Source of the DNA: Bilabrum cf. latius
Lineage: Eukaryota
Assembly: GCA_965178125.1 (NCBI GenBank)
Contig: OZ237771.1
Coordinates: 124,001-188,000 of the forward strand
Length of the DNA: 64,000 nt
Direction of reading: 5' to 3'
Shown here: positions 1 through 64,000 of the stretch, piece by piece
How positions within the stretch are numbered: the stretch's first letter is position 1
How the letters are laid out: each line of letters starts with the position of its first letter
Made by a program: the position numbers and the translations under genes
The notes under the pieces: generated by a model
The model's input: the letters and a program-made list of their open reading frames with translations, nothing else
Database searches by the model: none
What the model was told of the DNA's origin: nothing

Positions 1-452
1 CCGCAGCGGGGGCCGCGGCGAGCATGGCCTCGCAGCCATTCGACACGTGGAAGACTATGAGCCAGGTTAAGGGGGCCAGGGAACAAGGCTTCTTCGAGCT
101 GGTGGGTGGCCTAAACGGGAGGGGAATGGCGGGCAAGGCCAATGGCGGGGCAGCCGCTGCCGCCTCATACACTGGGTCGGTCAGCTGGTGGAGGTGTAGT
201 AGTTCCAGATTGTTACCGCCAGCGGTGTCTGTGCTGATGAGCGGGTGGCAGGCCCGAGCAGTGCTAGCGACTACCAACATGGCTGTCGGCGCGCTGGCGT
301 TCACAACAGCGATGGACGTGTTGACTCCCTCCAGAAAACAGGAGCAGTGGTCATACCATAGGAGAAATAGGAGGGGCTAGCAGGCAGAAGCTGTGCAGGG
401 CGATCTGTCGCGTGCATCTGAGTTTCGTGGTGTGGGTGGGGTGCTGATGGGA

Positions 453-1642
453 AGCAGCAGCGGTGACTGAGGCAGGCAGTGCGAGGCGTTCACAAAGATC
501 GGGTGAGCAGCAGCGGTGACTGAGGCAGGCAGTGCAAGGTGCTCACATAGATCGGGTGAGCAGCAGCGGTGACTGAGGCAGGCAGTGCCAGGTGCTCACA
601 TAGATCGGGTGAGCAGCAGCGGTGACTGAGGCAGGCAGTGCAAGGTGCTCACATAGATCGGGTGAGCAGCAGCGGTGACTGAGGCAGGCAGTGCGAGGCG
701 CTCACATAGATCGGGTGAGCAGCAGCGGTGACTGAGGCAGGCAGTGCGAGGCGCTCACATAGATCGGGTGAGCAGCAGCGGTGACTGAGGCAGGCAGTGC
801 GAGGCGCTCACATAGATCGGGTGAGCAGCAGCGGTGACTGAGGCAGGCAGTGCGAGGCGTTCACAAAGATCGGGTGAGCAGCAGCGGTGACTGAGGCAGG
901 CAGTGCAAGGTGCTCACATAGATCGGGTGAGCAGCAGCGGTGACTGAGGCAGGCAGTGCAAGGTGCTCACATAGATCGGGTGAGCAGCAGCGGTGACTGA
1001 GGCAGGCAGTGCAAGGTGCTCACATAGATCGGGTGAGCAGCAGCGGTGACTGAGGCAGGCAGTGCGAGGCGCTCACATAGATCGGGTGAGCAGCAGCGGT
1101 GACTGAGGCAGGCAGTGCAAGGTGCTCACATAGATCGGGTGAGCAGCAGCGGTGACTGAGGCAGGCAGTGCGAGGCGCTCACATAGATCGGGTGAGCAGC
1201 AGCGGTGACTGAGGCAGGCAGTGCAAGGTGCTCACATAGATCGGGTGAGCAGCAGCGGTGACTGAGGCAGGCAGTGCAAGGTGCTCACATAGATCGGGTG
1301 AGCAGCAGCGGTGACTGAGGCAGGCAGTGCAAGGTGCTCACATAGATCGGGTGAGCAGCAGCGGTGACTGAGGCAGGCAGTGCGAGGCGTTCACATAGAT
1401 CGGGTGAGCAGCAGCGGTGACTGAGGCAGGCAGTGCGAGGCGTTCACAAAGATCGGGTGAGCAGCAGCGGTGACTGAGGCAGGCAGTGCAAGGTGCTCAC
1501 ATAGATCGGGTGAGCAGCAGCGGTGACTGAGGCAGGCAGTGCAAGGTGCTCACATAGATCGGGTGAGCAGCAGCGGTGACTGAGGCAGGCAGTGCAAGGT
1601 GCTCACATAGATCGGGTGAGCAGCAGCGGTGACAGAGGCAGC
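453..1642. repeat. 53-bp minisatellite, about 22 copies plus a partial copy
   Basis: Unit AGCAGCAGCGGTGACTGAGGCAGGCAGTGC(A/G)AGG(T/C)G(C/T)TCACA(T/A)AGATCGGGTG recurs with period 53 from 453 to 1619. Only point variants, no unique spacers. Confidence 0.95.
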
Positions 1643-1659
1643 CCATGAGGGGTTCACTG

Positions 1660-3545
1660 CATGATATTTGCTCTCCTCCCGGCCCAGGAGAGGCGCGTCT
1701 TCTGGCCGTGAGGGAGGAGGCTGGGTCAGCTGGGCAAGTGTTAAATCGCAAGCTTGCGTGGTTGGTGCTGACCGAGGCGGACACGTGCGAAGTTGAGGTA
1801 TCATGCTTCGCCCGATTTCTTGATACGAGCAGGGCACTGGTGGGGTCATGCAAGCAAATATCAGATTGCAAGGGTCAACCGAAGGACTCTCAGGTCTGAT
1901 TGCAGGCCACAAACATGGCATGCGACCATCAAGGCGGATGCGACCGCGAGTGCAGCATGACACCGGGAAGGCACGATCCCGGCCTGCCATTTCTATCATA
2001 GGGCGAATTCGAACAGACTACTTGGATTGATCAGAACATATAAAAACAAAACAGAGAGTGGACATCACTGCACGAGGCACCTGCGGCGTCCCAGCGGGCA
2101 TTGCGCCCAAACCAGCGAGGATTACCCCCGCTCCTACAAATAACCGGAATCGCGGCCCAGCACGTCGGTCAGCCGAGACAAAGGCCTCTTAACGGGTACC
2201 GATCCCACACCAGAGCCGCGGCTCCAGCACCGAATCGAATACCCAAGGCCAGAGTCCCGTTGATGTCCAGGGCATGTGGGAATCCATCGTATTCAAAGCT
2301 CATACTTTGCCATCCCTGATACAGTCGGACATGCCAATTACCGGCCTAGACCTACCTCCATGCATTGCTAACTGGCGTGTCCAGTTCAACGTTTGCGACG
2401 AGGCACGTAGGCTTGCTGCTCATTTAATTATTACCACCTGTCCTCGACCTATACTTATTGATTGAATCTGATCAACGCTGGAGGCAGCGGATTGGAACGA
2501 GCAGATCCTACTCTTGCAACTTCTCGGCGTTTGTCATGAATCAAATGAAACAGACTTGACCGATGCGACTCAAAGATTATTTATTGTATTGACTGAGGTC
2601 GACCTGTGCTTCCTGCGAATCATGCGTTTAAACGAATGTTGGACGCCTTCAAGGGTCCGTTCTTGCTGTCATCTGGCCTCGATCCACCGGTTTCATCGCG
2701 TAGACCTTCCGATTCGAGAACCTAGAGCTCGGTATAGTGAACAAATTACGTTCTTTTCTAGTAATGTGCGCTTTCTTCTCGACTGGGTCGTAATCTTTGC
2801 CTTGGATTTCGATTAGCAACAAAGCCATCGCGAGATCAGTACAATGCACGCTTGTCGGTCAGTAGTGCAGGAAAACCTATATTATCGCATTATTTTGACA
2901 CAACGAAATAAAAATTGAGTACCCACGGGGGTCAGGGCAAACTTGGTGTGCGATGGTGGAGAGATGCAAGATTGCGATTGGTGCCGTGGTCTGGTCTACC
3001 TTGGCGCAACATGGGGCACTGGCATTTCCGTGTTTCCCCCAGTTGCCAAAATCCTTTAATTATTTGTACCAATACCGAATCGGCGGTTGGTTGCTAAGAT
3101 CAGTAAGCTGAGAGATGCAACTAGCCTCGTCCAGAACCGCTAAACTTGCAGAAAATGCAGTTTACTCATTGGAATACTATGGAATATGTCGTCTACTAGT
3201 ATGACTCTTAGCAGCTATCCAAAAGCCATACCATAGCTAGCCGCTCTTCTGGTTGCACTTGCTATTGCGTAGGCCTGCTAGTCCCTTTGACGGCCCAGTA
3301 GGTAGCAATGCATATAAATTTGTAAGAGCATATAGTGCCAGCTGAGGTTGTTGCTTCGTAAATCCAAGCTGCTTCCGCATGTCGCTAGGCGGTGCTATCC
3401 TCCTGTTGCCACGGCAAGGAGCCCGCTCTGATGCCTATCTGGACATAACTTGAATTGGATCACGCACATACGTGGCATTATCTTGCTTGTGTGCTGTATC
3501 GTCATAAACCTGCCAGACGTGCCGTCCGGGTACTCTTCCGACACT
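1660..3545. repeat. Dispersed host repeat 'X', uninterrupted copy
   Basis: Collinear, near-identical blocks with about 14880-15537 and 36791-38040 (e.g. 1895-1946 vs 15113-15164; 2607-2715 vs 37052-37160). The junction near 2330-2350 is the empty-site equivalent of the virophage insertion. Confidence 0.85.
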
Positions 3546-3829
3546 GCCAACGAGTGTGTAGGGCGGCGTCTTCCTTCGTCATTTCAAACCAATGCCCAAC
3601 CGGGGCCGACTGTGACCGGTTAGCGGTGGCCCGTACCGGCACTCGCAGGGAGCTCCCTGCCTCAACATAGCGCGGGAGGTCATTTGGGGACACCTCTACG
3701 ACTTCTCACAACACCCTGAGACCGCGGCTACCATCCGCACAAGCCCCGACCCAATCGATCGGGTCCCGATCGCCATTTCATAAACCGGTGAAATGAATCG
3801 TTGGATCGTTTAACGCTTTGTTTCCCTAT

Positions 3830-4200
3830 CCGTGGGCGCGCTAGACGTGGCCTTGCGAAAAATGATAGGCTGTTGAGCAGGCCTGTACCCCAGTTGGTGA
3901 GGCGAGCAAAGTCTCTGAGATTGAGGTCGCACGGTGGGCGCAAGACCCGCTCGATGTGCAGGCTCAGAGGAGAGGGGGCGTTGGAAATGAGGCCAGGTTA
4001 GGGATGAAGAGCAGGAGGGGTGGTGGGGGGGGGGATGAGGGCGCAGTAGCTACCCGTAGAGAGGTGGTGACGGTTCAACAAGCAGGTGAGGGAGAAGTGG
4101 AGGAGAATATGATCGGTGCGGTCATCGGGTTGATAGGTCACGAACAACGGCAATCAAGCCGCATGCTACCCGGGTGCTGAGGGGCAGCGCTCGCCAGTAG
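3830..4200. repeat. Dispersed host repeat 'Y' (purine/G-rich)
   Basis: GTTGGTGAGG..GTCTCTGAGATTGAGGTCGC and CGGCAATCAAGCCGC..CTGAGGGGCAGCGCTCGCCAGT are shared with about 14090-14727. Shorter fragments occur at about 38050-38075, 38420-38465 and 60110-60135. Confidence 0.7.
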
Positions 4201-4349
4201 GCAGAGAGACAAGACCTCGTACACCATCCGAGATGCATCTTACACCTATTCGCCCCATAATCGCACTGAGATGAACTAATACAGCTTTGTTTGCACTTAT
4301 TACGATACAGGGAGCAGCTTTGGTCCATAGAGGTCTGACCGACAACGTC

Positions 4350-7300
4350 TCATTCGGGGGTCCCACTGGCAGAAGCTTCTAGTTGAGCTAAGGGTCTCCG
4401 AACGGCTTCTCCACAAATCTGGACGGTTTTGCCATGTGCTATGAACACTGCAGCCATCGCAGCTAGGCCCCCGATGAATGCACCAGCAGCTTGCCCGTAC
4501 TGACGGCCGATGGCAGCGCCTGCAAGCGCGCCGGGGACAGCTCCAACCCCACCTCCTAGGGAGCCTGCGATCGCTCCAACAATGACACCAACCGCTGGAC
4601 CAATAGCACCTCCAATACGTGCTCCCGTGGCCGCTCCAGCAAGACCTGCTTCGGTCATTGCGATACCGAGTGCTGGCATCGTTTTTACCTCCACGTAAAG
4701 CATCGTGCTCTATGCGGCTACCTCACTCCAGCGGTTCTCGGCTTCGTATACTTCCAGAAAAACAGTACCACCACGGGCAGCGATGCCAGCCCTTTTCATA
4801 ATTGTGCTGTCCATTACGCGCATGAACCTGTCTGCATACCTACTCATCAGACTGTCGGGCGTACTCCGCTCCAAAAAAAACCGGTACTTGCCATTGCGGT
4901 GCTGCATGCCAACTTCAGTGCGGGTTTCACCACTGAGCATATGGCGAAGATCCGAGGCAACCCTCTTCAACGTGGACGACGAAGCAGGGTGAAATCCAGG
5001 AGGTTTGCCGTCGCAGTAAGGGAATACCTTAACCAAGCAGCCGCCGGAAGTGCTTGGCACAGGGGCATACAACCGTTTTTGTAATAGATCCACACGCTTC
5101 CTATGATTCCCCTTCCGGGAAACGCTTAACCAGTCGGATTTTTCCTTCGGCATACTTCTCAAAAAGCTTTTCCACGCACGGCTTTTGCCCGTGTGCTGCC
5201 TGCCTGCTCGGATTAAAGCGTCACCAACCGCACTGCGACCATGCATTTGGATGATCCTGTCCAGCATATCTTCTGCAGCAGAAACTGGGCTCAGCATAGC
5301 ATGAGCTGTCTTTGTGAGTGCGCCGAAGTAATCAAGCGCAGTTGACCGGTCAATGACACGAACGTCCTCGATCGAGTCATCAATTCGTGATGGCGGCATC
5401 CTCACCGACGAGGCACTGCCCCAGAGTCCAGGGGTGCCCAGCGCCTGTGATCGACTGCTGGGCGCACGCCGGATCCCGAGATCGAACAGGCGGTCTTGGC
5501 GCTGCGCAGCACTTCCAGCTGGATCCCTGTCCTGCCTGTACAAGCCATACTGCACGCGCGTCGCAAGGTTGGGCTCGATGGCGCGCGGACCCACAGCGTC
5601 TAAAGCATGCCGAGGTCCACTCATGCGAGATGCCAGCGGGGTACCCTGGCCCGGCATCCGCATCGACGAGGCACTGCCCCAGAGTCCAGGGGTGCTCAGC
5701 GCCTGTAATCGACTGCTGGGCGCACGCCGGATCCCGAGATCGAACAGGCGGTCTTGGCGCTGCGCAGCACTTCCAGCTGGATCCCTGTCCTGCCTGTACA
5801 AGCCATACTGCACGCGCGTCGCAAGGTTGGGCTCGATGGCGCGCGGACCCACAGCGTCTAAAGCATGCCGAGGTCCACTCATGCGAGATGCCAGCGGGGT
5901 ACCCTGGCCCGGCATCCGCATCGACGAGGCACTGCCCCAGAGTCCAGGGGTGCTCAGCGCCTGTAATCGACTGCTGGGCGCACGCCGGATCCCGAGATCG
6001 AACAGGCGGTCTTGGCGCTGCGCAGCACTTCCAGCTGGATCCCTGTCCTGCCTGTACAAGCCATACTGCACGCGCGTCGCAAGGTTGGGCTCGATGGCGC
6101 GCGGACCCACAGCGTCTAAAGCATGCCGAGGTCCACTCATGCGAGATGCCAGCGGGGTACCCTGGCCCGGCATCCGCATCGACGAGGCACTGCCCCAGAG
6201 TCCAGGGGTGCTCAGCGCCTGTAATCGACTGCTGGGCGCACGCCGGATCCCGAGATCGAACAGGCGGTCTTGGCGCTGCGCAGCACTTCCAGCTGGATCC
6301 CTGTCCTGCCTGTACAAGCCATACTGCACGCGCGTCGCAAGGTTGGGCTCGATGGCGCGCGGACCCACAGCGTCTAAAGCATGCCGAGGTCCACTCATGC
6401 GAGATGCCAGCGGGGTACCCTGGCCCGGCATCCGCATCGACGAGGCACTGCCCCAGAGTCCAGGGGTGCTCAGCGCCTGTGATCGACTGCTGGGCGCACG
6501 CCGGATCCCGAGATCGAACAGGCGGTCTTGGCGCTGGGTAGCGCTCACGTGGGAGGACGTAGGGCCATGCCATGCACCGTACTATGCACTTGATTGAGAA
6601 ATGGTTCTGCCGTTCGATGCCGACATCCCGAGCACCGCTCTGTCGATCCTCTCGTTGTCTTCGTGCATCCTCGCATAGTACTGGTTGAACGCCCTTGTCG
6701 TTCGCTCGTCTACACGTACCGTACCGTCTGCTCCCCTTCGTGCGTACTGCCCCCACCTCTAGATCCCAGCACGATCCATGTTGACCACTGCTTGCGTAAG
6801 CTGGGGGCAGTTTTGCAGCCCGACCAGGGCCTCCCTTTCCACCAGCATACGCTGCTGCGTCATCGTCAGCTGCTCCTGCATCTGGATCCCGCGCGTGTGC
6901 ATGTGTTGTTCCACTCGCTGAATTGAGCCCATGAGACGCTCTGCAACGAGTGTACCAATGGCAGCTCCACCATCTTGGGCCCGAGCTGCGTCAACAAACT
7001 GCTTGCTCTCCTGCAGCATGCCCGACATCCTACGCATGAACCCATCGTCACAGATTGAAGCAGCTCCCAGCATGTGGATGACCGCACCGGTCTTGTCTCC
7101 TTGCTTCCTTGCGTGAATCATTTCTTCCACGTGATGGGCACATTGGGCCAGCTCCTAGATCAGCGAAGCCACCGACGTGCCTTCCGCCGCCGCTACGTTG
7201 GCTAGACCTACAAGTGCCATCGCTACGCCAGCGGGCCTGCGAGCATGCACCGCCATCCCGACCCTGCTTGCACTGCTCATAATGTTTCCGACTCGCTGCA

Positions 7301-7697
7301 AGCCGGGACTTGTCATGGACTCTCCAAACAAGCCGTAGCCATTTGTCCCAATAATCTGGCCCAATCCATTCAGAGCATTAAGCACACCGCTGGCTCCAGG
7401 CTTCCTCTCGCAAGCAACAGAGGCCACCGCATCGATTGCATTTGCTAGTCGGTATATAGAAGCGGCCTGTTTCAGCGTGGCAATAAGCTTAATCGTAGCA
7501 GGAGCTGTCGTGCTAACCGCAAGCGCACTCATGAAATTCCCGGCTGCCCAGGATATTGCCACCTGAGCAGCAATTGCAAGAGCTGGGTGGATCTTTGCTA
7601 GTGGTTTAGTTATTTTGGCTAAGATCTTGTTCACTGGTTTTGTGACCCTTCGCACTACGCGTACAACTGCACGGCACAACCTCCTAAAGAAGCCCAT
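4350..7697 (-). CDS. About 1115-aa protein: amphipathic basic N-terminus, 4.4 x 86-aa internal repeats, C-terminal glycine-zipper hydrophobic segment (4 in-frame TAG)
   Basis: ORFs 7155-7697, 6759-7130, 4710-6548 and 4350-4703 share one frame, separated only by TAG, and end in TGA at 4350. C-terminus GAATGARIGGAIGPAVGVIVGAIAGSLGGGVGAVPGALAGAAIG. Confidence 0.75.
5407..6537. repeat. 258-bp coding tandem repeat, about 4.4 nearly identical copies
   Basis: CGACGAGGCACTGCCCCAGAGTCC recurs every 258 nt and encodes the 86-aa repeat of the minus-strand gene. Confidence 0.95.
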
Positions 7698-8071
7698 CTT
7701 GGATCACGCTATCTTGCACAGTCTTCGAATCTTTGCAGTACTCGAATTATACACTAGAATATAGCACGAGATTTGACAAGTTTGTACCTTGCAAGTGCGG
7801 CCTATTTTTGCTGTTGTGGCTGGCGACAAATTTACGTCTTTCTGGATTTGTAGTGTGCCGGTGGGGAAACATGTAAATGATATTTTTTCTTGCTGCACGC
7901 GCAGATCGCTCATTAATATACAAGTATAGGCCAGAGGCACCGGGTTGAAAATCTCTAACATCATGTAAGCTTCAACATAATGAGTTAAATTTGTCGATGA
8001 ATCAGCAAATCAGCCCCGCCGGCGATCGATAAAGCACATCCTTGCATCCTGCTGTAGTTGAATGTACAAGT

Positions 8072-11000
8072 ATGTACCACTTCGCAGTCACAGTCATGTA
8101 CAAAGCGACATCCGCTGTACACTTTACTTGCTGCTGGGACAAGTACGACGAGCTCCTTGGATATGCAGGACCAGCTCAGCAAAATGCTGGACACACAAGT
8201 CTCAAGGATTTAATCGGGAATGGCTACATAGTGAAAAGCTTAAAGCAGATGCTGCAGGAACCTGCAACGGGGATCCTCGTCATTGCGTCAACCAATGAAG
8301 ATATTGTTTTCCAACAATTCAGCGGCCGCCTTGCGAAGCAGGCCGAAGGGTCTGATGGTGCCGAAAGCGATAGCGAAGATGAAAGTGTGGTCGAGCTTCA
8401 CGACCAAAGCCTGATGAATATGGTAGCACTTGCACTATCTGAGTTCGATGCGTATGCAAGGGTAAAGCAGAGCGAGTAGTGGTGGGCGCAGCCACCTCCG
8501 CCCAGTGCCTTTGCTAGTGTGGAGGAAATTCATGAGGAAGCGAGCGGGGCCAAGGGCACTGGTCCTGGTCCACAGTGGCAGGGCGCTGCTGGCGGGAGCG
8601 GGGCCAAGGGCAGTGGTCCTGGTCCACAGTGGCAGGGCGCTGCTGGCGGGAGCGGGGCCAAGGGCAGTGGTCCTGGTCCACAGTGGCAGGGCGCTGCTGG
8701 CGGGAGCGGGGCCAAGGGCAGTGGTCCTGGTCCACAGTGGCAGGGCGCTGCTGGCGGGAGCGGGGCCAAGGGCAGTGGTCCTGGTCCACAGTGGCAGGGC
8801 GCTGCTGGCGGGAGCGGGGCCAAGGGCAGTGGTCCTGGTCCACAGTGGCAGGGCGCTGCTGGTGGGAGCGGGGCCAAGGGCAGTGGTCCTGGTCCACAGT
8901 GGCAGGGCGCTGCTGGCGGGAGCGGGGCCAAGGGCAGTGGTCCTGGTCCACAGTGGCAGGGCGCTGCAGGCGGTCCACAGTTCAACTCCAGCAGCGATGG
9001 TGCGGGATCCGCAGCACCCATGCAGCCGATGCATCGGTTTTACATCACCATCCTTCCCTACATCTCGAGCGAGTTCCGGTTAGTTGCTGGGGTTGAGCTG
9101 ACACTCGAGTTCCATGACCACAGCCCCGTTGAGGCGCAACAGGACGGTGCCAGTGCCACCGCAGCAGGGGCAGGGGCAGCTATGTCAATGGGAGCCGGCA
9201 TGGACGCGGGAGCAGATCGTCAGAGGCTAGTCACTACGTCGCAGAGAGCTGCGCATGCGATCAAAATGGCCTTAGGCTGTTTAAGAACCAGCGGAGTATG
9301 CCCTCCCGCAGATGGGCAACAGCAAGATGCGGTCATCCCGCCCGGCTTGTCTCTTCTGCTGGCTCGCAATATGCCGTCAATGACCGCCGTGCTGACAGGC
9401 CCCGCCCTCATCACACTGAAGAGCCCACCGGGACTGTCTGAGCTGGCACAATCAGGCATGGTGGCACCGGAAGAAGTATCAGATGTGCTGGCGTCGACCA
9501 CTGAGTGCCTACAGAGGGCCTCAAACCTTCAGTACGAAAACCCTGGGTCATTGCCTAGCAGTCAGGTGTGGCTTCCCAACGACCTCTACCACGGCCTGCT
9601 ACAGCTGTATGCGGGCACTGACGTGCGCCTCCCGCTGCTGCACCCGGGCAACGTAGGAAGGTTCCTCGAGAAACTGACAGGCAGCCCGATGCCCGCATTT
9701 GCGGATCCTGCTGGTGCACCACGCCGCGGCCGTGGACCCGCTGCCAGCGGCGCCGGGGCCTCTGAAAGCAAAGAGGGCGGCGGTGGTGGAGGCAGCAGCC
9801 CGCTAGGCATGCGGCGGGGCGCATCTGCTGAGGCAGTAAAACGAGGCATGTACGTCAATCAGCGGGCGATCAAGCTGCTGTATAGCGATTTCCTTTTCGA
9901 CGCCTCCCATGTCAGGCGTGAAGGCGATATCCGAAGCAGAGGGGCAATCTTCCACGGGCCACCAGGTTCAGGGAAAACAACCATCGCGCGAAGCATGGTC
10001 GAAGAAGCAGGCTTCCACGTGATCATGGACTAGCCTGCCTCCGACTTGAACAACAAATACTTTGGCGAGACGGAGTCGAAACTGAGGAGGCTTATGGAGA
10101 AGGCCAAGTTGTTGCCTGGGATCCCGGCGGCGATTTTCTTCGACGAGATCGATTCGATTGCGGCAAGCCGCAGCGGGCTGACAGCCGCGAGCTCAAAGAT
10201 CGACGTGCTTTCAGGCATGCTGGCTCGCCTTGGCTCTGCCGCTCTTCAAAACCTCTACATATTCGGGACGACGAACCGGAAAGAAGCCATCGACCCCGCG
10301 GTCATGCGTCCTGGCAGACTGTCCACGACCATCTACGTTGGGCGGCTGTCGGTCCACGATCGCTGGCAGCTGCTGGAGCACCAATGGAGGCACGTCGGAC
10401 TTCCAGAGGTAATTATTCGCAGTCCGAAGTTCCGTACCATTGCCATTGCTGCGACACAAAACTTTACTGGGGCCCTAGTGCGAGAAGCAGTGAGTGCCAC
10501 GGCGAGTCGCCGAGAGCAGGACTATTTGGACTGGGGCCTGGACCAAGACTTGTACCAGTCCGGTTTTGTTCGGTCCGCGGAGTAGCTGGTCATGAGCGGC
10601 AACGACATTGATTTGTTCCCGAGACCGAGCTCCTGCGACTCCGTTCCGATCGAAGCTGATAAGGAACGGGCACTCCTTGAGCTGGTGAGGGGCAAGGGCT
10701 CGAGCGGGCGCGTCCTCATTGACCTATCCGACGGCACCAAATGCCAGGTCCTGGGCCAGGGCAAATCAGGCATGGTGAACGCGGTCGATCTCCACATCTC
10801 CCGCCCAGACGCTGACATAGTGAGAGGCGTGGGATTTGAGGTGGCCATGTGCAGCTAGCCAGAGACACTCCTCATGGTGAATTTGGGCCGGGTGGAAAAA
10901 GCAGACCAGGCTGGCATGGGCAACTACCTTAGGCCCTTCATGCATCTGATGAGCGAGGCTCGATCGATCGCAGACCAAGGCTCTGTGGTCGCTGTGATCG

Positions 11001-13798
11001 ATGTGGATGACCTGGTGGCCCCGCAGGAGGAACTCCAGGAGCAAGTCACGCACGGGCAGGCAGCAGGGCAAGGCAGCATGCAGAGAACGAGCCATCGGAA
11101 CTCCAGCGTTCTTCGCCGAGACATGCTGAGCACAGTGATATCCGAGCTGCAGCAGACACCGAGGGTGGGCCGGGATGGCTCGCAGTTCTGCTGCCTGATC
11201 GCAATCTCACGCTCCCCCATGGTAGTGGAAGAGCTCAAGAAAAACCTCAACTTTAGCATGACCTGGCACGGATGGAGTGCCACCGGCAAGGGCCCGAACA
11301 TTGCGGCCATCGGCAAGACTGTTCAGAACCAGTTCAGCAAGCGCGACTCAAAGGGTGAGCCTGAAGCTGGACCCTGGGAGATTTGCCATGCGTCACACCA
11401 GTTCTTTAAAGACTCTGATGTCTACATTCTGAGACCGTACTGGTCAGCAGAAAGCGGCGGAGACGTCATTGCCATCGGTGCGGTCCGACCCGGCACTATC
11501 ACTGCCAGCCAGTCAACGAAGGACGGCACGGCTCTGCCCGGAATTTCGTACAACCCGACCACCAGACTGCTCCGAGGCATCAAGAAGAGCTTTACGATGC
11601 CCAACACGCCCACTTTCTAGGTCAAGTCTGGCGATGTCATCGGGCTGATGCGGTCCGGCTCTAGGCTTGCTCTGCTGCGAGAGAGAGAAGGGCGGTTCCA
11701 TCACGCCTTCGACCTGTCAACCAACCTGACCGACCCTGACTGGCATATGTGCGTGTGGCTCAAAGGGGTCGCGAAGGCCAGCGCAAGGGTAGAGATGATG
11801 GGCGCCATGCCTCTGTCCTCTGTGCGAGCGAGCATTAGGCCAGCGGAAGTGTCGTTCGAATCGGAAGGAAACACCTCAGCGACCATATTCGTGGAGCAGG
11901 ATCAGATCGCCCAGGTTGTAACCACTGGCGGCGCTGCGGACGCCTCATGGCGAACACACACGATCCGTGGCGCCATGATGGGAGGCAACGGCCCATCGCA
12001 CCGGTATCTCGTAGATGTTCGTCTCCTTGACGTGGTGGCAGGGGCCAGTGATGTGGTGCTCGGAGTGGTTCCGACACTGAACATAGGGGCGGACCAATCG
12101 ACACGGCTTAGCAGCCCAGGGTTTGACCAGCGTCGACTGATAAAGCTATTCGGGGGCAGCATTGCTGGTTTGGAGGACTGCCCTTCGCGTCTCGACTTTG
12201 CTGCGCGTTGTGGCAGACCCGATGTTGCTGATTCGATTCAGGGACCCAGAACGAAGTGGATGCAGAGCCTGGAGTCCATTTTGAGGCAGGAGTGGGCCGA
12301 TGCCGTGCTCGAGGTGCACAAAGCCATTTGTCGCATGCCAGGTACTGACGGCATCGAGTCGCGGCAGCAGTACGCTAGGGTGTGCGACAGGGAAGATCTC
12401 TCGAATTGTATGACCAGGACTGCCAAGAGCGACTGGCCGGGTGAACTGCTGAAGTTGCGTACGGATGGCGTCAGACAGTTGTGGCCGCAGCTACGTGGGT
12501 CCCCCCACGATTTTTCCCCAGAAGAGTTGGGGCTAGACGACGTGTGGCCCTTTCCGCGGATCCGGCCTAGACAGGTGGACCTTTTCTTAGAAGCGTGCAA
12601 GTGGTACTTTGGCGGAGACACATACCTGCGCCATCCTGATGAGCTTCCAGCCTTCCAAGATCTCGCTGCGGCAGCCGGAGGTGATGCTGGTGCTGGTGCT
12701 GGTGCTGCTGCTGCTGGTGCTGCTGCTGCTGGTGCTGCTGCTGCTGGTGCTCCTGCTTCCGGAGCTGGTGATGATCGTGGGGCTGCACTTCTGCAGCTGG
12801 ATCTCGGAAAAGATGGCCCCACGAACCACATTGGTTCTGTGCAGCATTCAGGATGCGGGTACAAAGCCTTGGCTCACGAGCTCTGCTACGATGGGAAATC
12901 ACAGGCCCTGGACGGCTTCACGATGGCAGGCACGCCAGGATCCAAGTTGGCGATGGGGGACACGGTGCGCATGCTCGTGGACTTAGATTTTGACTCGGTT
13001 GGATTTGGCAGCATTTCGTTTGGGCGATGGAGGCCGGGTAGCTAGGCCACCGAATGGATGGGCCGTCTCTTCGCCGGCGCACTGCGCGATGGTGTTTTGT
13101 ACCAGGCAGCTGTCAGCTTGAGAGGCAGCAACGCAAGGGTGCAGTGCGTGCCGATTGCAATTACGGACAGGGATGCTCCTGCAGAGCCACTACTACCACG
13201 CCTTTGTCTAGGGCCAGCCGCTTGCATGCTGGCTACCAGCACTGATTTCAGCACAATCCACAAGCACGCAGCCGGGTCGGGGCCCACAGAATGGGTGACC
13301 GTGCGATACAGCCATAGGATGTCGTGGGGGGCTGAATATTATTACTGTCTCCAGATGCAGCACGTATCAGACGCTGCTGAAGTGGTGTTTGGCGTAGTGG
13401 ATGCAGATAACAACGAACTGCTGCCTGGTGATGGGGCCGAGGGGTCAACGAAACGGATTGGCTCTGGCGCCAGAACCGGTTGGGGGTACCACGTCGGGTA
13501 GCACAAGACATTCTCAGCCGGCACAACGGCTGACGTACCAGCGGGTCCGAGACCAGACGCCCAAGGTCGTATCGGCAAAGAGCTCGTCATGCGTGTCGAC
13601 CTCGGGACAGTCCCGAACCAACCACCCCACCCGGGTAGCATCTCGTACGGTTGGAAAGACCCTGGCAACCCAATGATCCAGTGGATGACAGCGCAGCCTA
13701 TTCTCTCAAGAGCTATCGTCACAGGTACTAAGGCCCCTTGCGTGGTCGTGTCGATCAAGACCCAAGGCGACCGCGTAAGATTAAAGCTTCTAGATTGA
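8072..13798 (+). CDS. About 1908-aa AAA+ ATPase (NSF/Cdc48-like D1, degenerate D2) with N-terminal Gly/Gln/Trp repeats and C-terminal SPRY/B30.2-like repeats (7 in-frame TAG)
   Basis: Eight consecutive ORFs share one frame, joined at TAG, ending in TGA. Walker A GPPGSGKT, pore loop NKYFGETE, Walker B IFFDEIDS, SRH GTTNRKEAIDPAVMRPGRL. SPRY-like strands such as GDVIGLM, GDTVRMLVDLD, VVFGVV...GWGY. Start codon uncertain. Confidence 0.8.
8543..8974 (+). repeat. 54-bp coding tandem repeat x8 (SGAKGSGPGPQWQGAAGG)
   Basis: Eight near-perfect copies visible in both DNA and translation. Confidence 0.95.
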
Positions 13799-15537
13799 CA
13801 ACTTATTTCAGTTGATGCATTGTGCCAAGACTACCTTTTATTATCCTTACCAATGTAGAAGGTTATAAATTCATACACCCAGTTAGTTAGGAAAATCCAT
13901 CTTGGCCTTAAGCATCCGATGCTTTTCGAAACCTTACGGTGCTTTTCGGATTAAACTACACCCCTGACCGTGCACGTCATTTGTGATATAGCTGTATCCA
14001 TACCATAGATGTGGTAAAGCGCTGTGCTATGGTCCTGCCTGCTTTGAAAGCAGCGCCGCACGCCGCAAGCAAACTCCATGGAATCTGCTTCGTTGGTGAG
14101 GCCAGCAAGGTCTCTGAGATTGAGGTCGCGCGGTGGGCGCAGGACCCGTTCGAGGTGCAGGAGCAGATGCGACGTAGCGATGCGGAGGAGTGAGAGAGAG
14201 AGAGAAAGCGGCTAGGGATGCAGACCAGGAGCGGCGGCGACGCGGGGTGGGCAACGGATGGAAAGGGGGGTGGTGTGGGTGAAGCAGAGAGAGAGGGCGA
14301 GGGATCGGGGGGGGGGAGGGGGGCGGAAGGAGAGGGCGAGGGATGGGGGGGGGTCGGGGTGGGGGCAGAGCAGAGAGAGAGGGCGAGGGATGGGGGGGGG
14401 GAGGGGGGCGGAGCAGAGAGAGAAGGCGATAGATGGGCGGGGGGGGCAAAGCAGGGAGGAGGGGGGGGGACGGCGGTTCACCAAGTGGGGAGGAATTAGT
14501 GGAGGAGAAGATGAGTGGTGGGGTCATCGGGTTGATATGGCGGATAGAAAGGGGGAGGCATAGGCCGGGCAGGTGGGGGTTTGGGCATGTGGGGGACGAG
14601 TGACTCGGATCAGGGGGGATCGGATCACCCTACCACATGCGGACGTGGAAGTTGAGAGGTCACAATTAGACTCGAGCGGCAATCAAGCCGCGTGCTATTC
14701 GGGCGCTGAGGGGCAGCGCTCGCCAGTTTTTGCTTTATTAACCTCTTGCTCTATGATATGGTTTCAAGTCAGGCATCATAGCAGCGCACTGAGCGCGCTG
14801 AACGTTGTAATCTCATGCCACCATGACAGCCCAAAAAAGCGGCGAGAGGCCTGAGGCACGGAAATGGGCGGTGAGTGGAGCACTGCATGGCAGCGGAGGC
14901 TGCCTTGCTGATGGCGGGGGCGTGTTTTCTGACCGTGAATGAAGAGGCTGGGCAAGGGCTTGGTCGCAGGCTTGCGTAGACGGAGCTGACCAGGTCAGGC
15001 TTGTGCGAAGGCGAGGGTTCATGTTTAGCCCTTTTTTTATAATACGAGCGGGGTGCTGGCGGGGTGATGCAATCAAAAATTTGACTGCGAGTGTCAACCG
15101 GATGACTCTCCAATCTGATTGCAGGCCACAAACATGGCATGCGACCATCAAGGCGGATGCGACCACGAGTGCAGCATGACACGGGGGATGCACGATCCCG
15201 GCTTGTCATTTCTATCGGAGGGTTAACCCAAGCATAGTACTTGGATTGACCACAACAAGTAAACACAAAAAATGAGAGAGCGGACATCGCGACACAAGGT
15301 ACCCGCGGCACCCCGGAGAACCGAGATACCGCGCAGCGCCCTGGCCAGCCGAGAAGAAAGCCACATACGGGTACCGATCCCGCACCAGCACCAAGTGGTG
15401 CACATACGGGATCAAACACCCGAAGCCAAAGACCCGGTGATGTCCGCAAACGGTTGAAATTCCATGTATTCGAAGTGCATGCTTTGCTATCCCTGATACA
15501 GTTTCTTCAGCCTCCACCAGGCACATGCCAATAATCT

Positions 15538-16020
15538 CCCCCCCCCCGTGTCGGCTATGCCTCGCACTAATAATTTGTTATCTATCGATAAATTATTATC
15601 TCAATATCACAAATTTCGCTCCGCTTCATTTGCTCTTGACAATTTCAGTAGAGATAAAAAGAAAGAAAATCAATAATAAGAATTATTAAATAGAGGAGAG
15701 GGAGGAGGGAGTGCATGTTTAGAATTAAAATATATTTTAGTATCAAAAAAAAAAAAATTATTAATAAATATATACATAGAGAGAGAGTTTCAAAAAAATT
15801 TCCGTACGAGGTTCTCCCTTTCCCTAAGTAAAAATCAGATAGTAAAAAGTGATAGTAGAGCTTAATAAGTAAAACAAAAAATAGAAAACATGGGGGAGTT
15901 ACAAACAAAAAGTGAAGACATCTACAATTTGGAATATTTCATTCAGGTTACTCACATGATGGTTAAGCGAAATTTGATATAAGAAATATATTAAATTTTG
16001 CGAGTATGTCATGTTTTAAT
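15538..16020 (+). repeat. Left terminal inverted repeat (483 bp)
   Basis: Reverse complement of 36308-36790. The same spurious 87-aa ORF appears at 15645-15908(-) and 36420-36683(+). Confidence 0.97.
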
Positions 16021-16085
16021 GTTTCTAGAATTTTAACTATTCTAAAAACACTTAAAGAATATTATATAATATATACTTATACAGT

Positions 16086-18038
16086 ATGACCTCACAAATT
16101 ACAGATTTTTTCGTCAACTCTAAAATTAAACTAATTTCAGAATCTCTAAATTATTCAGATATAGACCCTAACGATATTACAACAGCTAGACTAAGTATAT
16201 TAATAGTTGATTTCATGCCTCAAATGTATGCAGACGGTAGTAATTTCCTAATGTATGACTCAAAACGGGGGGTTTGGTTTTCAGTTTATGCTAAAGATGC
16301 CAAACTCTATAAAATTATTATGATGTCTTTAAACAATATCATTGAAAAGAAACTAAAACAAATAGAAAAGAGTTTCAAAGAATTATCAACTCAACTAAAA
16401 AACCTAAAATTAGAAGACAAAGAGGAAAAGCCAAAAATTGAATCTCAAATGACAAGACTTTTAAAAAGCAAAAAAAATATAATGTCAACATCAAAAATAT
16501 ACTTATCTAATAGGTTTATTACTGATTTGTGTACAATGATTTTAAACAATTGTTCAAGTGCATAGGAAATTTATCGTAGAAATCAAACCAAAAACAAATT
16601 CAGAATATTCTATAAAAATAAAAAATTAGTAGACATTTCAAATGGTAAAATATACAAGACTAAACCTATTTCGTCTTGCCTATCTAGAATCCCTTATAAA
16701 TTTCTAGGTTTTGATGCACCAACCCCAAACGCTGATAATTTCATTTTACAACTAGCAAACAATAACGCCGAAAGAGCAGAATGCATAAAATCAGTTCTCG
16801 GATATTCGATCACAAATCTTAATGATGCAAAAAAAATGTTTGTATTTTACGGTAAAGAGGGGAATAATGGAAAATCAGTATTAATGAATCTAATGGAGTC
16901 AATCCTAAAAGAAAAATGTAAGCCAATTTCTAAAGAATTACTTATTGAATGTAAATCATCAACAGCAACAGCAAACCCTGAACTATTAACCTTAAGAAAT
17001 GTAACACTTGGCGTGTTGAGTGAGTTAAAAGATAATGAAAAATTAAATGAAACCGTATTTAAAAGTATCACGGGTGGTGATGTTTTAACAGCTCGTCAAC
17101 TTTATAGTAATAAAGTGGAGAGTTTTGATTTAGTAATGAAAATTATTTTACATTCTAATAAACCCGTATATATTGATATGAAAGACAAAGCGAGTGTTAA
17201 TCGCATGTATGTTATATATTTTGATGCGGAATTCGTAGACAATCCAACAGAAGAACATCACTTTAAGAAAGATTCGCTATTTCTTAAAAAGTTTATTAAA
17301 AATCACGGCGATGAATTCTTTACAATGCTTGTAAAATATGCCAGACAATACCTAAACGAAGGAATAATAATAAATAATGCGGTAAAAGAAGACACTGAAA
17401 GATATTTAAATATGATTGACCCAGTTCATCAATTTATAAACTCAACTTATGAAGAATCCGACAATAATATTGAATATTTTAATGATATATGGGGAGATTT
17501 TAAATAGTATTGTACAGAGAAAGGAATGCCATTCACTCATCAAAACCAACAAAAAACTAAATTATTACAATATTTAAGTAAGAATTATAAGAAGATAAAG
17601 CAAGTAAATAAACTACGAAGAGGGGATACAACTGCTTTTAAAGGAATAAGAAATATCAACAATATTGAAGATGAAGAGTTTGGGTTTGATGAGATAGAAG
17701 ACAACGATATAACACTTTGTCAAAATATAGGAAGAATTTATAAATCATATTACTTTGACCCTAAAGGGTTTACATCTATCAAAGAACTAAAAGAAGAGTT
17801 TCACGATATAAGCGATATTAGTAAGTTATTAAAAAATATGAATATTCCAGAAATTAAAAGGTCTATTATGGGGTTTAGATTATCTAAGTTTGAACCAAAA
17901 GAAGAACCAAAAGAAGAACCAAAAGAAGAACCCAAAACCAAACCCAAAACCAAAAACAAACCAAAAATGAAATCCAAAAAAGAAGATAAAGCTCCTCTTT
18001 TAGATGAATTTACAGATTGTAATTGTGAATCATTTTAA
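16086..18038 (+). CDS. D5-like/SF3 primase-helicase, 650 aa (2 TAG)
   Basis: ORFs 16086, 16836 and 17526 are in one frame with TAG at 16563 and 17505, ending TAA. Walker A YGKEGNNGKS, LGVLSE, KSITGGD..TARQLY, ILHSN. Confidence 0.9.
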
Positions 18039-19040
18039 TTTTTTGAATTCCTTCCAATTATCAATTAAATTAGAAAAATCTTTTTCAATTTTCTTTTTAG
18101 GTTCTGAGGTCCAGTCTTTTTTATTTGGATAGTCTTTCCATTCAATTATATATTTATCACCCTTTTCTCCTCTAATTCGTAGAGGATAAAATTCGTCTTT
18201 TTCTCTTTTTATTGTTGTAGGTTTTAATTCGTCCCTTGTATATAAAGTATTTAATTCTCTAATATAATAAAATGGCGGTTTATCACTAAAGAACCTTATA
18301 CCGTCAATATTATAAACTTGTGGACTATATCTGATATCTCCTACTCTGAATTTATCGCCTAGTTTTTTCCCAGTAATTGGGTCAATAGGATACTCTAATT
18401 TAACTCTAACTGATGAATTTACATCTAATAATTTACAACCAGACTTAGGACATTTAACAGGTTTTAATGTAGTAAATTCTTGTAATAGATTCTTAACTTT
18501 TGGTTTTTTATCTCGTTTCCTATTCAGATATTGTATTAATGGTCTAACATTTGAAACCCATTCTTTATTTCGTTTGCCAGTAGATAGTTCTTTTTCAGTC
18601 ATTAACATATTTAAATATTTACCTAAACTTTGGTTAGCTCTTTCAACTACAGCCATCTATTGTTTTCTTCCTACTTTAGCAACATTTAATATAATAGCCT
18701 CAGATTCAACAAATTTTTTAAAATCCCCTTTGAATTCTGAACCACTATCTACAGTAAGTAAGGTAGGACTCTAAAGTATATTTCTTTTCAATATTTTTTT
18801 ATAAGCATCTCTAACAGTTGACGAATTTTTATTCTTGATAGGTTCAGCATCTATTAACCTAGTCCCAATATCAGCAAAAACTAATAAATATTTATTCTTT
18901 GTTGGGTCAGTAGGCAAAAATAATAAATCAGCTTGTTGTCTTTGAAATGGTTGAATAGGGTAATTATAACTTCCGTATTGTTTTTTCAATCTATTCGGTT
19001 CTACTAATTCATTATAGAGTTTAGATGGTTTAAAAGACAT
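18030..19040 (-). CDS. Retroviral-type (rve) DDE integrase with C-terminal chromodomain, about 336 aa (2 TAG)
   Basis: QQADLL, TVDSGSEFKG and GRKQ*MAVVERAN give the D-D-E triad only if TAG at 18771 and 18657 are read through. YIIEWKDYP..WTSEP chromodomain. Ends TGA. Confidence 0.92.
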
Positions 19041-19133
19041 TATATAATACAATACGAAAATTATTTACTCGTTGTTTTTGGAATAGTAAAAAATCTTAAA
19101 ACTACTTAAAGAAATTAGAATAATATAATATAT

Positions 19134-20996
19134 ATGCAGGATAAAATAAAGAAGAATATCAAGCTTTATAAAACTAAAAAGATAATGAATGGTAAGAATG
19201 TCAAAACCACAGCTCATCTAGTAGAAGGTAAAAAAGGATGGACCATAGAAGATATTAAAAAAGTAGGTAAACTGATATCTGAAAAGTATAAAGCAAATAA
19301 GAAAATATTAAATGTAACCCTTCAATTTAATGACATGTCAAAAGCTACAAGGTCAACGATGATATATGATAATTCGTTATATAGTGATTTAGTTACTGAT
19401 GATTGGGATTCTGTTAATGTTCCTACTCCTTACGACGGATACGATAATAACTTAACAGATGATCTAATGCCTATTAATGGATTTCAATATATTAGGTTTG
19501 ATGTGATAGAATATATTCCATAGAAAGGAGGAAACAGTAAAAAAAATGATTGTTTGTATTTCTGTTTACGGGATGCTTTCGGAGGTCGTGAATATTTACC
19601 TAAGTCTTGGAACGCAGGAAATAAGATAAGAAGACAGCTAAATCTACCTCAAAATTGTAAGATTGAAACAAAGCATTTATAGGCTATTTCAAACGCACTT
19701 AAAACTAATATCCATTTAACGGGTGATGTGGTAAATGTTTATACAGCAAATACTAAAACTCATAGAAATATACACTTAGAAATCAAAAATGAACATTATA
19801 CTTTAAAACCAACTCAAAAGTTTAATAAAAAGGTTCAATATAATAAATGTTTAAAAGTAGCACAAAAAAAGAATAAAACTATTTACTGCTACGATGGAAA
19901 AGAAATATCAGAAATTGACAAACTTAATAAATTTAGATATCATATTTGTAATTCTGAAGATGATATTAAAGAATTTTATAAAGAAAAAATAGAACTTTAG
20001 AAGAAAATGCAAAAAGCAGGAAAGAAACATAATATTTTTTATTGTGACCCTGTAGCTTATATGAACTATAACACCTTAACTTTATAGAATTTCAAGTATT
20101 ATTGTCAATCCTTTGATTATCCCGCAAATATTGACCCTTGCGAATTTAAATATATAGAACTTTCAACGAGTGGAGATATTTATTATTGTAAAAAAAGGAA
20201 TATCACACTTAAGAAAGCTTATAAATATGATATTAACAGCTTATATCCTTCATTAATGGCTAGTATATACTCAGTTTTTCCTATTGGTAAGCCAACTTAT
20301 CACATGATTAAAACATTACCTAATAAATTTTGTTCTTTTGGATTATATAAATGTAAGATAGAGCAAGGAAAAGCAGACCTAGAATTATTTAAAATTATTA
20401 GAAAAAATCATTTTTATTGGTATACTCATATTGACATTAACGATTTAACTAAATACGGTTTTAAATTTACACTTATTAAAGATGAAACAAATCATATATC
20501 TTATTCTGATGTTGTAAAGGGTTCTCATGTATTTGAGCCATTCGTTAATGCCCTTTATAAAGCTAAACAAGATAAAAGCGATGAAGCAATATCAGATAAT
20601 TTTAAGAGTATTCTTAATTTACTATGGGGAACTTTAAGCGAAAAGAGACTAAGAAGAGTTACAAGGAAGAACTTAGATAATATGGATATGTTCCCTGAGA
20701 TGGAGAATATAATTGAATTGAACGAGGATAAATTAATACATTTTGACACACAAAAACCATATTTTAATAATTGGGCTAGAATCAAACCATTTTTAAAAGC
20801 ATATTCAAGAAGAGCCATTTTAAAGGTCATCACTAAAAACGAATTATATAAGCATATTTATCACATTAGGGTAGATTCTCTAATTTCAGATATTCCTTTA
20901 GATATTCCCATTAGCAATAAATTAGGAGAGTGGAAAATAGAACATGAGGGAGAAATAGAAATAATTCATACAAATAAAGTTGTGCCCAAATATTGA
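19134..20996 (+). CDS. Protein-primed family B DNA polymerase, 620 aa (4 TAG)
   Basis: One frame with TAG at 19521, 19680, 19998 and 20085. Motif A YDINSLYP, motif B KSILNLLWG, motif C variant HIRVDS, KLGEWKIE. Ends TGA. Confidence 0.88.
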
Positions 20997-21037
20997 TAAT
21001 TCTAAAAACACTTAAAAAAAGAATATATATAAATAGT

Positions 21038-21328
21038 ATGCCTGATAGAAAAGAATATTTCAAAAAATACCGTAAAGAAAATAAAGAAAGATTAAAAGAA
21101 TTACATAATCAAAGTTATACATGTGAGATTTGCGGTAAAGAAGTAAAAAAATACAATAAAGCCAAACATGAGAAATCCATTATCCATCTACACAGTAAAG
21201 CCAAAAAATAGGGATTAACACCAGATGAAAAAACTAATTTAATTAAAGCTTATAAAAAAGTTATAGGTGGATTAACAAAACAAGTAGAAGAACAAACTCA
21301 AAATTTACAATTTGTTGAAGAGTTATAA
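21038..21328 (+). CDS. C2H2 zinc-finger protein, 96 aa (1 TAG)
   Basis: YTCEICG...KAKHEKSIIH. TAG at 21209, ends TAA. Confidence 0.75.
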
Positions 21329-21368
21329 TGTCCATAAATTATAAAAACATTCTAATATAATTATATAA

Positions 21369-21587
21369 ATGAAACTCATTGATATAATTAAGAATAGAAA
21401 GTCTTTATTAGAATCAAAAGAAAAACGCCTTAGAAAGAGAATCAAAGATATGAAAAACCACAAAAAGGAAATTAAGGAATTAAAACAAGAAATTAAATGT
21501 TTAGAGAAAATGAACAAACTAGAAAGAAAACTAAAATATTCAAATCTTCCCGTTGTTGTTGAAGCATCAGAAGAAAATAGCGAATGA
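21369..21587 (+). CDS. Small basic coiled-coil protein, 72 aa
   Basis: ATG to TGA ORF with TCTA motif 14 nt upstream. Confidence 0.6.
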   Translation: MKLIDIIKNRKSLLESKEKRLRKRIKDMKNHKKEIKELKQEIKCLEKMNKLERKLKYSNLPVVVEASEENSE

Positions 21588-21609
21588 TATTTTATTAATA
21601 TATATTATA

Positions 21610-22605
21610 ATGAACGCTAAAGATAAGAAACTATGGAAATTAGCCCAATCAATAGCAAATAAGAAATATGACAAGCCATCAGCTTATAAAAGCGGTTATA
21701 TTGTTAAAGTTTATAGGGATTTAGGAGGTGAATTCAAAGGGAAAAAACCAAAAGATGGATTGACTAGATGGTATTTAGAGTAGTGGAAAAATCAAAGGGG
21801 AGAAATTGGATACAAAAAGAAAGGCGATATATACAGACCAACTAAAAGAATAAACAAAAAAACACCTAAAACATTTGATGAACTAACTTTAAAGGAATTA
21901 ACTAACGCTCAACTAGAGAAACTATTAAAAGGTAGAGTTAAACAGTTCAAAGGTGGGAGCGTGTGGGATGTTATTAAAGATATACCAGTTGGAGCATTTC
22001 GCTTTTTAACCAGAAGAAATAAGAAACTAAGCGATTTAACAAATGAAGTAAAAACATACGCTAAAATAGCTCAGCAAACATACGGAAAAGTGCCACAAAG
22101 GGATATTATTGACGGGTATAGATTATTATTCAAAGATGATCGGAGAAAAGTATACATTAAAGGAAATAATATAATTATTGGTGTTCGTGGAACGTCAGAC
22201 GGTAACGATGTATTAGATGATGTTAAAATTGCAAGAGGAACATTAGAAGAAAGCGAGAACTTTAAGAATTTAGTTGATATTTACGAGGCGATAAAATAGG
22301 CTTTTCCAGATGCTAATATTTCTTTTTCTTCTCATTCCTTAGGTGGTGCTATGGTTGCTTATTTAACAAAAAAATACGGCGACAAGATTAAAGGACATTC
22401 TTTTAATCCTGCTTTAAATTTTGAAATGATCAGAGACCCTAAATTTAATATCAAAAATATAAAATAGCATGTAATAGATGGTGACCCAGTAGCTCATAGC
22501 TTAGCCCAGTTTATGAATCCTGAACAAGTGACATTTTATGAATCGCCCCATGAAAAGAATAACTACTTTAATACTCATAAACTCAGCAATTTTACTGAAG
22601 ACTAA
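21610..22605 (+). CDS. Class-3-like lipase (alpha/beta hydrolase) fused to an N-terminal basic viral domain, 331 aa (3 TAG)
   Basis: IIIGVRGT, SHSLGG nucleophile elbow, FNP, GDPV and C-terminal His. N-terminal KPSAYKSGYIVK..GLTRW block. TAG at 21781, 22297 and 22465; ends TAA. Confidence 0.85.
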
Positions 22606-22650
22606 AATACTTATATGTTTATATTCCACAACATGTAAGTATATATTTAA

Positions 22651-23484
22651 TTATTGTATTTGTTGCAGCCTTTGTTTTCGCAGTTTTTCCTTATTCTTTT
22701 CATAATACCGTTTATTTTGCTCTTTTACTTTGTCTTTATTCTTTTCATAATACCGTTTATTTTGCTCTTTTACTTTGTCTTTATTCTTTTTCCGATATTC
22801 TTTATCATATGCTTTTTGTCGTGCTTTTATTCTTTCCTTGTTTTTTTCACGATAGGCTTTTCGCTTTTCTTTATTTTTTGCACGATACATTTTATCATAT
22901 GCCTTTTTTTTGTCAATATTTTTCATGCGGGTTTCTCTATACTTCTCACACACAAAACAACGGCATGAGCCGGAACGGCCACTGCCGCGCTGCCCCGCCC
23001 CCTTCCCTAAGGAAGGAGACGAGGGAATGCCTCGCAAGCTGCTGGTCGCACTGGCGGTTGCAACCTCGCGTTGGTAGACCGGAGCCTGTGTTCGAGTCTC
23101 GAACGCATCGCCACATCAACCCCGAACCCCATTCGGCGTTAGCATTAATTTTTCTTGACAAACCTTAACTGCTTCTTTTCTACTTCTACCAGCTACTAAC
23201 TTATTAACGCATGGATAATTCCTAATATAATGACCCTCAATCTGTCTTAGCTCTTCTTTATCGTTACATGGACATTTTGTCACTAATTCAATGATACAAT
23301 CGCCTAGTTCAACTATTTTATATGATGTCACATATGGACTTTTGCCGTTCTTGAATGTTTTATATGCCTTTATGTGTTGCCCTTTCCTCTTTGCTAACGA
23401 CTGTACGGTAGAACCATAATAATGAAGTTCGGGTTTATTCAATGAATATAATCTATAAATTTTTGCTTTGCTATAATCAGGCAT
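22651..23484 (-). CDS. GIY-YIG endonuclease with Lys/Tyr-rich tail, interrupted by a GC-rich insert of about 220 bp
   Basis: KIYRL...YYGST..LAKRKGQH...EGHYI..CVN. The tail (22651-22941) is in the same frame, but the insert carries an in-frame TGA at 23116. Confidence 0.8.
22942..23163. mobile_element. GC-rich structured insert 1 (boundaries +/-20 nt)
   Basis: GC-rich island in AT-rich viral DNA with several hairpins. Shares a 27/29-nt motif with the insert in the ATPase gene. Confidence 0.7.
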
Positions 23485-23541
23485 TCTTCGGATATATTCG
23501 GTTTTCTTTTTATTTCTTTATGTGATTTCAATGTTCATGCT

Positions 23542-24210
23542 TTAAAGAATTTTACCATAACCTAATCCACAACCTCTATCAATTATATCATCATCATCGT
23601 TTTTCACTATTTTTGGTTTATTAACTTTAGAACTAAAAAAAGAGTCGTCTATTTTTGGTTTATCTACTTTAGAGATTGGAAGTCTATCAATATTTTTATT
23701 GATTGAACCGTAAACGATATTTCTCACGGCTAAACTATCCAAATTTAGAATATCAAAAGTGTTTTTCTATTTCATGTTTACTGATTTAATATAAACTTTG
23801 TTATTTTGTAAACAATAGCAATAATCAGAAACGATAAAGCTTACATAATACATATCATCAGAATGTGAAGGGAAAAAGTAAACTAAATAATCTCTTAAAT
23901 CTCGCAATAATGAAGGGTGCTAATTAATCATTTCAATAAGTTCACTATCAGAATTTAAAAATAAGCTTAATTTTTCTTTCGTTATAGTTGGCTAAGGTTT
24001 TAATTCTTTATTCTTTGCTAATTTATTTAATAATGTTGATATGTGAATATAAGACAACCTAAATATTGTATATAATTCATTTACTTTTTTAATATATTTT
24101 ATGCCTTCCTTAAAGGTTAATTTATGCTTTTCAATTATGCTTTTTAATTGTTCTATTTCACCTTGAAACTGTTTCATTTTGTTTTGTAAATCTGAGAAAT
24201 CTAAATCCAT
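23542..24210 (-). CDS. Hypothetical viral protein, 222 aa (3 TAG)
   Basis: ORFs 23992-24210 and 23542-23742 join in one frame through TAGs and end TAA. Confidence 0.7.
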
Positions 24211-24314
24211 ATACTTTTATACTAGTTATAATTATTCAATATTTAAACTAAATATAAATTGTCAAAATTATTATGTCAAACCGATGGATTTGCTAACTAT
24301 TGAATTTTTTCTTA

Positions 24315-24770
24315 GAACTTTCCGAGACATTTCCGAGAAATTTCCTTAGCGAACCTTCATGAACCTTACACAAAAATAATTTGTTCCCTGACCCTACGAT
24401 TTCCGTTGATATGGGAGAGTTTCATATTTTGTTCCCTGAGGAACAACCTTCACCAGTGAACCTTTGAAACCTTCACCAGTGAACCTTTGAAACCTTCACC
24501 AGTGAACCTTTGCAACCTTCACCAGTGAACCTTTGAAACCTTCACCAGTGAACCTTTGAAACCTTCACCAGTGAACCTTTGCAACCTTCACCTGTGAACC
24601 TTTGCAACCTTCACCTGTGAACCTTTGCAACCTTCACCTGTGAACCTCAACGAACTTTTAGTTTATGGTCTTAAAACCTCACTCAACTGATTTTTAGCGT
24701 TGGGTCAGAGAACAACTTTTCCAAGAACTTTCCGAGAACTTTCCGAGAACTTTCCGAGAACTTTCCGAGA
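24315..24770. repeat. Internal non-coding repeat region: about 9 x 23-bp units flanked by 11-bp repeats
   Basis: AACCTTCACC(A/T)GTGAACCTTTG(A/C) at 24445-24647. GAACTTTCCGA-type units at about 24315-24345 and 24725-24770. Confidence 0.9.
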
Positions 24771-24776
24771 AAATAT

Positions 24777-25094
24777 TTAGAACCTAATATTTAGTTTCTT
24801 TTCATAATCTTTTATTGATGCTTCTAAAGTTGGTTTATTCCATAGTATCTACCATGATAAAATAGCAGGTGATAAGAAATCATATTTAGCTCTTTGAAAA
24901 CTGTATTCGTGACGCTTTAACCAATTCTTCTTTTTTGTTTCATCTTGGTGATCGATGAATGTTGAACCATTCTATAAACCGAAATGTACTTTCTTGATTA
25001 CGGGGTCATACTTCTTATATTTTATTTTAAAAGTAGCCATTAATCTTTTATTTTTCCTTGTTGATGGTTTTATACTTAATAGAGTAATGTTCAT
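24777..25094 (-). CDS. Small conserved-type viral protein (HFG...DH...RH...ILW), 105 aa (2 TAG); absent from the ORF track
   Basis: MNITLLSIKPSTRKNKRLMATF...KKVHFGL*NGSTFIDHQDETKKKNWLKRH...LSPAILSW*ILWNKPTLEASIKDY, ending TAA. Confidence 0.75.
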
Positions 25095-25151
25095 ATATAT
25101 ATTTAATGTATATATTAACAATTAATAATATCCTCTACTTTCAATCAAAAA

Positions 25152-25829
25152 TTAAAATCCTTGTTTCTTAAGGAATTTACTAGCATCACCTAATGACATG
25201 CCCGTTTTTTTCATAACTTGTTTAATCATTTCCCCTCTTTGTTTCATCTTAGCGGATACTTTACGCTTTGGTTTCTTTCCTGCTTTTGTTTTCTTACCCA
25301 TACCTTTTGTAGCTTTCTTTAGTCCGTAATTACTTACTTGTCTGACTCCAGGTGGTAGGAAGGAAGTTCCAACATCAATTAAAGCATTTTTAGAGGCTTT
25401 CTTAGCATTATATTTACGGTGGTGTTGTAAAGCATCTAATCCTTCCTCACCAAAAGCCCCAACATAGGGAATTTGTGAAACTCCAACTTTTCCGAGTTCA
25501 TAAAGTAAATCTTCAGAATCCATATTTTTTAGGTCTCTTACTCCTTTCTTTACTGTATCTCCTAGCTTATTAACGCCTCTCTTTACTGAATTACCAACAT
25601 TGTTGGCGGCTTTTCTTACCCATTTCCAAAATGACCCTCCGTGAATTCTTTGCATTTTTTCACATTCACAGCATACTTTTCTTGCGTCTCCTCTACCCAT
25701 TCCGAATAATTCAACTACTGCATCAACATGGTCTTCATTCATACTTCTTGGTTTTCTTGATGCTTTCCTTTTAGAGCGTGATTTTCCTGAACCGATTAAA
25801 TCTAAATATTCGTTTACCGTATATTTCAT
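25152..25829 (-). CDS. Lys-rich putative virion core protein with GG|SFW motif, 225 aa
   Basis: Intact ORF with TTTTCTA upstream. Basic termini; HGGSFWKWVRKAANNVG amphipathic segment. Confidence 0.75.
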   Translation of the reverse strand: MKYTVNEYLDLIGSGKSRSKRKASRKPRSMNEDHVDAVVELFGMGRGDARKVCCECEKMQRIHGGSFWKWVRKAANNVGNSVKRGVNKLGDTVKKGVRDLKNMDSEDLLYELGKVGVSQIPYVGAFGEEGLDALQHHRKYNAKKASKNALIDVGTSFLPPGVRQVSNYGLKKATKGMGKKTKAGKKPKRKVSAKMKQRGEMIKQVMKKTGMSLGDASKFLKKQGF

Positions 25830-25859
25830 AATAACTTATATTTAGAAAAAAAAAATCTC

Positions 25860-26447
25860 TTATAATGAACTATGAACCTCAATAATTGCGTAATTGGATC
25901 GTGTGGGTGTACCGCCTCCACCATTTCCATAATAAATATCTAAGTTGTTCTCAGCTCCTACCATTAATCTAACCGCTTTATATCCATGACCTGCATTTAA
26001 TTTATGTAGTAAAGTTAAGGTGATACCTTCTTTTATTTCTAATACATTCCAAACATATGGTAAATTTGATGATGTATCCCATGAATCATCTTCATTTTGA
26101 AATTGTAGTCCTATTCCTGCCGATCGTGTGCCTGATGTATTTATATTATGAACTGTTAAAGTAGCTTTAACTACTACATTATACTATGTATCAACTGGCA
26201 TATTATATGTTCCTCCTGCTGTTGAAAATATAGTATCAGCATCTGCGAAAGTAGATACATCTGTAAAAGTTGCGGGTTGTGGAATAACTATACTTTCAGT
26301 TCCACTAGAAGACTAAACAAAATCAAAACTATTGAAAGACAGGTTATTTCCTTGTTGCTGTAAGTTAACGGCATTGATAGTTGTTGCTGTTACTGATTTC
26401 GCTTTAAGGTCTAAATCATTTGTTGATAAAAGATTTGATATACTCAT
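25860..26447 (-). CDS. Short fibre/spike-like protein, 195 aa (2 TAG); absent from the ORF track
   Basis: Begins MSISNLLSTNDLDLK, nearly identical to the N-terminus of the 514-aa fibre. Beta-rich C-terminus; ends TAA. Confidence 0.75.
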
Positions 26448-26482
26448 TAATAATCTTATACTAGAAAATAATTTATATACTT

Positions 26483-28027
26483 TTATACTTCAACAACACA
26501 CATCCACCCGACACTATTTTGAACACCTGACATAATATGCCTTTTTACTGAGACCTTTGAAAACTTCCATAATTGGGAAGGATATCCATCAGATGTAATT
26601 GTGTAAGAATTTCTTAATCTATTTGGATTATTTGAACCTGGGAAATATATCAATGATTCAGGTACGGTAAAAGTGTCATCTGTATAAGTTTCTAGCGTTA
26701 TTGTACAAGTCGCATTTTGTCCAATATATGTATTTCCTATAGCTTTTAAGCAAATATTAAAATCATGATCGGACCACTCTTTACTAATTCTTAATGTATA
26801 ATTGGCACTTACTGGTAAGCCTCCGCTATCTCCTTGAGCAATACACATCAAGTTATAATTAAACGGTATATTATCAGATTTTAATATATCAATGGTTGAA
26901 CTGTTTTCACGAAATACATTTTTATCATATATTATGGGTGTAGTTGGTATACTATCAACATAGTTCTTAGTTGCTACATCTTGGGCATTAGTTGGGTCAG
27001 TTACATTGATAATCTTGCTATTATTCGCATCATTACCCTAACTTAAGACTGAGGATAAAGAAGGTGTTACTGTTGGTATACTATCAACATAGTTTTTAGT
27101 TGCTACATCTTGGGCATTAGTTGGGTCATTTACATTACTTATTGTATTAGAACTCATATTTACATCAACTTTAACATCCATACTATTATTATTTGCTGTT
27201 ATTATGTTTGTTTCTGTTGTATTATCAACATGATCGACTTTCAAATTAGTAGAATCTACGGAAAAATTATATCTAATATCTTGATTTGAATAATCATATA
27301 TACTCATTCCGTCATAACCTATTGCTAATCCCTAAACCCCGTTATCTGCTCTATATAATACGCTACCTCTTTCACCGCCTGAGTCCCATCTAGTCGTAAT
27401 ACCTGCAGTAAATGAATTTTTACCTGTATAATGAAAATTTCCACCTGTTGATGACCCTTCAAAAACCAATATACGCCCTTCAACTGGTTTAATAATTCCG
27501 TTATAATTTGCTACTGTTCCCACTTGTAAACTTTCAGCTTCCAATTCATTAGATGTTATCTTTCCTGTAACTGTTAAATTTGAGAATTCATCCATATTTA
27601 ACATTTCTACTCTTGTACCTAATCCGTAATTTTCTCTATAAATTCTAAAAAGACTATCTTCATTATCATTACTCAGAGAATAACCTAAATTGTTATTATT
27701 TGGTTGGAATAATCTAATTTGTCGTTCATCATCTGCTCTAATATATGATGTTGTTGTATGACCTCCAATTGTAACATTTCCCGTCGTTGTTATTGTATCT
27801 GATTCTAAATTACTTAACCCTACTATTTGCTCATTTCTTGCATCATCTCCTGCTTGTAATACTGACTGTAAATCTCCCGTTCCTGTTGCTTGAGCGTCTA
27901 CATATGCTTTAGTTGTTAACTGATTTGTATCTGTTATATTTGTTTCTGTTACTAATACTTTCTCTGTTGACATTGATCGACATTTTAAATCTAATTCATT
28001 AGTTGATAATAAATTTGATATGCTCAT
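26483..28027 (-). CDS. Fibre-like protein, 514 aa (2 TAG)
   Basis: Three ORFs in one frame. Duplicated DPTNAQDVATKNYVD plus QLTTKAYVD trimeric-fibre-type motifs. Ends TAA. Confidence 0.8.
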
Positions 28028-28094
28028 TTATAAAGTAAGTTTAGAAAATTTAATTTATTAATGAATTATATTTATTAGTTATTCCAATGTATTA

Positions 28095-29534
28095 TTAACC
28101 GTCAACATCTTCCTCTTCTTGTTCTTGTTCAGCCTATCGTGCTCGTTCTTCTGCTTCTCTTCGCCTTCTTGCCTATTCTACTAAATCTGCTCTTTCCTCT
28201 GGCGTTGGGTTTAAATCTACACTTTCTAGTTCATCCATGCCATCAGTAACACCATCTAGCATCTCTTCTGTTTTCCCCCTAAGAACCTTAAGACGATCCA
28301 TAACCCCTTTAAATGCTTCTCTCTTTTTTGCTCTATCTTTAGTATCTCTAAATTGTCTTAATTTTCCCTCTAGTTCCCTTATCTCTTTCCATTTTGGTCT
28401 ATTTTGCTTAGATAGTTTTAAAACTTTATCCAAATCACTTATAGGTGATTTAGCCACATATTTATTCCATTCTTTCTTTAGTTCTTCTTTATCCATTCCG
28501 TTTATATCATTCCATGTAAGACTCTATTCTTTTCTTTCGTCATCATTTAACAAAAACTTAAGGAAATCGTTCAACTGACCTTTCATCTCTCCTATTTTAT
28601 CTCCAACATTAAAATCATCTTCAATTCTGGGAAGTTTATACATATCGCGGATATCTTCATGTTCAATAAAATCACCAACTAGGAACTCTATCATATTCTA
28701 TTTATTATCAAGAATCTCATCCCAATCGGGGGCGTCAAAACCTCTTTCTTTATCTCGTTTCGTAAACTGTGCCTTTTGAGAAGATGAAAAGTATTCATCA
28801 AGAATCTCATCTTCAGATAAAGATCCGAGCGTTTCTCTTAATTCTTCAACCATGGACCAAATTTCATCCGCTGATGTATTTTCCGCCTGAAGGAAAGTTT
28901 CAATTTTTTTCCCGCTTAAATTTGCTTTAATCGTTTCCTTAATTTTTCTTATTGGCGTTCCTTCTTTTAATTTATATAATATTCTAAACTCTTCTAAATC
29001 AGAAGGTGAAAAGTCATCTACTCTTGATTTGCCTACTGATTGTAAAAGCTATTTAAATTGTTCATTATTCGTTACTTTATTTGAGGCTAATCCGTCTACT
29101 GTTCTTATTAATCTTGTAATTTTATTTTTTTCTTCTTTTTTGAGTGCTGTTTCTCCTATTCTTCCCGTCAATTGATTTAAAAAACCTTTTAGCATTCCTA
29201 TCATTCCTAAACTTGGATTTTCCTTTAAAATAATTTCTCTCATTCTTTCTAAGTTAGCATTTATCTTAGATTCACTTCCTGCGTTGAGACCTTCAACTAA
29301 TTCAGCGACAACTGTTCTCAATGCTCCATCCATACGCTATTCTCTTCTTCTTAGTTCTAAAGGTTGGAAATCAGTTGATAATACAATATCATCGCGACGT
29401 TTCTAATCTCTGAGTGCGTTTAATATAGCAAGTCGTTCGTTTCTTTCCCTTAATGCTAAATTTTCTACTCCTGAATTTACTGCTTGACGCTATTGATTCT
29501 ATTGCCTTAATATATTCCTAAGTTCCGTAGACAT
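28095..29534 (-). CDS. Charged helical/coiled-coil viral protein, 479 aa (9 TAG)
   Basis: Continuous frame from ATG 29534 to TAA 28095, interrupted only by TAG. TCTA motif upstream. Confidence 0.75.
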
Positions 29535-29576
29535 ATAATAATTTATGAATAGAAAAAAAATATTGTCTTTTATTAT

Positions 29577-30425
29577 ATGGAAATTAATAATAGAACCATT
29601 AAATTATTTAATAATGACCACTCTGCATTATTTCGTGAGCTTATGTTAATTAAAGATGTTGATTTATTACTAAATGGCTCTTTTCCTATTACCTTCTTCG
29701 CCTCAGATATTGACCTATATTCTAAATTACAAATGAGAGATTATAAAACATTGCTTAATGAATTGTTAAGTTTTCTTTTAGATGTTGAACTTGGAACGGA
29801 AATATCAGAATTAAAGATTGGTAATAAGAAAGCAAAAAGTAAAAAAGCTATTATAGAGTTAGTAGTTAATGAAATGAAAAACCCTAAATATATTTATGAG
29901 GATAAAAAGTGGGTTAAATTGGACCTTATAGTATTAATTAATGGATATTATGAAGAAATTACTATTATATATGATTTTGGCGATTCATTAGAAGGTAAAA
30001 CTAAAGATGAAGTTACCAAAGAACTTATTAAAGATGTTCATAAACTAGATAAACAAGGTATGTATTATAAAGCATTGAAACGATTAAGAGAAATATATAA
30101 AAGAACTAATCTATTTGATAAAGTTGAATTAATGGAAAGTTTGCTTAATAATGATATGGTGGGATTTTTATATTTATCTAATGCTAGATTGGAAGCATTA
30201 CAAAAATCAAAAGATAAAGTCAAGAAAAAGAACGATGTTTTAAGCAATCTTAAAGAGGATGTTATGATCAGATTAAAAAATATATTTAAACTCAATCTGA
30301 AGAAATCAGACTTTAAAATTAAGAATATTGATAAAATTCAAAGAGAAATTATGAATAAGTTACATTCTTTAGTTATAAAAACAGCAAAAAATGAGATTGA
30401 ATATTTGCATCGTTTAAGTAAATAA
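29577..30425 (+). CDS. Putative Pol-beta-type nucleotidyltransferase-fold protein, 282 aa
   Basis: LNGS...ASDIDL and KLDLIV resemble the hGS..DxD..D signature. Lies immediately upstream of the ATPase. Confidence 0.6.
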   Translation: MEINNRTIKLFNNDHSALFRELMLIKDVDLLLNGSFPITFFASDIDLYSKLQMRDYKTLLNELLSFLLDVELGTEISELKIGNKKAKSKKAIIELVVNEMKNPKYIYEDKKWVKLDLIVLINGYYEEITIIYDFGDSLEGKTKDEVTKELIKDVHKLDKQGMYYKALKRLREIYKRTNLFDKVELMESLLNNDMVGFLYLSNARLEALQKSKDKVKKKNDVLSNLKEDVMIRLKNIFKLNLKKSDFKIKNIDKIQREIMNKLHSLVIKTAKNEIEYLHRLSK

Positions 30426-30503
30426 CAATAAATAATATTAGCTTGTTTACTTTTCAAAGTTGTAAAATTGAATAATATTTTCTTTTCATATATTAATATT
30501 AAA

Positions 30504-31897
30504 ATGCTATCTTATGATAATATAAATGACAGTATTCCAATCGCATATAGAAAATATAATTCTAATAATGCTCAATCAAAAAATAAAGTTTTATACATTG
30601 ACCAAAGTTTCCAAAGCAATGAGCTTAAACCAGAAGATATATCAGACGATAAATTAACGGCAATTTTTGGAACTCATGCATTAAGGTCATTAAAAGCTGA
30701 TGCCAGAGTGTACGCGCAACCTAGTCTCGTTAACAATCAGACATGGCAAGACCTGACAAAGCTGTGCCTGTGCGCTACCCTTGACCGGACTGACCGGGGC
30801 TGGGAAGAGCACGTGCACTACTCCGCCGAGGAGGAGGGGGTTGGGAGGGTGGGCAAAAATTACCCAATCTCCGCCCCTCTCCTGAACACAGAGAGGGTAT
30901 GCGCGTCATCGCAAGCAATCCGTTGGCTTGGTCGCACCTTCCCGGTCGCAACCGCCATCGGAACGCAACGAGACGTTCACGCGCTCCCACTCTGGCATCA
31001 ACACCGAACCCCATCCGGCGTTAGGATCAAAAAAAGGAAAAAAGGAATAAATTAGTAGAATTATACAACGGAACAGAAGAAGCTGAAAAATTCAAGGATG
31101 TGGAAATTAAAGATAATTCAAACTTTAGAGTTATTCCTTATGCTTTAGGGCATACAAAAGATGATTCATATAATAGATTTGTTTTCTTTTTGAATGGAGC
31201 TAGTGGATCGGGTAAAAGTTACTTTTCTAAAGAGATTCTAGAAATGGGGCGAATGTTTGGCATTAAAAAAATATATGTTATTACTGATATCAAAGACCCT
31301 AAATTTGGAAAAGTCAAATACTTAGATATTAATACTTTAGTTGGTGAAAATGTCACACATGAAGAAAGTAAAAAGGAATATGAAAAAGCTAAAATTAAGT
31401 TCAAATACAAAAAGAAAATGTATAAAGATAACCCCGAAATGCTAATGAATTTAGAATTAGCACTGCACGATATGAAACCTGAAGCTAATACAACTACTAA
31501 ATTTGAGTTTAAATTAGATTAGGAGCAAAGAAATGCTATATTTTAGGATTCAATAGTATTATTCGATGATTACGAGAGTAATTCAGACATTGAAAAGATT
31601 GAGTTCTTAAGAGATAATCTATTAACTAAAGGAAGGCACACAAAAACATCGCTTATTATTTGTAATCATAAAGGCTCAGACGGTGGACATATGAAACTTA
31701 TTAAGATAGAAACGACGGATTATGTGCTATTTAATAAGTCAAATGACCACGAAAGAGCCTATCTTCTCAGGACTTATCTTGGATTTAACAAAGAATAGAT
31801 TAAAAGGGTAAAACTAGCATTAAAAAAATCTAGATGGATTTCTATAAACCCTAATGAAGGTTTTGCTATTAGTCAGAAAGAGACATTTATGATATAA
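30504..31897 (+). CDS. FtsK/HerA (A32-like) genome-packaging ATPase, interrupted by a GC-rich insert (3 TAG)
   Basis: Walker A NGASGSGKS, Walker B IVLFDD, TKGRH, IICNH, YLGFNKE*IKRVK; ends TAA. The 5' part (from 30504) is in a different frame because of the insert. Confidence 0.88.
30686..31044. mobile_element. GC-rich structured insert 2 (core 30699-31024)
   Basis: GC-rich island that frameshifts the ATPase. 13-bp inverted repeat TGATGCCAGAGTG (30698-30710) / CACTCTGGCATCA (30988-31000). Motifs shared with insert 1. Confidence 0.72.
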
Positions 31898-31919
31898 CTA
31901 TTTTCGAAACTATAATTAT

Positions 31920-32486
31920 ATGAATAGGGAAAAATTGAATAAATTAGTTAAAACATATTTAAGCCCCCAAGAATTAAAAGATTTATGGAACAAGCACCCG
32001 CACACAAAAGGTGACCCGCCTCGTGTTGTTTTGTATGATGATATCATTAAAGCCCCATCAATTGAAGCATTATTTCAAGGTGACAATAAATTAATTATCT
32101 TTTATCCCATGTCTCAACAAGGAAGTACGACAAGTGGACATTATACGGCATTAACTAAAGATGATAAAAAGAATGTTATTTACTTTTATGATTCTTACGG
32201 AGGGCTACCTGATGTAGGACAAAAAAAATACGCTAACTCAAATTTATACCAAGAACAAAATAATACCCTTATTAGACATTTACTAAATAGTGGTTATGAT
32301 GTTGATTATTCACCTTATAAACACCAAGGAGACGGAGATATCGCAACATGTGGAAGGCATAGCTTAAATAGAACTCATTTTAGCCAACTTTCAAACGATG
32401 AATATAATCAATTAATGAATGAAGCTAAAAAAGCAGTTAATGGTCATCATTCACTAGATGAAATAGTAAGTATGACATTCAATTAA
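31920..32486 (+). CDS. Adenain-like maturation cysteine protease, 188 aa
   Basis: SGHYTAL, YFYDSYG, HQ....ATCGRH give the His-Asp-(Gln)-Cys catalytic set. Ends TAA. Confidence 0.92.
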   Translation: MNREKLNKLVKTYLSPQELKDLWNKHPHTKGDPPRVVLYDDIIKAPSIEALFQGDNKLIIFYPMSQQGSTTSGHYTALTKDDKKNVIYFYDSYGGLPDVGQKKYANSNLYQEQNNTLIRHLLNSGYDVDYSPYKHQGDGDIATCGRHSLNRTHFSQLSNDEYNQLMNEAKKAVNGHHSLDEIVSMTFN

Positions 32487-32564
32487 TAAAATATTGTTAT
32501 GTATTAATAAACCTCAAATTTCTTATTTAAGGTATATTAACTTATATTAAAAATTCTTTTTTAT

Positions 32565-34361
32565 TTACATTTTATCTAAAAGTTTCTTAAGCTATGCTTT
32601 GCTCATTGCTTTACCTCCTTTTTTACCTGAACCAACTTCTAGCAATTCACCGCCTCTTTTCTTAGTTGCTTTCTTCTTCTTGTTTCCATAACCGAAGCTA
32701 TTCGCCAGATCGCCAAAAGGAGTGCCATCGGCTACGACAGGAGCAAGTCCTGAGTTTCTTAAGACTCTTGATGCAGTTCTTGCTTGTGGACTCTTGAGCA
32801 TATCACCGAGCCAAGTTAAACCAGACCATACACGGTTACCCATATCACCCCACCAAGAACCACCTACAATATGGTTATTTTGAGCGTTGTTCTTAGAGAA
32901 CATAACAGGAGACCTAGCAAGGACTTCACTTGAAAGTAAAGGTCAATCAGATTTATAAGTTCCATTATCTGACTCATTATATAATACAAGGTCATCGTAA
33001 TAAGCCATTACCTTAAGGGTATAAATTCCCCCCGCGTCTTGTCCTGCGGGGCAGTTCATAGTTGCTTTTACAGTAACAGTGAAGGTATGGTTTGCGTGAG
33101 AAATAAAGGATTGTTGAGATGCAGCGGGAACATCATCAGGTTTAATAATAATGAATGAACCAGCCCCAAATTGACCACTTGCTATCTATTGTTGGGCGAA
33201 TTTAGCATATCTTTCATTATATCCGTTCTTAGTAGACATTTCATAAAGTTGATGCTAACTATAATTATTGAAAATATCGGTTTTCTGTGCTGTGTCAATT
33301 GTGAGCTTTGATATATTTGCGTATTGATCAGATTCACTATAACTTTTACCATTAACAGCCTTATTTCTCTTAGCATAAATGAATAATGCGGTAGGAACGC
33401 TATCTAATACAAATGAACCACTTGAAACCGTTACGGGAACAGGTAGATAAGGATCAGCTCCGACGGTTAACTCAACACTTTTTGAAGCTTGTCTCTTTAA
33501 TTCTGGAGCATTCCATACAATCTATTTAGGAATATCTAAGTTTAGAGATGGATTCCATGTGTGCACTAAAAGATGGAATTCTGCGTCAGTACAAGCAACT
33601 GAGGTAGCATCCTAAACGTTAGCCTTATCAACAACTAGGAACTCGCCAACTTGTCCAACAATGGCATCCATATCAAACTCAGCCTTAAAATTTTTAAGAT
33701 TTCTAAAAGGAACGGGGTTCTCTTGTTGATATTGGAAAGGTTGAGCAAATACAGCCTCGCGATATACAAGCTCAATTGTAAAATCATCAGCCCCATTTTT
33801 TGTTATTTTCTTGATATCCCAGTTATTGCCTAAACCGTTAGATGATACAGTATCTATAGCATTGAATCCCTCTTTAAGGGAATTGTTGGCATAGGTACTA
33901 TCATAACTAGTTGAAAGTTGACCCGCGGGAGCATCAGACACACGCATAAGTTGGGCAAGTGGTTGAGTATTAGCCATAGCTTCGGCAATATCAGCGGGCC
34001 TAGAAGTGAATTCATGACCGTTTAACTCAACTCTAGCATTTGATAAGCGTCTATTTAGTGCTAACTATCTAATACCAATTTTACCGAAAAGATCAGAAAC
34101 ATCAGTTAAATTCTAAGTTCCAGTAAGTCTAAGGGTTAAACCTGCTTCTAACATTGGGGTGGATTCTACGTTTCCAAGTGGAAAGTTATACTGAAATCTT
34201 ACAGTTCCAGCTTCGCCATTTGATGGTTTAGATGCAGCGGGAATTCTTCGTCTTACTGATTCGTTATTGGACATTCTAGCCCCAAGCATTACATCCTCGG
34301 GCTTTTTAAACTTTTCGTTAGAGTTAGCTAATAGAACGGTGTTTTTATAGTAACTTGACAT
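32565..34361 (-). CDS. Virophage major capsid protein (double jelly-roll), about 598 codons (7 TAG, 1 in-frame TGA at 32943-32945)
   Basis: Single frame from ATG 34361 to TAA 32565. IR*LALNRRLSNARVELNG, EAVFAQPF, LDSVPTALFIYA, QLYEMSTKNG, GSFIIIKP. C-terminal GG motif and basic tail. Adjacent to penton and protease. Confidence 0.88.
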
Positions 34362-34403
34362 AATAAACTATATATAGAAAAAAATTTCTTATATATTTCT
34401 TTA

Positions 34404-35291
34404 TTATTCTCTCATAAAATATAATTTAATATCAATTTGAGAGTTAGAATTTAGAGCTATAGAGTGTCCCACATTATTATAATCATACCAAAAGAAATCT
34501 AAATAAAATGAATTTATATTTTTAGATTCTTTGAAGTTATGCCAAATATGGTCTTTATCTCTTGCACTATACTTAATTAAACTTATAGGCTAATTATTCG
34601 CTTGTTGAACGTCAAAATCTACCAAGAAAGTAGCCGTATCTTCACTTCCAGCGATTGCATCTGGTTGATTAAATGGAGGAGGTAAAAGTTCATTTTCAGT
34701 TGGAAGATTTGACTTTATAACTATTCTCGATACAGGACTCATTAGCTCTAAAGTTGCTACATATTGCGTCTCTTCGTCTTTATCAAGCTCAACATAGTAA
34801 GGACTAGATAATACAGATTCATAATTAAAAGTTGGCATATAAGTGAATAAATCGTCATTGAATCCAATTTTCCAAGCAGAACGAAAACCAACTGCAGAGT
34901 TAATAGTAAATTTATTAGTTGTCTCATCAAATGTCATAGTTGGAACATCCCCTATTGAAAGAGTTGTACATAATGTATCAAAAGTATTAGAAATAGCAGA
35001 TGCTACATCGTGATAATCGTAAATATATCCGTCGACGTCATCGTATGCGGAAAAATCCACCGTCTCTGATGTTACTACACCAGATGAAATATTTTGAAAT
35101 GAAATCGTAGGAGTATTTAATTTTGGATCAAATAAAGGTAAAAGAATCTTGTTCATAATTAATCGTTCTACTGAAATAAGCCAACCGCTAGTATCGCTTA
35201 TAACGTCTGACTATCTATTTATATTAACTCTAGCAAGAGATGATATTCCATTCACTCCATGCACCTATCCTGTTAAATATTTATGACTCAT
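34404..35291 (-). CDS. Minor capsid (penton) protein, 295 aa (3 TAG)
   Basis: Frame from ATG 35291 to TAA 34404. WLISVERL, SPVSRIVIKSNLPTENE, LDFFWYD...IKLYF. Directly upstream of the MCP. Confidence 0.82.
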
Positions 35292-35371
35292 AATACAACT
35301 TATATAGAAAAAAATATTAAAATAGTAACCATAAAAAACCAATAAATAAATAGTAAACATAGATAATAATT

Positions 35372-36292
35372 TTACTTTTTTTTTAGCAATAACTAAATAC
35401 TTATTATTTCCGTATTTGGATAATTGAGTTTATCAAAATCACAAGATAACACGAATATATTATCATTCTTTAGTAATAGTGAATTTAGTTGATTTATTCT
35501 TTTATTCTAATACATGTCTTTATTAGTAGGAATAAACAAAATGTAAGACTCTTTTTTTGATAATTCTATATCTAATAGAGATGATAAATCAATAATTGGA
35601 TAATCACTTACAAGTTTTAAATACTCGTTGTTTATTTCTTTACCTTCAATATTTGAAATAGAAAAATTACCTAATAATATATTTTTACAATTTTTTAATT
35701 CTAAGCTTTTACTATTCTATTTAATAACCTCAAGTAGTTTCTTTAGTTGATTGGTTCTAATATTTGTATTATCAATATATAATAAATCATCAGTTAGAGA
35801 ACATGTAAACATACTAAATACGTAGTTTTTTATTTTTATATTTGCTATTAGCACATGTTCATTGTGTATTATTGACTATGGATTAAATAAATCATAATAA
35901 CTATAATTTTCAAATGGATATGATGAGATTATTACTTTATCATATTTTTTATAATTTTTATCAACAGTTTCAGAATCCCAAGAAGTCTTTATATTTGAAG
36001 AATCAATAGATAATATACTATTTCCATCGTTTAACTCATCAAATGAAGGAACTATATGAAATCTCAAATCTTCTTTTTTATTTCTGATATTAAACTCTTT
36101 ATAAAATTCAATAATTGCTAATTTATGATTTAATCCCTCGAGTGATATAATTGCTTTAGGATATTTAAAAATTTCATCTAAAATTATTTCAATATTTTCG
36201 CTTAAACTGAATGATTTTGTTATATTCGTGGAAATATTGACTAATTTAATAGTGTTATCAGATGAAAATTGTTTAGTGAGTATACTCCCCAT
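35372..36292 (-). CDS. Hypothetical viral protein, about 306 aa (4 TAG), possibly a degenerate EEP fold
   Basis: Continuous frame except TAG, ending TAA. AIISLEG and ILLGNFS loosely resemble the EEP motifs DIxxLQE and ILxGDFN. Confidence 0.6.
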
Positions 36293-36307
36293 ATGTAATA
36301 TAACAAG

Positions 36308-36790
36308 ATTAAAACATGACATACTCGCAAAATTTAATATATTTCTTATATCAAATTTCGCTTAACCATCATGTGAGTAACCTGAATGAAATATTCCAAA
36401 TTGTAGATGTCTTCACTTTTTGTTTGTAACTCCCCCATGTTTTCTATTTTTTGTTTTACTTATTAAGCTCTACTATCACTTTTTACTATCTGATTTTTAC
36501 TTAGGGAAAGGGAGAACCTCGTACGGAAATTTTTTTGAAACTCTCTCTCTATGTATATATTTATTAATAATTTTTTTTTTTTTGATACTAAAATATATTT
36601 TAATTCTAAACATGCACTCCCTCCTCCCTCTCCTCTATTTAATAATTCTTATTATTGATTTTCTTTCTTTTTATCTCTACTGAAATTGTCAAGAGCAAAT
36701 GAAGCGGAGCGAAATTTGTGATATTGAGATAATAATTTATCGATAGATAACAAATTATTAGTGCGAGGCATAGCCGACACGGGGGGGGGG
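36308..36790 (-). repeat. Right terminal inverted repeat (483 bp)
   Basis: Reverse complement of 15538-16020, followed by AATCT. Confidence 0.97.
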
Positions 36791-38384
36791 AATCTGCCTA
36801 GACTCTACCTCCATGCATGGCTCACTGGTGTGTCCAGTTCAAGGTTTGCGACAAGGAAGGCTTGCGGCTCATTCAATTGTTACCACCTGTCCTTGACCTA
36901 AACTTATAGATTGTATCTGGTAAACTCGGGAGGCAGCGGACCAGAACGAGCAGATCCTATTCTTGCAACATCATGGCGTTTGTCATAAATCAAATGAGAG
37001 AGACTTGGCCGATGAAACTCAAAGATCATTGTTTTGAATGATACCAAACCATGCTTCCTGCGAATCATGCGTTTAAACGAATGTTGGACGCCTTCAAGGG
37101 TCCGTTCTTGCTGTCATCTGGCCTCGATCCACCGATTTCATCGCGTAGACCTTCCGATTCAAGGACCTAGAGCTCGGTCTAGTGAACACTTTGAATTACA
37201 TTCTAGTATTGTGCGCTTTTTTCTCGACTGGGTCGTTATTTTGATTTGGATTCGGATAGCAACGAAGCCAAGGGTTACATCGCGAGATCAGTTCAATGCA
37301 CGCTTGTCGGTCAGTAGTGCAGGAAAACCTGTATTATCGCGACATTTTGACACAACGAAATTGAAATCGAGTGGTCTACCCACGGGGGTCAGGGCAAACT
37401 TTGTGATTTCGTATTGATGGAGAGATGCAATATTACTATTGATGCCCGCCCTACCTTGGCGCAACCTGGGGCACTGGCATTTCCGTGTTTCCCCCTTTGA
37501 CATTGTCTTTTAATTGATTGCGTGAAGAATCGACGGTTGGTTACATACATCAGTAGACTGAGAGGTGCAGCTAGCCTCGTCCAGAACCGCTAAGCTTGCA
37601 TTAGATGCAGTTTACTCATTGGAATCTGGAATATGCCGTCTATGATTCCTAGCAGCTTTTCTAAAGCCATACCATAGCTAGCCGCTCTTCTGGTTGCACT
37701 TGGTATTGCGTACGCCTGCTACTAGTCTCTTTGACTTTTAGGTTCGACATCTGTTCCACCGTTCTTACCAATATTCTACTACCACGGCCCAGCAGGTAGC
37801 AATGCATATAAATTTGGAAGAACATGTAGTGCCAGCTGATTTTGGTACCTCGTAAATCCAAGCTGCTTCCGCATGTCGCTAGGCGGTGCTAACCTCCTGT
37901 TGCCAAGGCAAGGAGCCCGCTCTGATGCCTAACTGGAGATAGCCTGAATTGGTTCACGCACATACGTGGCATTATCTTGTTTGTGTGCTGTATCGTCATA
38001 AATCTGCCAGACATGCCGTCCGGGTACTCTTCCGACCCACATGTCGCTCAGTTGGTGAGGCCAGCGAGGTCTCTACAGGATGGGCTCTCGGAGGAAACCA
38101 ACTGCAACCATGCGTGACTGCCTGCAAAATTAGGGTGCTGTGTACAACGTGTGATATCATCAATAAAAAGAAATTGAAGGTTAATCCAAAAGGATAGGGC
38201 CTCTTCGTTCGTCACTCCAAGCCTATGACCACCTGGAGCCGACTTCGAATTCTAACACCATTCGTTGCCCGCCGTTGCCACGTGCCCAAATCCTGACCCC
38301 ATCCGGATCGGACCATACGCCCGGTATGCACAATGATCAGACGGCACGAAATCGCCATACCATACCATACATCTATACAACTTA

Positions 38385-39860
38385 TCATTGGACCGTGTTG
38401 CCCTTGAATCCCCCGTCAGTGGGCGCTCTAGACGCGGCCTTGCGGAAAGTGATGGGCTGTTGAGTCATTGGTCTGCTGGAGGTTGTCGAAGTGCCATTTT
38501 GCAAGTAGCCTGGGCCTACGTCTACAGGATAATGTCTGCTGTCCCCGAGTATGATTAGAGGCTCTTTGGTCAGACCTGCTTCATCCTTAGAACTAGTGTT
38601 GCCTTTCTGGTGGCACCGGCACATGGATATCAGCCCGAGTACGCCAAAAAGCAGGCCAAAGAAGATCCCACCGAACGTTGTTGCGGTATGAATGAGTCCG
38701 CCGGCGTCCTCGGAAATAGAAATGAACTGCTGCCAGCCGGTTGACGGTTTCATGAACACGCATGACGAGGGATCACAAGCCTCCACGTACCTAGAGTAGG
38801 AAGGAGTATAAGGTATGGGGCCGCGAGAGTCGGTCGCGTTGCCTTGTACCCCGAAGCTCTCGATTGACATGTTTCCGACCCATCCCTGATGCATCATGAA
38901 GATACTCTGCGACGGCTCCACGCCTTCTCCGTAGTCTCGGTAAGTCCACTACCGGGCTGTCTCATAGTCCGCAGCCAGCTCTTCGAAATTCGTCCCGGGA
39001 AGCCACTCAGCAGCATCACGTAGATAGGCGGGGTCGGTGAGGTTCTGCCAACTCGGCATGTACAGTGGAGCTGACTATGCAGCAATATTGATGCTCTGGA
39101 TCACCTTAAAATTTATGTCGTTGAAGCTGAGGAACATGTCATCTCGAGAGGGAAGGTTCGAGTGCATCATGGTCATGTCGTTGAGAGCCGTGTACAGCCG
39201 TGTAACGATCCCAATCGATGTGGCAGCCAAGTTGGCGTAGGCGGGGTCGTAGTGTCGGCTGCTCTAGTTGTACTACCCACCGAACGTGACCGAAGCGACC
39301 TCGGGAAAAGAACCGATGTAGCTTGTCTTGACGTATTCCATCGGCACGTCGATGAATACTCGGCCTTTTCCCACCCCGGGGCAGAGCAAGGGCACGCGAT
39401 ACCTCCCGATATACGAAGGACCATTCAGCACTGCGATTTCCTCTTTTGGAACGGACCCAGGGAGATACGGGTTCACGACTCCTGCGAAGCATTCCGAATG
39501 CAATGGCCTTACAACGACCTCTAGCTGCGGCGAGCAGTCGCATTGGAACGAGGCCGAATCATTGATGTGGCGCTCAATCTCAACAGCTGAAAGGTTTTTG
39601 CGACCATTCGATAGTGGGGCATACAACTGCATTGTATGGACAGGCGGGTTGTGCAGCGCCACAGTCGCTGTGTACGAAAAGATTGCTACTGTTGCGAGGA
39701 CAAGTAGCACCATGTGTGTTGCCGATTGCATCTGCTATACAGGATCATCGTCCCGCATGCGACAAGGCAAGAGCCTCCCAAGAATTGCAAGTACTGTTCC
39801 TGCACACGTGCTTTCTTTCCTTCTGCTCGGCTCCTGCGTTAGTTGCTCGTTGCTTTCCAT
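38385..39860 (-). CDS. Two-TM membrane protein with a large Cys-containing luminal loop, about 450-490 aa (5 TAG)
   Basis: ORFs 39273-39731 and 38385-38921 join in frame via TAGs and end TGA. Hydrophobic segments near each end; YVEACDPSSC before TM2. Start uncertain. Confidence 0.65.
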
Positions 39861-41076
39861 GTTCGGCATTCCACTGCGATGTACACAGACTTAAACATCC
39901 GTAGCACAAGTTACTCATCGAACCATCAGCCATTAACTCCTTTGGCACTATGGATGCTGACTGGCAAATGTACATACACTCACCCGACAAGATTGCTAGA
40001 TCTATTTGTGTTTTCGCAAGATCACAAATTTGGTATTCATGAAACAAAACGCTACAATACCCCAGGCGTGTCGTCCTACAACAGCGTGTATACCGTACAT
40101 TGTACTCACGGATCCTGCAGGACCATGCCAGGCACCTCAATTTCGTCTCAAAGTGGTCGAGTAGGGCTGCAGCGAAGGCCAACAGGGAGCTCGTAAGGGC
40201 GGTTCGGGAGGACTTTGCCAGCATGGCCGCAGGGGCAGCCGAAAGCAACATCCTCGTCGTGGCTATCGCCACCGCCAAAGCAGGGTTGGTCAAGGACGGG
40301 CAGCGGGACGAAATACCGGCAGCAGTCGCCGGAGGGAACGTGAATGCTGACACTACCCAGGGGGAGATGGGTCCTCAGGGTGGAGCTCCGGTGGTTAAGT
40401 CTAGGCCATTGCAGCTGAAGCATGAATTCCGGAAGGTCCCGGGCCCTCGTCACATACGTTTCTTCGTGATACCTAGCGCAATTGACTTTATTTCACAAAA
40501 TATCAGACCTCTCAGTGTGGTGGGCTGGTCTCAAAGGCGGTGTGCTTCAGGGGGAGCACTTGTCTGTACTTCCAGGGGCCTGCCGGTGGGGGCGAGAGCC
40601 GGAGCGAATATTGCTTATCACATGTCATATGTCCCTAGCAGTCTTTCCACTCTAGTCTCTGGTAAAGATCTTGGAAGTGGCCGTAGCGGGGGGACTTGTT
40701 GCATCGCATCATCGTAGCCAGCCCCTCATGCGGCTCATGCGGCATGCCATGTGCTCGGGGGCGGCTTCGATGGCTCCTACAGACGTGAATGTGCGGGTTT
40801 CTTGCTTTGTTTCATGACTGGTCGCGAGCCAGTGTCACAGTGAGACTAAGGTGGAACGCTTCTTGCAGCGGGCAGTCAAGGAAACGCATGATGGATCATC
40901 GATGGTGTCTTCTCAATCATTTCTGCCCGCTATCAGTCTCGCCGCTATCATGCTTTAACTGTGTCGTACTCTACGCGGGACTCTGCATCCTCGGTCGCTA
41001 GTCTATCTTCATCTTGATCGATGTCATCGGAGGTTGCAACCGAGGATGTCATCGGGAGCTCCACATTTCCCGCAAC

Positions 41077-42572
41077 ATGGCTGCTGTGTCTGGAGCGATC
41101 CCCGGTACCCCCGCGTCGACCGGTTCCGGCGCTGCAACTGAGGATGATCCTGTAGGCATTCGTCTGGCTCTGCCAAAGGGACGCATGATGCAGAACGTGA
41201 TCGATTTGCTGAACGATGCAGGGATCAAGGTGCGGTGGATGAGAACTTTGCATCTTGAACTAGTTTCGTCCCATTGTTCAAATATGTGCTCCATGCAATC
41301 GTTTAAAAGATTATCGCAGGTCAACTTAGGCTCCGCTCGCGCGTACAGGCCTGTAGTGCCACTGAAAAATTACGATACAAAACTTCTGAAGGTAAGAGGA
41401 AATGAAGTGTGACGTGCCAGCAGGGGATACTCGAGTTTCGGCATTGAGCGCGCACGCAATTTATTAAGAAGGTAAATGTGCAGCAATATTTAGTAACTGC
41501 TGTGTTCGAATTTTCGTGTTCGCTTCAGTGACGCCTAGCGTGCTGGCAAGAGGACGTGGCGTCGGCCCGGCCAGATGAAGGGGCAATGCAAGAGAGCGAG
41601 CATGCTATCGTGGATCTGAATCGAGTTTGTATTTCGATTTGAATCACTGGTCTGTTGGAGTGCCTTGGCAAACTCTGTCCTCCGTAAACGGTACTGGGTG
41701 CTCGCTCGACAGTTGATGTGCCTCGCTTGCAAGTAGCGCTTGTACGAGTCTCTTTTCTGTGTGATTTGGAAGTCAAAGGCTCGGTCATTATAATCATAAC
41801 ACAATTATTGCCTAGCAAATCCCGTCAGTGATTCCTGTTGAATCCCGCGCCGCAGCCCCAGAACATCCTTGGCATGCTCGAGACAGGATCGAGAGACATT
41901 GGCTTTGCGGGGCGAGACTGGGTGGAGGAACTCGGAGCCGACGTGGTTGAGGTCATGGACACGGAAATGGACCCCGTGCGGCTGGTGGTAGCGGCGCCCG
42001 ACGCTGATATCCTGGAGAAGGGCGTGGGCGCGGGCGGCAGGCGCCTCATCGTCGCCTCCGAATACGCAGGCATCACCAAGAAGTGGATCGAGACCAAGAA
42101 GCTTGACGCTTCGATGTTCAGGGCATACGGAGCCACCGAATCGCTGCCCCCGGAGGACGCCGACTGCATCCTGGACAACACGGCAACCGGGAGCACCCTC
42201 AAGGCCAACGGCCTGCACATCATTGACGTGGTGATGACGTCATCCACCAGGCTCTTCGCCTCCAAGGCGGCCATGGACGACCCGGCAAAGCGCGCCCGGA
42301 TCGACTCCTTGAAGCTCCTCCTGCAGTCCGTCCTGGACGCCCGCTCCCGCCGCATGGTCACCGTCAACATCCCCGACGACAAGCTCGAGGAGGTCGTTGC
42401 CATGATGCCCAGCATGAGGGCCCCCACGGTTATGGAGCTCAAGGGCAAGGGGGGCTACCACGCGGTGCAGTCCGCTGTTCCCCAGAAGGAGCTGCCCCAC
42501 CTGATCCCCGCGCTCAAGGAGAAGGGGGCCATGGACATCATCGTGCAGCCCATCGGGCAGATCATCGGGTGA
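41077..42572 (+). CDS. hisG: ATP phosphoribosyltransferase (long form), 3 exons
   Basis: IRLALPKGR, DIGFAGRDW, GATE, TGSTLKANGL, PTV, GAMDIIV. GT-AG introns at 41230-41319 and 41392-41855 restore LLK|PQNI. Confidence 0.93.
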
Positions 42573-42951
42573 GTGTGACGAGTGGATCGGTGCTTGGCGC
42601 CTGGTGTGTCTGCATCATGACCGTGTTCGGGATGGTCAGGCAGGTCTTCTATGAGTCGATGGCGTGTGTGGATAAGGTGCACTGCATGGTAACGCGAGTT
42701 GCTGTCCTCGCCCACAGTGGTCCCTCCCCCTCCCCTGGTACTTTGCTGGGGGAAGGGGCTTTGCAAGGGAATCGTTGGCGGGGGTGTCGGTGTCGTTGTC
42801 GGTGTTGGTGGGTGTTGCGACCTGCCGAACACCGTGGCATTGCATTGACCGGAATTCTGAGTTTATGCAACTGGTCGCATCCGAATGGACGCGCTCGTTC
42901 TCCTTCTCCTTCTTGAATCAACGCACTCCAACGGCCCGATATGTGCACTCG

Positions 42952-44331
42952 TCATACCCCGAACACAGCCCGGATCGCATCCAGCCGGGCAGTGCCTTCT
43001 CTTTCGTCCGGCTCCAGATAGGCGCCTTCGCTCCACTCGTTCCACGCGTTGATCATCAGCGGCGGGCAGATGTCGCTTGCCTCTGACCCTGACCCTGCTC
43101 CGCCGGCGGTACCGTTACTGCGATCCCGAGTCCTCCCGGAAGCACTCGTCACACCGGTGCCCTCGCACCTCCCCTGCAGGTACTTTATCGCGGTCTCCAG
43201 CGCCGACTGGAACTCTGCAGGCGTGGATCGGAACGTGCCGGTCCACGGGTATCCCCTGTCGACGTACGTGTCGGAGGCGATGCATCGGGGGGACGGGTCC
43301 CAGGCCACCGAGGCGGATGGGACGTAGGGGACCCCCCAGCGGGTCTCGAACCCGGGCCACGCGGCGGTGGCCTTGGCCGCGATGTCCGTGTAGGATTCCG
43401 AGGGAAAGTTCGCTTTGGTGGTCTTCATCCATCCGTAGTGGGTGACGGAATCGGCTCCGAGTTGCTGCACCATGGCAGGAGTCCAGTCGTGGATCCCCCC
43501 GCCCATGAGCTGGAAGTGAAGGCAGCCCACGCCGGGGGTTGCCTTGGCCTTGGCTCGCCACTGCTTGACCACGTCCGCTGCTGCATCCATGCCGCCCGCG
43601 CCTTCCAGCATGTTCTGGGGCAGGTACAGAGCGAGCAGGGGGCATTTCACCGACGGGCCTTCCCTCGGTGTGTCGAGCCTGTAGTAGAGCGGGTGGGTCA
43701 TGAAGCTCTCGCATATGTGATCAAAGGCTGCGGTGTACTAAGCTGCGGACTGGTTCCCGTCCAGCATCAGCAGCTCCCTGGGTCCACCGGGGCTCGGTCG
43801 GCCCGTGGCGTGCCATCCTGCCTTGGCGGGATGCACATCGACCCAGTCTTGATTGGCCCACATGAGGGCGAACTGCAATGGTGACCCGGAGGCTGTGCGG
43901 GCGCCGGCTGCTGCGGCACGCGTGGAGTTCGCTCGCAGGAATCCGTTGTTTAGCGCCCCGTCGAGAAACGGTTTCCCTTCGTACCAGTACCAGTCAAACA
44001 TGAAAAAATCTAAACCGGCGCCTGATGCAGCCTGGATTCGAAGCTCTGCTCCCTCAGGGGTGTCTTCGCGCTGCTTCGGGTTCGTCCAACTCCAGGTCGG
44101 GACATTGGGCTAGATGTGCCCTTCGAATCGCGGAGTGGCGTTCACAACAATGTTCATTTCTGTCCAACCCTGTCCGTGGTAGCTCTCCATGATACTGTTC
44201 GGATGCCAATCGCCAAAGTAGAAGGCCCCAACGTCAATTGCAGACGCCGAGCCTGTCCTTGGCTGCCCATGATCTGCGGCAGAAATGTGGAGCAACACGC
44301 AGCTGAAGCAGAAAATCAGCGAAGTACGCAT
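42952..44331 (-). CDS. Secreted GH99-like/WbsX-type glycoside hydrolase (2 TAG)
   Basis: Signal peptide, GAFYFGDWH, FMFDWYWY, FALMWANQDW, INAWNEWSEGAYLEP. TAG at 44110 and 43738; ends TGA. Confidence 0.82.
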
Positions 44332-44503
44332 TGTCAACTTGCTGCAATCAGCGACTTGCTTGTGCTGTGTGGGACCGTGGCTGCGTCATCGAGGTAGATC
44401 TGCTCCGATTCATTCACGTATCTCCTATCTCCAAGCAATTGCACTCTGCCTAAACACGACTCGATACACTAGGCATATTGTTCACTTGCTCCGGATCCGT
44501 CCG

Positions 44504-45808
44504 ATGAAGTCCTTAGTCTTGCTTGGTACCAGTTTCGCTGCAGTTGCCGTTTACGCATCGGATGCTCCAGCCCTCGGCGCCATTCGGTGGGACGCGTGGT
44601 ACCGCGGGGATCCCAGGACAGATGCATTTCGGAAACACACGGATATTGTTGGGCAGTCAGTGACGGACGATATCGCAGACGAGCGCTGGCACTACCGCGT
44701 GCCGTACTATGGAAAGATCGTCAACAGCAGCTATGTGGTGCCTGGTCTTGCAAATACCACCGAGGTCGCAGAGAGCCAAAATCAGTATGCGTATTAGACT
44801 GGTATCAAGTTTTGGGCATTCTGCGCCTACCCTCTACGGTGTGCTGAAACGGACCCCCCACCGAGCGCATGCGAAAAAATCCAATGCTGCGCTGACAACA
44901 ACGCCCTGAGTTATGGCCTGGAGCGTTACCTGGGGTCTATTAATCAACACTTGGTGAACTTTACCCTGTTGCTGCAGGCCGGATGGTTTCCCGGAGTGGA
45001 CCATGGCTCGGCAGAATCGATGGAGGAGGAGGCCGAGCGCATCGCAGGGTATTTTGCCCTCCCGAATTACCAGAGAACCGGGGACAGGCCGCTGATGTTC
45101 CTGCTGGGGTCATAGAACGGACCGAGGGTGAAGCAGGGGCTGCAGGCCATCGGCAAAGCAGCCGCTGCTCGGGGCCTGCCGTCGCCCTACGTGACCTATA
45201 TGGGCAACGCCGGGGGCAATCCCCAACGCGCCGCTTCGAAGTTGCTGTCGGATGGCAGTGCGCTTGGTGCTGATGCAGTGTCCGCTTATATTACCGTGTA
45301 CGACGGAGGATCTGACGGCTCCCCGTATGCCCCCAACATCAATTTCACGGCTGCCCTGTGGGAGGCGACCCTCGACCCCCCTGCACGGCCCTAGTCGGAA
45401 TCCACCGGTGGATCCAGCGAGTCCAAGCGCAGAGCCTCCGAGCGATCTGAAGAGGCTGCAGCTGGTTATGCGGCTCCAATGGGCGTGGTTCCCACCATGA
45501 CCGCCGGCTGGGATCCCCGTCCGCGCGAGTACACGCCCATGCCCTGGGGCAACGTGTCCTGCAGCCACGGCCCGGGTCATTGCTACATGCAAGACCCAAG
45601 CATGGCACAGCTCACAGAACAGACGAAGCAGTTGCTCGAGTATCTTGGTCGCAACAGCACCCGGGGAACGGCTCCGAATCCCTCCAGGCTTGGGCTCATC
45701 TCAGCGTGGGACGAGTTTGACGAGGGGCACTGGATCGCCCCCTCGCTGTTGGGAGGGGACGAGAAGCTCAAAGCCATCCAGCGGGGCATGCAGGATGCTC
45801 ACCCGTGA
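44504..45808 (+). CDS. Secreted GH99/GH71-like glycoside hydrolase, 434 aa (3 TAG)
   Basis: GAIRWDAWY, GIKFWAF, RPLMFL, AGWDPRPR, ISAWDEFDEGHWIAP. TAG at 44795, 45113 and 45392; ends TGA. Confidence 0.8.
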
Positions 45809-46237
45809 CTTTAGATTTGCGTATCCGACAGAATGCTTGCTTGAAATGTACAACTAGTGATGATTTCACCTCAAGCTGGCAATCCATCAAACCGGAACTG
45901 CACATGTGGTCTGGTCGGCTCTCTCCTCGGATTGTCTCTGGTATTGAATTGCGTGCGAAAACTCTATTTTCTCTCTCTCCACGAACGGGTACTACGGGTA
46001 GAGTCTAGAGCAGAGCCTACTTGAATCAGCCCGTGAGTGGGCTATCCGTATCCCTATCTACCACAATCAGGCCGTGAGTGGGCTATCTGTATCCCGATCT
46101 ACCATGGAATCAAGCGACGGGCTACACCTCGCAGCCACATATTCGATGCCTCCCTCCCTTCTCTTGCGTGCTTTGGCTGAGTGCACTGCAGTCCCCGCAC
46201 TTTCGATCAGCTTGATGCCAAGCCGGGATGAAAGACG

Positions 46238-48170
46238 CTACGCTGTGGCGCTGCTGCTGGCGGCACTCGTCACTCGTTCCCATGACCTAAATGCATGCTG
46301 ACGTCCGCCGGGCGTGCCCGTATTGGCCTGTTTGTCTGCTTCGCTTGTGGGGCCTGAGCCACTACTGGGACACCTCTGCTTACCACCTCGGCCTCGCAGC
46401 CAGCACAGCGCAATTGCACACCTCCGGATGGCACACCCAGAGATAGCACCGACTGCGCCTAGCCATATGCATGCTAAAACCACGCCTGTCCATTCCTCCA
46501 TTGGCTCCGATTGCCAGGAGTGACCTTTCCCATGCCTCACCAACGATCCAAGCGAATGCCCATCAACCACATGAAGCGGGAGCATGCTGATCGTGTCGCT
46601 GGCCTCGCACAGCCCCTGGCTTCGGCTACGAATTGCATCCACATTATGTTCTCTGGACCCCAGAAGGTCCTACCTCCCGTGATCTATCATCGATGAGGTG
46701 GCTGACTGTACCAGCCCCTCGCAAGCTGCTCTTGCGTCGCTTTCGATGGTTTTGCGCAACCCTTCAGCACCTGCGAGATCCATCCGCCTGCGAATGCATT
46801 GATTGACAGCTTCCGCCCGGTCTTCCGCACTAGCGGACGGCTGTATGCTTTGATCGTATGCGAGTGATCGCATTACACCCATTAAGCCCCCGCTGCAGGC
46901 CACCTGCTTCGTCCATCCCATCCAGGCTACAAACAGCGGGCCGGTGGACGGGAACACGCCAAGATGATTCGAGAGCATAGCAAGCGGGCGACACGCTTCC
47001 ACATATGACGGGAGCTTCCGCAGAAGCCTCGCGATCGCGGGTGACCCCTTCGGTGCAGCGAAGAAATCTTGCTGCACGCCCCACGTCCTTGGGCCGCCTT
47101 GCCCGAACCACGCCGTCTGAGCCAACCATTCCATTAAGTGTCCGGCACGGGTGCTGACATTCGCGGGATGCTACGAGCCGCCAGCAATCATGCCTTGGTC
47201 TTGATGTGGGTTGGTGTTCCCATGTGTCGCAGGCTGCTGCTCGTCTCCTAGGAGCACCCTCACATGGCACCCGCGCCTGCCCACGTCCATATCGGCGTAT
47301 ATCCCGCCGTGCATGTACACTGCTGCATACCGGGCGACGTCGCCTCTCTGGATTGCGACCGGGAGTCGTTGCAACCACTCCAATGCGACTTTGGCGCCGT
47401 CGCTGCAATGCCCTGCACTACCACAAACATGACCATTCGCTCGATCCGGCTCCCACGACCGGGCACCACCCAGTAACTTCATCGCATTATGCTAGTATAC
47501 GCTAGACAGCAACGCCGGCAAGTCATCATCGCTCCACAGGATGCGCCTAGGAATTGATTCGCCACTCGTCAGGATGGTGCGGGCCGCAAGTGCGCTGTGA
47601 TGACTGTGCGACCGGTTCCAGCATTCGTGCGACCAGTCTTGCCAGCTCCTAGCGAATGGTATCCATCGGGACGGGAGAGCTTCCAGGTCTCCTCTGTGCT
47701 TCCATGTTTGATGCAGCGACGGTGGCACGCCCTGTCTGCCTCCATGCTCAGCACCGTGACTGCCCGGAACCCCCTCGGAGCGATTCTGCCGGTGGGAGCG
47801 GACCTGCACAGAAAGTGTGTTATCGTATTTCCGTCTAAACCAGAGAAAATGATTTGTATGAAATAACTAGTAGTTGTACAACGTGCATGTTGCCTGTAGA
47901 TCTCACCCGTGCTTCTGTTCTGGCGTGCTACACCGAGTCCGGTATGGTTCGAGCGACAGGAAACTCTAGCTGTGGCTCGGGTGATTCAAGCGAAAATCCA
48001 AAGTTTCGATCCAGATAGATCTCAAGAGCATGATTGAATGATGCAGAGAGCAAGTCGGACGCCCCTAGGATGGCTAGCGGGAGCCACGGAAGGGTGACAG
48101 CGAGGCACGCGCCAGCAATCGCGGCCGCGAGAGAGCCCTGGAAACTCCAATGTGCTACGCTAGTTCCCAT
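46238..48170 (-). CDS. GT32/OCH1-like DXD glycosyltransferase (intron near 47810-47905, several TAG; 3' end uncertain)
   Basis: VPPSLHQTWK, LWSDDD, GDVARYAAVYMHGGIYADMDV, STGPLFV lie in ORFs that join at TAG. Confidence 0.75.
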
Positions 48171-48836
48171 GGCTGATCTACCCAGAACGGTGATCAGTTG
48201 CTAGCACAGAGCTATATGATGTGCTGCTTGCCACTATTGTAGAAAAGCGTCTCCGTAGGTAGCAATGAGAGGGCCCGACAATGGACACGTGCCGCTCCGC
48301 AGCTCCGGATAGTCAAGAATAATTGGGTCAAAGGCGCAGTCTCCTGGTTAAACGTCGTGTCCACCGCGCATATCAATGAATCAGCTGCACTTATAAATGG
48401 CCATGGTTTTCAGTTCAACACTGAATCAATTCCAAAATGTTCATGTGATTTGATATTTTGGGCTAACATTCTACAGTTCATCATTATCTTGAATCAGCGT
48501 ATCATTGAAGCCCAGAGGCTTGCAATGAAATGTAAAAGGCCTACTAGTATGCGTTGATTGCTCAGATCATAGGATTGGGTTAGCTAATGCGTGTTGGATA
48601 CCACTCGATTCTGTTGGCAACTTTTGTCTTGTCTCCTGCACATGCTGCAGAAAGATTAAGCTGGTAAAGATGAATGGAGCAAATTGCACGATTGAATTTA
48701 TAAGTACGGCGGCGAATGTCAATCAGGGTGCTTGCTCAAGTTTGGTGGCTTCGAGGTGCTTTTCTGGCAAGCAGCCAGCAGCCAGCCGCCTGCCATCAAA
48801 CTCTTAACCCTACGCCTAGCCCCTCTCCGCAAAAAT

Positions 48837-50579
48837 TCACTCGCACTTGCATCCCGCGGGCCCGTCCACCCGCCCCGAGCTCCAGTGGATGCAGGGCTGG
48901 CCCGGACCCGGGCCACCCGACGCAACGGACAGGCACGCGCGGGTGCCCGACGCGAACGACCTGGACAGCGTGGTCTCCCATGACGTCACTCGTGCCCCAC
49001 GGATGGTTTGATCCGATCCTCGGAAGCTGGAACACGCTGATGCCACGGCTTGCTGGAAAGCGACAGAGCCGGCCGGGGCAGCGCGAGCCGAATGTGCTGC
49101 GGGCTCACTGCTTTTATGCAACGACGCCACTGCCGCTGCATCAGCCACAGTGGCGGTCTCCAGGACCACAGTATGGACGTCATTGTTCCCGTACTGTGAC
49201 CCCGCAGTGCACTGCACCCGTGCTTGCACCCTCGCGGCTGCCTCCCCCTTTGGCTCCCCCAGCGGGAGGTCGAACTGGGGGTACCAGTGGTCCCAGCCAC
49301 TCGTCACACTCCATCCGGGAGTGCAGGCGAAGTAGGCGTACGGCCCCGCACCCACGAGATATGCCGCCAGCGACGAGTTGAACACGTGCTCGTCCTGCTC
49401 GTTCGGCTCCCCATGGGCCTCCGCTGCGTGCGGGTAGGAGAAGTTGGTGGACTGCTGCTGCAGGTCGAGGATGTCGCGGAGGAGATCTCCGCCGTCGTAG
49501 TCCTTGGCGCCCCATCGCTCGTACATGCGGCCGTGCACCTGCGAGTGTGCGGTTTGGTAACGGGGATATTGGTGTGTGATAAGTGCGCGGCCACGTGCGA
49601 GCACGGCGAGTGGCTGCAGCTGGTCTCATTGGCATCACCATTTTGAGCACTTGCGGCATGCCACAAATGGGGGAGGAAGCACCCTGTGATTTAGCAACGT
49701 ACTGCAAATTGCATGGCACACATTCCTTTGCCTCACGTCTGGATTGTTCGCGTTGTTCAGGATCACAACTCCATCCGCGAATATCTCCTGAGCCCCAGTC
49801 TCGACCATCGCGTGACCCTGGTCCCAGGCATGCTGCCGGGCGGGAGAGAGGTTCTTGATGTTAGAGCCATAGTAGTTGCCCCGATCCAAAAAGGCGCCAT
49901 CGATTACACCGGACTGGCTCGCGTTTTTCAGGACGTTGAGCCAAAGCTCCCTGCAGGACGATTTGGAGTGGTCGAACACATGCATCCCTCGTACCATAAT
50001 GTAATTGCCGCTGTCGTCTTTCAGCCAGTTTTCCGGCTGAGCCTCCATGGTTTTGTGCAGGTCGTACATGTCCCAGTCCATGATCGAATTGAGGTAGAAC
50101 ATCACTTTCGCTGACGGGCTCGCCTGCTTGACCTGGCGAGCGGCTGCGACGATCTTCGCCTCGGCTCCCGTGCCAACCGGAGCAACATCCGAAGACATGA
50201 ACTTTTCAATCGTCACCTGCAGTTGGTAGTTCAAAAGCCGCGATATCGCTATGATTCCGGTGCATGTTCAACAAGTTGCGTCGCACGATTCACTTGCGTA
50301 GTAGGCTACGGTACACTGTCAGATTTGGGCACGCTGCAACGGATAGACGGGATCGACCCAAAATCGAACACTCTAGAAGTCATTTCATTGGCTCACCAAC
50401 GGGAACCGGTCTCCAATGTACTGCAGTTGCTCGTGTGAAAAAGGTCCCGATCCATTCGCGGCATGCCAGAAGAGAGGCACAGTATCCCACGAGAACTTTG
50501 GGTAGTTGGATGGCACTGTGGCATATCCAACTGAGGCCAATGCAAGCATGGAGAGTGCATAGCTAATAGATTTTGCCAT
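48837..50579 (-). CDS. Secreted putative glycoside hydrolase (GH168/GHL15-like), multi-exon
   Basis: Signal peptide; PKFSWDTVP, TIEK, VMFYLNS, DGAFLD, LAAYLVGAGPYAYF, PLGEPKG. Introns near 50218-50395 and 49620-49735. Confidence 0.7.
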
Positions 50580-51419
50580 GGTATTAGCTGAAATTGCGGG
50601 ATTCATCAACCGCGCATATGAACGAACCTTCGGTACGAACCAAACAGAAGACGATCAACTTAATACGTGTTCAGGCGCAAAACGGACGGTTCGAAGAAGG
50701 ACATCCTCACCCCATATTGCTTTCAAATGGTAATAACGCCGTGCCCTCACAAGAAGTTCTGCGCCGGCGATCCATCGACTGTAAAATGGCTCGCGCCAGC
50801 AACCACCATCTGACCCATGAGCCATCTAGCCAATCCTTCCCCGGCTGGCACCTGCTACTCTTCAGCGGGGGGTCACCATAAGCCACAGCTGACTTCTGAT
50901 CATGCACTTCATAGGGTAAGCCGCAGTGGCCTGGCATAGGGTATATTGAAGCCATCCACACCCAATGCGTGCGCGACACCCACACTATCCCACCCCACCC
51001 CACTGCTGAGCCCCTACACGCTCTGATTCAAAGCACCGCTTAGCATGGAAGTTGTGCTGCATCAAGTCAGATACCCCCGACCCTCACCCCCCCCCCCCCC
51101 CCCCCACATGCAGTCCCCAACCACCACGGCGAGATATTGCTGGCTAGCTCTCGATGGTACTGCGGGTCAGAGCAACCAATGCAGTGCGCTGCGAAAAAAG
51201 TCTACGGGACTCCTTAGCACGGCAATGTGGCAGCAACTTGAAAATTCTCTTTGGCTTCGAAGCCAGTTCGCAAAACCGAAGATGCTCGGTTCCCTGCTCC
51301 CCCAAGGGGCATGCATGCCCCTGCTTGCCCGCAGGCCGCCATAGTAGTATCCCACGTCTTGCCGATGAATAGGTACGCGAATCGGCCAAAACGGCCCTGC
51401 CATGATGCAGGGGCAGCGG

Positions 51420-51863
51420 TCATTCGTAGACGTGCACGAGCGTGTATGCCAGGGACCAAAACACAACATATCCCATCAGCTAGCCAAACGCGCCATAGTA
51501 CGAAAATGAAACAATATCCAAGTTGAAGTGATCCTTCGGCTTGAAGGAGACGAATACCAGAACCAGCAAGGCCAGCGCAACGTGTGTGAGCACGAACCCG
51601 AAGAGCCCTGCCCAGCCAGTCCAACCGAGCACGCCGGCACCGCTTCCTCCAAGCATAAAAATTAGAATCTGCAAGATTCGAAGGGACTACAGGTTTTTCT
51701 TGACTATTGATACATCAAGGAAGGTATCGTCCGATATCTTCTGATTCTTCTCTGCCGCCTGCGTCGCGTTTGAGACAGCATCTGCTTTCTTCTGTTCCCT
51801 CCGGCGGCGAAGTTCTGCTTCAGAAACTGTTTTCCCTGACTTCTTCCCCTTGGTAGCAGGCAT
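51420..51863 (-). CDS. EMC6: ER membrane protein complex subunit 6, 147 aa (2 TAG)
   Basis: KKNL*SLRILQ..GGSGAGVLGWTGWAG..FG*LMGYVVFWSLAYTLVHVYE. The conserved C-terminus lies beyond two TAGs (51687, 51480); ends TGA. Confidence 0.85.
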
Positions 51864-52071
51864 TGTTGGCAACAACTGCGACAGTGTGTACTTCTGGCTG
51901 TCGCTGCGAGTTGCAACCGCTGTGCGAGTGTGCGACCATGCAGTGCGACCGCAGCGAGCCCGAGAGGCGTTGGGTTTTCGATCCCATCCTCTACTACCAT
52001 ACGAGCATTTCTTCCCTTTCTGTTCAATCATTTGGATCAATAAACATTGACTAGGGCGCATTGCAATTACA

Positions 52072-54368
52072 ATGACGAAGCAGATCAGCAGGACTGGGGT
52101 TGGGGCCGCTCTCGTTGCGGTTGGTCTGCTGTCTCGGAGTGCGTTTGCCTCATGTCCGAATCATTGCTCCGGGCACGGTGAATGCAACTCCGGTCCACTA
52201 GTGCAGTGTGATTGCTTCTCGGGATGGGAGGGTGGCGATTGCAGCATCCGAAGCTGCCCGACTGGCGTGGCCTGGGCCGACATTGCGACGGCAGACAATA
52301 CTGCCCATGCCAGCGGATCGCTTTGCAGCAACCGAGGGAACTGCGATGAGAAGCTCGGACAGTGCACGTGTGCCGATGGTTTTGAGGGAAGGGGCTGCCA
52401 GAGAAGTGAGCAAGACACGAAGGAATTGCACCTCGTGCTCAGCTTCCTCCGAGCAATAGAATGCATTCATGCAGGCGGCACCAACAGCCCGACCTTGCTC
52501 CCGCACTATAGCCCACGTGCCCACGTATATGTATGTATATAGCATTTGCTGCACTGTGCATGTCTCACTCAACACTCGCAGTGGAATGTCCTCAGGATTG
52601 CTCGGCAGCAGGCACCTGCCTCTCGATGCGAAGGTTCGCCGAGCTTCAGTTCGACGGTAACGGCGCCAACAAGCTGTACACCACAAACTGGGACGCCGAC
52701 AAGATATTCGGCTGCAACTGCGACCTGGAGCGGGAGGGCTACGACTGCTCGCTCAGGATGTGCCCGCGTGGCGACGATCCGCTGACTACGGGGCAGGCGG
52801 ACGAGGTGCAGCTGATCGAGTGTGACGCGAGCGGAGGGACCTTCACTCTCGGGCTGGATGGGCGCACCACGGAGATTCTTCAGTTCGATGCCACGCACAG
52901 CGACATCAAGAACGCCCTGGATCGGATCGCGGGTGACGTCACCGTAGCCGGGCTGGAGACAAGTGACACCGTGGCATGCGACACTGCCACACCGCAGGCA
53001 TTCGCAGTGACCTTTCTGTAGCGGCACGGCGATGTGCCGGAGTTGAAGCTGCCCGCCGTGAGCACGCTCACTGGAGGCACGATGAACGTGGTGGACGGGA
53101 CCGATGGCAACAACGACCTGACCCATCCCGACAGCGCCAACGTGTTCAGCGCGGTCCAGGGAACAAAGGAGTGGGAGCTGTGCTCGAATCGGGGGCAGTG
53201 CAACACTGCCACCGGGATCTGCAGCTGCTTTCCCGGAATGGAGTCCAGTGACGGGCGGGGGAACCAGGGAACAAGGGGAGACTGCGGGTACCAGAACGAG
53301 CCCATCACGTCATGCCCCGGCATATCCGTTGAGTGCTCCGGTCACGGCAGCTGCTCGGGGAGCCCCGCATACAAGTGCACCTGCCAGTCGGGGTACACGG
53401 GGGGAAATTGCGCCCAGCGGACCTGCCCCACCGGAGCGTCCTGGTTCGATGCACCCAGCGCAGATCAACAGGCCCACGCGCTGGGCGCCGAGTGCTCCAA
53501 CCGGGGCCTGTGCGACCGCTCCACGGGTCGGTGCGACTGCGGGAACGGATTCACGGGCACGGCATGTGAGAGAACAGAGTGTCCCACCGGTGGATCCGGG
53601 CAGGAGGAGTGCGCGGGTCACGGCCGGTGCGCCTCCATGGCCACTTTGGCCACCCTCGCGGAGACCAATGGGGAGGACACTCCCTTCACCTACGGGTCTA
53701 CCTCGCCGAGCGACCACAGCACTTGGGATGCCTACCTGATGTTCGGGTGCAAGTGTGACGAGGGCTACGGGGGCCACAACTGCGCTCAACGGACATGTCC
53801 CCTGGGGGATGACCCCAAGACACCGGGGGTCAACGAGGTGCAGAGTCTCACCTGCGCCGCCGAGGGCGGGAGTTTCACTCTGACGTTCCGTGACGTCACC
53901 ACCGATTCCGTGGCGTACGACGGCACGCCAGCCGATTTGAAGACTGCACTCGAAGCCATTTCCACCACTTCGGTGACGGAGATCGCCTGCACCGACGGTG
54001 CCGCCTCCCCCATCTGCACCACCGGAGGGACGAACGTGTGCCAGGTGGAGTTCGTGGGTACGCACGGTGACCTCCCGATGATGACGTCAGACCTGTCAGC
54101 ACTGACTCACGGGACTCCGCCTGCCACGCTGGCGATCGCAGAGGTGACCCCGGGGACGACCGAGTCGATCGAGTGCTCCGGGCGCGGCACCTGCGACCGC
54201 AGCACAGGGCAGTGCAAGTGCTTCACGGGCTTCGGGTCCTCTGACGGGACTAACAGTGCCGGCAGCAGGGGCGATTGCGGGTACCAGCTGCCGTTTGTGC
54301 AGTACAACCAGCAGGCCGCGGGTGGGGATGCCGCTGTGAGCGCGCAGTGGCCGTTGCTTGAATCGTAA
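52072..54368 (+). CDS. Secreted EGF-repeat protein of the stramenopile mastigoneme (Sig/Ocm-like) type (1 intron, 1 TAG)
   Basis: CPNHCSGHG, repeated CSNRG.C, CP.GDDP and EVQ...C....GTF motifs. Intron at about 52406-52581; TAG at 53019; ends TAA. Confidence 0.8.
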
Positions 54369-54490
54369 ATGCATCCTTGCACCACACAATGCACGTTGCG
54401 TTGATTCCCACACTCGATATTAGTCGTCACATCGATGGATTCGAAACACGTTCGTCGGTTGTTTTGCTACAAAGCGCAGTTCGTACCAAA

Positions 54491-57400
54491 ATGAGCATAT
54501 CATCCTTTGTTGCATCTCTTGATTTGCCAGAATGGGAGCACGTTGGCCCTGCGCATGGTAGCTTTGACTTGCCGCAATCGGGCGCACCGACAGCCTAGGC
54601 TCAATTAGGTCCAAACCGAATTGGAAATTTCCAGCGTGTAGCTGGCCAAATTGTACCTGCTGCGCGACCTGTGGCACAGTATAATATATACAGTCGTGTA
54701 TCTCGAGATAATAGTTCGAAGCCTAAGAATAACGGTGTCGCTGAGTTCGGCGATCAAACCTCCCCGGCTGCCAAGCTGCGTGCCGTGTTGGACGGTCCAA
54801 TCTGGCAAGATGGTGACGCTCATCAATCCACGGCAAAGCAAACCGAGCAAGGAAAGTCTGGTGTCGAGGCTGCAACGGGCTTCATTGGAATCCGACAAGC
54901 AAGGCCAGCCGCTGCCGTCGCTGTGGATAGCGCGCCCGCACCGGTCCGGCGGTCGTCTGAAGCAGATACCAGCATACCAGACGCTGATGATACAATGTCA
55001 CTTGGCGACCGCGACGGTGTAGCGACCATCGTCGGCACACTAGACGCGGCGGATGGGGGCGCAGCTGCTATGCGACCTGAACCGAGCACGCGAGGCCAAG
55101 GAGATACGCCGGCCAGGACACGAGCGGAGAGTGCTCGTCACAGGAGCCGACCAGGCGATCGTACGAGAGAGTCTGATACCGACGAAGCTGGTAGAACCGG
55201 CGACGAAGCTGAGGGTGTGACGAGTGAGGGTGGCAGAAGCGAGGACGACAGCGCGGGCATCCAGGACGAGGGAGCGGAGGGCCGCTGGGGGATCGGATCA
55301 GGACCCGGAGTCGATATCGGGACGGGGCGCTCGCTGCGGGGGGAGCACCTGCTCGGCGAGACTGGTCGCAAATCCCGTGCGCGGTCCACTGGACCCGGCG
55401 GTCGCAGAGCAGAGCCAGAGTCTAGTCCTGCAGCTGCTGCTGCCGCCGCCGCCGCGCCCGACGGGCAACGGGATCCGGAATTGAAACACGAGTCGCCGCG
55501 GCCCGGCTCTTTTCCTGGCTGGAGGGCTGTGCAGGTGGTCTCGCCGCCCACTAGAGGTGTGACGAGTGCGTCCGTGCGCGGCGGCGGGCTGGGCCTGGGC
55601 CTTGGCCTGGGCCTGGGGCGCTCCTCTAGTCACCCTCACGACAATGGGGCCAGTGATTCAGCAGGCAAGCACGCCAGGAACCGGAATTTTGCGACCGAGG
55701 GGTCCGCATATAGCGGTGGCGGCGGCGGCGCACTCGTCACACGACACGGCCACAGAGCGGGACTCCCTGACAGTCAAGGGAAGGACCCTGTCCAAAGAGG
55801 TAAGCAGGACCGGGTCCAGGATCCGAAAGCTGTGGGACGGGCGATCGAGGCGGCGGCCGCCACGGAGAGGCTGCGGGTAACACTCGTCACACTGGCGGAT
55901 GGGGACGTGGGCGGGGCTTGGAGGACTGGGGGTGGCGGGAGGGCACCGGGATCGGATCATCCATCCACCGGGGGATTCGATGGTCCTGACGGCGACGTCG
56001 CACAGTGGGCAAAGCAGCAGCTCGCCACCGAGGATGCCATGCGCGGCGCCGATCAAGGCCGGTTCCGCAGGCTTGGCGAGCTGGAGGCGGAAGAGGCCGT
56101 GAGGTCTGCTTTGGAGGGATCTTGTTCCCTGGCTGCGAGGGCCGGCGCCGCGCACCTTGCGGAACTAGGAAGGGGTCTGGGTCGGGTCACTGACGAGGCC
56201 GAGTCGGAATTGCGCGGCGCCCTGCGGAACCTTGTGGGGCTGGGCAGGGGTCAGGACTGGGAGCGCGGGGAGCTGATGCGCGCGGTGCAGGGTGCATCGC
56301 AGGGTGGTGCAGGCGTATAGACCACGTATGCCAGTGCACAAATTTATGCCGCCATGGTATCCGGGGGTGGACCCGAGCTAGCCGTTGAGTCCTCGGGACC
56401 GGACCAGGAGTGTGACGAGCGTGAGGATGGCGCCGCTGGACGCCTGGCGGTGCTCCGGTCTCGCATCCGTGAAGCTCTCGGTGGACTCGGTGTGACGAGT
56501 GGTACCGATGTGACGAGTGCGGGGTACTCGCTGGGCAAGGGCGGCCCGGGTGCTGTGCAGGCTGGCGCGACGACTCGCACTTTCACCACCATGAGGCAGA
56601 GACAAGATCCAGACTGGGGAAATAGGGGCAGCGCGGGCTAGGAACACTCCTTGGAAGAGAGTCTTCGCACTCGTCACACCACTGAGGATGCATTGCGAGA
56701 GGCTCTGGAAGGCGACATGAAGGCCAGCCTCGGGGTCTTCCTGCTGGACGCGGGCCGTGTGACGAGTGAACGTGTGACGAGTGGTGGCGGTGGTATGGGT
56801 AACGTAAAGGAAGTCAGCACGGGGCCCGGAATCACACCCATGATCAGTTCAGTCCCGGGGCCGGGTGCCAGCTTGAGGATGCAGCTGCTGGGCGTGGCTC
56901 GCGCACGGGGCCTGGCGCGGGCCGCTGCCGGTGCCCTCAGGGGTCACCTGTCTGCGATCAGCGACCAGGTGGTGGGAGAGCACTGGGGAGATAGAGCCGA
57001 TGGTAACAGTGTGACGAGTGGTGGTGGTGGTGGTGGTGTGTCGAGTGCAGTGGACCAAGGGGAGGCGGCTGCTTTCCGAGTCGCTCTGGGGGCGCAACGG
57101 GTGCTGGCCCGGATCCACGGAATGCTGACGAGTGACCGCGATGAAGGTGTGACGAGTGACAAAGCATCAAAGACAGACGGTGTTGCGGGTGCAAACGATG
57201 GAAGGAACAGCAGCAGTCCAACCGGTGGATACACCTCCGGCGCACACCCGTTCGGGGGCCTCGCGACCGACGCGAACGCTGCTGTGGCGTTTGCCGGGGC
57301 CGCCGCTGCTGGCAAGCGGGCAACCGAGGAGGCGGAACAATAGATATCCCGGCTAGGTAACACCGGCTCCGAGTTGGTGGGACAGGCTTGGGAGGATGGG

Positions 57401-59698
57401 TTCCGCAAGGGCGCGGCCGGCGCCGCGCGCTTGCTCTTGGAACAGAGGCAGGAAGAGGTTCGTCGAGCCAGCGAACGTTCGCTGCGTGCCCAGGTACAGG
57501 ACCTGGACGATCAGCTGCGTGAGGCACATGAGCAGCTCCGATCGTCCGGGGAACAGCAGCGGCGGCAGATCGAGGAGGCCATGCAGCGGGGTAGGGAGGA
57601 GCAAGCGATGAAGGTGGCAAGGACCCGATCCGGTGACGGAGCTGGGGATGGGGCTGGGCAGGGGCCGGCTGCAGCCACTTGGCGGAGACAGCGAAAATTG
57701 CAGAGGATGCGCCGGCATTTTGGTGTGACGAGTGAGCTGTGTTCCAAAGGCGTGCTGCCGGGGAGGACGCGGGGCGGACGCAGCGCCGAAGATGAAGACA
57801 AATACCGTCGACAGGAGGCGGCGCTTGCGGAGCTCGGGGCTAGGGCACAAGAGGCCGAGAAGAGGGCCAGCGAGAGCGAGGCTAGGTGTGATGAGTGCGC
57901 TTAGAGAGAGCGAGATGCGCTGGAGCGTGCACGGGAGTGGGAGAACAAGTACAACGGCGCAGCAGAGCGGCTCGCTCGGGTGGAAGAAGGTGTGACGAGC
58001 GCGAGGGAACGATCGGATCGGCTGCAGCGCGCGCTGGAGGATGCGACCGGTGCCGCTGCGCGGGAAGCGGAGCGTGCCGGCTCGGCGGAGTCCAGGTGTG
58101 ACGAGTGCGAATCCAGGGCGCGCCGACTGGAAAGGGACCTCGTCGCCGTCAGGGAACAACTGCGCGGCGCCGAGGAACAGATCGACGCCATGCAGTTGGC
58201 CTCCGAGGCGCAGAGGCAGGCGGCGGCGCAGGCCCGCAGGGAGGCAGCGAATGCCCTGGAGCGGCTGGCAGGGCTGCGACGAGAGGTTGCAACCGGTCGT
58301 TCCAGAGAACAGGTGGCCCTCGCAAAGGGCGCAGTGGACAGCGCAAAACAGGCGGCTGGAATCGGTGTGACGAGTGCGCACGTGCAGCAGCCAGCGGGGG
58401 TTGGTGATACAACGGTGACGGGCCCACCCGGGCGCGATCGTCAGGCAGAAGAGCTGCATCCAGCGGTACCGGTCGTTGGCAGCACGGCCAAAACTGCGTG
58501 GCGTGACGTGGATCGACCGGTCAGGATTTCCGGCAGGTCTGGAGATGCACCCCCACGCAATGCACTCGACGAGTCAGGTGTATCTGCCGCGGACGTGGCA
58601 CGGGCGAAAAGCGCCGCGTCCAGGGCGGATCGAAGCTCAACGGGCATATCCAAGGGCATGCGAGAGGTGTCGGAGGAGGTGCGCCGGGCGCTCGAAGCGG
58701 CTCGCGCAGCGAGACGGGAAGAGGATCAGGCGAGGGCAGATGGGTCTGGGCTGGGGCTGCTGGGGGCCAGCTCGCGATCGGAAGATGAAGATGTTTGGGG
58801 GGATGGCTTGGGCAGCGGTGTGTTCGGGCAGGGAGCGGACTTGTCACATGTATCTAGCCTGGGCCTGGGCTAGCGGTTTCTGTCATTGTCAAATCGTCAG
58901 AAGCAGCAGCAGCAGCGGCGGCATCAACAGTAGAAGCGGAAGCAGGAAGAGCATGGCGGTGGTGGTACCAGGCATGGCAGCGTAGGGTCTACGGGTGCAT
59001 TGCACGGTGGTGCTTCCTTGCTTGCAACGGGAACGGCAGCAGCAAAGAGTAGAAACCATGGTGCAGACCCCCCACCGGGTGCACAGAGGCACGGGCAAGG
59101 ACAGGTGTAGGAGAATGGCGCCGGCAGGAGCCATGCAGGGCTGGCCACACTGCTGGGTGATAACAGCCAAGATGAGGATGATCAGAATAAGACTGATGCA
59201 TTGGGTGGCGCCAGGGACGGCACCGTAGCCGGCGATGCCTCCTCTCTAGGCCTTGGTGGAGCCGGCATCACGGGTGAGGATGCAATTGGGCGAGAACAAG
59301 AATACCGGGAAGAAGCGTCGACAGGCCTCTTGGAGGGCGGCGGAGGCAGCAAGGACGGGCAGGCGCAGGATGAGGATGCGAGACGCGCTGGTGTGACGAG
59401 TGTTGGTGTGACGAGTGATGAGTTCGCCTCTCTTCTCGGAGAAGAGGATTCCCATGACGGTGACATCGCCGTTATGGATCGAGCCAATGAGAGCGTGACG
59501 AGTGATACACTCGATGCAGAGGATCAGTCGCTGCTGCTCGGTCGCACCAGCAGGACGCTGGCAACTGCAGAGCTGCGGCGGCGCTGGGAGCAGGAGGACG
59601 AGGAGCTGCAGCGGAGCATGCAGGCACTGGATGAGCTGGCAGGCCAATGTGGCGATGTGAATGGGAGTGTTGACGTGCCTGCCGAATAGCCCCGTTGA
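54491..59698 (+). CDS. About 1735-aa low-complexity/coiled-coil protein (9 TAG)
   Basis: Seven ORF-track fragments are in one frame separated only by TAG, ending TGA. Heptad-rich region at 57430-58300. Confidence 0.7.
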
Positions 59699-60042
59699 TG
59701 CCGTTTTGCAGCAGTCGTTGCATTTTTCATGGGGTAGTCTACTCGGTAAGCCTACAAAATGGTTTGTCAGCACATTGATTAATGTGGGCAATGCCACTGG
59801 GCATGATGATCCGGGATGAGGCGAGTCCAGCAAGGCAGTCCTGGCACCCAGCATCCACGGGATCGTAGCAATCCTTTGGATGTACGTTTAGATAGGTTGT
59901 ACAAGGTAATAAGTATACCCCGTATTACGACGCACGGCCTTGCAGCCCAGGGTAGATCTATACTCCATCCCAAGGATTGATGTATGAGTAGGAGTGGTGA
60001 TTAAGGATCCGGGCGGATGGATCGGATACAGGCGAGGAAGGG

Positions 60043-60102
60043 AGGAAGGGAGGGAGGGAGGGAGGGAGGGAGGGAGGGAGGGAGGGAGGGAGGGAGGGAG
60101 GG
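60043..60102. repeat. (GGGA)n microsatellite
   Basis: Directly visible. Confidence 0.9.
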
Positions 60103-60208
60103 AAAGAGCGGTAATGTTCACCAAGTGGGTGGGAGAGTAAAGGACGTGGTCTCTAGCAAAGTTAAGATCTTGGGCATACAGCACGCAGCCCTTGAAGCAT
60201 ACTAATAA

Positions 60209-63200
60209 TCATTTCTGCCCGTTTTGCTTCCGGATCGGGTTGACGACTGGACTCATGCCGTGGCGCCTGTTCAGGATTTCATGTCCCGTCTAAACAGGCT
60301 GCCCAGTGTTGCAGTCGACCGGTGCCTCTGTCTGGACCCTTCTCGAACCGCTTGCCGTGACACAGAATGACACATACTCCAAGTGCCACGCAACAGCTAG
60401 AGCAGCTGCGACAAGGACTGCGGTACAAAGAGCGCCGACCACAGCGGCGACACCTGCACCCAGCCCACCAGGCCCAGAGTCGCTGTCTCCACAAACTGGT
60501 TGACCACCAGGTCTTCCTCCGGTCGCACCTGTAGCTCGGATTCCAGTGCTAACCACGTCGGTCTCCAATATAAGCACGGACTGCTGGATGCCCGAAGTAT
60601 CCAGAGCCAGCCGGTCCTCAATCTAGGGAACAGCAGCGACCAGGTCAGATGAAAGCGGGCTGTTTGCAGCTGACTGGCTGCCTGTGATATAGGTCATTAC
60701 ATCTGACGTGATCCGCTACATATCAGATGAAGGTGGGAAGCGCAGCTGCACACCGATCTGTAGGGTGCTTTGCTCGGCTGATTGCGCTGACCTGGCCCTT
60801 GGCTCCCCTCGCATGTTGGACAAACGCTCCATCCTCCTGCGCGCGCCAACAAGGGAATCGCCATCACCGCTCACGCTCGTCACCACCACAGAGTGGGCAT
60901 CCGCCGCATCCAGGAGCAGCTCCTCCATGGCCTTCGCCACTGCACGTACGAACTAGGTCCTGCCCAGGCCAAGCAATCGCAGATTGTTTACTTGCAGGTA
61001 CGCACCTACGGGGCTAATAGCCGGAGCACACACCTGAGTGCTATTCTCGCACACGAGACCAGAGGCACAGTTGTCGTTCGTGTTGCAATTCAGACCAGCC
61101 CTGCACAAGACACAGCCTTTGCCAAGCTCAATGCCACAGTCGACGTCCGTTTCCAGGCCATTCTGGTAGCTGTCCTGGCATGTTGGACCATTCGATTGTT
61201 GTAGCAATGTGCAAGCACCATTGCTGTCACGTAGATACCCGGGATCGCACATACATTCGAAGCTGTCTGATGATGCCAGACCAAGGCAAAGGCCATTGCC
61301 GCACGTACCCGTACCAACACCGCAAGGGTCCACTGGCACTTGCATGCGCTGCTGGCGGCACGTCGGCCCAAAAAAGTCTCTCGGACACTCGCACTGAAAG
61401 GAATCCGCCCGCTGTACGTTGCACACTCCTCCGTTCAGGCACGGATTTGGCAAACAGGGGGCTGCGCTCTCGCCTGCGCTAGTAGTTACCTTGGGGTCAG
61501 CAGAAGGAGAGCCAGCTGGAAGAGACGACGGGCTTACTTGCGCGTCCGGAGTTGGCGAAGAAGTGGATGGCCCTGGAGATACAGACGATATCTGTACCGT
61601 TGGCATAGGTGACGATGATACGGGTGCGCCTTGATCAATCGAGGGGCTGGGCGAAACAGGTGCTGCACTATTGGAAGGCCCGACTGGATTGCTGGACGGT
61701 GCTGCTGCCCCGGATGTTGTCGTCGGCGAGCTGGAAGTCGTCGATGAGCCGGTAGTTGGTGATGAGCTGGACGTCGTCGATGAGCTGGATATCGTCGACG
61801 AGCTGGCAGTTGGTGATGGGCTGGCAGTTGGTGATGAGCTGGATATCGTCGATGAGCTGGCAGTTGGTGATGGGCTAGCAGTTGCATACATTGACGGTGA
61901 AATAGAAGGCGAGGGGGAAGCTTCCAGGCGATCCATCCTAATACTCAGCAGCCACATGGTCCCAGACTCATCGCTAGGAAGACCAAGATTGTCATCAACC
62001 GCTCCGACAGCCAGAGTGAGGTTGGGGCCAATCATGGACCCAAAGTCCAACATCGCAACACTGGAGCCAAAGCCGGTGTATGAATCTGTGAACGTTCGGA
62101 AGTCCCCGATTGTGTCGTAGATATCTTGCTGCGCCGTAACCCAGCCGCTAGAGTTCAGGTGCAGGATCCAAACCGCCCCGTTTGGATACTAGCTGGACAC
62201 TCTAAGTCTGCCACCAACAGCCACAGAAACTGCAGCACCTGGGTGTAACCGACCAAGTGGAGCGATGGAGGTTCCAAATTTTTCTAATCTCAAGCCTTGA
62301 GTGATCATGCCGCCGTGAATCCCCGAGATGTTCTGAATGACATCATGTTCGAGGGCTCCGTTAATCGCTAGGATCCAGACAACCCCCTCTGTGAAAAGCA
62401 TCTCACTAGGCCGGGCATTGGGTGCACCTATTGCGATCCAAAGAGCGCCTTCAATGCTGCCTAGAAGAGCAACAGATGAGCCAAAAGCCGGGAACCGATT
62501 TGAAATTCCAGAATCCTACGCAGGCTCAACAATTCTGACGGATTTCTGCACCGACATGTCCTCTCCCAACGAAATGACGTACACCACACCCTGGCTATTT
62601 CGGTCAGCACCGTTTTCCTGAGGTGCTCCTACTGCTATGGTCAAGTTGCTAGCCGGGTCGAGCTGCCCAAGCGAAGCCACAGAGGCCCCAAATCCTAGAG
62701 AAGAGCCAAAAGACACTTGGTGATCAGCATGCGAACTCGATATATCCGACCAGTTACTCAAGCTGCCATTTGCGTGAAGATGCAAGAAAAATACACCTCC
62801 CCATCTCCCATATCGACTTGCACCAACGGCAAGCGATACAGCCCCTGGTGTGTCTGGGTGCAGCTGGCCAAGCGAGACTAGTGCACAACCAAAATCTTCG
62901 GCCGGACGGATCAGAGGCAGCCCGTCTTGACCACCAAGTATGCTGTGATATCTAGCTACTGTACCGTTGGAATGCAGATACAGGAGCCACACAGCATTGC
63001 TGCGCGAAGCCCCGACAGCTACTGCTTGCGCATGGTCATCACCAAGCTTGCCAAGCACCGCGACAGCCGATCCAAAGTCACCTGTTAGTGCTCCATCACC
63101 GTCGAATCCGCGCAGGGAGCTCCCAATGCGAACAGCATCAGGGACGAGTTCCGGCTCGGTTTCAATCTGCTCGATATCGATCCGCCAGAAGGCGCCCATC

Positions 63201-64000
63201 TCTACTACCGCCTCGCCGATTGAGTCCTCTGGACTGCCCACCAATAGGGTGTAGTTGCGACCAGACCCTGGGAAGACGGAGAGGGCGTGGCCAAACATGT
63301 TCGAATCACCGATCGCTGGGAAGTAGTTGAAACGGGGTGCGACGAGCTTGGTGCTGCTCATCACGCTCATGTCCGGCCTGAGGCTGAGAAGCCAAACTGC
63401 TCCGGTACCACCAGTCACATCGTTGGGTGGCTAGCCCCCTACGGCAATGTTTAGCGCAGCTCCCGGATCGACTCGCCCAAGATACAATACAGATGTCCCA
63501 AAGTGGTCGAATGCGGAGGAGTCAAGACTGGCTTGCTCAAAGTCAACCATCGGGCCTGTGATAATTGACGATCCGTAGAAAGATAGGTCATGCCGTAAGT
63601 GCACCAAGTGAACTCGCCCGGAAGACCCATGGGATGCATCACCAGGGGCCCCCACTCCGAGGGTCAGTGAAACGTCCAGGCTAACTCGGCTCATGGTCTC
63701 TATGGTCGGGTCAGGAGGTGGAAACGAAGCCAAAGAGGCGCCAAACAACATGCTGTGTTCGATCGAAATGCCGGTCGCTCTCGACAGCAACTCGCTACGA
63801 CGCACAAATCCATTGGATTGCAAGTGAATCAGCCACACAGCACCGTAAAAAATGAGTCGAGCTTTTTCGTGGAAAGGCTCCCCGACCGCGATACTGGCAG
63901 CGACATTTTCATCCGCCGCAATTTGCCCTAGGGACGCAACGGAAGCCCCGAACTGGCCAACTCGCTCCGCACCAAAACGGCCATCCCAACCATCAATTGA
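60209..64000 (-). CDS. Integrin-alpha-like FG-GAP repeat membrane protein with Ser/Thr stalk, EGF domains and C-terminal TM (5' end outside window, many TAG)
   Basis: Repeated FG.S.A.LG...AVGA...GAVW units, CLPNPCLNGGVC, and TM GVAAVVGALCTAVLVAAALAVAW. The frame runs through TAGs to TGA at 60209. Confidence 0.8.

What the first reader, a model, noticed from the sequence alone, without database searches (positions are those of the whole stretch)
4350..64000. Host nuclear code splits UAG (sense, probably Gln) from UAA (stop) in an apparent stramenopile
Seen: housekeeping EMC6 has two internal TAGs before its conserved C-terminus; AAA+, glycoside hydrolase, glycosyltransferase, EGF and integrin-like genes all read through TAG; a TAG sits in a Gln-rich run (CAT CAA CAG TAG, near 58930). 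TAA terminates the EGF gene and no in-frame TAA was met. Known: UAA and UAG are almost always reassigned together in nuclear codes, and UAG-only reassignment is rare. Inference: the mastigoneme-type gene and mavirus-like element point to a stramenopile flagellate, a group in which I do not know of this code.
Basis: partly seen in the sequence, partly recalled or inferred. Interest (0 to 1): 0.85.

Follow-up and report, generated by a model that had tools for sequence, protein, structure and literature searches.

The report
UAG read as glutamine, UAA stop
This stretch of a protist's nuclear DNA, and a virophage-like element inserted in it, use the stop codon TAG as an ordinary codon (most likely glutamine) while TAA and TGA still end genes, a rare split of the genetic code.

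Summary
In 14 host coding segments (9514 codons) there are 44 in-frame TAG, 0 TAA and 0 TGA. In 11 ORFs of the AT-rich insert (4673 codons) there are 39 TAG, 0 TAA and 0 TGA.

- **Not editing or splicing:** spliced, polyadenylated RNA contigs from three runs keep 12 of the host TAGs with no differing letter.
- **TAA is a stop:** a poly(A) tail begins 21 nt after the TAA of the EGF gene.
- **Glutamine is the best reading:**
  - One host TAG sits at a glutamine invariant in 19 of 19 homologues.
  - The nearest homologue has Q at 6 of 12 testable sites.

So UAG is sense, probably Gln, and UAA and UGA are stops. This code is already known in Iotanema, Protocruzia and some phyllopharyngean ciliates (passages of PMC11687900).

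The "stramenopile" label is not supported. The only named relatives of a host gene are choanoflagellates, in a single-gene tree. The lineage is undetermined.

The insert is an intact mavirus-like element with perfect 487-bp inverted ends and a 5-bp duplication.

tRNA-Gln(CUA) and eRF1 could not be examined because no genome is held.

The parts
4350..7697 (-). Host ORF of 1115 codons with five tandem ~100-aa repeats. 4 in-frame TAG (7155, 6759, 6582, 4710). Ends in TGA.
8042..13798 (+). Host AAA+ ATPase ORF of 1918 codons. 7 in-frame TAG, one of them inside the AAA domain (10031-10033). Ends in TGA.
   Evidence: Pfam PF00004 at E 9.5e-26
15538..36790 (.). AT-rich (about 31% GC) mavirus-like integrated element, flanked by the 5-bp duplication AATCT (15533-15537 and 36791-36795). 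39 in-frame TAG, 0 TAA and 0 TGA in 11 ORFs (4673 codons).
15537..16023 (.). Left terminal inverted repeat, 487 nt, 100% complementary to 36305-36791.
36305..36791 (.). Right terminal inverted repeat.
16086..18038 (+). Element primase-helicase-like gene (DUF5906). 2 TAG. Ends in TAA.
18030..19052 (-). Element rve-type integrase with a chromodomain-like C-terminus. Both Pfam matches are below the curated cut-offs. 2 TAG. Ends in TGA.
   Evidence: rve 27.8 bits against cut-off 32.6; Chromo 21 against 25.1
19134..20996 (+). Element ORF carrying a D..SLYPS motif, read as a family-B (protein-primed type) DNA polymerase from the motif alone. 4 TAG. Ends in TGA.
   Evidence: Translation. No Pfam or PHROG match. 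The meaning of the motif is recalled.
30899..31897 (+). Element packaging-ATPase-like gene. 4 TAG. Ends in TAA.
   Evidence: PHROG 2666 at E 2.6e-08; Pox_A32 at E 0.0043, below cut-off
32565..34361 (-). Element major capsid protein. 7 in-frame TAG. One in-frame TGA (32943-32945) lies opposite Arg in the homologues. Ends in TAA, within 2 residues of the homologues' ends.
34404..35360 (-). Element penton-like (minor capsid) gene, 49% identical to the gene beside the MCP in L001. 3 TAG, two of them opposite Q. Ends in TAA.
38385..39869 (-). Host ORF of 494 codons with no family match. 5 in-frame TAG. Ends in TGA.
41854..42572 (+). Last exon of the ATP phosphoribosyltransferase (HisG) gene. No TAG. 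Ends in TGA. Upstream introns at about 41228-41317 and 41390-41853.
42952..44331 (-). Host WbsX/GH99-like gene. TAG 44110-44112 lies at an invariant Gln of the family. TAG 43738-43740 lies at a V/T column. Ends in TGA. Both TAGs are kept in RNA contigs.
44504..45808 (+). Divergent WbsX-like paralogue. 3 TAG, all kept in RNA contigs. Ends in TGA.
46067..47801 (-). Glycosyltransferase (DXD region) exon. 4 TAG, all kept in RNA contigs. Intron 47802-47904. Ends in TGA.
51420..51863 (-). EMC6 gene. 2 TAG, both kept in RNA contigs. Ends in TGA.
52072..54368 (+). EGF-repeat secreted protein gene. Exons 52072-52405 and 52582-54368, with intron 52406-52581. One coding TAG (53019-53021), kept in spliced contigs of three runs. 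TAA stop at 54366-54368. Poly(A) begins after 54389.
54377..59698 (+). Low-complexity ORF of 1773 codons. 9 TAG, including CAT CAA CAG TAG at 58922-58933. 14 in-frame copies of the GTGACGAGT core of the 12-mer GTGTGACGAGTG (the 5' base varies; three copies depart from the full 12-mer by one base each). Ends in TGA.
60209..64000 (-). FG-GAP-like/EGF/transmembrane ORF that runs off the window. 7 TAG. Ends in TGA.

Best explanation
The organism's nuclear and cytoplasmic translation reads UAG as a sense codon, most likely glutamine. UAA and UGA remain the only terminators. This is the code of NCBI table 15.

By analogy with the known cases, I infer two mechanistic steps that are not shown here:
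- a tRNA-Gln with anticodon CUA decodes UAG;
- the release factor eRF1 no longer recognises UAG efficiently but still recognises UAA and UGA.

A mavirus-like element integrated in the chromosome is written in the same code. Its relatives in metagenomes are not. So the element has evolved in hosts with this code.
For: Shown:
1. TAG is frequent in frame while TAA and TGA are absent.
   - Host: 44 TAG, 0 TAA, 0 TGA in 9514 codons of 14 segments. 10 of the 14 segments carry at least one TAG.
   - Element: 39 TAG, 0 TAA, 0 TGA in 4673 codons, against 232, 570 and 309 in the other frames.
   - Only opening TAG lengthens ORFs (longest 1922 codons, against 624 under the standard code).
2. The TAGs are in the mRNA.
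   - Runs X5, X6 and X7 give contigs with GT..AG joints at six introns and a poly(A) tail.
   - No differing letter is reported in any of the four runs laid.
   - 12 of 12 TAGs in WbsX1, WbsX2, the glycosyltransferase, EMC6 and the EGF gene lie inside listed contigs. The EGF one lies in spliced contigs of all three runs.
3. Translation continues past TAG.
   - The WbsX1 TAG is at codon 74. The homologue alignments (57-58% identity to the three nearest over 385-413 residues) span it and the rest of the protein.
   - The conserved end of EMC6 follows both its TAGs.
4. Gln fits best.
   - WbsX1 TAG 44110-44112 aligns with Q in 19 of 19 homologues that have a residue there (22 aligned, 3 gapped).
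   - At the 12 sites in WbsX1, the MCP and the penton gene, the nearest homologue covering the site (48-65% identity) has Q at 6. Counting any homologue of that closeness, Q appears at 8 of the 12.
   - Over all pair-sites, TAG faces Q in 14 of 39. The window's own CAA/CAG codons face Q in 51 of 165.
   - Log-likelihoods: Q -99.0, E -103.7, T -109.1. Leu is not among the best 8.
5. UAA is a stop.
   - Poly(A) starts after 54389, 21 nt after the EGF gene's TAA, with no other in-frame stop between.
   - 7 of the 11 element ORFs as first delimited end in TAA. The capsid ORF, once extended through its in-frame TGA, also ends in TAA, making 8.
   - The MCP's TAA lies within 2 residues of the homologues' C-termini.
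6. UGA is a stop. 11 of 12 host gene models end in TGA.
7. The related metagenome loci L001 and L002 (MCP 51% identical) have no in-frame TAG in their ORFs.

Inferred: the tRNA and eRF1 basis.
Against: - No tRNA gene lies in the window and no genome is held. The decoding tRNA and eRF1 are therefore unseen.
- Only 12 TAG sites had close homologues. Four of them face residues other than Q in every close homologue: MCP site 1 (T), MCP site 6 (D/E), penton site 2 (S), and WbsX1 site 2 (V in 17 of 22, T in 3). A thirteenth site, in the fibre-like ORF, faces D in a weak alignment.
- Glu is only 4.7 log units behind Gln. The pair-sites are not independent.
- The TAGs of EMC6 face A and G in human and K and E in yeast. 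The TAG in the AAA domain faces K, R or V. These are uninformative rather than contrary.
- Whether UAG also terminates some genes cannot be told from about 23 gene ends.
- One ORF has a TAG three codons before its TGA (59687-59689).
- One in-frame TGA exists in the element's capsid gene.
- The tool marks X5 as 'probably DNA' and X6 and X7 as guessed RNA. The RNA nature rests on the spliced joints and the poly(A) tail.
Confidence: 0.82

Rival explanations
1. UAG is sense but encodes another amino acid (Glu is next best; Leu and Ser are known elsewhere).
For: - Glu is second in the likelihood ranking, at -103.7 against -99.0 for Gln.
- E or D faces one MCP site.
- UAG=Leu, Ser and Glu exist in other lineages (passages of PMC11687900).
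Against: - There is an invariant Q (19 of 19) at one host site.
- The nearest homologue has Q at 6 of 12 sites and E at 1.
- Leu is not among the best 8.
- One TAG sits in a CAA/CAG run.
Confidence: 0.07
2. UAG is ambiguous: sense inside genes and also a terminator near mRNA ends, as in codes with context-dependent stops.
For: - The one measured 3' UTR is very short, about 21 nt.
- One ORF has TAG three codons before its TGA.
- Too few gene ends were seen to exclude it.
Against: - All 12 host models and all 11 element ORFs reach a TAA or TGA.
- Other transcripts run about 50-300 nt past their TGA, judging by contig ends. Short UTRs are therefore not general.
- An MCP TAG 8 codons before the end is followed by residues that still align with homologues.
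Confidence: 0.08
3. Both UAA and UAG are reassigned, as in most Gln-type variant codes, and UAA is merely rare in a GC-rich genome.
For: - Coupled reassignment is the usual pattern (abstracts of PMC5304391 and PMC10553269).
- Host GC is about 57%.
Against: - The 31% GC element has 0 in-frame TAA in 4673 codons, against 570 in the other frames. Most of its ORFs end in TAA (7 of the 11 as first delimited).
- The EGF mRNA is polyadenylated 21 nt after its TAA with no other stop.
- Opening TAA does not lengthen host ORFs.
Confidence: 0.02
4. The TAGs are not translated as such. They are removed by editing or splicing, or the genes are pseudogenes or assembly errors.
For: Endogenous viral elements often carry false stops from assembly (passage of PMC10120064).
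Against: - The RNA contigs show no differing letter and no joint at 12 TAGs.
- DNA run X1 shows no differing letter over 40000-59999, and runs X1-X4 hold 0.99-1.00 of the sampled words of 42600-52599.
- Only TAG occurs, never TAA or TGA, and there are no frameshifts in ORFs of up to 1918 codons.
- The element has perfect inverted ends.
Confidence: 0.01

Closest known systems
UAG-only reassignment to Gln (NCBI table 15 type), reported for the fornicate Iotanema spirale, the ciliate Protocruzia tuzeti and two phyllopharyngean ciliate lineages (passages of PMC11687900; abstract of PMC5304391)
   Same: UAG is sense and best read as Gln. UAA and UGA are kept as stops.
   Different: - The host here is GC-rich, has spliceosomal introns, and carries a mavirus-like element.
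- Its one informative gene tree groups it with choanoflagellate sequences, not with ciliates or fornicates.
- The tRNA and eRF1 basis was not seen.
Coupled UAA+UAG to Gln codes (NCBI table 6: many ciliates, Hexamita, Streblomastix, some ulvophytes, Amoeboaphelidium; passage of PMC11687900)
   Same: Gln is the assigned residue, and UGA is a stop.
   Different: UAA is a working stop here.
Endogenous viral elements of Streblomastix strix that use the host's variant code (passage of PMC10120064)
   Same: An integrated virus is written in its host's non-standard code.
   Different: - Here it is a mavirus-type virophage-like element, and only TAG is affected.
- Metagenomic relatives at 51% MCP identity use no in-frame TAG.
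Mavirus and endogenous mavirus-like elements of Cafeteria (PDB 6g43/6g45; Cafeteria hosts named in passages of PMC10120064)
   Same: - MCP similarity at E 2e-38.
- rve-type integrase, long inverted ends, a short target duplication, and a low-GC island in a GC-rich host.
   Different: - 40 in-frame TAG.
- No cysteine protease was identified.
- The integrase and ATPase Pfam matches are below the curated cut-offs.
- The host is not shown to be a stramenopile.

Membership tests
Nuclear code with UAG=Gln and UAA/UGA=stop (NCBI table 15 type) | In-frame UAG in expressed, conserved genes | tested here: met
   44 in 9514 host codons. 12 of them lie in RNA contigs without any difference. EMC6, WbsX-like and AAA domains are affected.
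Nuclear code with UAG=Gln and UAA/UGA=stop (NCBI table 15 type) | UAG positions correspond to Gln in homologues | tested here: met
   Invariant Q in 19 of 19 at one host site. The nearest homologue has Q at 6 of 12 sites. Q has the best likelihood. The sample is small.
Nuclear code with UAG=Gln and UAA/UGA=stop (NCBI table 15 type) | UAA is never in frame and is used as a terminator | tested here: met
   0 in 14187 codons. Poly(A) begins 21 nt after a TAA. The MCP's TAA coincides with the homologues' ends.
Nuclear code with UAG=Gln and UAA/UGA=stop (NCBI table 15 type) | UGA is used as a terminator | tested here: met
   11 of 12 host models end in TGA. There is one in-frame TGA, in the element's MCP.
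Nuclear code with UAG=Gln and UAA/UGA=stop (NCBI table 15 type) | A tRNA-Gln with anticodon CUA | not testable with these tools
   No tRNA in the window, no Rfam match, no genome held.
Nuclear code with UAG=Gln and UAA/UGA=stop (NCBI table 15 type) | eRF1 altered so as not to recognise UAG | not testable with these tools
   eRF1 is not in the window, and no genome is held.
Mavirus-like virophage / endogenous mavirus-like element | Virophage-type double jelly-roll MCP closest to mavirus | tested here: met
   PDB 6g43/6g45 at E 2.3e-38, against Sputnik V20 at 1.9e-05. Pfam MCP_V20_C at E 1.7e-11.
Mavirus-like virophage / endogenous mavirus-like element | rve integrase, terminal inverted repeats and a target-site duplication | tested here: met
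   487-nt perfect inverted repeats. AATCT on both sides. The rve match is at E 3.2e-06 but below the Pfam cut-off.
Mavirus-like virophage / endogenous mavirus-like element | Penton, packaging ATPase, cysteine protease and protein-primed PolB | tested here: inconclusive
   - Penton: known only through its homologue beside the MCP in L001.
- ATPase: weak matches.
- PolB: one motif only.
- Protease: not found.
Stramenopile host | Host genes grouping with stramenopile orthologues | tested here: not met
   - The named homologues of WbsX1 are Choanoeca, Stephanoeca and Helgoeca.
- The window's protein sits in a clade with 98% support together with the Choanoeca sequence.
- HisG gave only unnamed or bacterial-type hits.
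- This rests on one gene and a quick tree.
Stramenopile host | Mastigoneme protein gene | not tested
   The EGF gene matches generic EGF/teneurin Pfam models only.

The most novel reading that the evidence does not exclude
This is an independent origin of the UAG-only-to-Gln code in a lineage outside ciliates and fornicates. The lineage may be a choanoflagellate or another close relative of animals. A resident, apparently intact virophage has become locked into the host's code: 40 sense TAGs would truncate 10 of the 11 tallied ORFs in a standard-code host. The code change would then act as a host-range barrier for the virophage, and probably for its giant-virus partner.
Probability: 0.4. Interest if true: 0.85.

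Novelty: new member of a known kind. Interest (0 to 1): 0.68.

Why it matters
- **Rarity.** Splits between UAG and UAA in nuclear codes are rare. The passages I read name, up to December 2024, a rhizarian, Iotanema, Scotinosphaera, Protocruzia and some phyllopharyngean and oligohymenophorean ciliates. Each new case tests whether eRF1 can lose UAG recognition alone.
- **Tractability.** Here DNA and RNA data already exist. The tRNA, the eRF1 changes and the termination sites are therefore directly testable.
- **Virus co-adaptation.** The AT-rich virophage-like element gives an internal control that UAA is not reassigned. It also shows a mobile virus adapted to a variant code, which bears on how code changes restrict virus host range.
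- **Practical consequence.** Any annotation of this genome under the standard code will truncate most long genes.

Tried and rejected
Tools and data that were not available:
- The whole genome is not held, so no tRNA-CUA, eRF1, 18S or genome-wide codon inference was possible.
- No paper supplements were consulted.

Searches that gave nothing:
- No tRNA in the window and no Rfam family.
- The homologue search with the AAA protein gave only AAA-domain matches. The aligned residues at its TAG were uninformative.
- The MCP and its relative P0010 found nothing in the viral contig collection.
- Two alignments were too divergent for locus searches.
- HisG exon 3 gave no taxonomy in the Atlas or in the protein collection. 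The best hit is 84% identical and unnamed, and the rest are about 60% identical and bacterial-type.
I did not pursue it, so the 'mastigoneme' idea stays untested.
- The run search lists no holder on record as RNA. The RNA nature of X5-X7 was inferred from the joints and the poly(A) tail.

Ideas considered and dropped:
- I considered GTGTGACGAGTG as a 5' splice site. RNA contigs run through three copies without a joint (42573, 43143, 49298), so I dropped the idea. The motif is unexplained.
- I looked for the palindrome GTGACGTCAC. It gave 3 matches, not enriched.

Literature: seven searches for this code in stramenopiles, choanoflagellates, virophage hosts or new protists found no report for such a host. 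These searches cover only the held open-access library.


Full report
**What the window is**

The window has two GC-rich flanks (about 57-58% GC) around a 31% GC island. Under the standard code the longest ORF is 624 codons.
- Opening TAG alone gives ORFs of 1922 and 1779 codons.
- Opening TAA alone changes nothing (624).
- Opening TGA alone gives 738.

The TAG-open ORFs carry recognisable domains:
- AAA (PF00004, E 9.5e-26)
- WbsX/GH99-like (PF14307, E 1.1e-25)
- a DXD glycosyltransferase region
- EGF/teneurin-type repeats
- EMC6 (PF07019, E 4.1e-09)

EMC6 also matches human EMC6 in the PDB at E 4.4e-09. The last exon of an ATP phosphoribosyltransferase gene is present too.

**The observation**

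I checked 14 host coding segments, framed with the help of RNA-supported introns.
- Together they hold 9514 codons with 44 in-frame TAG, 0 TAA and 0 TGA.
- The two other frames hold 146, 65 and 370.
- The zeros are partly built in, since TAA and TGA delimited the ORFs. The lengths, the control and the gene ends are the independent evidence.

Every specific item of the finding is present, including CAT CAA CAG TAG at 58922-58933 and the TAA end of the EGF gene. One correction: the first TAG of ORF 52410-54368 is intronic, so the EGF gene has one coding TAG.

**RNA evidence**

Seven public runs hold window:42600-52599. I laid four of them on 40000-59999.
- Runs X5, X6 and X7 come from two studies other than that of the DNA runs.
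- They give contigs with GT..AG joints at six introns: about 41228-41317, 41390-41853, 47802-47904, 49536-49733, 50213-50392 and 52406-52581.
- X5 also shows a 20-A loose end after 54389.
- The genome reads TGCACG at that point, so the tail is not templated.
- No differing letter and no indel was reported in any run.

All 12 TAGs of WbsX1, WbsX2, the glycosyltransferase exon, EMC6 and EGF exon 2 lie inside listed contigs. The EGF one lies in spliced contigs of all three runs. Editing and splicing are therefore excluded for these 12.

The tool itself labels the RNA status of these runs as a guess. My reading rests on the joints and the tail.

**UAA and UGA as stops**

- The EGF mRNA is polyadenylated 21 nt after TAA 54366-54368, with no other in-frame stop between. 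UAA must terminate there.
- Eleven of 12 host models end in TGA and one in TAA.

The AT-rich element is the sharper test.
- 11 ORFs (4673 codons) hold 39 in-frame TAG, 0 TAA and 0 TGA, against 232, 570 and 309 in the other frames.
- 7 of these 11 ORFs, as first delimited, end in TAA.
- If UAA were sense, a 31% GC genome would be full of it.
- The capsid gene's final TAA lies within 2 residues of its homologues' ends.

**Which amino acid**

A full HMMER search with the capsid protein found 218 relatives.
- The closest are P0013 (66%, partial), P0011 (61%, partial) and P0010 (50%).
- P0010 lies on metagenome locus L001, and a 73% relative of it lies on L002.
- Both loci are about 36% GC and have no in-frame TAG.

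For the host, WbsX1 has homologues at 38-54% identity.

Site by site:

| Site | Residue opposite TAG in close homologues |
|---|---|
| WbsX1 TAG 44110 | Q in 19 of 19 homologues with a residue there (motif GH.QPN.P) |
| WbsX1 TAG 43738 | V 17, T 3, I 1, A 1 |
| MCP site 1 | T |
| MCP site 2 | Q in P0011, R in L001 and L002 |
| MCP site 3 | Q in L002, A in L001 |
| MCP site 4 | Q in L001 and L002, T in P0013 |
| MCP site 5 | Q in P0013, S in L001 and L002 |
| MCP site 6 | E in P0013, D in L001 and L002 |
| MCP site 7 | Q in P0010 and L002 |
| Penton sites 1-3 | Q, S, Q |

- The nearest homologue has Q at 6 of 12 sites. At least one homologue of 48% identity or more has Q at 8 of 12.
- Over all pair-sites, TAG faces Q in 14 of 39. 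The window's own CAA/CAG codons face Q in 51 of 165.
- With substitution frequencies taken from the same alignments, Q scores -99.0, E -103.7 and T -109.1. Leu is outside the best 8.
- The pair-sites are not independent and the sample is small. I hold Gln at roughly 85-90% given that UAG is sense.
- The EMC6 and AAA-domain TAGs fall in variable columns and say nothing.

**The element**

It spans 15538-36790. It has 487-nt perfectly complementary ends and AATCT on both sides.

Gene content:
- The MCP matches PDB 6g43/6g45 at E 2.3e-38, against Sputnik V20 (3j26) at 1.9e-05. That 6g43/6g45 is the mavirus capsid protein is recalled; the PDB title says only 'putative major capsid protein'.
- A penton-like gene neighbours the MCP, as in L001.
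- An rve/chromo-type integrase and a DUF5906 primase-helicase are present.
- There is a weak packaging-ATPase match.
- One ORF has a polymerase-B-like motif.
- I found no cysteine protease.

Perfect ends and intact ORFs argue for a recent, possibly active insertion.

TAG makes up 39 of 153 TAG+CAG+CAA codons in the element, against 44 of 454 in the host. That is what AT-biased mutation would do once CAG-to-TAG is synonymous. This last step is inference.

A precedent for viral elements using a host's variant code exists in Streblomastix (passage of PMC10120064).

**Whose genome**

Nothing I could test supports a stramenopile.
- The named homologues of WbsX1 are Choanoeca flexa, Stephanoeca diplocostata and Helgoeca nana.
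- The tree was a quick IQ-TREE run of 43 rows. The careful search did not finish.
- In that tree the window's protein, with two unnamed metagenome proteins, sits in a six-row clade (98% support). That clade contains the Choanoeca sequence.
- This clade lies within a 24-row eukaryotic clade (99% support) whose only named members are choanoflagellates.
- This is one gene, few rows have names, and horizontal transfer is not excluded. The second WbsX-like gene is on a very long branch.
- About 1-2 introns per gene is also not what I recall for sequenced choanoflagellates.

My rough odds:

| Lineage | Odds |
|---|---|
| Choanoflagellate or other holozoan relative | 0.45 |
| Stramenopile | 0.15 |
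| Something else | 0.40 |

**Comparison with what is known**

According to passages of PMC11687900, UAG-only changes are known as follows:

| Assigned residue | Lineages |
|---|---|
| Gln | Iotanema spirale, Protocruzia tuzeti, two phyllopharyngean ciliate lineages |
| Leu | an uncultured rhizarian and some ciliates |
| Ser | Scotinosphaera |

One ciliate has UAA=Lys and UAG=Glu.

The code here is therefore a known kind. The case appears to be a new, independent member. Seven literature searches found no report of it in a stramenopile, a choanoflagellate or a virophage host. The library is open-access only, and the sequence data date from 2025, so a description may exist or be in preparation.

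**Verdict**

- The code reading (UAG sense, probably Gln; UAA and UGA stop) is well supported.
- The mechanism (tRNA-Gln CUA and altered eRF1) is inferred.
- The taxonomic label is unsupported.

Noticed in passing
window 32943-32945 (minus strand), within the capsid gene 32565-34361: - There is an in-frame TGA opposite a conserved Arg (AGA in L001 and L002).
- The frame stays open for 125 more codons. These encode a C-terminal domain that aligns along its whole length with relatives P0010, L002 and P0013.
- The TGA sits near the boundary that separates the 520-residue and 610-residue capsid chains of PDB 6g43 and 6g45.
- It could be a very recent nonsense change, a tolerated truncation, or programmed read-through in an otherwise intact element.
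   Followed up: partly
window 42573-59504 (27 sites); densest at 55215-59504: - The 12-mer GTGTGACGAGTG occurs 27 times (up to 1 mismatch), against 0.18 expected.
- 14 copies lie in one reading frame (…VTS) of ORF 54377-59698, with no synonymous variation in 13 of the 14.
- One copy contains the TGA stop of WbsX1 (42946-42957). Another directly follows the TGA of HisG (42573-42584).
- RNA contigs run through three copies unspliced.
- It is unexplained.
   Followed up: partly
window 30600-31020: A patch of about 400 bp at 42-50% GC lies inside the 31% GC element. It is bracketed by 34-nt imperfect inverted repeats (30698-30731 and 30967-31000). It forms the odd Arg/Pro-rich N-terminus of the ATPase ORF. 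It may be a small host-derived insertion.
   Followed up: no
window 54366-54389; stops of 12 host genes: The highly expressed EGF gene has a 3' UTR of only about 21 nt. Contig ends suggest about 50-300 nt for its neighbours. Host terminators are 11 TGA to 1 TAA.
   Followed up: partly
window 1550-2188 and 14769-15506 (minus strand); also 2-595 and 1497-1874: Similar ORF fragments recur (for example '...GRMPCLWPAIR...' in two places and '...ALPASVTAAAHPI...' in two places). One copy lies just left of the virophage-like insertion. It is probably a dispersed repeat family.
   Followed up: no
window 4350-7697 and 8500-9100: There are long in-frame tandem repeats inside host ORFs: five units of about 100 aa in ORF 4350-7697, and eight 19-aa GSGAKGSGPGPQWQGAAGG units in the AAA ORF.
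   Followed up: no
window 41854-42572: The HisG exon is about 55-65% identical to bacterial-type long HisG proteins. It has one 84% identical unnamed relative, on a 4.4-kb metagenome contig (P0261). That contig would be a close relative of this organism and worth fetching.
   Followed up: no

What the first reader, a model, noticed from the sequence alone, without database searches (positions are those of the whole stretch)
15538..36790. An endogenous virophage written in a UAG-recoded genetic code matching its host
Seen: about 45-50 in-frame TAGs across 14 viral genes, including between the catalytic motifs of the integrase, pPolB, lipase and ATPase and throughout MCP and penton. Every viral gene I traced ends in TAA or TGA, the TIRs match, and frames are otherwise intact, so this is not random decay. 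Contexts favour Gln (GRKQ*MAVVER, YLGFNKE*IKR, IR*LALN). Known: mavirus and the Cafeteria EMALEs have this architecture but use the standard code. Inference: a virophage lineage adapted to a UAG=Gln host. This would lock its host range and implies a partner giant virus that also tolerates or uses this code.
Basis: partly seen in the sequence, partly recalled or inferred. Interest (0 to 1): 0.95.

Follow-up and report, generated by a model that had tools for sequence, protein, structure and literature searches.

The report
Integrated virophage that reads TAG as glutamine
A mavirus-like virophage sits integrated in a protist chromosome, and both it and its host read the stop codon TAG as glutamine, so here a changed genetic code has not kept viruses out; this particular copy also carries three defects.

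Summary
The element is 15538-36790: about 28% GC in a 52-65% GC host, with perfect 486-nt TIRs and a 5-bp target-site duplication (AATCT).

It encodes a mavirus-type MCP and penton (PDB 6G43/6G41, E about 1e-39 to 1e-41), an A32-like ATPase, a protein-primed PolB, an rve-chromo integrase, a DUF5906 helicase and a GIY-YIG nuclease.

Curated gene models hold 47 in-frame TAG in 14 of 19 genes, no in-frame TAA and one in-frame TGA. In the closest relative of each gene, 13 of 17 TAG columns are Gln (log-odds +40 bits; next residue -7).

Host genes in the flanks need the same code. One host TAG lies opposite Gln in 113 of 119 homologs. TAA and TGA terminate.

Contigs from two independent studies reproduce the sequence. 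Five metagenome relatives also carry in-frame TAG, while the closest relative has none.

"Frames otherwise intact" is wrong. The MCP has a TGA opposite an invariant Arg, and GC-rich host repeats interrupt the ATPase and GIY-YIG genes; insert-free alleles exist in the reads.

Prior art exists for endogenous viruses matching a host's variant code (Streblomastix strix, TAA/TAG=Gln). My searches found no TAG-only virophage in print.

The parts
15533..15537 (.). left copy of the 5-bp target-site duplication AATCT
15538..16023 (+). left terminal inverted repeat (starts with C10)
   Evidence: (I1, 100% complementary)
16086..18038 (+). primase/helicase-like protein (DUF5906), 2 TAG
   Evidence: Pfam PF19263 E 2.2e-6, above cut-off
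18030..19040 (-). rve integrase with C-terminal chromodomain, 2 TAG
   Evidence: Pfam rve E 1.6e-6 and Chromo E 3.1e-4, both below the curated cut-offs
19134..20996 (+). protein-primed family B DNA polymerase, 4 TAG
   Evidence: 771 relatives; profile A2 hits PDB 1XHX 'DNA polymerase' at E 1.4e-7; DxxSLYP-type motif at residue 363
21038..21328 (+). orf96, 1 TAG, function unknown
21610..22605 (+). DUF5872 plus alpha/beta-hydrolase (lipase-like) protein, 3 TAG
   Evidence: Pfam PF19197 E 8.7e-26; weak Abhydrolase_1
22651..23484 (-). GIY-YIG nuclease gene, split here into orf122 (23116-23484) and orf91 (22651-22926) by the 200-nt insert; 212-aa single frame in the insert-free allele
   Evidence: Pfam GIY-YIG E 3.7e-5
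22948..23147 (+). 200-nt GC-rich insert; organism B lacks it and has TTTAT there
23542..24210 (-). orf222, 3 TAG, unknown
24777..25094 (-). DUF5754 protein, 2 TAG
   Evidence: Pfam PF19058 E 1.1e-12
25152..25829 (-). orf225, no TAG, TCTA at -17
25860..26447 (-). orf195, 2 TAG, TCTA at -18
26483..28027 (-). orf514, fibre-like repeat protein, 2 TAG, TCTA at -18
   Evidence: (D5)
28095..29534 (-). orf479, 9 TAG, TCTA at -19, unknown
29577..30425 (+). orf282, no TAG, unknown
30504..31897 (+). A32/FtsK-type packaging ATPase, 3 TAG, interrupted by the 332-nt repeat; 353-aa frame in the insert-free allele
   Evidence: Pfam Pox_A32 E 0.0027, below cut-off; 41 relatives, best 89%
30698..31029 (+). 332-nt GC-rich high-copy host repeat: no TSD, TG..CA ends, paired termini
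   Evidence: (I5)
31920..32486 (+). putative CE-clan (Ulp1/adenain-like) cysteine protease, no TAG
   Evidence: 64% identical to a gene next to penton and MCP in L001; weak fold matches, most of the listed ones Ulp1/SENP/XopD or poxvirus core protease, E 3e-3 and weaker, on a model with pLDDT 62
32565..34361 (-). major capsid protein, 598 codons, 7 TAG and one in-frame TGA at 32943-32945 (codon 473)
   Evidence: Pfam MCP_V20_C E 3.1e-12; PDB 6G43 E 6.5e-39
34404..35291 (-). penton (minor capsid) protein, 3 TAG, TCTA at -17
   Evidence: PDB 6G41 E 9.4e-41
35372..36322 (-). orf316, 4 TAG, unknown; its start lies in the right TIR
36305..36790 (-). right terminal inverted repeat
36791..36795 (.). 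right copy of the target-site duplication AATCT
42952..44385 (-). host WbsX-like gene whose TAG (codon 92 of the frame) lies opposite a conserved Gln
   Evidence: Pfam PF14307 E 3.8e-27; Q in 113 of 119 homologs
8033..13798 (+). host AAA-domain gene: a 1921-aa frame that is open only if its 7 TAG are sense

Best explanation
This is a mavirus-like virophage genome of 21,253 bp. Its own rve-type integrase inserted it into the nuclear DNA of a GC-rich, apparently intron-poor protist, duplicating 5 bp of target.

Virus and host both use a code in which UAG means glutamine while UAA and UGA terminate (the pattern of NCBI table 15). The virophage carries no tRNA. Its 47 UAG codons would therefore be decoded by the host's translation system, presumably a host tRNA-Gln(CUA) together with a release factor that no longer recognises UAG; that step is inferred.

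TAG makes up about a fifth of the virus's Gln codons, and it mostly stands where relatives have CAA rather than CAG. So the lineage has evolved under this code for a long time and did not acquire its TAGs in one recent burst. Related environmental virophages use TAG in the same way.

Six genes of the structural block carry TCTA in an AT-rich context 17-19 nt before the ATG, the kind of late-promoter motif described for mavirus and CroV. Expression is therefore probably switched on by a co-infecting giant virus (inferred).

This particular copy is probably not fully functional. Its MCP has a premature TGA before the scaffolding C-terminal domain, and host repeats split its ATPase and GIY-YIG genes. 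Alleles without the inserts are present in the sequencing data.
For: Integration and identity:
- GC island, perfect TIRs and the AATCT TSD. No host frame longer than 124 aa spans the empty site.
- MCP matches PDB 6G43/6G45 at E 6.5e-39, against Sputnik 3J26 at 1.4e-5. Penton matches 6G41 at 9.4e-41. The polymerase profile hits 1XHX at 1.4e-7.

The code in the virus:
- 47 TAG, 0 TAA and 1 TGA in frame.
- The closest relative has Q at 13 of 17 TAG columns: MCP A,Q,Q,Q,Q,E,Q; penton Q,Q,Q; ATPase K,Q,Q; PolB Q,Q,Q,K.
- ATPase column 258 is Q in 29 of 37 homologs.
- Log-odds are Q +40.1, next D -6.8.
- C-termini at TAA or TGA coincide with those of relatives for MCP, ATPase, PolB and penton.

The code in the host:
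- The longest flank frames grow from 624 to 1922 aa and from 574 to 1779 aa only with TAG as sense.
- 14 of 16 long frames end in TGA and 2 in TAA.
- WbsX TAG92 lies opposite Q in 113 of 119 homologs.

Real sequence, not error: contigs from 4 runs in 2 studies match long stretches with 0 differences.

Lineage-wide: 11 in-gene TAG in 5 metagenome loci. These lie opposite the window's Q 4 times and its TAG twice, and only TAG-sense lengthens those loci's frames.

No tRNA in the window; a relaxed scan of the element gave no CUA anticodon.

Promoter: TCTA at -17 to -19 in 6 of 18 genes. The TCTA/CroV late-promoter link comes from passages of Hackl 2021.
Against: - No RNA or peptide evidence: none of the runs holding the sequence is on record as RNA, and no proteomics is available.
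- No host tRNA-Gln(CUA) or eRF1 could be examined, because no genome is held.
- The host's TAG meaning rests on two aligned columns, of which only one is conserved.
- 4 of 17 virus TAG columns have A, E or K in the closest relative, and several columns are variable.
- This copy has a nonsense codon and two gene-splitting inserts, so it is partly decayed. The 'adaptation' is therefore inferred for the lineage, not shown for a working virus.
- The rve, chromo and A32 Pfam hits are below their curated cut-offs, and the protease assignment is weak.
- The TCTA enrichment in a broad window is modest (P about 0.02 against random windows). The tight positional clustering is my reading of that result.
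Confidence: 0.88

Rival explanations
1. A decayed endogenous virus: the TAGs are ordinary nonsense mutations in a pseudogenised element.
For: The copy does carry real damage: an in-frame TGA in the MCP and two inserts that split genes.
Against: 47 TAG against 0 TAA and 1 TGA in frame, although TAA is the commonest stop triplet off frame. No frameshifts in any gene compared with relatives. TIRs are 100% identical. TAG columns are Gln in relatives. Relatives and host genes show the same pattern.
Confidence: 0.03
2. Assembly or sequencing artefact, or copy-specific C-to-T hypermutation or editing of CAG to TAG.
For: CAG is rare in the element (19 against 154 CAA). The single TGA looks like CGA to TGA at a CpG.
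Against: Contigs of 4 runs from 2 studies show 0 differences over 17000-22720, 27099-30697 and 31030-36337. No CAA has become TAA. Relatives carry mostly CAA (16), not CAG (4), opposite the TAGs. CpG observed/expected is 0.81, the same as the left host flank. Independent metagenome contigs also carry in-frame TAG.
Confidence: 0.02
3. The virus recodes on its own, as code-15 phages do, in a host that uses the standard code.
For: TAG-to-Gln recoding by viruses of standard-code hosts is known in phages (titles and abstracts listed).
Against: No tRNA gene in the element. Host frames in both flanks need TAG as sense, and one host TAG lies at a conserved Gln.
Confidence: 0.02
4. The code is not strictly 'UAG only'. 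Either UAA is also Gln in the host (the common UAR=Gln code), or UAG is ambiguous, sense inside genes and stop at some gene ends.
For: TAA is rare in GC-rich host DNA, so its meaning in the host is poorly sampled in 43 kb. Frames were delimited by TAA/TGA by construction.
Against: In a virus with 72% A+T and 154 CAA there is not one in-frame TAA. TAA ends coincide with relatives' C-termini for MCP, ATPase and penton. Reading TAA as sense does not lengthen the longest host frames. No gene compared with relatives ends at a TAG.
Confidence: 0.05

Closest known systems
Mavirus and the endogenous mavirus-like elements (EMALEs) of Cafeteria burkhardae
   Same: A low-GC element in a high-GC host, long TIRs and a short TSD. 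Gene set of virophage MCP, penton, ATPase, protease candidate, rve integrase and protein-primed PolB. TCTA motif before structural genes. Colonisation by host mobile elements (Hackl 2021, passages read).
   Different: TAG is a sense codon (47 times). The MCP is recognisably homologous but distant (E about 1e-39, not a close relative). The invaders here are small GC-rich repeats without a TSD, whereas EMALEs carry Ngaro retrotransposons.
Endogenous Maverick/PLV-type viruses of Streblomastix strix (Bellas et al. 2023, PNAS)
   Same: Endogenous DNA viruses whose genes use the host's non-standard stop-codon code (passage read).
   Different: There both TAA and TAG encode Gln and the MCPs belong to a 'Metamonada' Maverick-like group. 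Here only TAG is reassigned, TAA is the main terminator, and the capsid genes are of virophage (mavirus) type. The supplements of that paper were not available, so I cannot say whether this host was in its survey.
Nuclear code of Iotanema spirale (UAG=Gln, UAA and UGA stop; Panek et al. 2017)
   Same: The same codon table (abstract read).
   Different: An AT-context anaerobic fornicate known from a transcriptome. Here the host is a GC-rich organism whose nearest named homologs for one gene are choanoflagellates at 39-47% identity. That lead is weak and the lineage is unresolved.
Code-15 bacteriophages (TAG=Gln, e.g. crAss-like phages)
   Same: Viral genes with in-frame TAG read as Gln (abstracts listed).
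   Different: Those phages differ from their hosts' code and often bring their own suppressor tRNA. Here virus and host agree, and the virus has no tRNA.

Membership tests
Virophage (mavirus-like; Maveriviricetes) | Double jelly-roll major capsid protein of virophage type | tested here: met
   Pfam MCP_V20_C E 3.1e-12, 46.7 bits against a cut-off of 27. PDB 6G43/6G45 E 6.5e-39 over residues 19-470; Sputnik 3J26 E 1.4e-5.
Virophage (mavirus-like; Maveriviricetes) | Penton (minor capsid) protein | tested here: met
   PDB 6G41/6G42 'Minor capsid protein' E 9.4e-41 over residues 20-292. Born 2018 names 6G41-6G45 as mavirus capsid proteins.
Virophage (mavirus-like; Maveriviricetes) | FtsK/HerA-A32-type packaging ATPase | tested here: inconclusive
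   Pfam Pox_A32 E 0.0027, 17.6 bits, below the cut-off of 22.8. A P-loop (GASGSGKS) is visible. 41 relatives, one of which carries PF04665. The gene is interrupted in this copy.
Virophage (mavirus-like; Maveriviricetes) | Adenain/Ulp1-like cysteine protease | tested here: inconclusive
   No Pfam or PDB sequence hit. The single-sequence model has pLDDT 62. Most of the listed Foldseek matches are CE-clan proteases, but at E 3e-3 and weaker with TM 0.2-0.3.
Virophage (mavirus-like; Maveriviricetes) | Replication depends on a co-infecting giant virus | not testable with these tools
   Only indirect: TCTA at -17 to -19 before 6 of 18 genes, a motif tied to the CroV late promoter in Hackl 2021.
Integrating mavirus/Polinton-type element | TIRs and a short target-site duplication | tested here: met
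   486-nt perfect TIRs and a 5-bp AATCT duplication. The paper gives 5-6 bp for mavirus and 3-5 bp for most EMALEs.
Integrating mavirus/Polinton-type element | rve-family integrase and protein-primed PolB | tested here: met
   rve E 1.6e-6 (28.8 bits, below the cut-off of 32.6) with a chromodomain at E 3.1e-4. The polymerase profile hits PDB 1XHX at E 1.4e-7; that 1XHX is phi29 polymerase is my recollection.
UAG=Gln, UAA/UGA=stop code (NCBI table 15 pattern) | In-frame TAG in conserved genes, aligned to Gln | tested here: met
   17 virus columns, Q +40.1 bits. Host column 92 is Q in 113 of 119 homologs.
UAG=Gln, UAA/UGA=stop code (NCBI table 15 pattern) | TAA and TGA still terminate | tested here: met
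   0 in-frame TAA. Terminal TAA/TGA coincide with relatives' C-termini. The one in-frame TGA lies opposite Arg and is read as a mutation. For the host, only 16 frame ends were seen.
UAG=Gln, UAA/UGA=stop code (NCBI table 15 pattern) | A tRNA with anticodon CUA charged with Gln; altered eRF1 | not testable with these tools
   No tRNA in the 64-kb window and no genome held.

The most novel reading that the evidence does not exclude
A complete three-partner system (protist, giant virus and virophage) operates under a UAG=Gln code. Virophages entered it from standard-code ancestors, and the accumulated TAG codons then act as a one-way ratchet on host range. The closest relative (74-89% protein identity) has no TAG, while a more distant environmental clade does. 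Entry may therefore have happened more than once. The host may also be an undescribed UAG=Gln lineage, possibly holozoan.
Probability: 0.35. Interest if true: 0.85.

Novelty: new variant of a known kind. Interest (0 to 1): 0.68.

Why it matters
Changed genetic codes have long been discussed as a possible barrier to viruses. This locus shows a virophage lineage living under a changed code, which implies a giant virus able to replicate in the same cells.

- **A natural comparison set.** There is a TAG-free close relative, a TAG-using integrated copy and a TAG-using environmental clade. Together they allow a test of how a virus crosses a code boundary and whether the crossing is reversible.
- **An annotation problem.** Public gene calls for the related environmental virophages appear to be cut at TAG. 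P0002 and P0006 end where L005 and L007 have TAG. Such viruses are therefore under-recognised by standard-code pipelines.
- **A second case of UAG-only reassignment.** UAG reassigned while UAA stays a terminator is rare in nuclear genomes.

Tried and rejected
- **Whole genome.** Not held, so there was no genome-wide codon analysis, tRNA search or copy count.
- **Viral contigs.** IMG/VR scans with the MCP alone and with the MCP alignment found no relative.
- **RNA genes.** Rfam found nothing in the element at E up to 0.1, or in the whole window at gathering thresholds. ARAGORN found no tRNA; a relaxed run gave 9 low-grade candidates, none with anticodon CUA.
- **RNA runs.** No RNA holder was listed among the sequencing runs, so expression and splicing could not be examined.
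- **Intron reading of the ATPase insert.** GT at 30708 and AG at 31024 restore the frame, but so do 8 of the 20 nearby GT/AG pairs. This has no evidential weight. The second insert lies antisense to its gene.
- **The two GC-rich inserts as tRNA-like or group I intron elements.** No support.
- **Host lineage.** A TAG-free host frame gave only scores of 0.81, which is in the chance range. Named homologs of one host gene are choanoflagellates at 39-47% identity, too weak to place the host.
- **One or two origins of TAG use.** The ML tree needs 2 changes, but only 1 is forced by well-supported branches, and 13% of bootstrap trees need only 1. Unresolved.
- **Remnants of other virus genes in the flanks.** None by tblastn.
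- **AAAATTGA.** This motif, recalled as a mimivirus early-promoter motif, occurs 5 times in the element and once just upstream of the ATPase. Not pursued.
- **Literature.** 'virophage' + 'UAG' gave 3 papers, none relevant by title. 'virophage' + 'genetic code' + 'stop codon' gave 23 papers, of which only Bellas 2023 was relevant. Code-term combinations with 'virophage' surfaced nothing relevant among the 20 papers listed of 263. 'choanoflagellate' + 'genetic code' + 'UAG' gave 10 papers, none reporting a variant nuclear code by title or abstract.

Full report
**What is there**

Between about 16 and 37 kb the window drops from 51-65% to 27-36% G+C. The island is bounded by inverted repeats 15537-16023 and 36305-36791, 487 nt long and 100% complementary. 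Reading the junctions shows a 5-bp direct duplication, AATCT, at 15533-15537 and 36791-36795.

**Gene content**

With TAG read as sense the island holds 19 genes.
- The MCP matches Pfam MCP_V20_C (E 3.1e-12) and PDB 6G43/6G45 at E 6.5e-39. The Sputnik capsid protein 3J26 scores only 1.4e-5.
- The neighbouring gene matches the 'minor capsid protein' 6G41/6G42 at E 9.4e-41. Born et al. 2018 (passages read) state that 6G41-6G45 are the mavirus MCP and penton.
- The 620-aa protein has 771 relatives. A profile of 30 of them hits PDB 1XHX 'DNA polymerase' at 1.4e-7; I recall this as phi29 protein-primed polymerase.
- Pfam also gives DUF5906 (helicase-like), DUF5872 plus a weak alpha/beta-hydrolase hit, DUF5754 and GIY-YIG above their cut-offs. 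It gives rve, Chromo and Pox_A32 below theirs.
- The putative protease has no sequence hit. A low-confidence model (pLDDT 62) gives weak fold matches, most of the listed ones to Ulp1/SENP/XopD or poxvirus core proteases (E 3e-3 and weaker). That is consistent with a virophage protease but does not prove it.

**The TAG observation**

The 21 ORFs listed under TAG=Q contain 51 in-frame TAG. Curated models, which do not count the ATPase overlap twice, contain 47 TAG in 14 of 19 genes.

There is no in-frame TAA, although TAA is about three times as common as TAG off frame. The longest frame in the element is 314 aa under the standard code, 661 aa with TAG as sense, 501 aa with TAA as sense and 436 aa with TGA as sense. 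Genuine gene ends are TAA (16) or TGA (2). They coincide with the C-termini of relatives for MCP, ATPase, polymerase and penton.

**What TAG means**

I collected relatives of four genes and read the columns opposite TAG. The closest relative of each gene gives:
- MCP (P0001, 74% identity): A, Q, Q, Q, Q, E, Q
- penton (L001): Q, Q, Q
- ATPase (P0007, 89%): K, Q, Q
- polymerase (P0168, 65%): Q, Q, Q, K

That is Q in 13 of 17 columns. ATPase column 258 is Q in 29 of 37 homologs. A log-odds score over all 17 columns gives Gln +40.1 bits and the next residue, Asp, -6.8. Several columns are variable (for example MCP 83 is mostly T, and polymerase 183 mostly P in distant relatives), which is expected for codons that drift at unconstrained sites.

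**The host uses the same code**

In both flanks, very long frames appear only when TAG is sense. The longest frame grows from 624 to 1922 aa on the left and from 574 to 1779 aa on the right. TAA as sense changes nothing, and TGA as sense adds little to the maximum. These frames carry eukaryotic domains: AAA, EGF/teneurin-type EGF and WbsX.

Of 16 long host frames, 14 end in TGA and 2 in TAA. In the four longest, TAG makes up 27 of 307 Gln-type codons. In the WbsX-like gene, TAG at position 92 lies opposite Q in 113 of 119 homologs (L in 6). The second TAG lies in a variable column. So the host's TAG=Gln rests on one conserved column plus the open-frame evidence.

**Not an artefact, and not one copy's accident**

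Five runs from two studies hold 97-98% of the sampled words of 29500-37500. Contigs of four of them match 17000-22720, 27099-30697 and 31030-36337 (or to 36950) with no differing letter and no gap.

Five of seven related metagenome loci (57-61% MCP identity) carry in-frame stops within MCP, penton and protease. Twelve of 13 are TAG. The one TAA, and one of the TAGs, lie upstream of the penton start. The remaining 11 TAG lie opposite the window's Q four times and its own TAG twice. Only TAG-as-sense lengthens those loci's frames, and their genes end in TAA or TGA. Opposite the window's TAGs these loci carry CAA 16 times, CAG 4 times and TAG twice. That argues against a recent CAG-to-TAG burst.

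**Relation among relatives**

The closest MCP, ATPase and polymerase (P0001, P0007, P0168) were called as full-length proteins and so have no TAG. In an ML tree of 12 MCP rows, the window pairs with P0001 (support 80/61) and the eight other TAG users form a clade (100/99). The tree needs two changes of the trait, but well-supported branches force only one. Whether TAG use arose once or twice is open. For the tree I dropped L002 and L003, which duplicate P0003 and P0004.

**This copy is damaged**

- *MCP.* The MCP frame contains TGA at codon 473 (32943-32945), opposite Arg in 9 of 9 relatives, and continues in frame into orf112, which is the MCP C-terminal domain. Born 2018 reports that the mavirus C-terminal domain (res. 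[quoted passage not shown] The stop is therefore probably harmful. It is present in both studies' contigs.
- *ATPase.* A 332-nt GC-rich segment (30698-31029) splits the ATPase. Its depth is 1963-4334 against 34-56 for the neighbouring bins, so it is a high-copy genomic repeat. Contigs also join 30697 directly to 31030 in all four runs. That joint gives a 353-aa frame in exact register with P0007.
- *GIY-YIG nuclease.* A 200-nt insert (22948-23147) splits the GIY-YIG gene. Organism B's contig has TTTAT in its place at ordinary depth, giving a 212-aa frame. In L003 the two parts lie in one frame.

The two inserts share only their 3'-terminal 32-35 nt. The larger one has no target duplication and TG..CA ends, and it folds with z = -4.6. 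A GT..AG pair restores the ATPase frame, but 8 of 20 such pairs do, so I draw nothing from it.

**How it probably works**

- *Shown:* integration with a TSD; the capsid, replication and integration gene set; TAG decoded as Gln by comparison with relatives; the same requirement in host genes.
- *Inferred:* decoding by a host tRNA-Gln(CUA), since the element has no tRNA. Also inferred is activation by a giant virus. Six genes of the structural block have TCTA at -17 to -19 in an AT-rich context, and Hackl 2021 links that motif to the CroV late promoter. Another shared upstream motif precedes the helicase and orf96.
- *Consequence:* under the standard code the MCP would stop at codon 83, so the virus could not be expressed in a standard-code cell. 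The reverse move, from a standard-code host into this one, needs only tolerance of read-through at TAG terminators.

**Comparison with what is known**

The architecture is that of mavirus and the Cafeteria EMALEs. Bellas 2023 reports that endogenous viruses of Streblomastix strix 'use the same translation table' as their TAA/TAG=Gln host, so code-matching endogenous viruses are known. A nuclear code with UAG=Gln and UAA kept as terminator is known from Iotanema spirale (abstract).

My searches found no report of a virophage with in-frame UAG. Supplements were closed, so host lists in Bellas 2023 could not be checked. I therefore rate this a new variant of a known kind.

**Host lineage**

Unresolved. 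For one host gene, the nearest named homologs are Choanoeca flexa (47%) and Stephanoeca diplocostata (39%). The long uninterrupted frames suggest few introns. No further test succeeded.

Noticed in passing
window 30698-31029: A 332-nt GC-rich repeat (about 60% GC) sits inside the ATPase gene. Its read depth is 50-80 times that of the element. It has no target-site duplication, has TG..CA ends and 34-nt imperfect terminal inverted repeats, and its RNA fold has z = -4.6. Insert-free junctions exist in all four runs. I could not assign it to a transposon class.
   Followed up: partly
window 22948-23147: A second GC-rich insert shares only its last 32-35 nt (including CCGAACCCCATYCGGCGTTAG) with the first. 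It splits the GIY-YIG nuclease gene, is absent from organism B's copy (TTTAT in its place), and has raised depth elsewhere in that genome.
   Followed up: partly
window 24296-24788: Between orf222 and orf105 there is non-coding DNA with 9 or more tandem copies of a 23-nt unit (24422-24697), flanked by 11-nt repeats (TTTCCGAGAAC-like). Short-read contigs break here (24473 to 24742).
   Followed up: no
window 25860-28027: orf195 and orf514 begin with nearly the same 15 residues (MSISNLLSTN[D/E]LDLK). orf514 also has an internal 129-nt duplication (26943-27007 / 27072-27136) and a weak T7 tail-fibre hit. They may be alternative fibre or receptor-binding proteins.
   Followed up: no
window 16029-16059 and 20989-21019; also 19040-19134: A shared upstream motif (ATTCTAAAAACACTTAAA) precedes the helicase and orf96, with related sequence in the divergent integrase/polymerase spacer. 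It may be a second promoter class for the replication genes, distinct from the TCTA class.
   Followed up: no
proteins P0002, P0005, P0006 against loci L004-L007: Public protein predictions for the related environmental virophages stop or start where the DNA of near-identical or related loci has TAG (for example, they end at ...KLSKA before TAG). Standard-code gene callers appear to have cut these genes.
   Followed up: partly
window 4350-7703 (-), 8033-13798 (+), 54362-59698 (+): The host frames are rich in tandem protein repeats: five copies of an 80-90-aa unit, eight copies of GAKGSGPGPQWQGAAGGS, and a recurrent GVTS motif.
   Followed up: no
window 36796-38400: The host flank just right of the element has intermediate GC (39-49%) and frames dense in TAG (7 in 247 codons). 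It shows no similarity to the element's proteins and its nature is unknown.
   Followed up: partly
window 42952-44385 (-): The nearest named eukaryotic homologs of the host's WbsX-like gene are choanoflagellates (Choanoeca flexa 47%, Stephanoeca diplocostata 39%). Together with the teneurin-type EGF proteins in the flanks, this is a weak hint that the host could be holozoan.
   Followed up: partly

Follow-up and report, generated by a model that had tools for sequence, protein, structure and literature searches.

Two short, GC-rich insertions, designated A and B, interrupt an integrated mavirus-like virophage in the window, i.e., the whole 64,000-nt stretch of DNA analysed here, and they very probably (probability about 0.9) belong to a high-copy, non-coding, non-autonomous mobile family that came from the host nuclear genome. 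Both are recent insertions, because each has an insertion-free virophage allele that is otherwise identical. They break two genes: the GIY-YIG nuclease is truncated by A, and the packaging ATPase is frameshifted by B. The layout of the elements is best fitted by a non-autonomous, rolling-circle Helitron2/Helentron of the HINE-like kind, a tentative assignment held at slightly less than even odds. The features are collected in Table 1.

Without A and B, the virophage comprises 21.3 kb with 29.7% GC and is bounded by perfect terminal inverted repeats of 487 nt each (15537–16023 and 36305–36791). The capsid ORF (32946–34361, minus strand) matched PDB entries 6g43/6g45 with E = 6.5e-39 and 3j26 with E = 1.4e-5, and genes for a helicase, an rve integrase with a chromodomain, a lipase, a GIY-YIG protein and an A32-like ATPase could also be detected. 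TAG is a sense codon in the virophage and the host alike. A GC scan of the virophage revealed islands of at least 0.5, with a peak of about 0.7, at 22920–23159 and 30700–31049, which were the sole strong ones among the eight runs reported by the scan. The two related GC-rich insertions that the preliminary description had proposed were confirmed; the true ends lie slightly inside the coordinates given there.

These ends could be fixed using contigs from public runs that carry the same virophage without each insertion, a comparison which had been suggested earlier and which succeeded at both sites. For A, a 1518-nt contig of run X1 proceeded from 22947 through TTTAT to 23148 and was otherwise identical to the window (0 further differences across 187 + 1326 nt); run X1 may be the source of the window itself. 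Five nucleotides of the target (TTTAT) were replaced or lost at this site. For B, a 3629-nt contig of run X2 joined 30697 straight to 31030 with 0 differences in 3599 nt, and this empty site revealed no target-site duplication and no duplicated or ambiguous junction bases ('both' = 0). The alignment of an X6 contig breaks off exactly at the left end of B (30698), and at the right end further copies stopped at 31024 or 31029. The insertion-bearing junctions of A were spanned with 0 differences by two X2 contigs and the 3' junction of B, likewise with 0 differences, by an X1 contig, while a 202-nt unitig of run X6 (depth 1523) was identical to A over 22952–23147. B is flanked by C and A (T and G on the opposite strand), and A by C and the deleted TTTAT; both sites are AT-rich, as is the whole virophage. 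B begins with TG and finishes with ATCA, and A finishes with ATTA.

The two elements have opposite orientations relative to the virophage genes, as previously noted, with A antisense to the minus-strand GIY-YIG gene and B sense within the plus-strand packaging ATPase. The GIY-YIG frame enters A and ends at TGA 23116–23118, which gives a product of 122 aa; the Lys/Glu/Tyr-rich C-terminal part, from 22947 down to 22651, follows with its frame unchanged. The packaging ATPase scored 19.4 and 17.9 bits against Pox_A32, each under the 22.8 cut-off, and the presence of B shifts its frame ahead of the Walker A motif (about 31200).

Table 1. Positions of the virophage, the interrupted genes, the two elements and their internal features in the window.
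Feature	Position	Strand	Remark
Integrated mavirus-like virophage	15537..36791	.	Context of A and B
GIY-YIG nuclease gene, broken by A	22651..23484	-	PF01541, 24.6 bits (cut-off 22.6)
Packaging ATPase gene, broken by B	30504..31897	+	Coding 30504-30697 and 31030-31897
Element A	22948..23147	+	200 nt, without an ORF of its own
Element B	30698..31029	+	332 nt, apparently complete copy
Left inverted-repeat arm of B	30698..30731	+	First 13 nt (30698-30710) exact complement of 30988-31000
Right inverted-repeat arm of B	30967..31000	+	Subterminal, 29 nt from 3' end; exact 13-mer at 30988-31000
Purine-rich low-complexity tract	30828..30853	+	Middle of B
Collinear motif block of B, common to A	30872..30953	+	CGCCCC and hairpin, TCGCAAGC, GGTCGCAC, CGGTCGCAACC
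Corresponding motif block of A	22996..23065	+	Same motifs as in B
CGCCCC	A 22996 / B 30872	+
TCGCAAGC	A 23032 / B 30909	+
GGTCGCAC	A 23044 / B 30930	+
CGGTYGCAACC	A 23055 / B 30943	+
29-nt terminal motif	A 23114-23142 / B 30996-31024	+
Conserved right-end module of A	23114..23147	+	Hairpin CCGAA/TTCGG at 23122-23136, then 11 nt to end
Conserved right-end module of B	30996..31029	+	Weakened hairpin at 31004-31018, then 11 nt to end

Contig depth over A and B was tens to hundreds of times that of the virophage. In run X1 it was 17101–18385 at positions within B and 1020 within A, compared with 30–47 for virophage contigs, and in run X6 a unitig of the B core (30873–30994, 1 difference) had a depth of 1749.5. 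B-like copies were present in unrelated, non-virophage sequence in at least seven listed contigs of 600–11332 nt. In many variant B-like copies from the runs, 30727–30854 is exchanged or missing, the differences being mainly in the middle of the element. The GC content was 61.5% in A, 59.3% in B and 57.8% in the host flanks, against 29.7% in the virophage, and no protein match was found for A or B. The small, non-coding, non-autonomous mobile family envisaged in the preliminary description is upheld by the insertion-free alleles, the high depth and the B-like copies in unrelated contigs. Only A and B could be read at full length; the remaining copies are known from contig summary tables.

The chief likeness between A and B is the right end. 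The 29-nt terminal motif matched twice in the window against 0.00 expected, and two matches occurred in 0/100 shuffles; it extends by 5 nt into a 34-nt right end with 30/34 identical positions. Upstream of it, all the motifs listed in the preliminary description were present in both elements, in the same order and on the plus strand, and the local alignment of A and B scored 49, compared with 30.2 ± 5.1 for shuffles (49 or more in 5/1000). The 13-mer of B occurred only at 30698–30710 (+) and 30988–31000 (-), with pairing that extends to 34 nt at 74%. Its left arm begins at the very end set independently by the empty site, and its right arm forms the closing stem of the predicted B fold. No left inverted repeat was found in A, and the repeat is thus seen in one of the two copies.

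Folding analysis gave z = -5.67 for B (0/100 shuffles as good) and z = -1.66 for A (14/200). As DNA, the 5-bp right-end hairpin had -4.7 kcal/mol in A and -2.9 kcal/mol in B, and shuffles were as good in 12/200 and 108/200 cases, respectively. The single difference between A and B within this hairpin was, in this two-sequence comparison, uncompensated and weakens the stem. The conserved fold suggested earlier was therefore not borne out by the z value of A and the uncompensated hairpin difference. The individual hairpins fared better in part: CCTTCC/GGAAGG of A and CCCTCTC/GAGAGGG of B were recovered in the minimum-energy folds, but the GTTCGAG-T-CTCGAAC palindrome occurs only in A.

Helitron2/Helentron-like elements were absent from the candidates of the preliminary description, and the architecture points to that class instead. 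In such a scheme, a rolling-circle Rep-helicase, whose gene would lie elsewhere in the host, would copy the element in the form of single-stranded DNA. Termination would be signalled by the conserved 34-nt right end and its small hairpin, and the 13-nt inverted repeat would act as a second recognition site; B would be a complete copy, and A would have the same right end with a different or missing left end. As described in PMC11417382, Helitron-like element 2 has 12–16-nt terminal inverted repeats with a stem-loop beyond the right repeat, and its left terminal sequences vary more than the right ones. HINEs, according to PMC4067079, have 12–15-bp subterminal repeats, of which the right one sits 38–60 bp from the end; they also carry microsatellites and a palindrome of 5–10 bp that lies 8–35 bp from the 3' end, and they leave the target site unmodified. 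The likeness of A and B to HINE/DINE-1 elements lies in the 13-nt repeat of B, left terminal and right subterminal, in a small putative palindrome beyond the right repeat, 11 nt short of the 3' terminus, in the missing target-site duplication, in the central low-complexity tract of B, in the better conservation of the right end compared to the left, and in a non-coding length of a few hundred nucleotides at high copy number. However, B lies between C and A and not at the T|T target in T-rich sequence of this class, its right repeat is 29 nt from the end instead of 38–60, the 3' hairpin of A and B is weak, A is without the left repeat, and TAG codes for an amino acid in the protist host. No Rep-helicase was found among the scanned ORFs of this window. 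A canonical Helitron (Helitron-like element 1, with 5' TC, a 3' hairpin plus CTRR and A/T insertion) was also considered, and the ends and flanks of A and B do not match it.

The main rival, which we consider unlikely, is a SINE-like non-LTR retroposon. Its RNA would be reverse-transcribed at a nick in the target, with priming on the conserved 34-nt 3' tail, which a partner LINE recognises. A would then be a 5'-truncated or shorter relative, and the long stem of B an RNA structure. Such an origin would suit the concentration of A–B likeness at the 3' end, as in SINEs with a LINE-shared 3' tail: two short, otherwise diverged families have only the 3' end in common, and one copy is without the 5' part. 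It would also suit the absence of the left end of B from A together with the 5-nt target deletion, the strong RNA fold of B, and an A-rich flank past the 3' end, seen in B and, with an agreement of only 0.58–0.63, in a consensus of further copies. However, a tRNA-like head, 7SL, 5S or any other Rfam match was absent (ARAGORN reported 0 tRNA genes, and Rfam gave 0 matches at the gathering score over the whole window), so that A and B differ from such SINEs in having no polymerase III head; they likewise have no poly-A or simple-repeat tail, and B has no target-site duplication. Further, an exact 13-nt inverted repeat from the first base is unexpected in a SINE, and the depth in X1 and X6 showed no increase in the 3' direction along B, by what is a crude measure. 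An introner, in which B would be spliced from the ATPase message (GT 30708 to AG 31024, 317 nt) leaving 15 in-frame nt, is decidedly improbable. Its removal restores a stop-free ATPase frame, and host introns appear to start with GT, as the frames of a hisG-like gene suggest, which breaks after 41229 and continues with GTGCGG. Such rescue is cheap, however: 4 of 8 GT/AG pairs around the termini of B achieve it, as do several on the antisense strand of A, and such pairs are too easily found by chance to bear out the earlier introner proposal. A is antisense and without a GT near its plus-strand start, and most host genes of the window are unbroken multi-kb ORFs. Transcription of virophage genes normally takes place in the giant-virus factory in the cytoplasm, at a distance from the spliceosome, which also counts against splicing. 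In favour of introners, about 25% of the polinton-like and giant-virus elements integrated in dinoflagellates contain them (PMC12166617).

A derivative of an RNA-guided or ribozyme-bearing element, with either a guide scaffold of the IS607/Fanzor type or a self-cleaving RNA and with its conserved right end next to variable flank, is highly improbable; both ideas had been raised before. The variable flank directly after the conserved end and the strong structure of B agree with it, neither being class-specific. However, Rfam gave no ribozyme or other family for A or B at E <= 10 apart from four chance-level rows (E = 1.4–7.5) of miRNA and lncRNA models, no TnpB-, Fanzor- or recombinase-like ORF was present among 40 scanned translations from the window, each of at least 64 residues, and A folds no better than shuffles. 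An ordinary cut-and-paste MITE, a repair-associated capture of non-mobile host DNA and a chimeric assembly are scarcely credible, and these readings are largely refuted by the run contigs. The inverted repeats of B and the host-like GC would be compatible with a MITE or with capture, but the right repeat ends 29 nt short of the terminus and target-site duplication is absent, which speaks against a MITE; the common 34-nt end on both units and the many recurrences make random capture unlikely. The chimera, which the preliminary description had named as a refutation of its proposal, is opposed by junctions spanned by contigs of separate runs. It is also conceivable, if improbable, that A and B represent an unclassified structure-bearing superfamily, neither canonical Helitron, SINE nor MITE. 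Its sole shared cis-requirement would be the 34-nt right end, and it would prefer AT-rich provirophage DNA in a GC-rich, TAG-reading protist and could ride virophage particles between cells.

The insertion of transposons into integrated virophages has already been described, and the phenomenon is not new. In the endogenous mavirus-like elements of Cafeteria, as described by Hackl et al. 2021 (PMC8547959), GC-rich host-type Ngaro transposons likewise break AT-rich integrated virophages and were first noticed as GC spikes, as here. Ngaro elements are, however, autonomous tyrosine-recombinase retrotransposons of about 6 kb with split direct repeats, whereas A and B are non-coding units of 200–332 nt, with an inverted repeat in B. 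Similarly, the dinoflagellate introners described by Gozashti and Corbett-Detig 2025 (PMC12166617) are small non-autonomous host transposons that secondarily entered integrated viral elements with double-stranded DNA, some of which bear ATPase and GIY-YIG genes, as here. In contrast to these, the splicing of A and B is a candidate only, B has no target-site duplication, and the hosts differ in lineage and in genetic code.

The integrated virophage is thus being colonised now by a small host transposon, with insertions that are polymorphic between otherwise identical virophage copies. Among endogenous virophage-like viruses, the Ngaro elements of Cafeteria and the dinoflagellate introners were recorded earlier, and the present family adds a third kind of transposon. 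Should the Helitron2-like assignment be true, A and B would represent this class in compact form in a protist whose genetic code is altered; if the separate superfamily is true, the virophage would be a vector for transposon spread. The disruption of the packaging ATPase bears on how long provirophages can reactivate and protect their host from giant viruses.

The AT-rich insert at 15537–36791 was 21.3 kb long with 29.7% GC content when the two GC-rich insertions, A and B, were left out, and it was bounded by perfect inverted repeats of 487 nt. The host DNA of the window had 57.8% GC. Residues 19–470 of the product of ORF 32946–34361(-) matched the PDB 6g43/6g45 capsid chains (E = 6.5e-39), which we take to be from mavirus, and more weakly 'capsid protein V20' of PDB 3j26 (E = 1.4e-5), presumably from Sputnik. 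On its sequence, the insert is a genuine virophage. A search for capsid relatives in viral_contigs gave eight pattern matches, none of which could be confirmed. One copy of a host repeat (15035–15536 and 36792–38036) holds the virophage in its interior. A second copy at 1816–3542, 81–92% identical, is unbroken at the equivalent point (about 2325–2344) and represents a paralogous empty site. As the bases bordering the two virophage repeat ends are AATC and ATCT, any target duplication produced by the virophage would be 3–4 nt at most.

An 80-nt GC scan of the insert revealed eight runs of at least 0.5, among which only 22920–23159 and 30700–31049 reached about 0.7. All the motifs listed for these two segments in the preliminary description were present in the order and orientation claimed, and its 29-nt terminal motif occurred twice in the window, compared to 0.00 expected occurrences. 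This motif could be extended to a 34-nt right-end tail with 30 identities between A and B. Local alignment of the parts upstream of the tail revealed a collinear motif block with a score of 49, compared to 30.2 ± 5.1 for shuffled sequences (5 of 1000 shuffles were equal). Because BLAST of A against B detected the tail as the sole significant match and the motif block emerged from the upstream alignment, the two elements are related, chiefly through their right ends. Besides A and B, the window contained no further copies.

The ends of the elements could be determined from X1, X2, X6, and X7, four of eight public sequencing runs for 22500–31500; all four are contig sets with longest contigs of 18–275 kb and thus represent DNA. 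A 1518-nt contig of X1 matched 22761–22947 and 23148–24473 with no differences, and carried TTTAT in place of 200 nt of the window. A 3629-nt contig of X2 matched 27099–30697 with no differences and then continued directly at 31030. A diverged relative in X1 was also without B and showed 28 different letters between 30689 and 31050. These insertion-free contigs place A at 22948–23147 and B at 30698–31029, which upholds the insertions of the preliminary description with refined ends. B had no target-site duplication, and five target bases were lost at A. At these sites, X2 had A present and B absent, while X1 included one allele without A; contigs also crossed the filled junctions (records 8 and 9 of X2 and record 6 of X1). 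A and B are insertion polymorphisms between otherwise identical virophage copies. The empty forms are DNA alleles and not spliced RNA, since the A-empty form has five other letters and the B-empty contig spans genes on both strands. In one low-depth X2 contig, the virophage stopped at 27143 and was followed by 29 nt from the start of a B-type element (30698). A different virophage allele may carry a third B-type insertion there; the 29-nt side falls below the reliability limit, and the joint is not counted as evidence.

Contig depth in X1 was 17101–18385 in B and 1020 in A, compared to 30–47 for the virophage. Coverage by X6 was seen in 5 of 30 bins, essentially A and B, from which nothing is concluded for the other bins; it included a 202-nt unitig (depth 1523) identical to 22952–23147 in A and a 122-nt unitig (depth 1749.5) with one difference over 30873–30994 in B. 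At least seven contigs of 600–11332 nt from X1, X2, X6, and X7 carried a B-like copy of approximately 85–90% identity inside non-virophage sequence. In other copies the alignment broke off at 30698 (left end) and at 31024 or 31029 (right end), and the middle of B was skipped or replaced in many variants, for example from 30727 to 30854. X1 is possibly the source of the window itself and does not count as independent support, and X2, X6, and X7 are other samples. Given their GC content of 61.5% (A) and 59.3% (B), A and B are host repeats that invaded the virophage, not virophage sequence. The mobile non-autonomous family proposed earlier was thus borne out by the empty-site alleles, the high contig depth, and the B-like copies elsewhere; the specific candidates named for it found no support. 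Exact-pattern scans of viral_contigs with a 21-nt tail, a 24-nt B core, and a 25-nt A stretch gave no match each. The sole match to the 21-nt tail pattern in metagenome_contigs (L001:1653–1673) was judged to be chance because the contig is uniformly 57–67% GC and shows no similarity outside the pattern. When the open frame through B was used as a protein query, two candidates and no significant match were obtained among the proteins of 60–193 aa searched.

Assessment of the architecture of B revealed that its first 13 nt recur as an exact reverse complement at 30988–31000, with no other occurrence in the window. Extended to 34 nt, the two arms pair at 74% and form the closing stem of a highly stable structure (-141.6 kcal/mol, z = -5.67; none of 100 shuffles was as good). 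The left arm begins at base one of B, as placed by the insertion-free contig, and the right arm stops 29 nt before the 3' end. These last 29 nt are the conserved tail, consisting of a 5-bp hairpin (31004–31018) followed by 11 nt. Element A contains the motif block, the same tail, and a strong hairpin on its 5' side, equalled by 1 of 200 shuffles; a left inverted repeat was sought in A and none was found. The whole of A folded no better than its shuffles (z = -1.66). When A was folded jointly with the 3' half of B, the consensus reached -14.1 kcal/mol and both partners differed in 6 of 23 pairs, in a comparison of two sequences only. The tail hairpin is marginal, and an internal T/C difference weakens its stem in B with no compensation; for these reasons the tail is conserved as sequence, and a site recognised by a protein would explain this no less well than an RNA fold.

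Coordinates of features within A and B, in the virophage, and in the host flanks
Feature	Position	Strand	Remarks
Purine-rich tract	30828–30853	+	middle of B
Shared motif block	30872–30953	+	B; includes three copies of a TCGCA-like word
Palindrome	23090–23104	+	A's own
TAG read-through examples	32943–34361 (capsid gene); 16086–18038; 8033–13798; 54362–59698; 60209–64000		virophage 15537–36791 and host flanks
Virophage Pfam content			DUF5906 helicase; rve integrase and chromodomain; DUF5872 lipase-like; GIY-YIG nuclease; weak A32-type packaging ATPase

Both insertions interrupt virophage genes. A lies antisense within the GIY-YIG gene, whose frame enters A and ends at TGA 23116–23118 after 122 residues. 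The Lys/Glu/Tyr-rich C-terminal part is thereby severed; it stays in the same frame, since the net gain is 195 nt. B is sense-oriented in the packaging ATPase gene, between codons of a Lys-rich linker; its length of 332 nt, not divisible by three, throws the Walker A motif (near 31200) out of frame. The B-bearing copy would be incapable of making the packaging ATPase unless B is spliced. The Lys/Glu/Tyr-rich repeats of the GIY-YIG C-terminal part, 22651–22947(-), belong to DNA repeat family D11. Near the same gene, the minus-strand region 24296–24790 contains tandem repeats of 23 nt and 11 nt (families D4 and D13).

Regarding the transposon class, Helitron-like element 2 is described as inserting between T and T and as having left terminal sequences more diverse than the right ones (PMC11417382). 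Its non-autonomous forms HINE and DINE-1 are described with subterminal repeats of 12–15 bp, a palindrome of 5–10 bp lying 8–35 bp before the 3' end, a T-rich target that is left unmodified, and, in a part of the copies, microsatellites (PMC4067079); rolling-circle elements can also form tandem arrays (PMC12001565). B resembles HINE in repeat length, in having no duplication, and in its central low-complexity tract, and a candidate hairpin follows its right repeat in the order and at the distance described for HINE. However, B departs from the T|T rule, its hairpin is weak, and its right repeat lies nearer to the end than in mite families. No Rep-helicase was found among the ORFs scanned within the window. 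By analogy, the A/B family may work most like HINE, at a probability of roughly 45%, and is not filed as a proven member. A SINE-like retroposon could account for the shared 3' end together with the missing left part of A, as well as for the few target bases lost and for the A-rich sequence that follows the 3' end in several copies. Such an origin is less likely, as the SINE features tested failed (there was no head, no tail repeat, and no duplication) and the terminal inverted repeat is not predicted by it. A tRNA/tmRNA scan also found none.

A cut-and-paste MITE does not fit the subterminal right repeat and the missing duplication. The ribozyme suggested in the preliminary description could not be sustained: Rfam gave no match in the whole window at the gathering score and chance-level rows only for A and B at E ≤ 10, so that known ribozymes and RNA families are excluded as far as Rfam covers them. 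A guide-RNA scaffold of the IS607/Fanzor type may be a remote candidate; no TnpB-, Fanzor-, or recombinase-like ORF emerged among the 40 ORF translations of at least 64 residues scanned in the window. An introner is possible in principle, as removal of GT 30708 to AG 31024 would leave 15 in-frame nt in a host that appears to have introns. Spliceosomal-type introns of several hundred nt are indicated in the host because a hisG-like gene (41212–41860) is split with a frame change: its first coding piece ends after 41229, followed by GTGCGG, and the Pfam-like body restarts near 41832–41870 in a different frame. The majority of the window's ORFs nevertheless run unbroken. Against an introner, half of the GT/AG pairs nearby likewise restore the frame, so frame restoration is too permissive to serve as evidence. 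Expression of virophage genes also normally takes place outside the nucleus.

Comparable insertions are known. GC-rich transposons interrupting AT-rich endogenous mavirus-like virophages have already been described in Cafeteria (PMC8547959). In dinoflagellates, roughly 25% of the polinton-like and giant-virus elements that have integrated harbour small intron-generating transposons, most of which arrived through secondary insertion (PMC12166617). A and B are a further instance of this phenomenon, as a new family in a different host and possibly a different transposon class.

Under the standard code, the virophage genes consisted of same-frame pieces parted by nothing but TAG. Six in-frame TAGs lie in the capsid gene, which ends at TGA, and the alignment of its product with PDB 6g43 passes through all six, end to end. 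Translation with TAG as sense yielded 24 ORFs (≥100 aa) that tile the virophage. Host ORFs of 1117–1921 codons contained 4–9 TAGs each, including one TAG within a Pfam AAA domain. In the 6g43 capsid chain, the TAG positions aligned to S, T, Q, and A; in AAA ATPases, the aligned position was ambiguous. Judging from these reading frames, TAG is a sense codon in both virophage and host. A literature search, with the listed papers judged by title or abstract, found none evidently concerned with a virophage in which TAG is reassigned.

Host tandem arrays could be observed at 347–1759 (53-nt unit, at least 22 times), 5394–6545 (258 nt, 5 times), and 8434–9081 (54 nt, about 9–12 times), the last coding for a repeated Gly/Pro/Gln-rich peptide within a 1921-codon AAA-protein ORF. 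The 9-mer GTGACGAGT had 21 exact copies between 42575 and 59503, compared to 0.22 expected, a count that none of 100 shuffles reached; they occupied both strands and host DNA only (for example at 55217, 56492, 56510, 59393, and 59408). One 1778-codon ORF contains thirteen of them in frame (Val-Thr-Ser), some paired 6–9 nt apart, and the remainder, scattered through host coding sequence, include some in unrelated ORFs. As the identity holds at the DNA level, the 9-mer suggests a propagated three-codon insert or footprint. The TAG reassignment and the scattered 9-mer may merit more attention than the finding of A and B.
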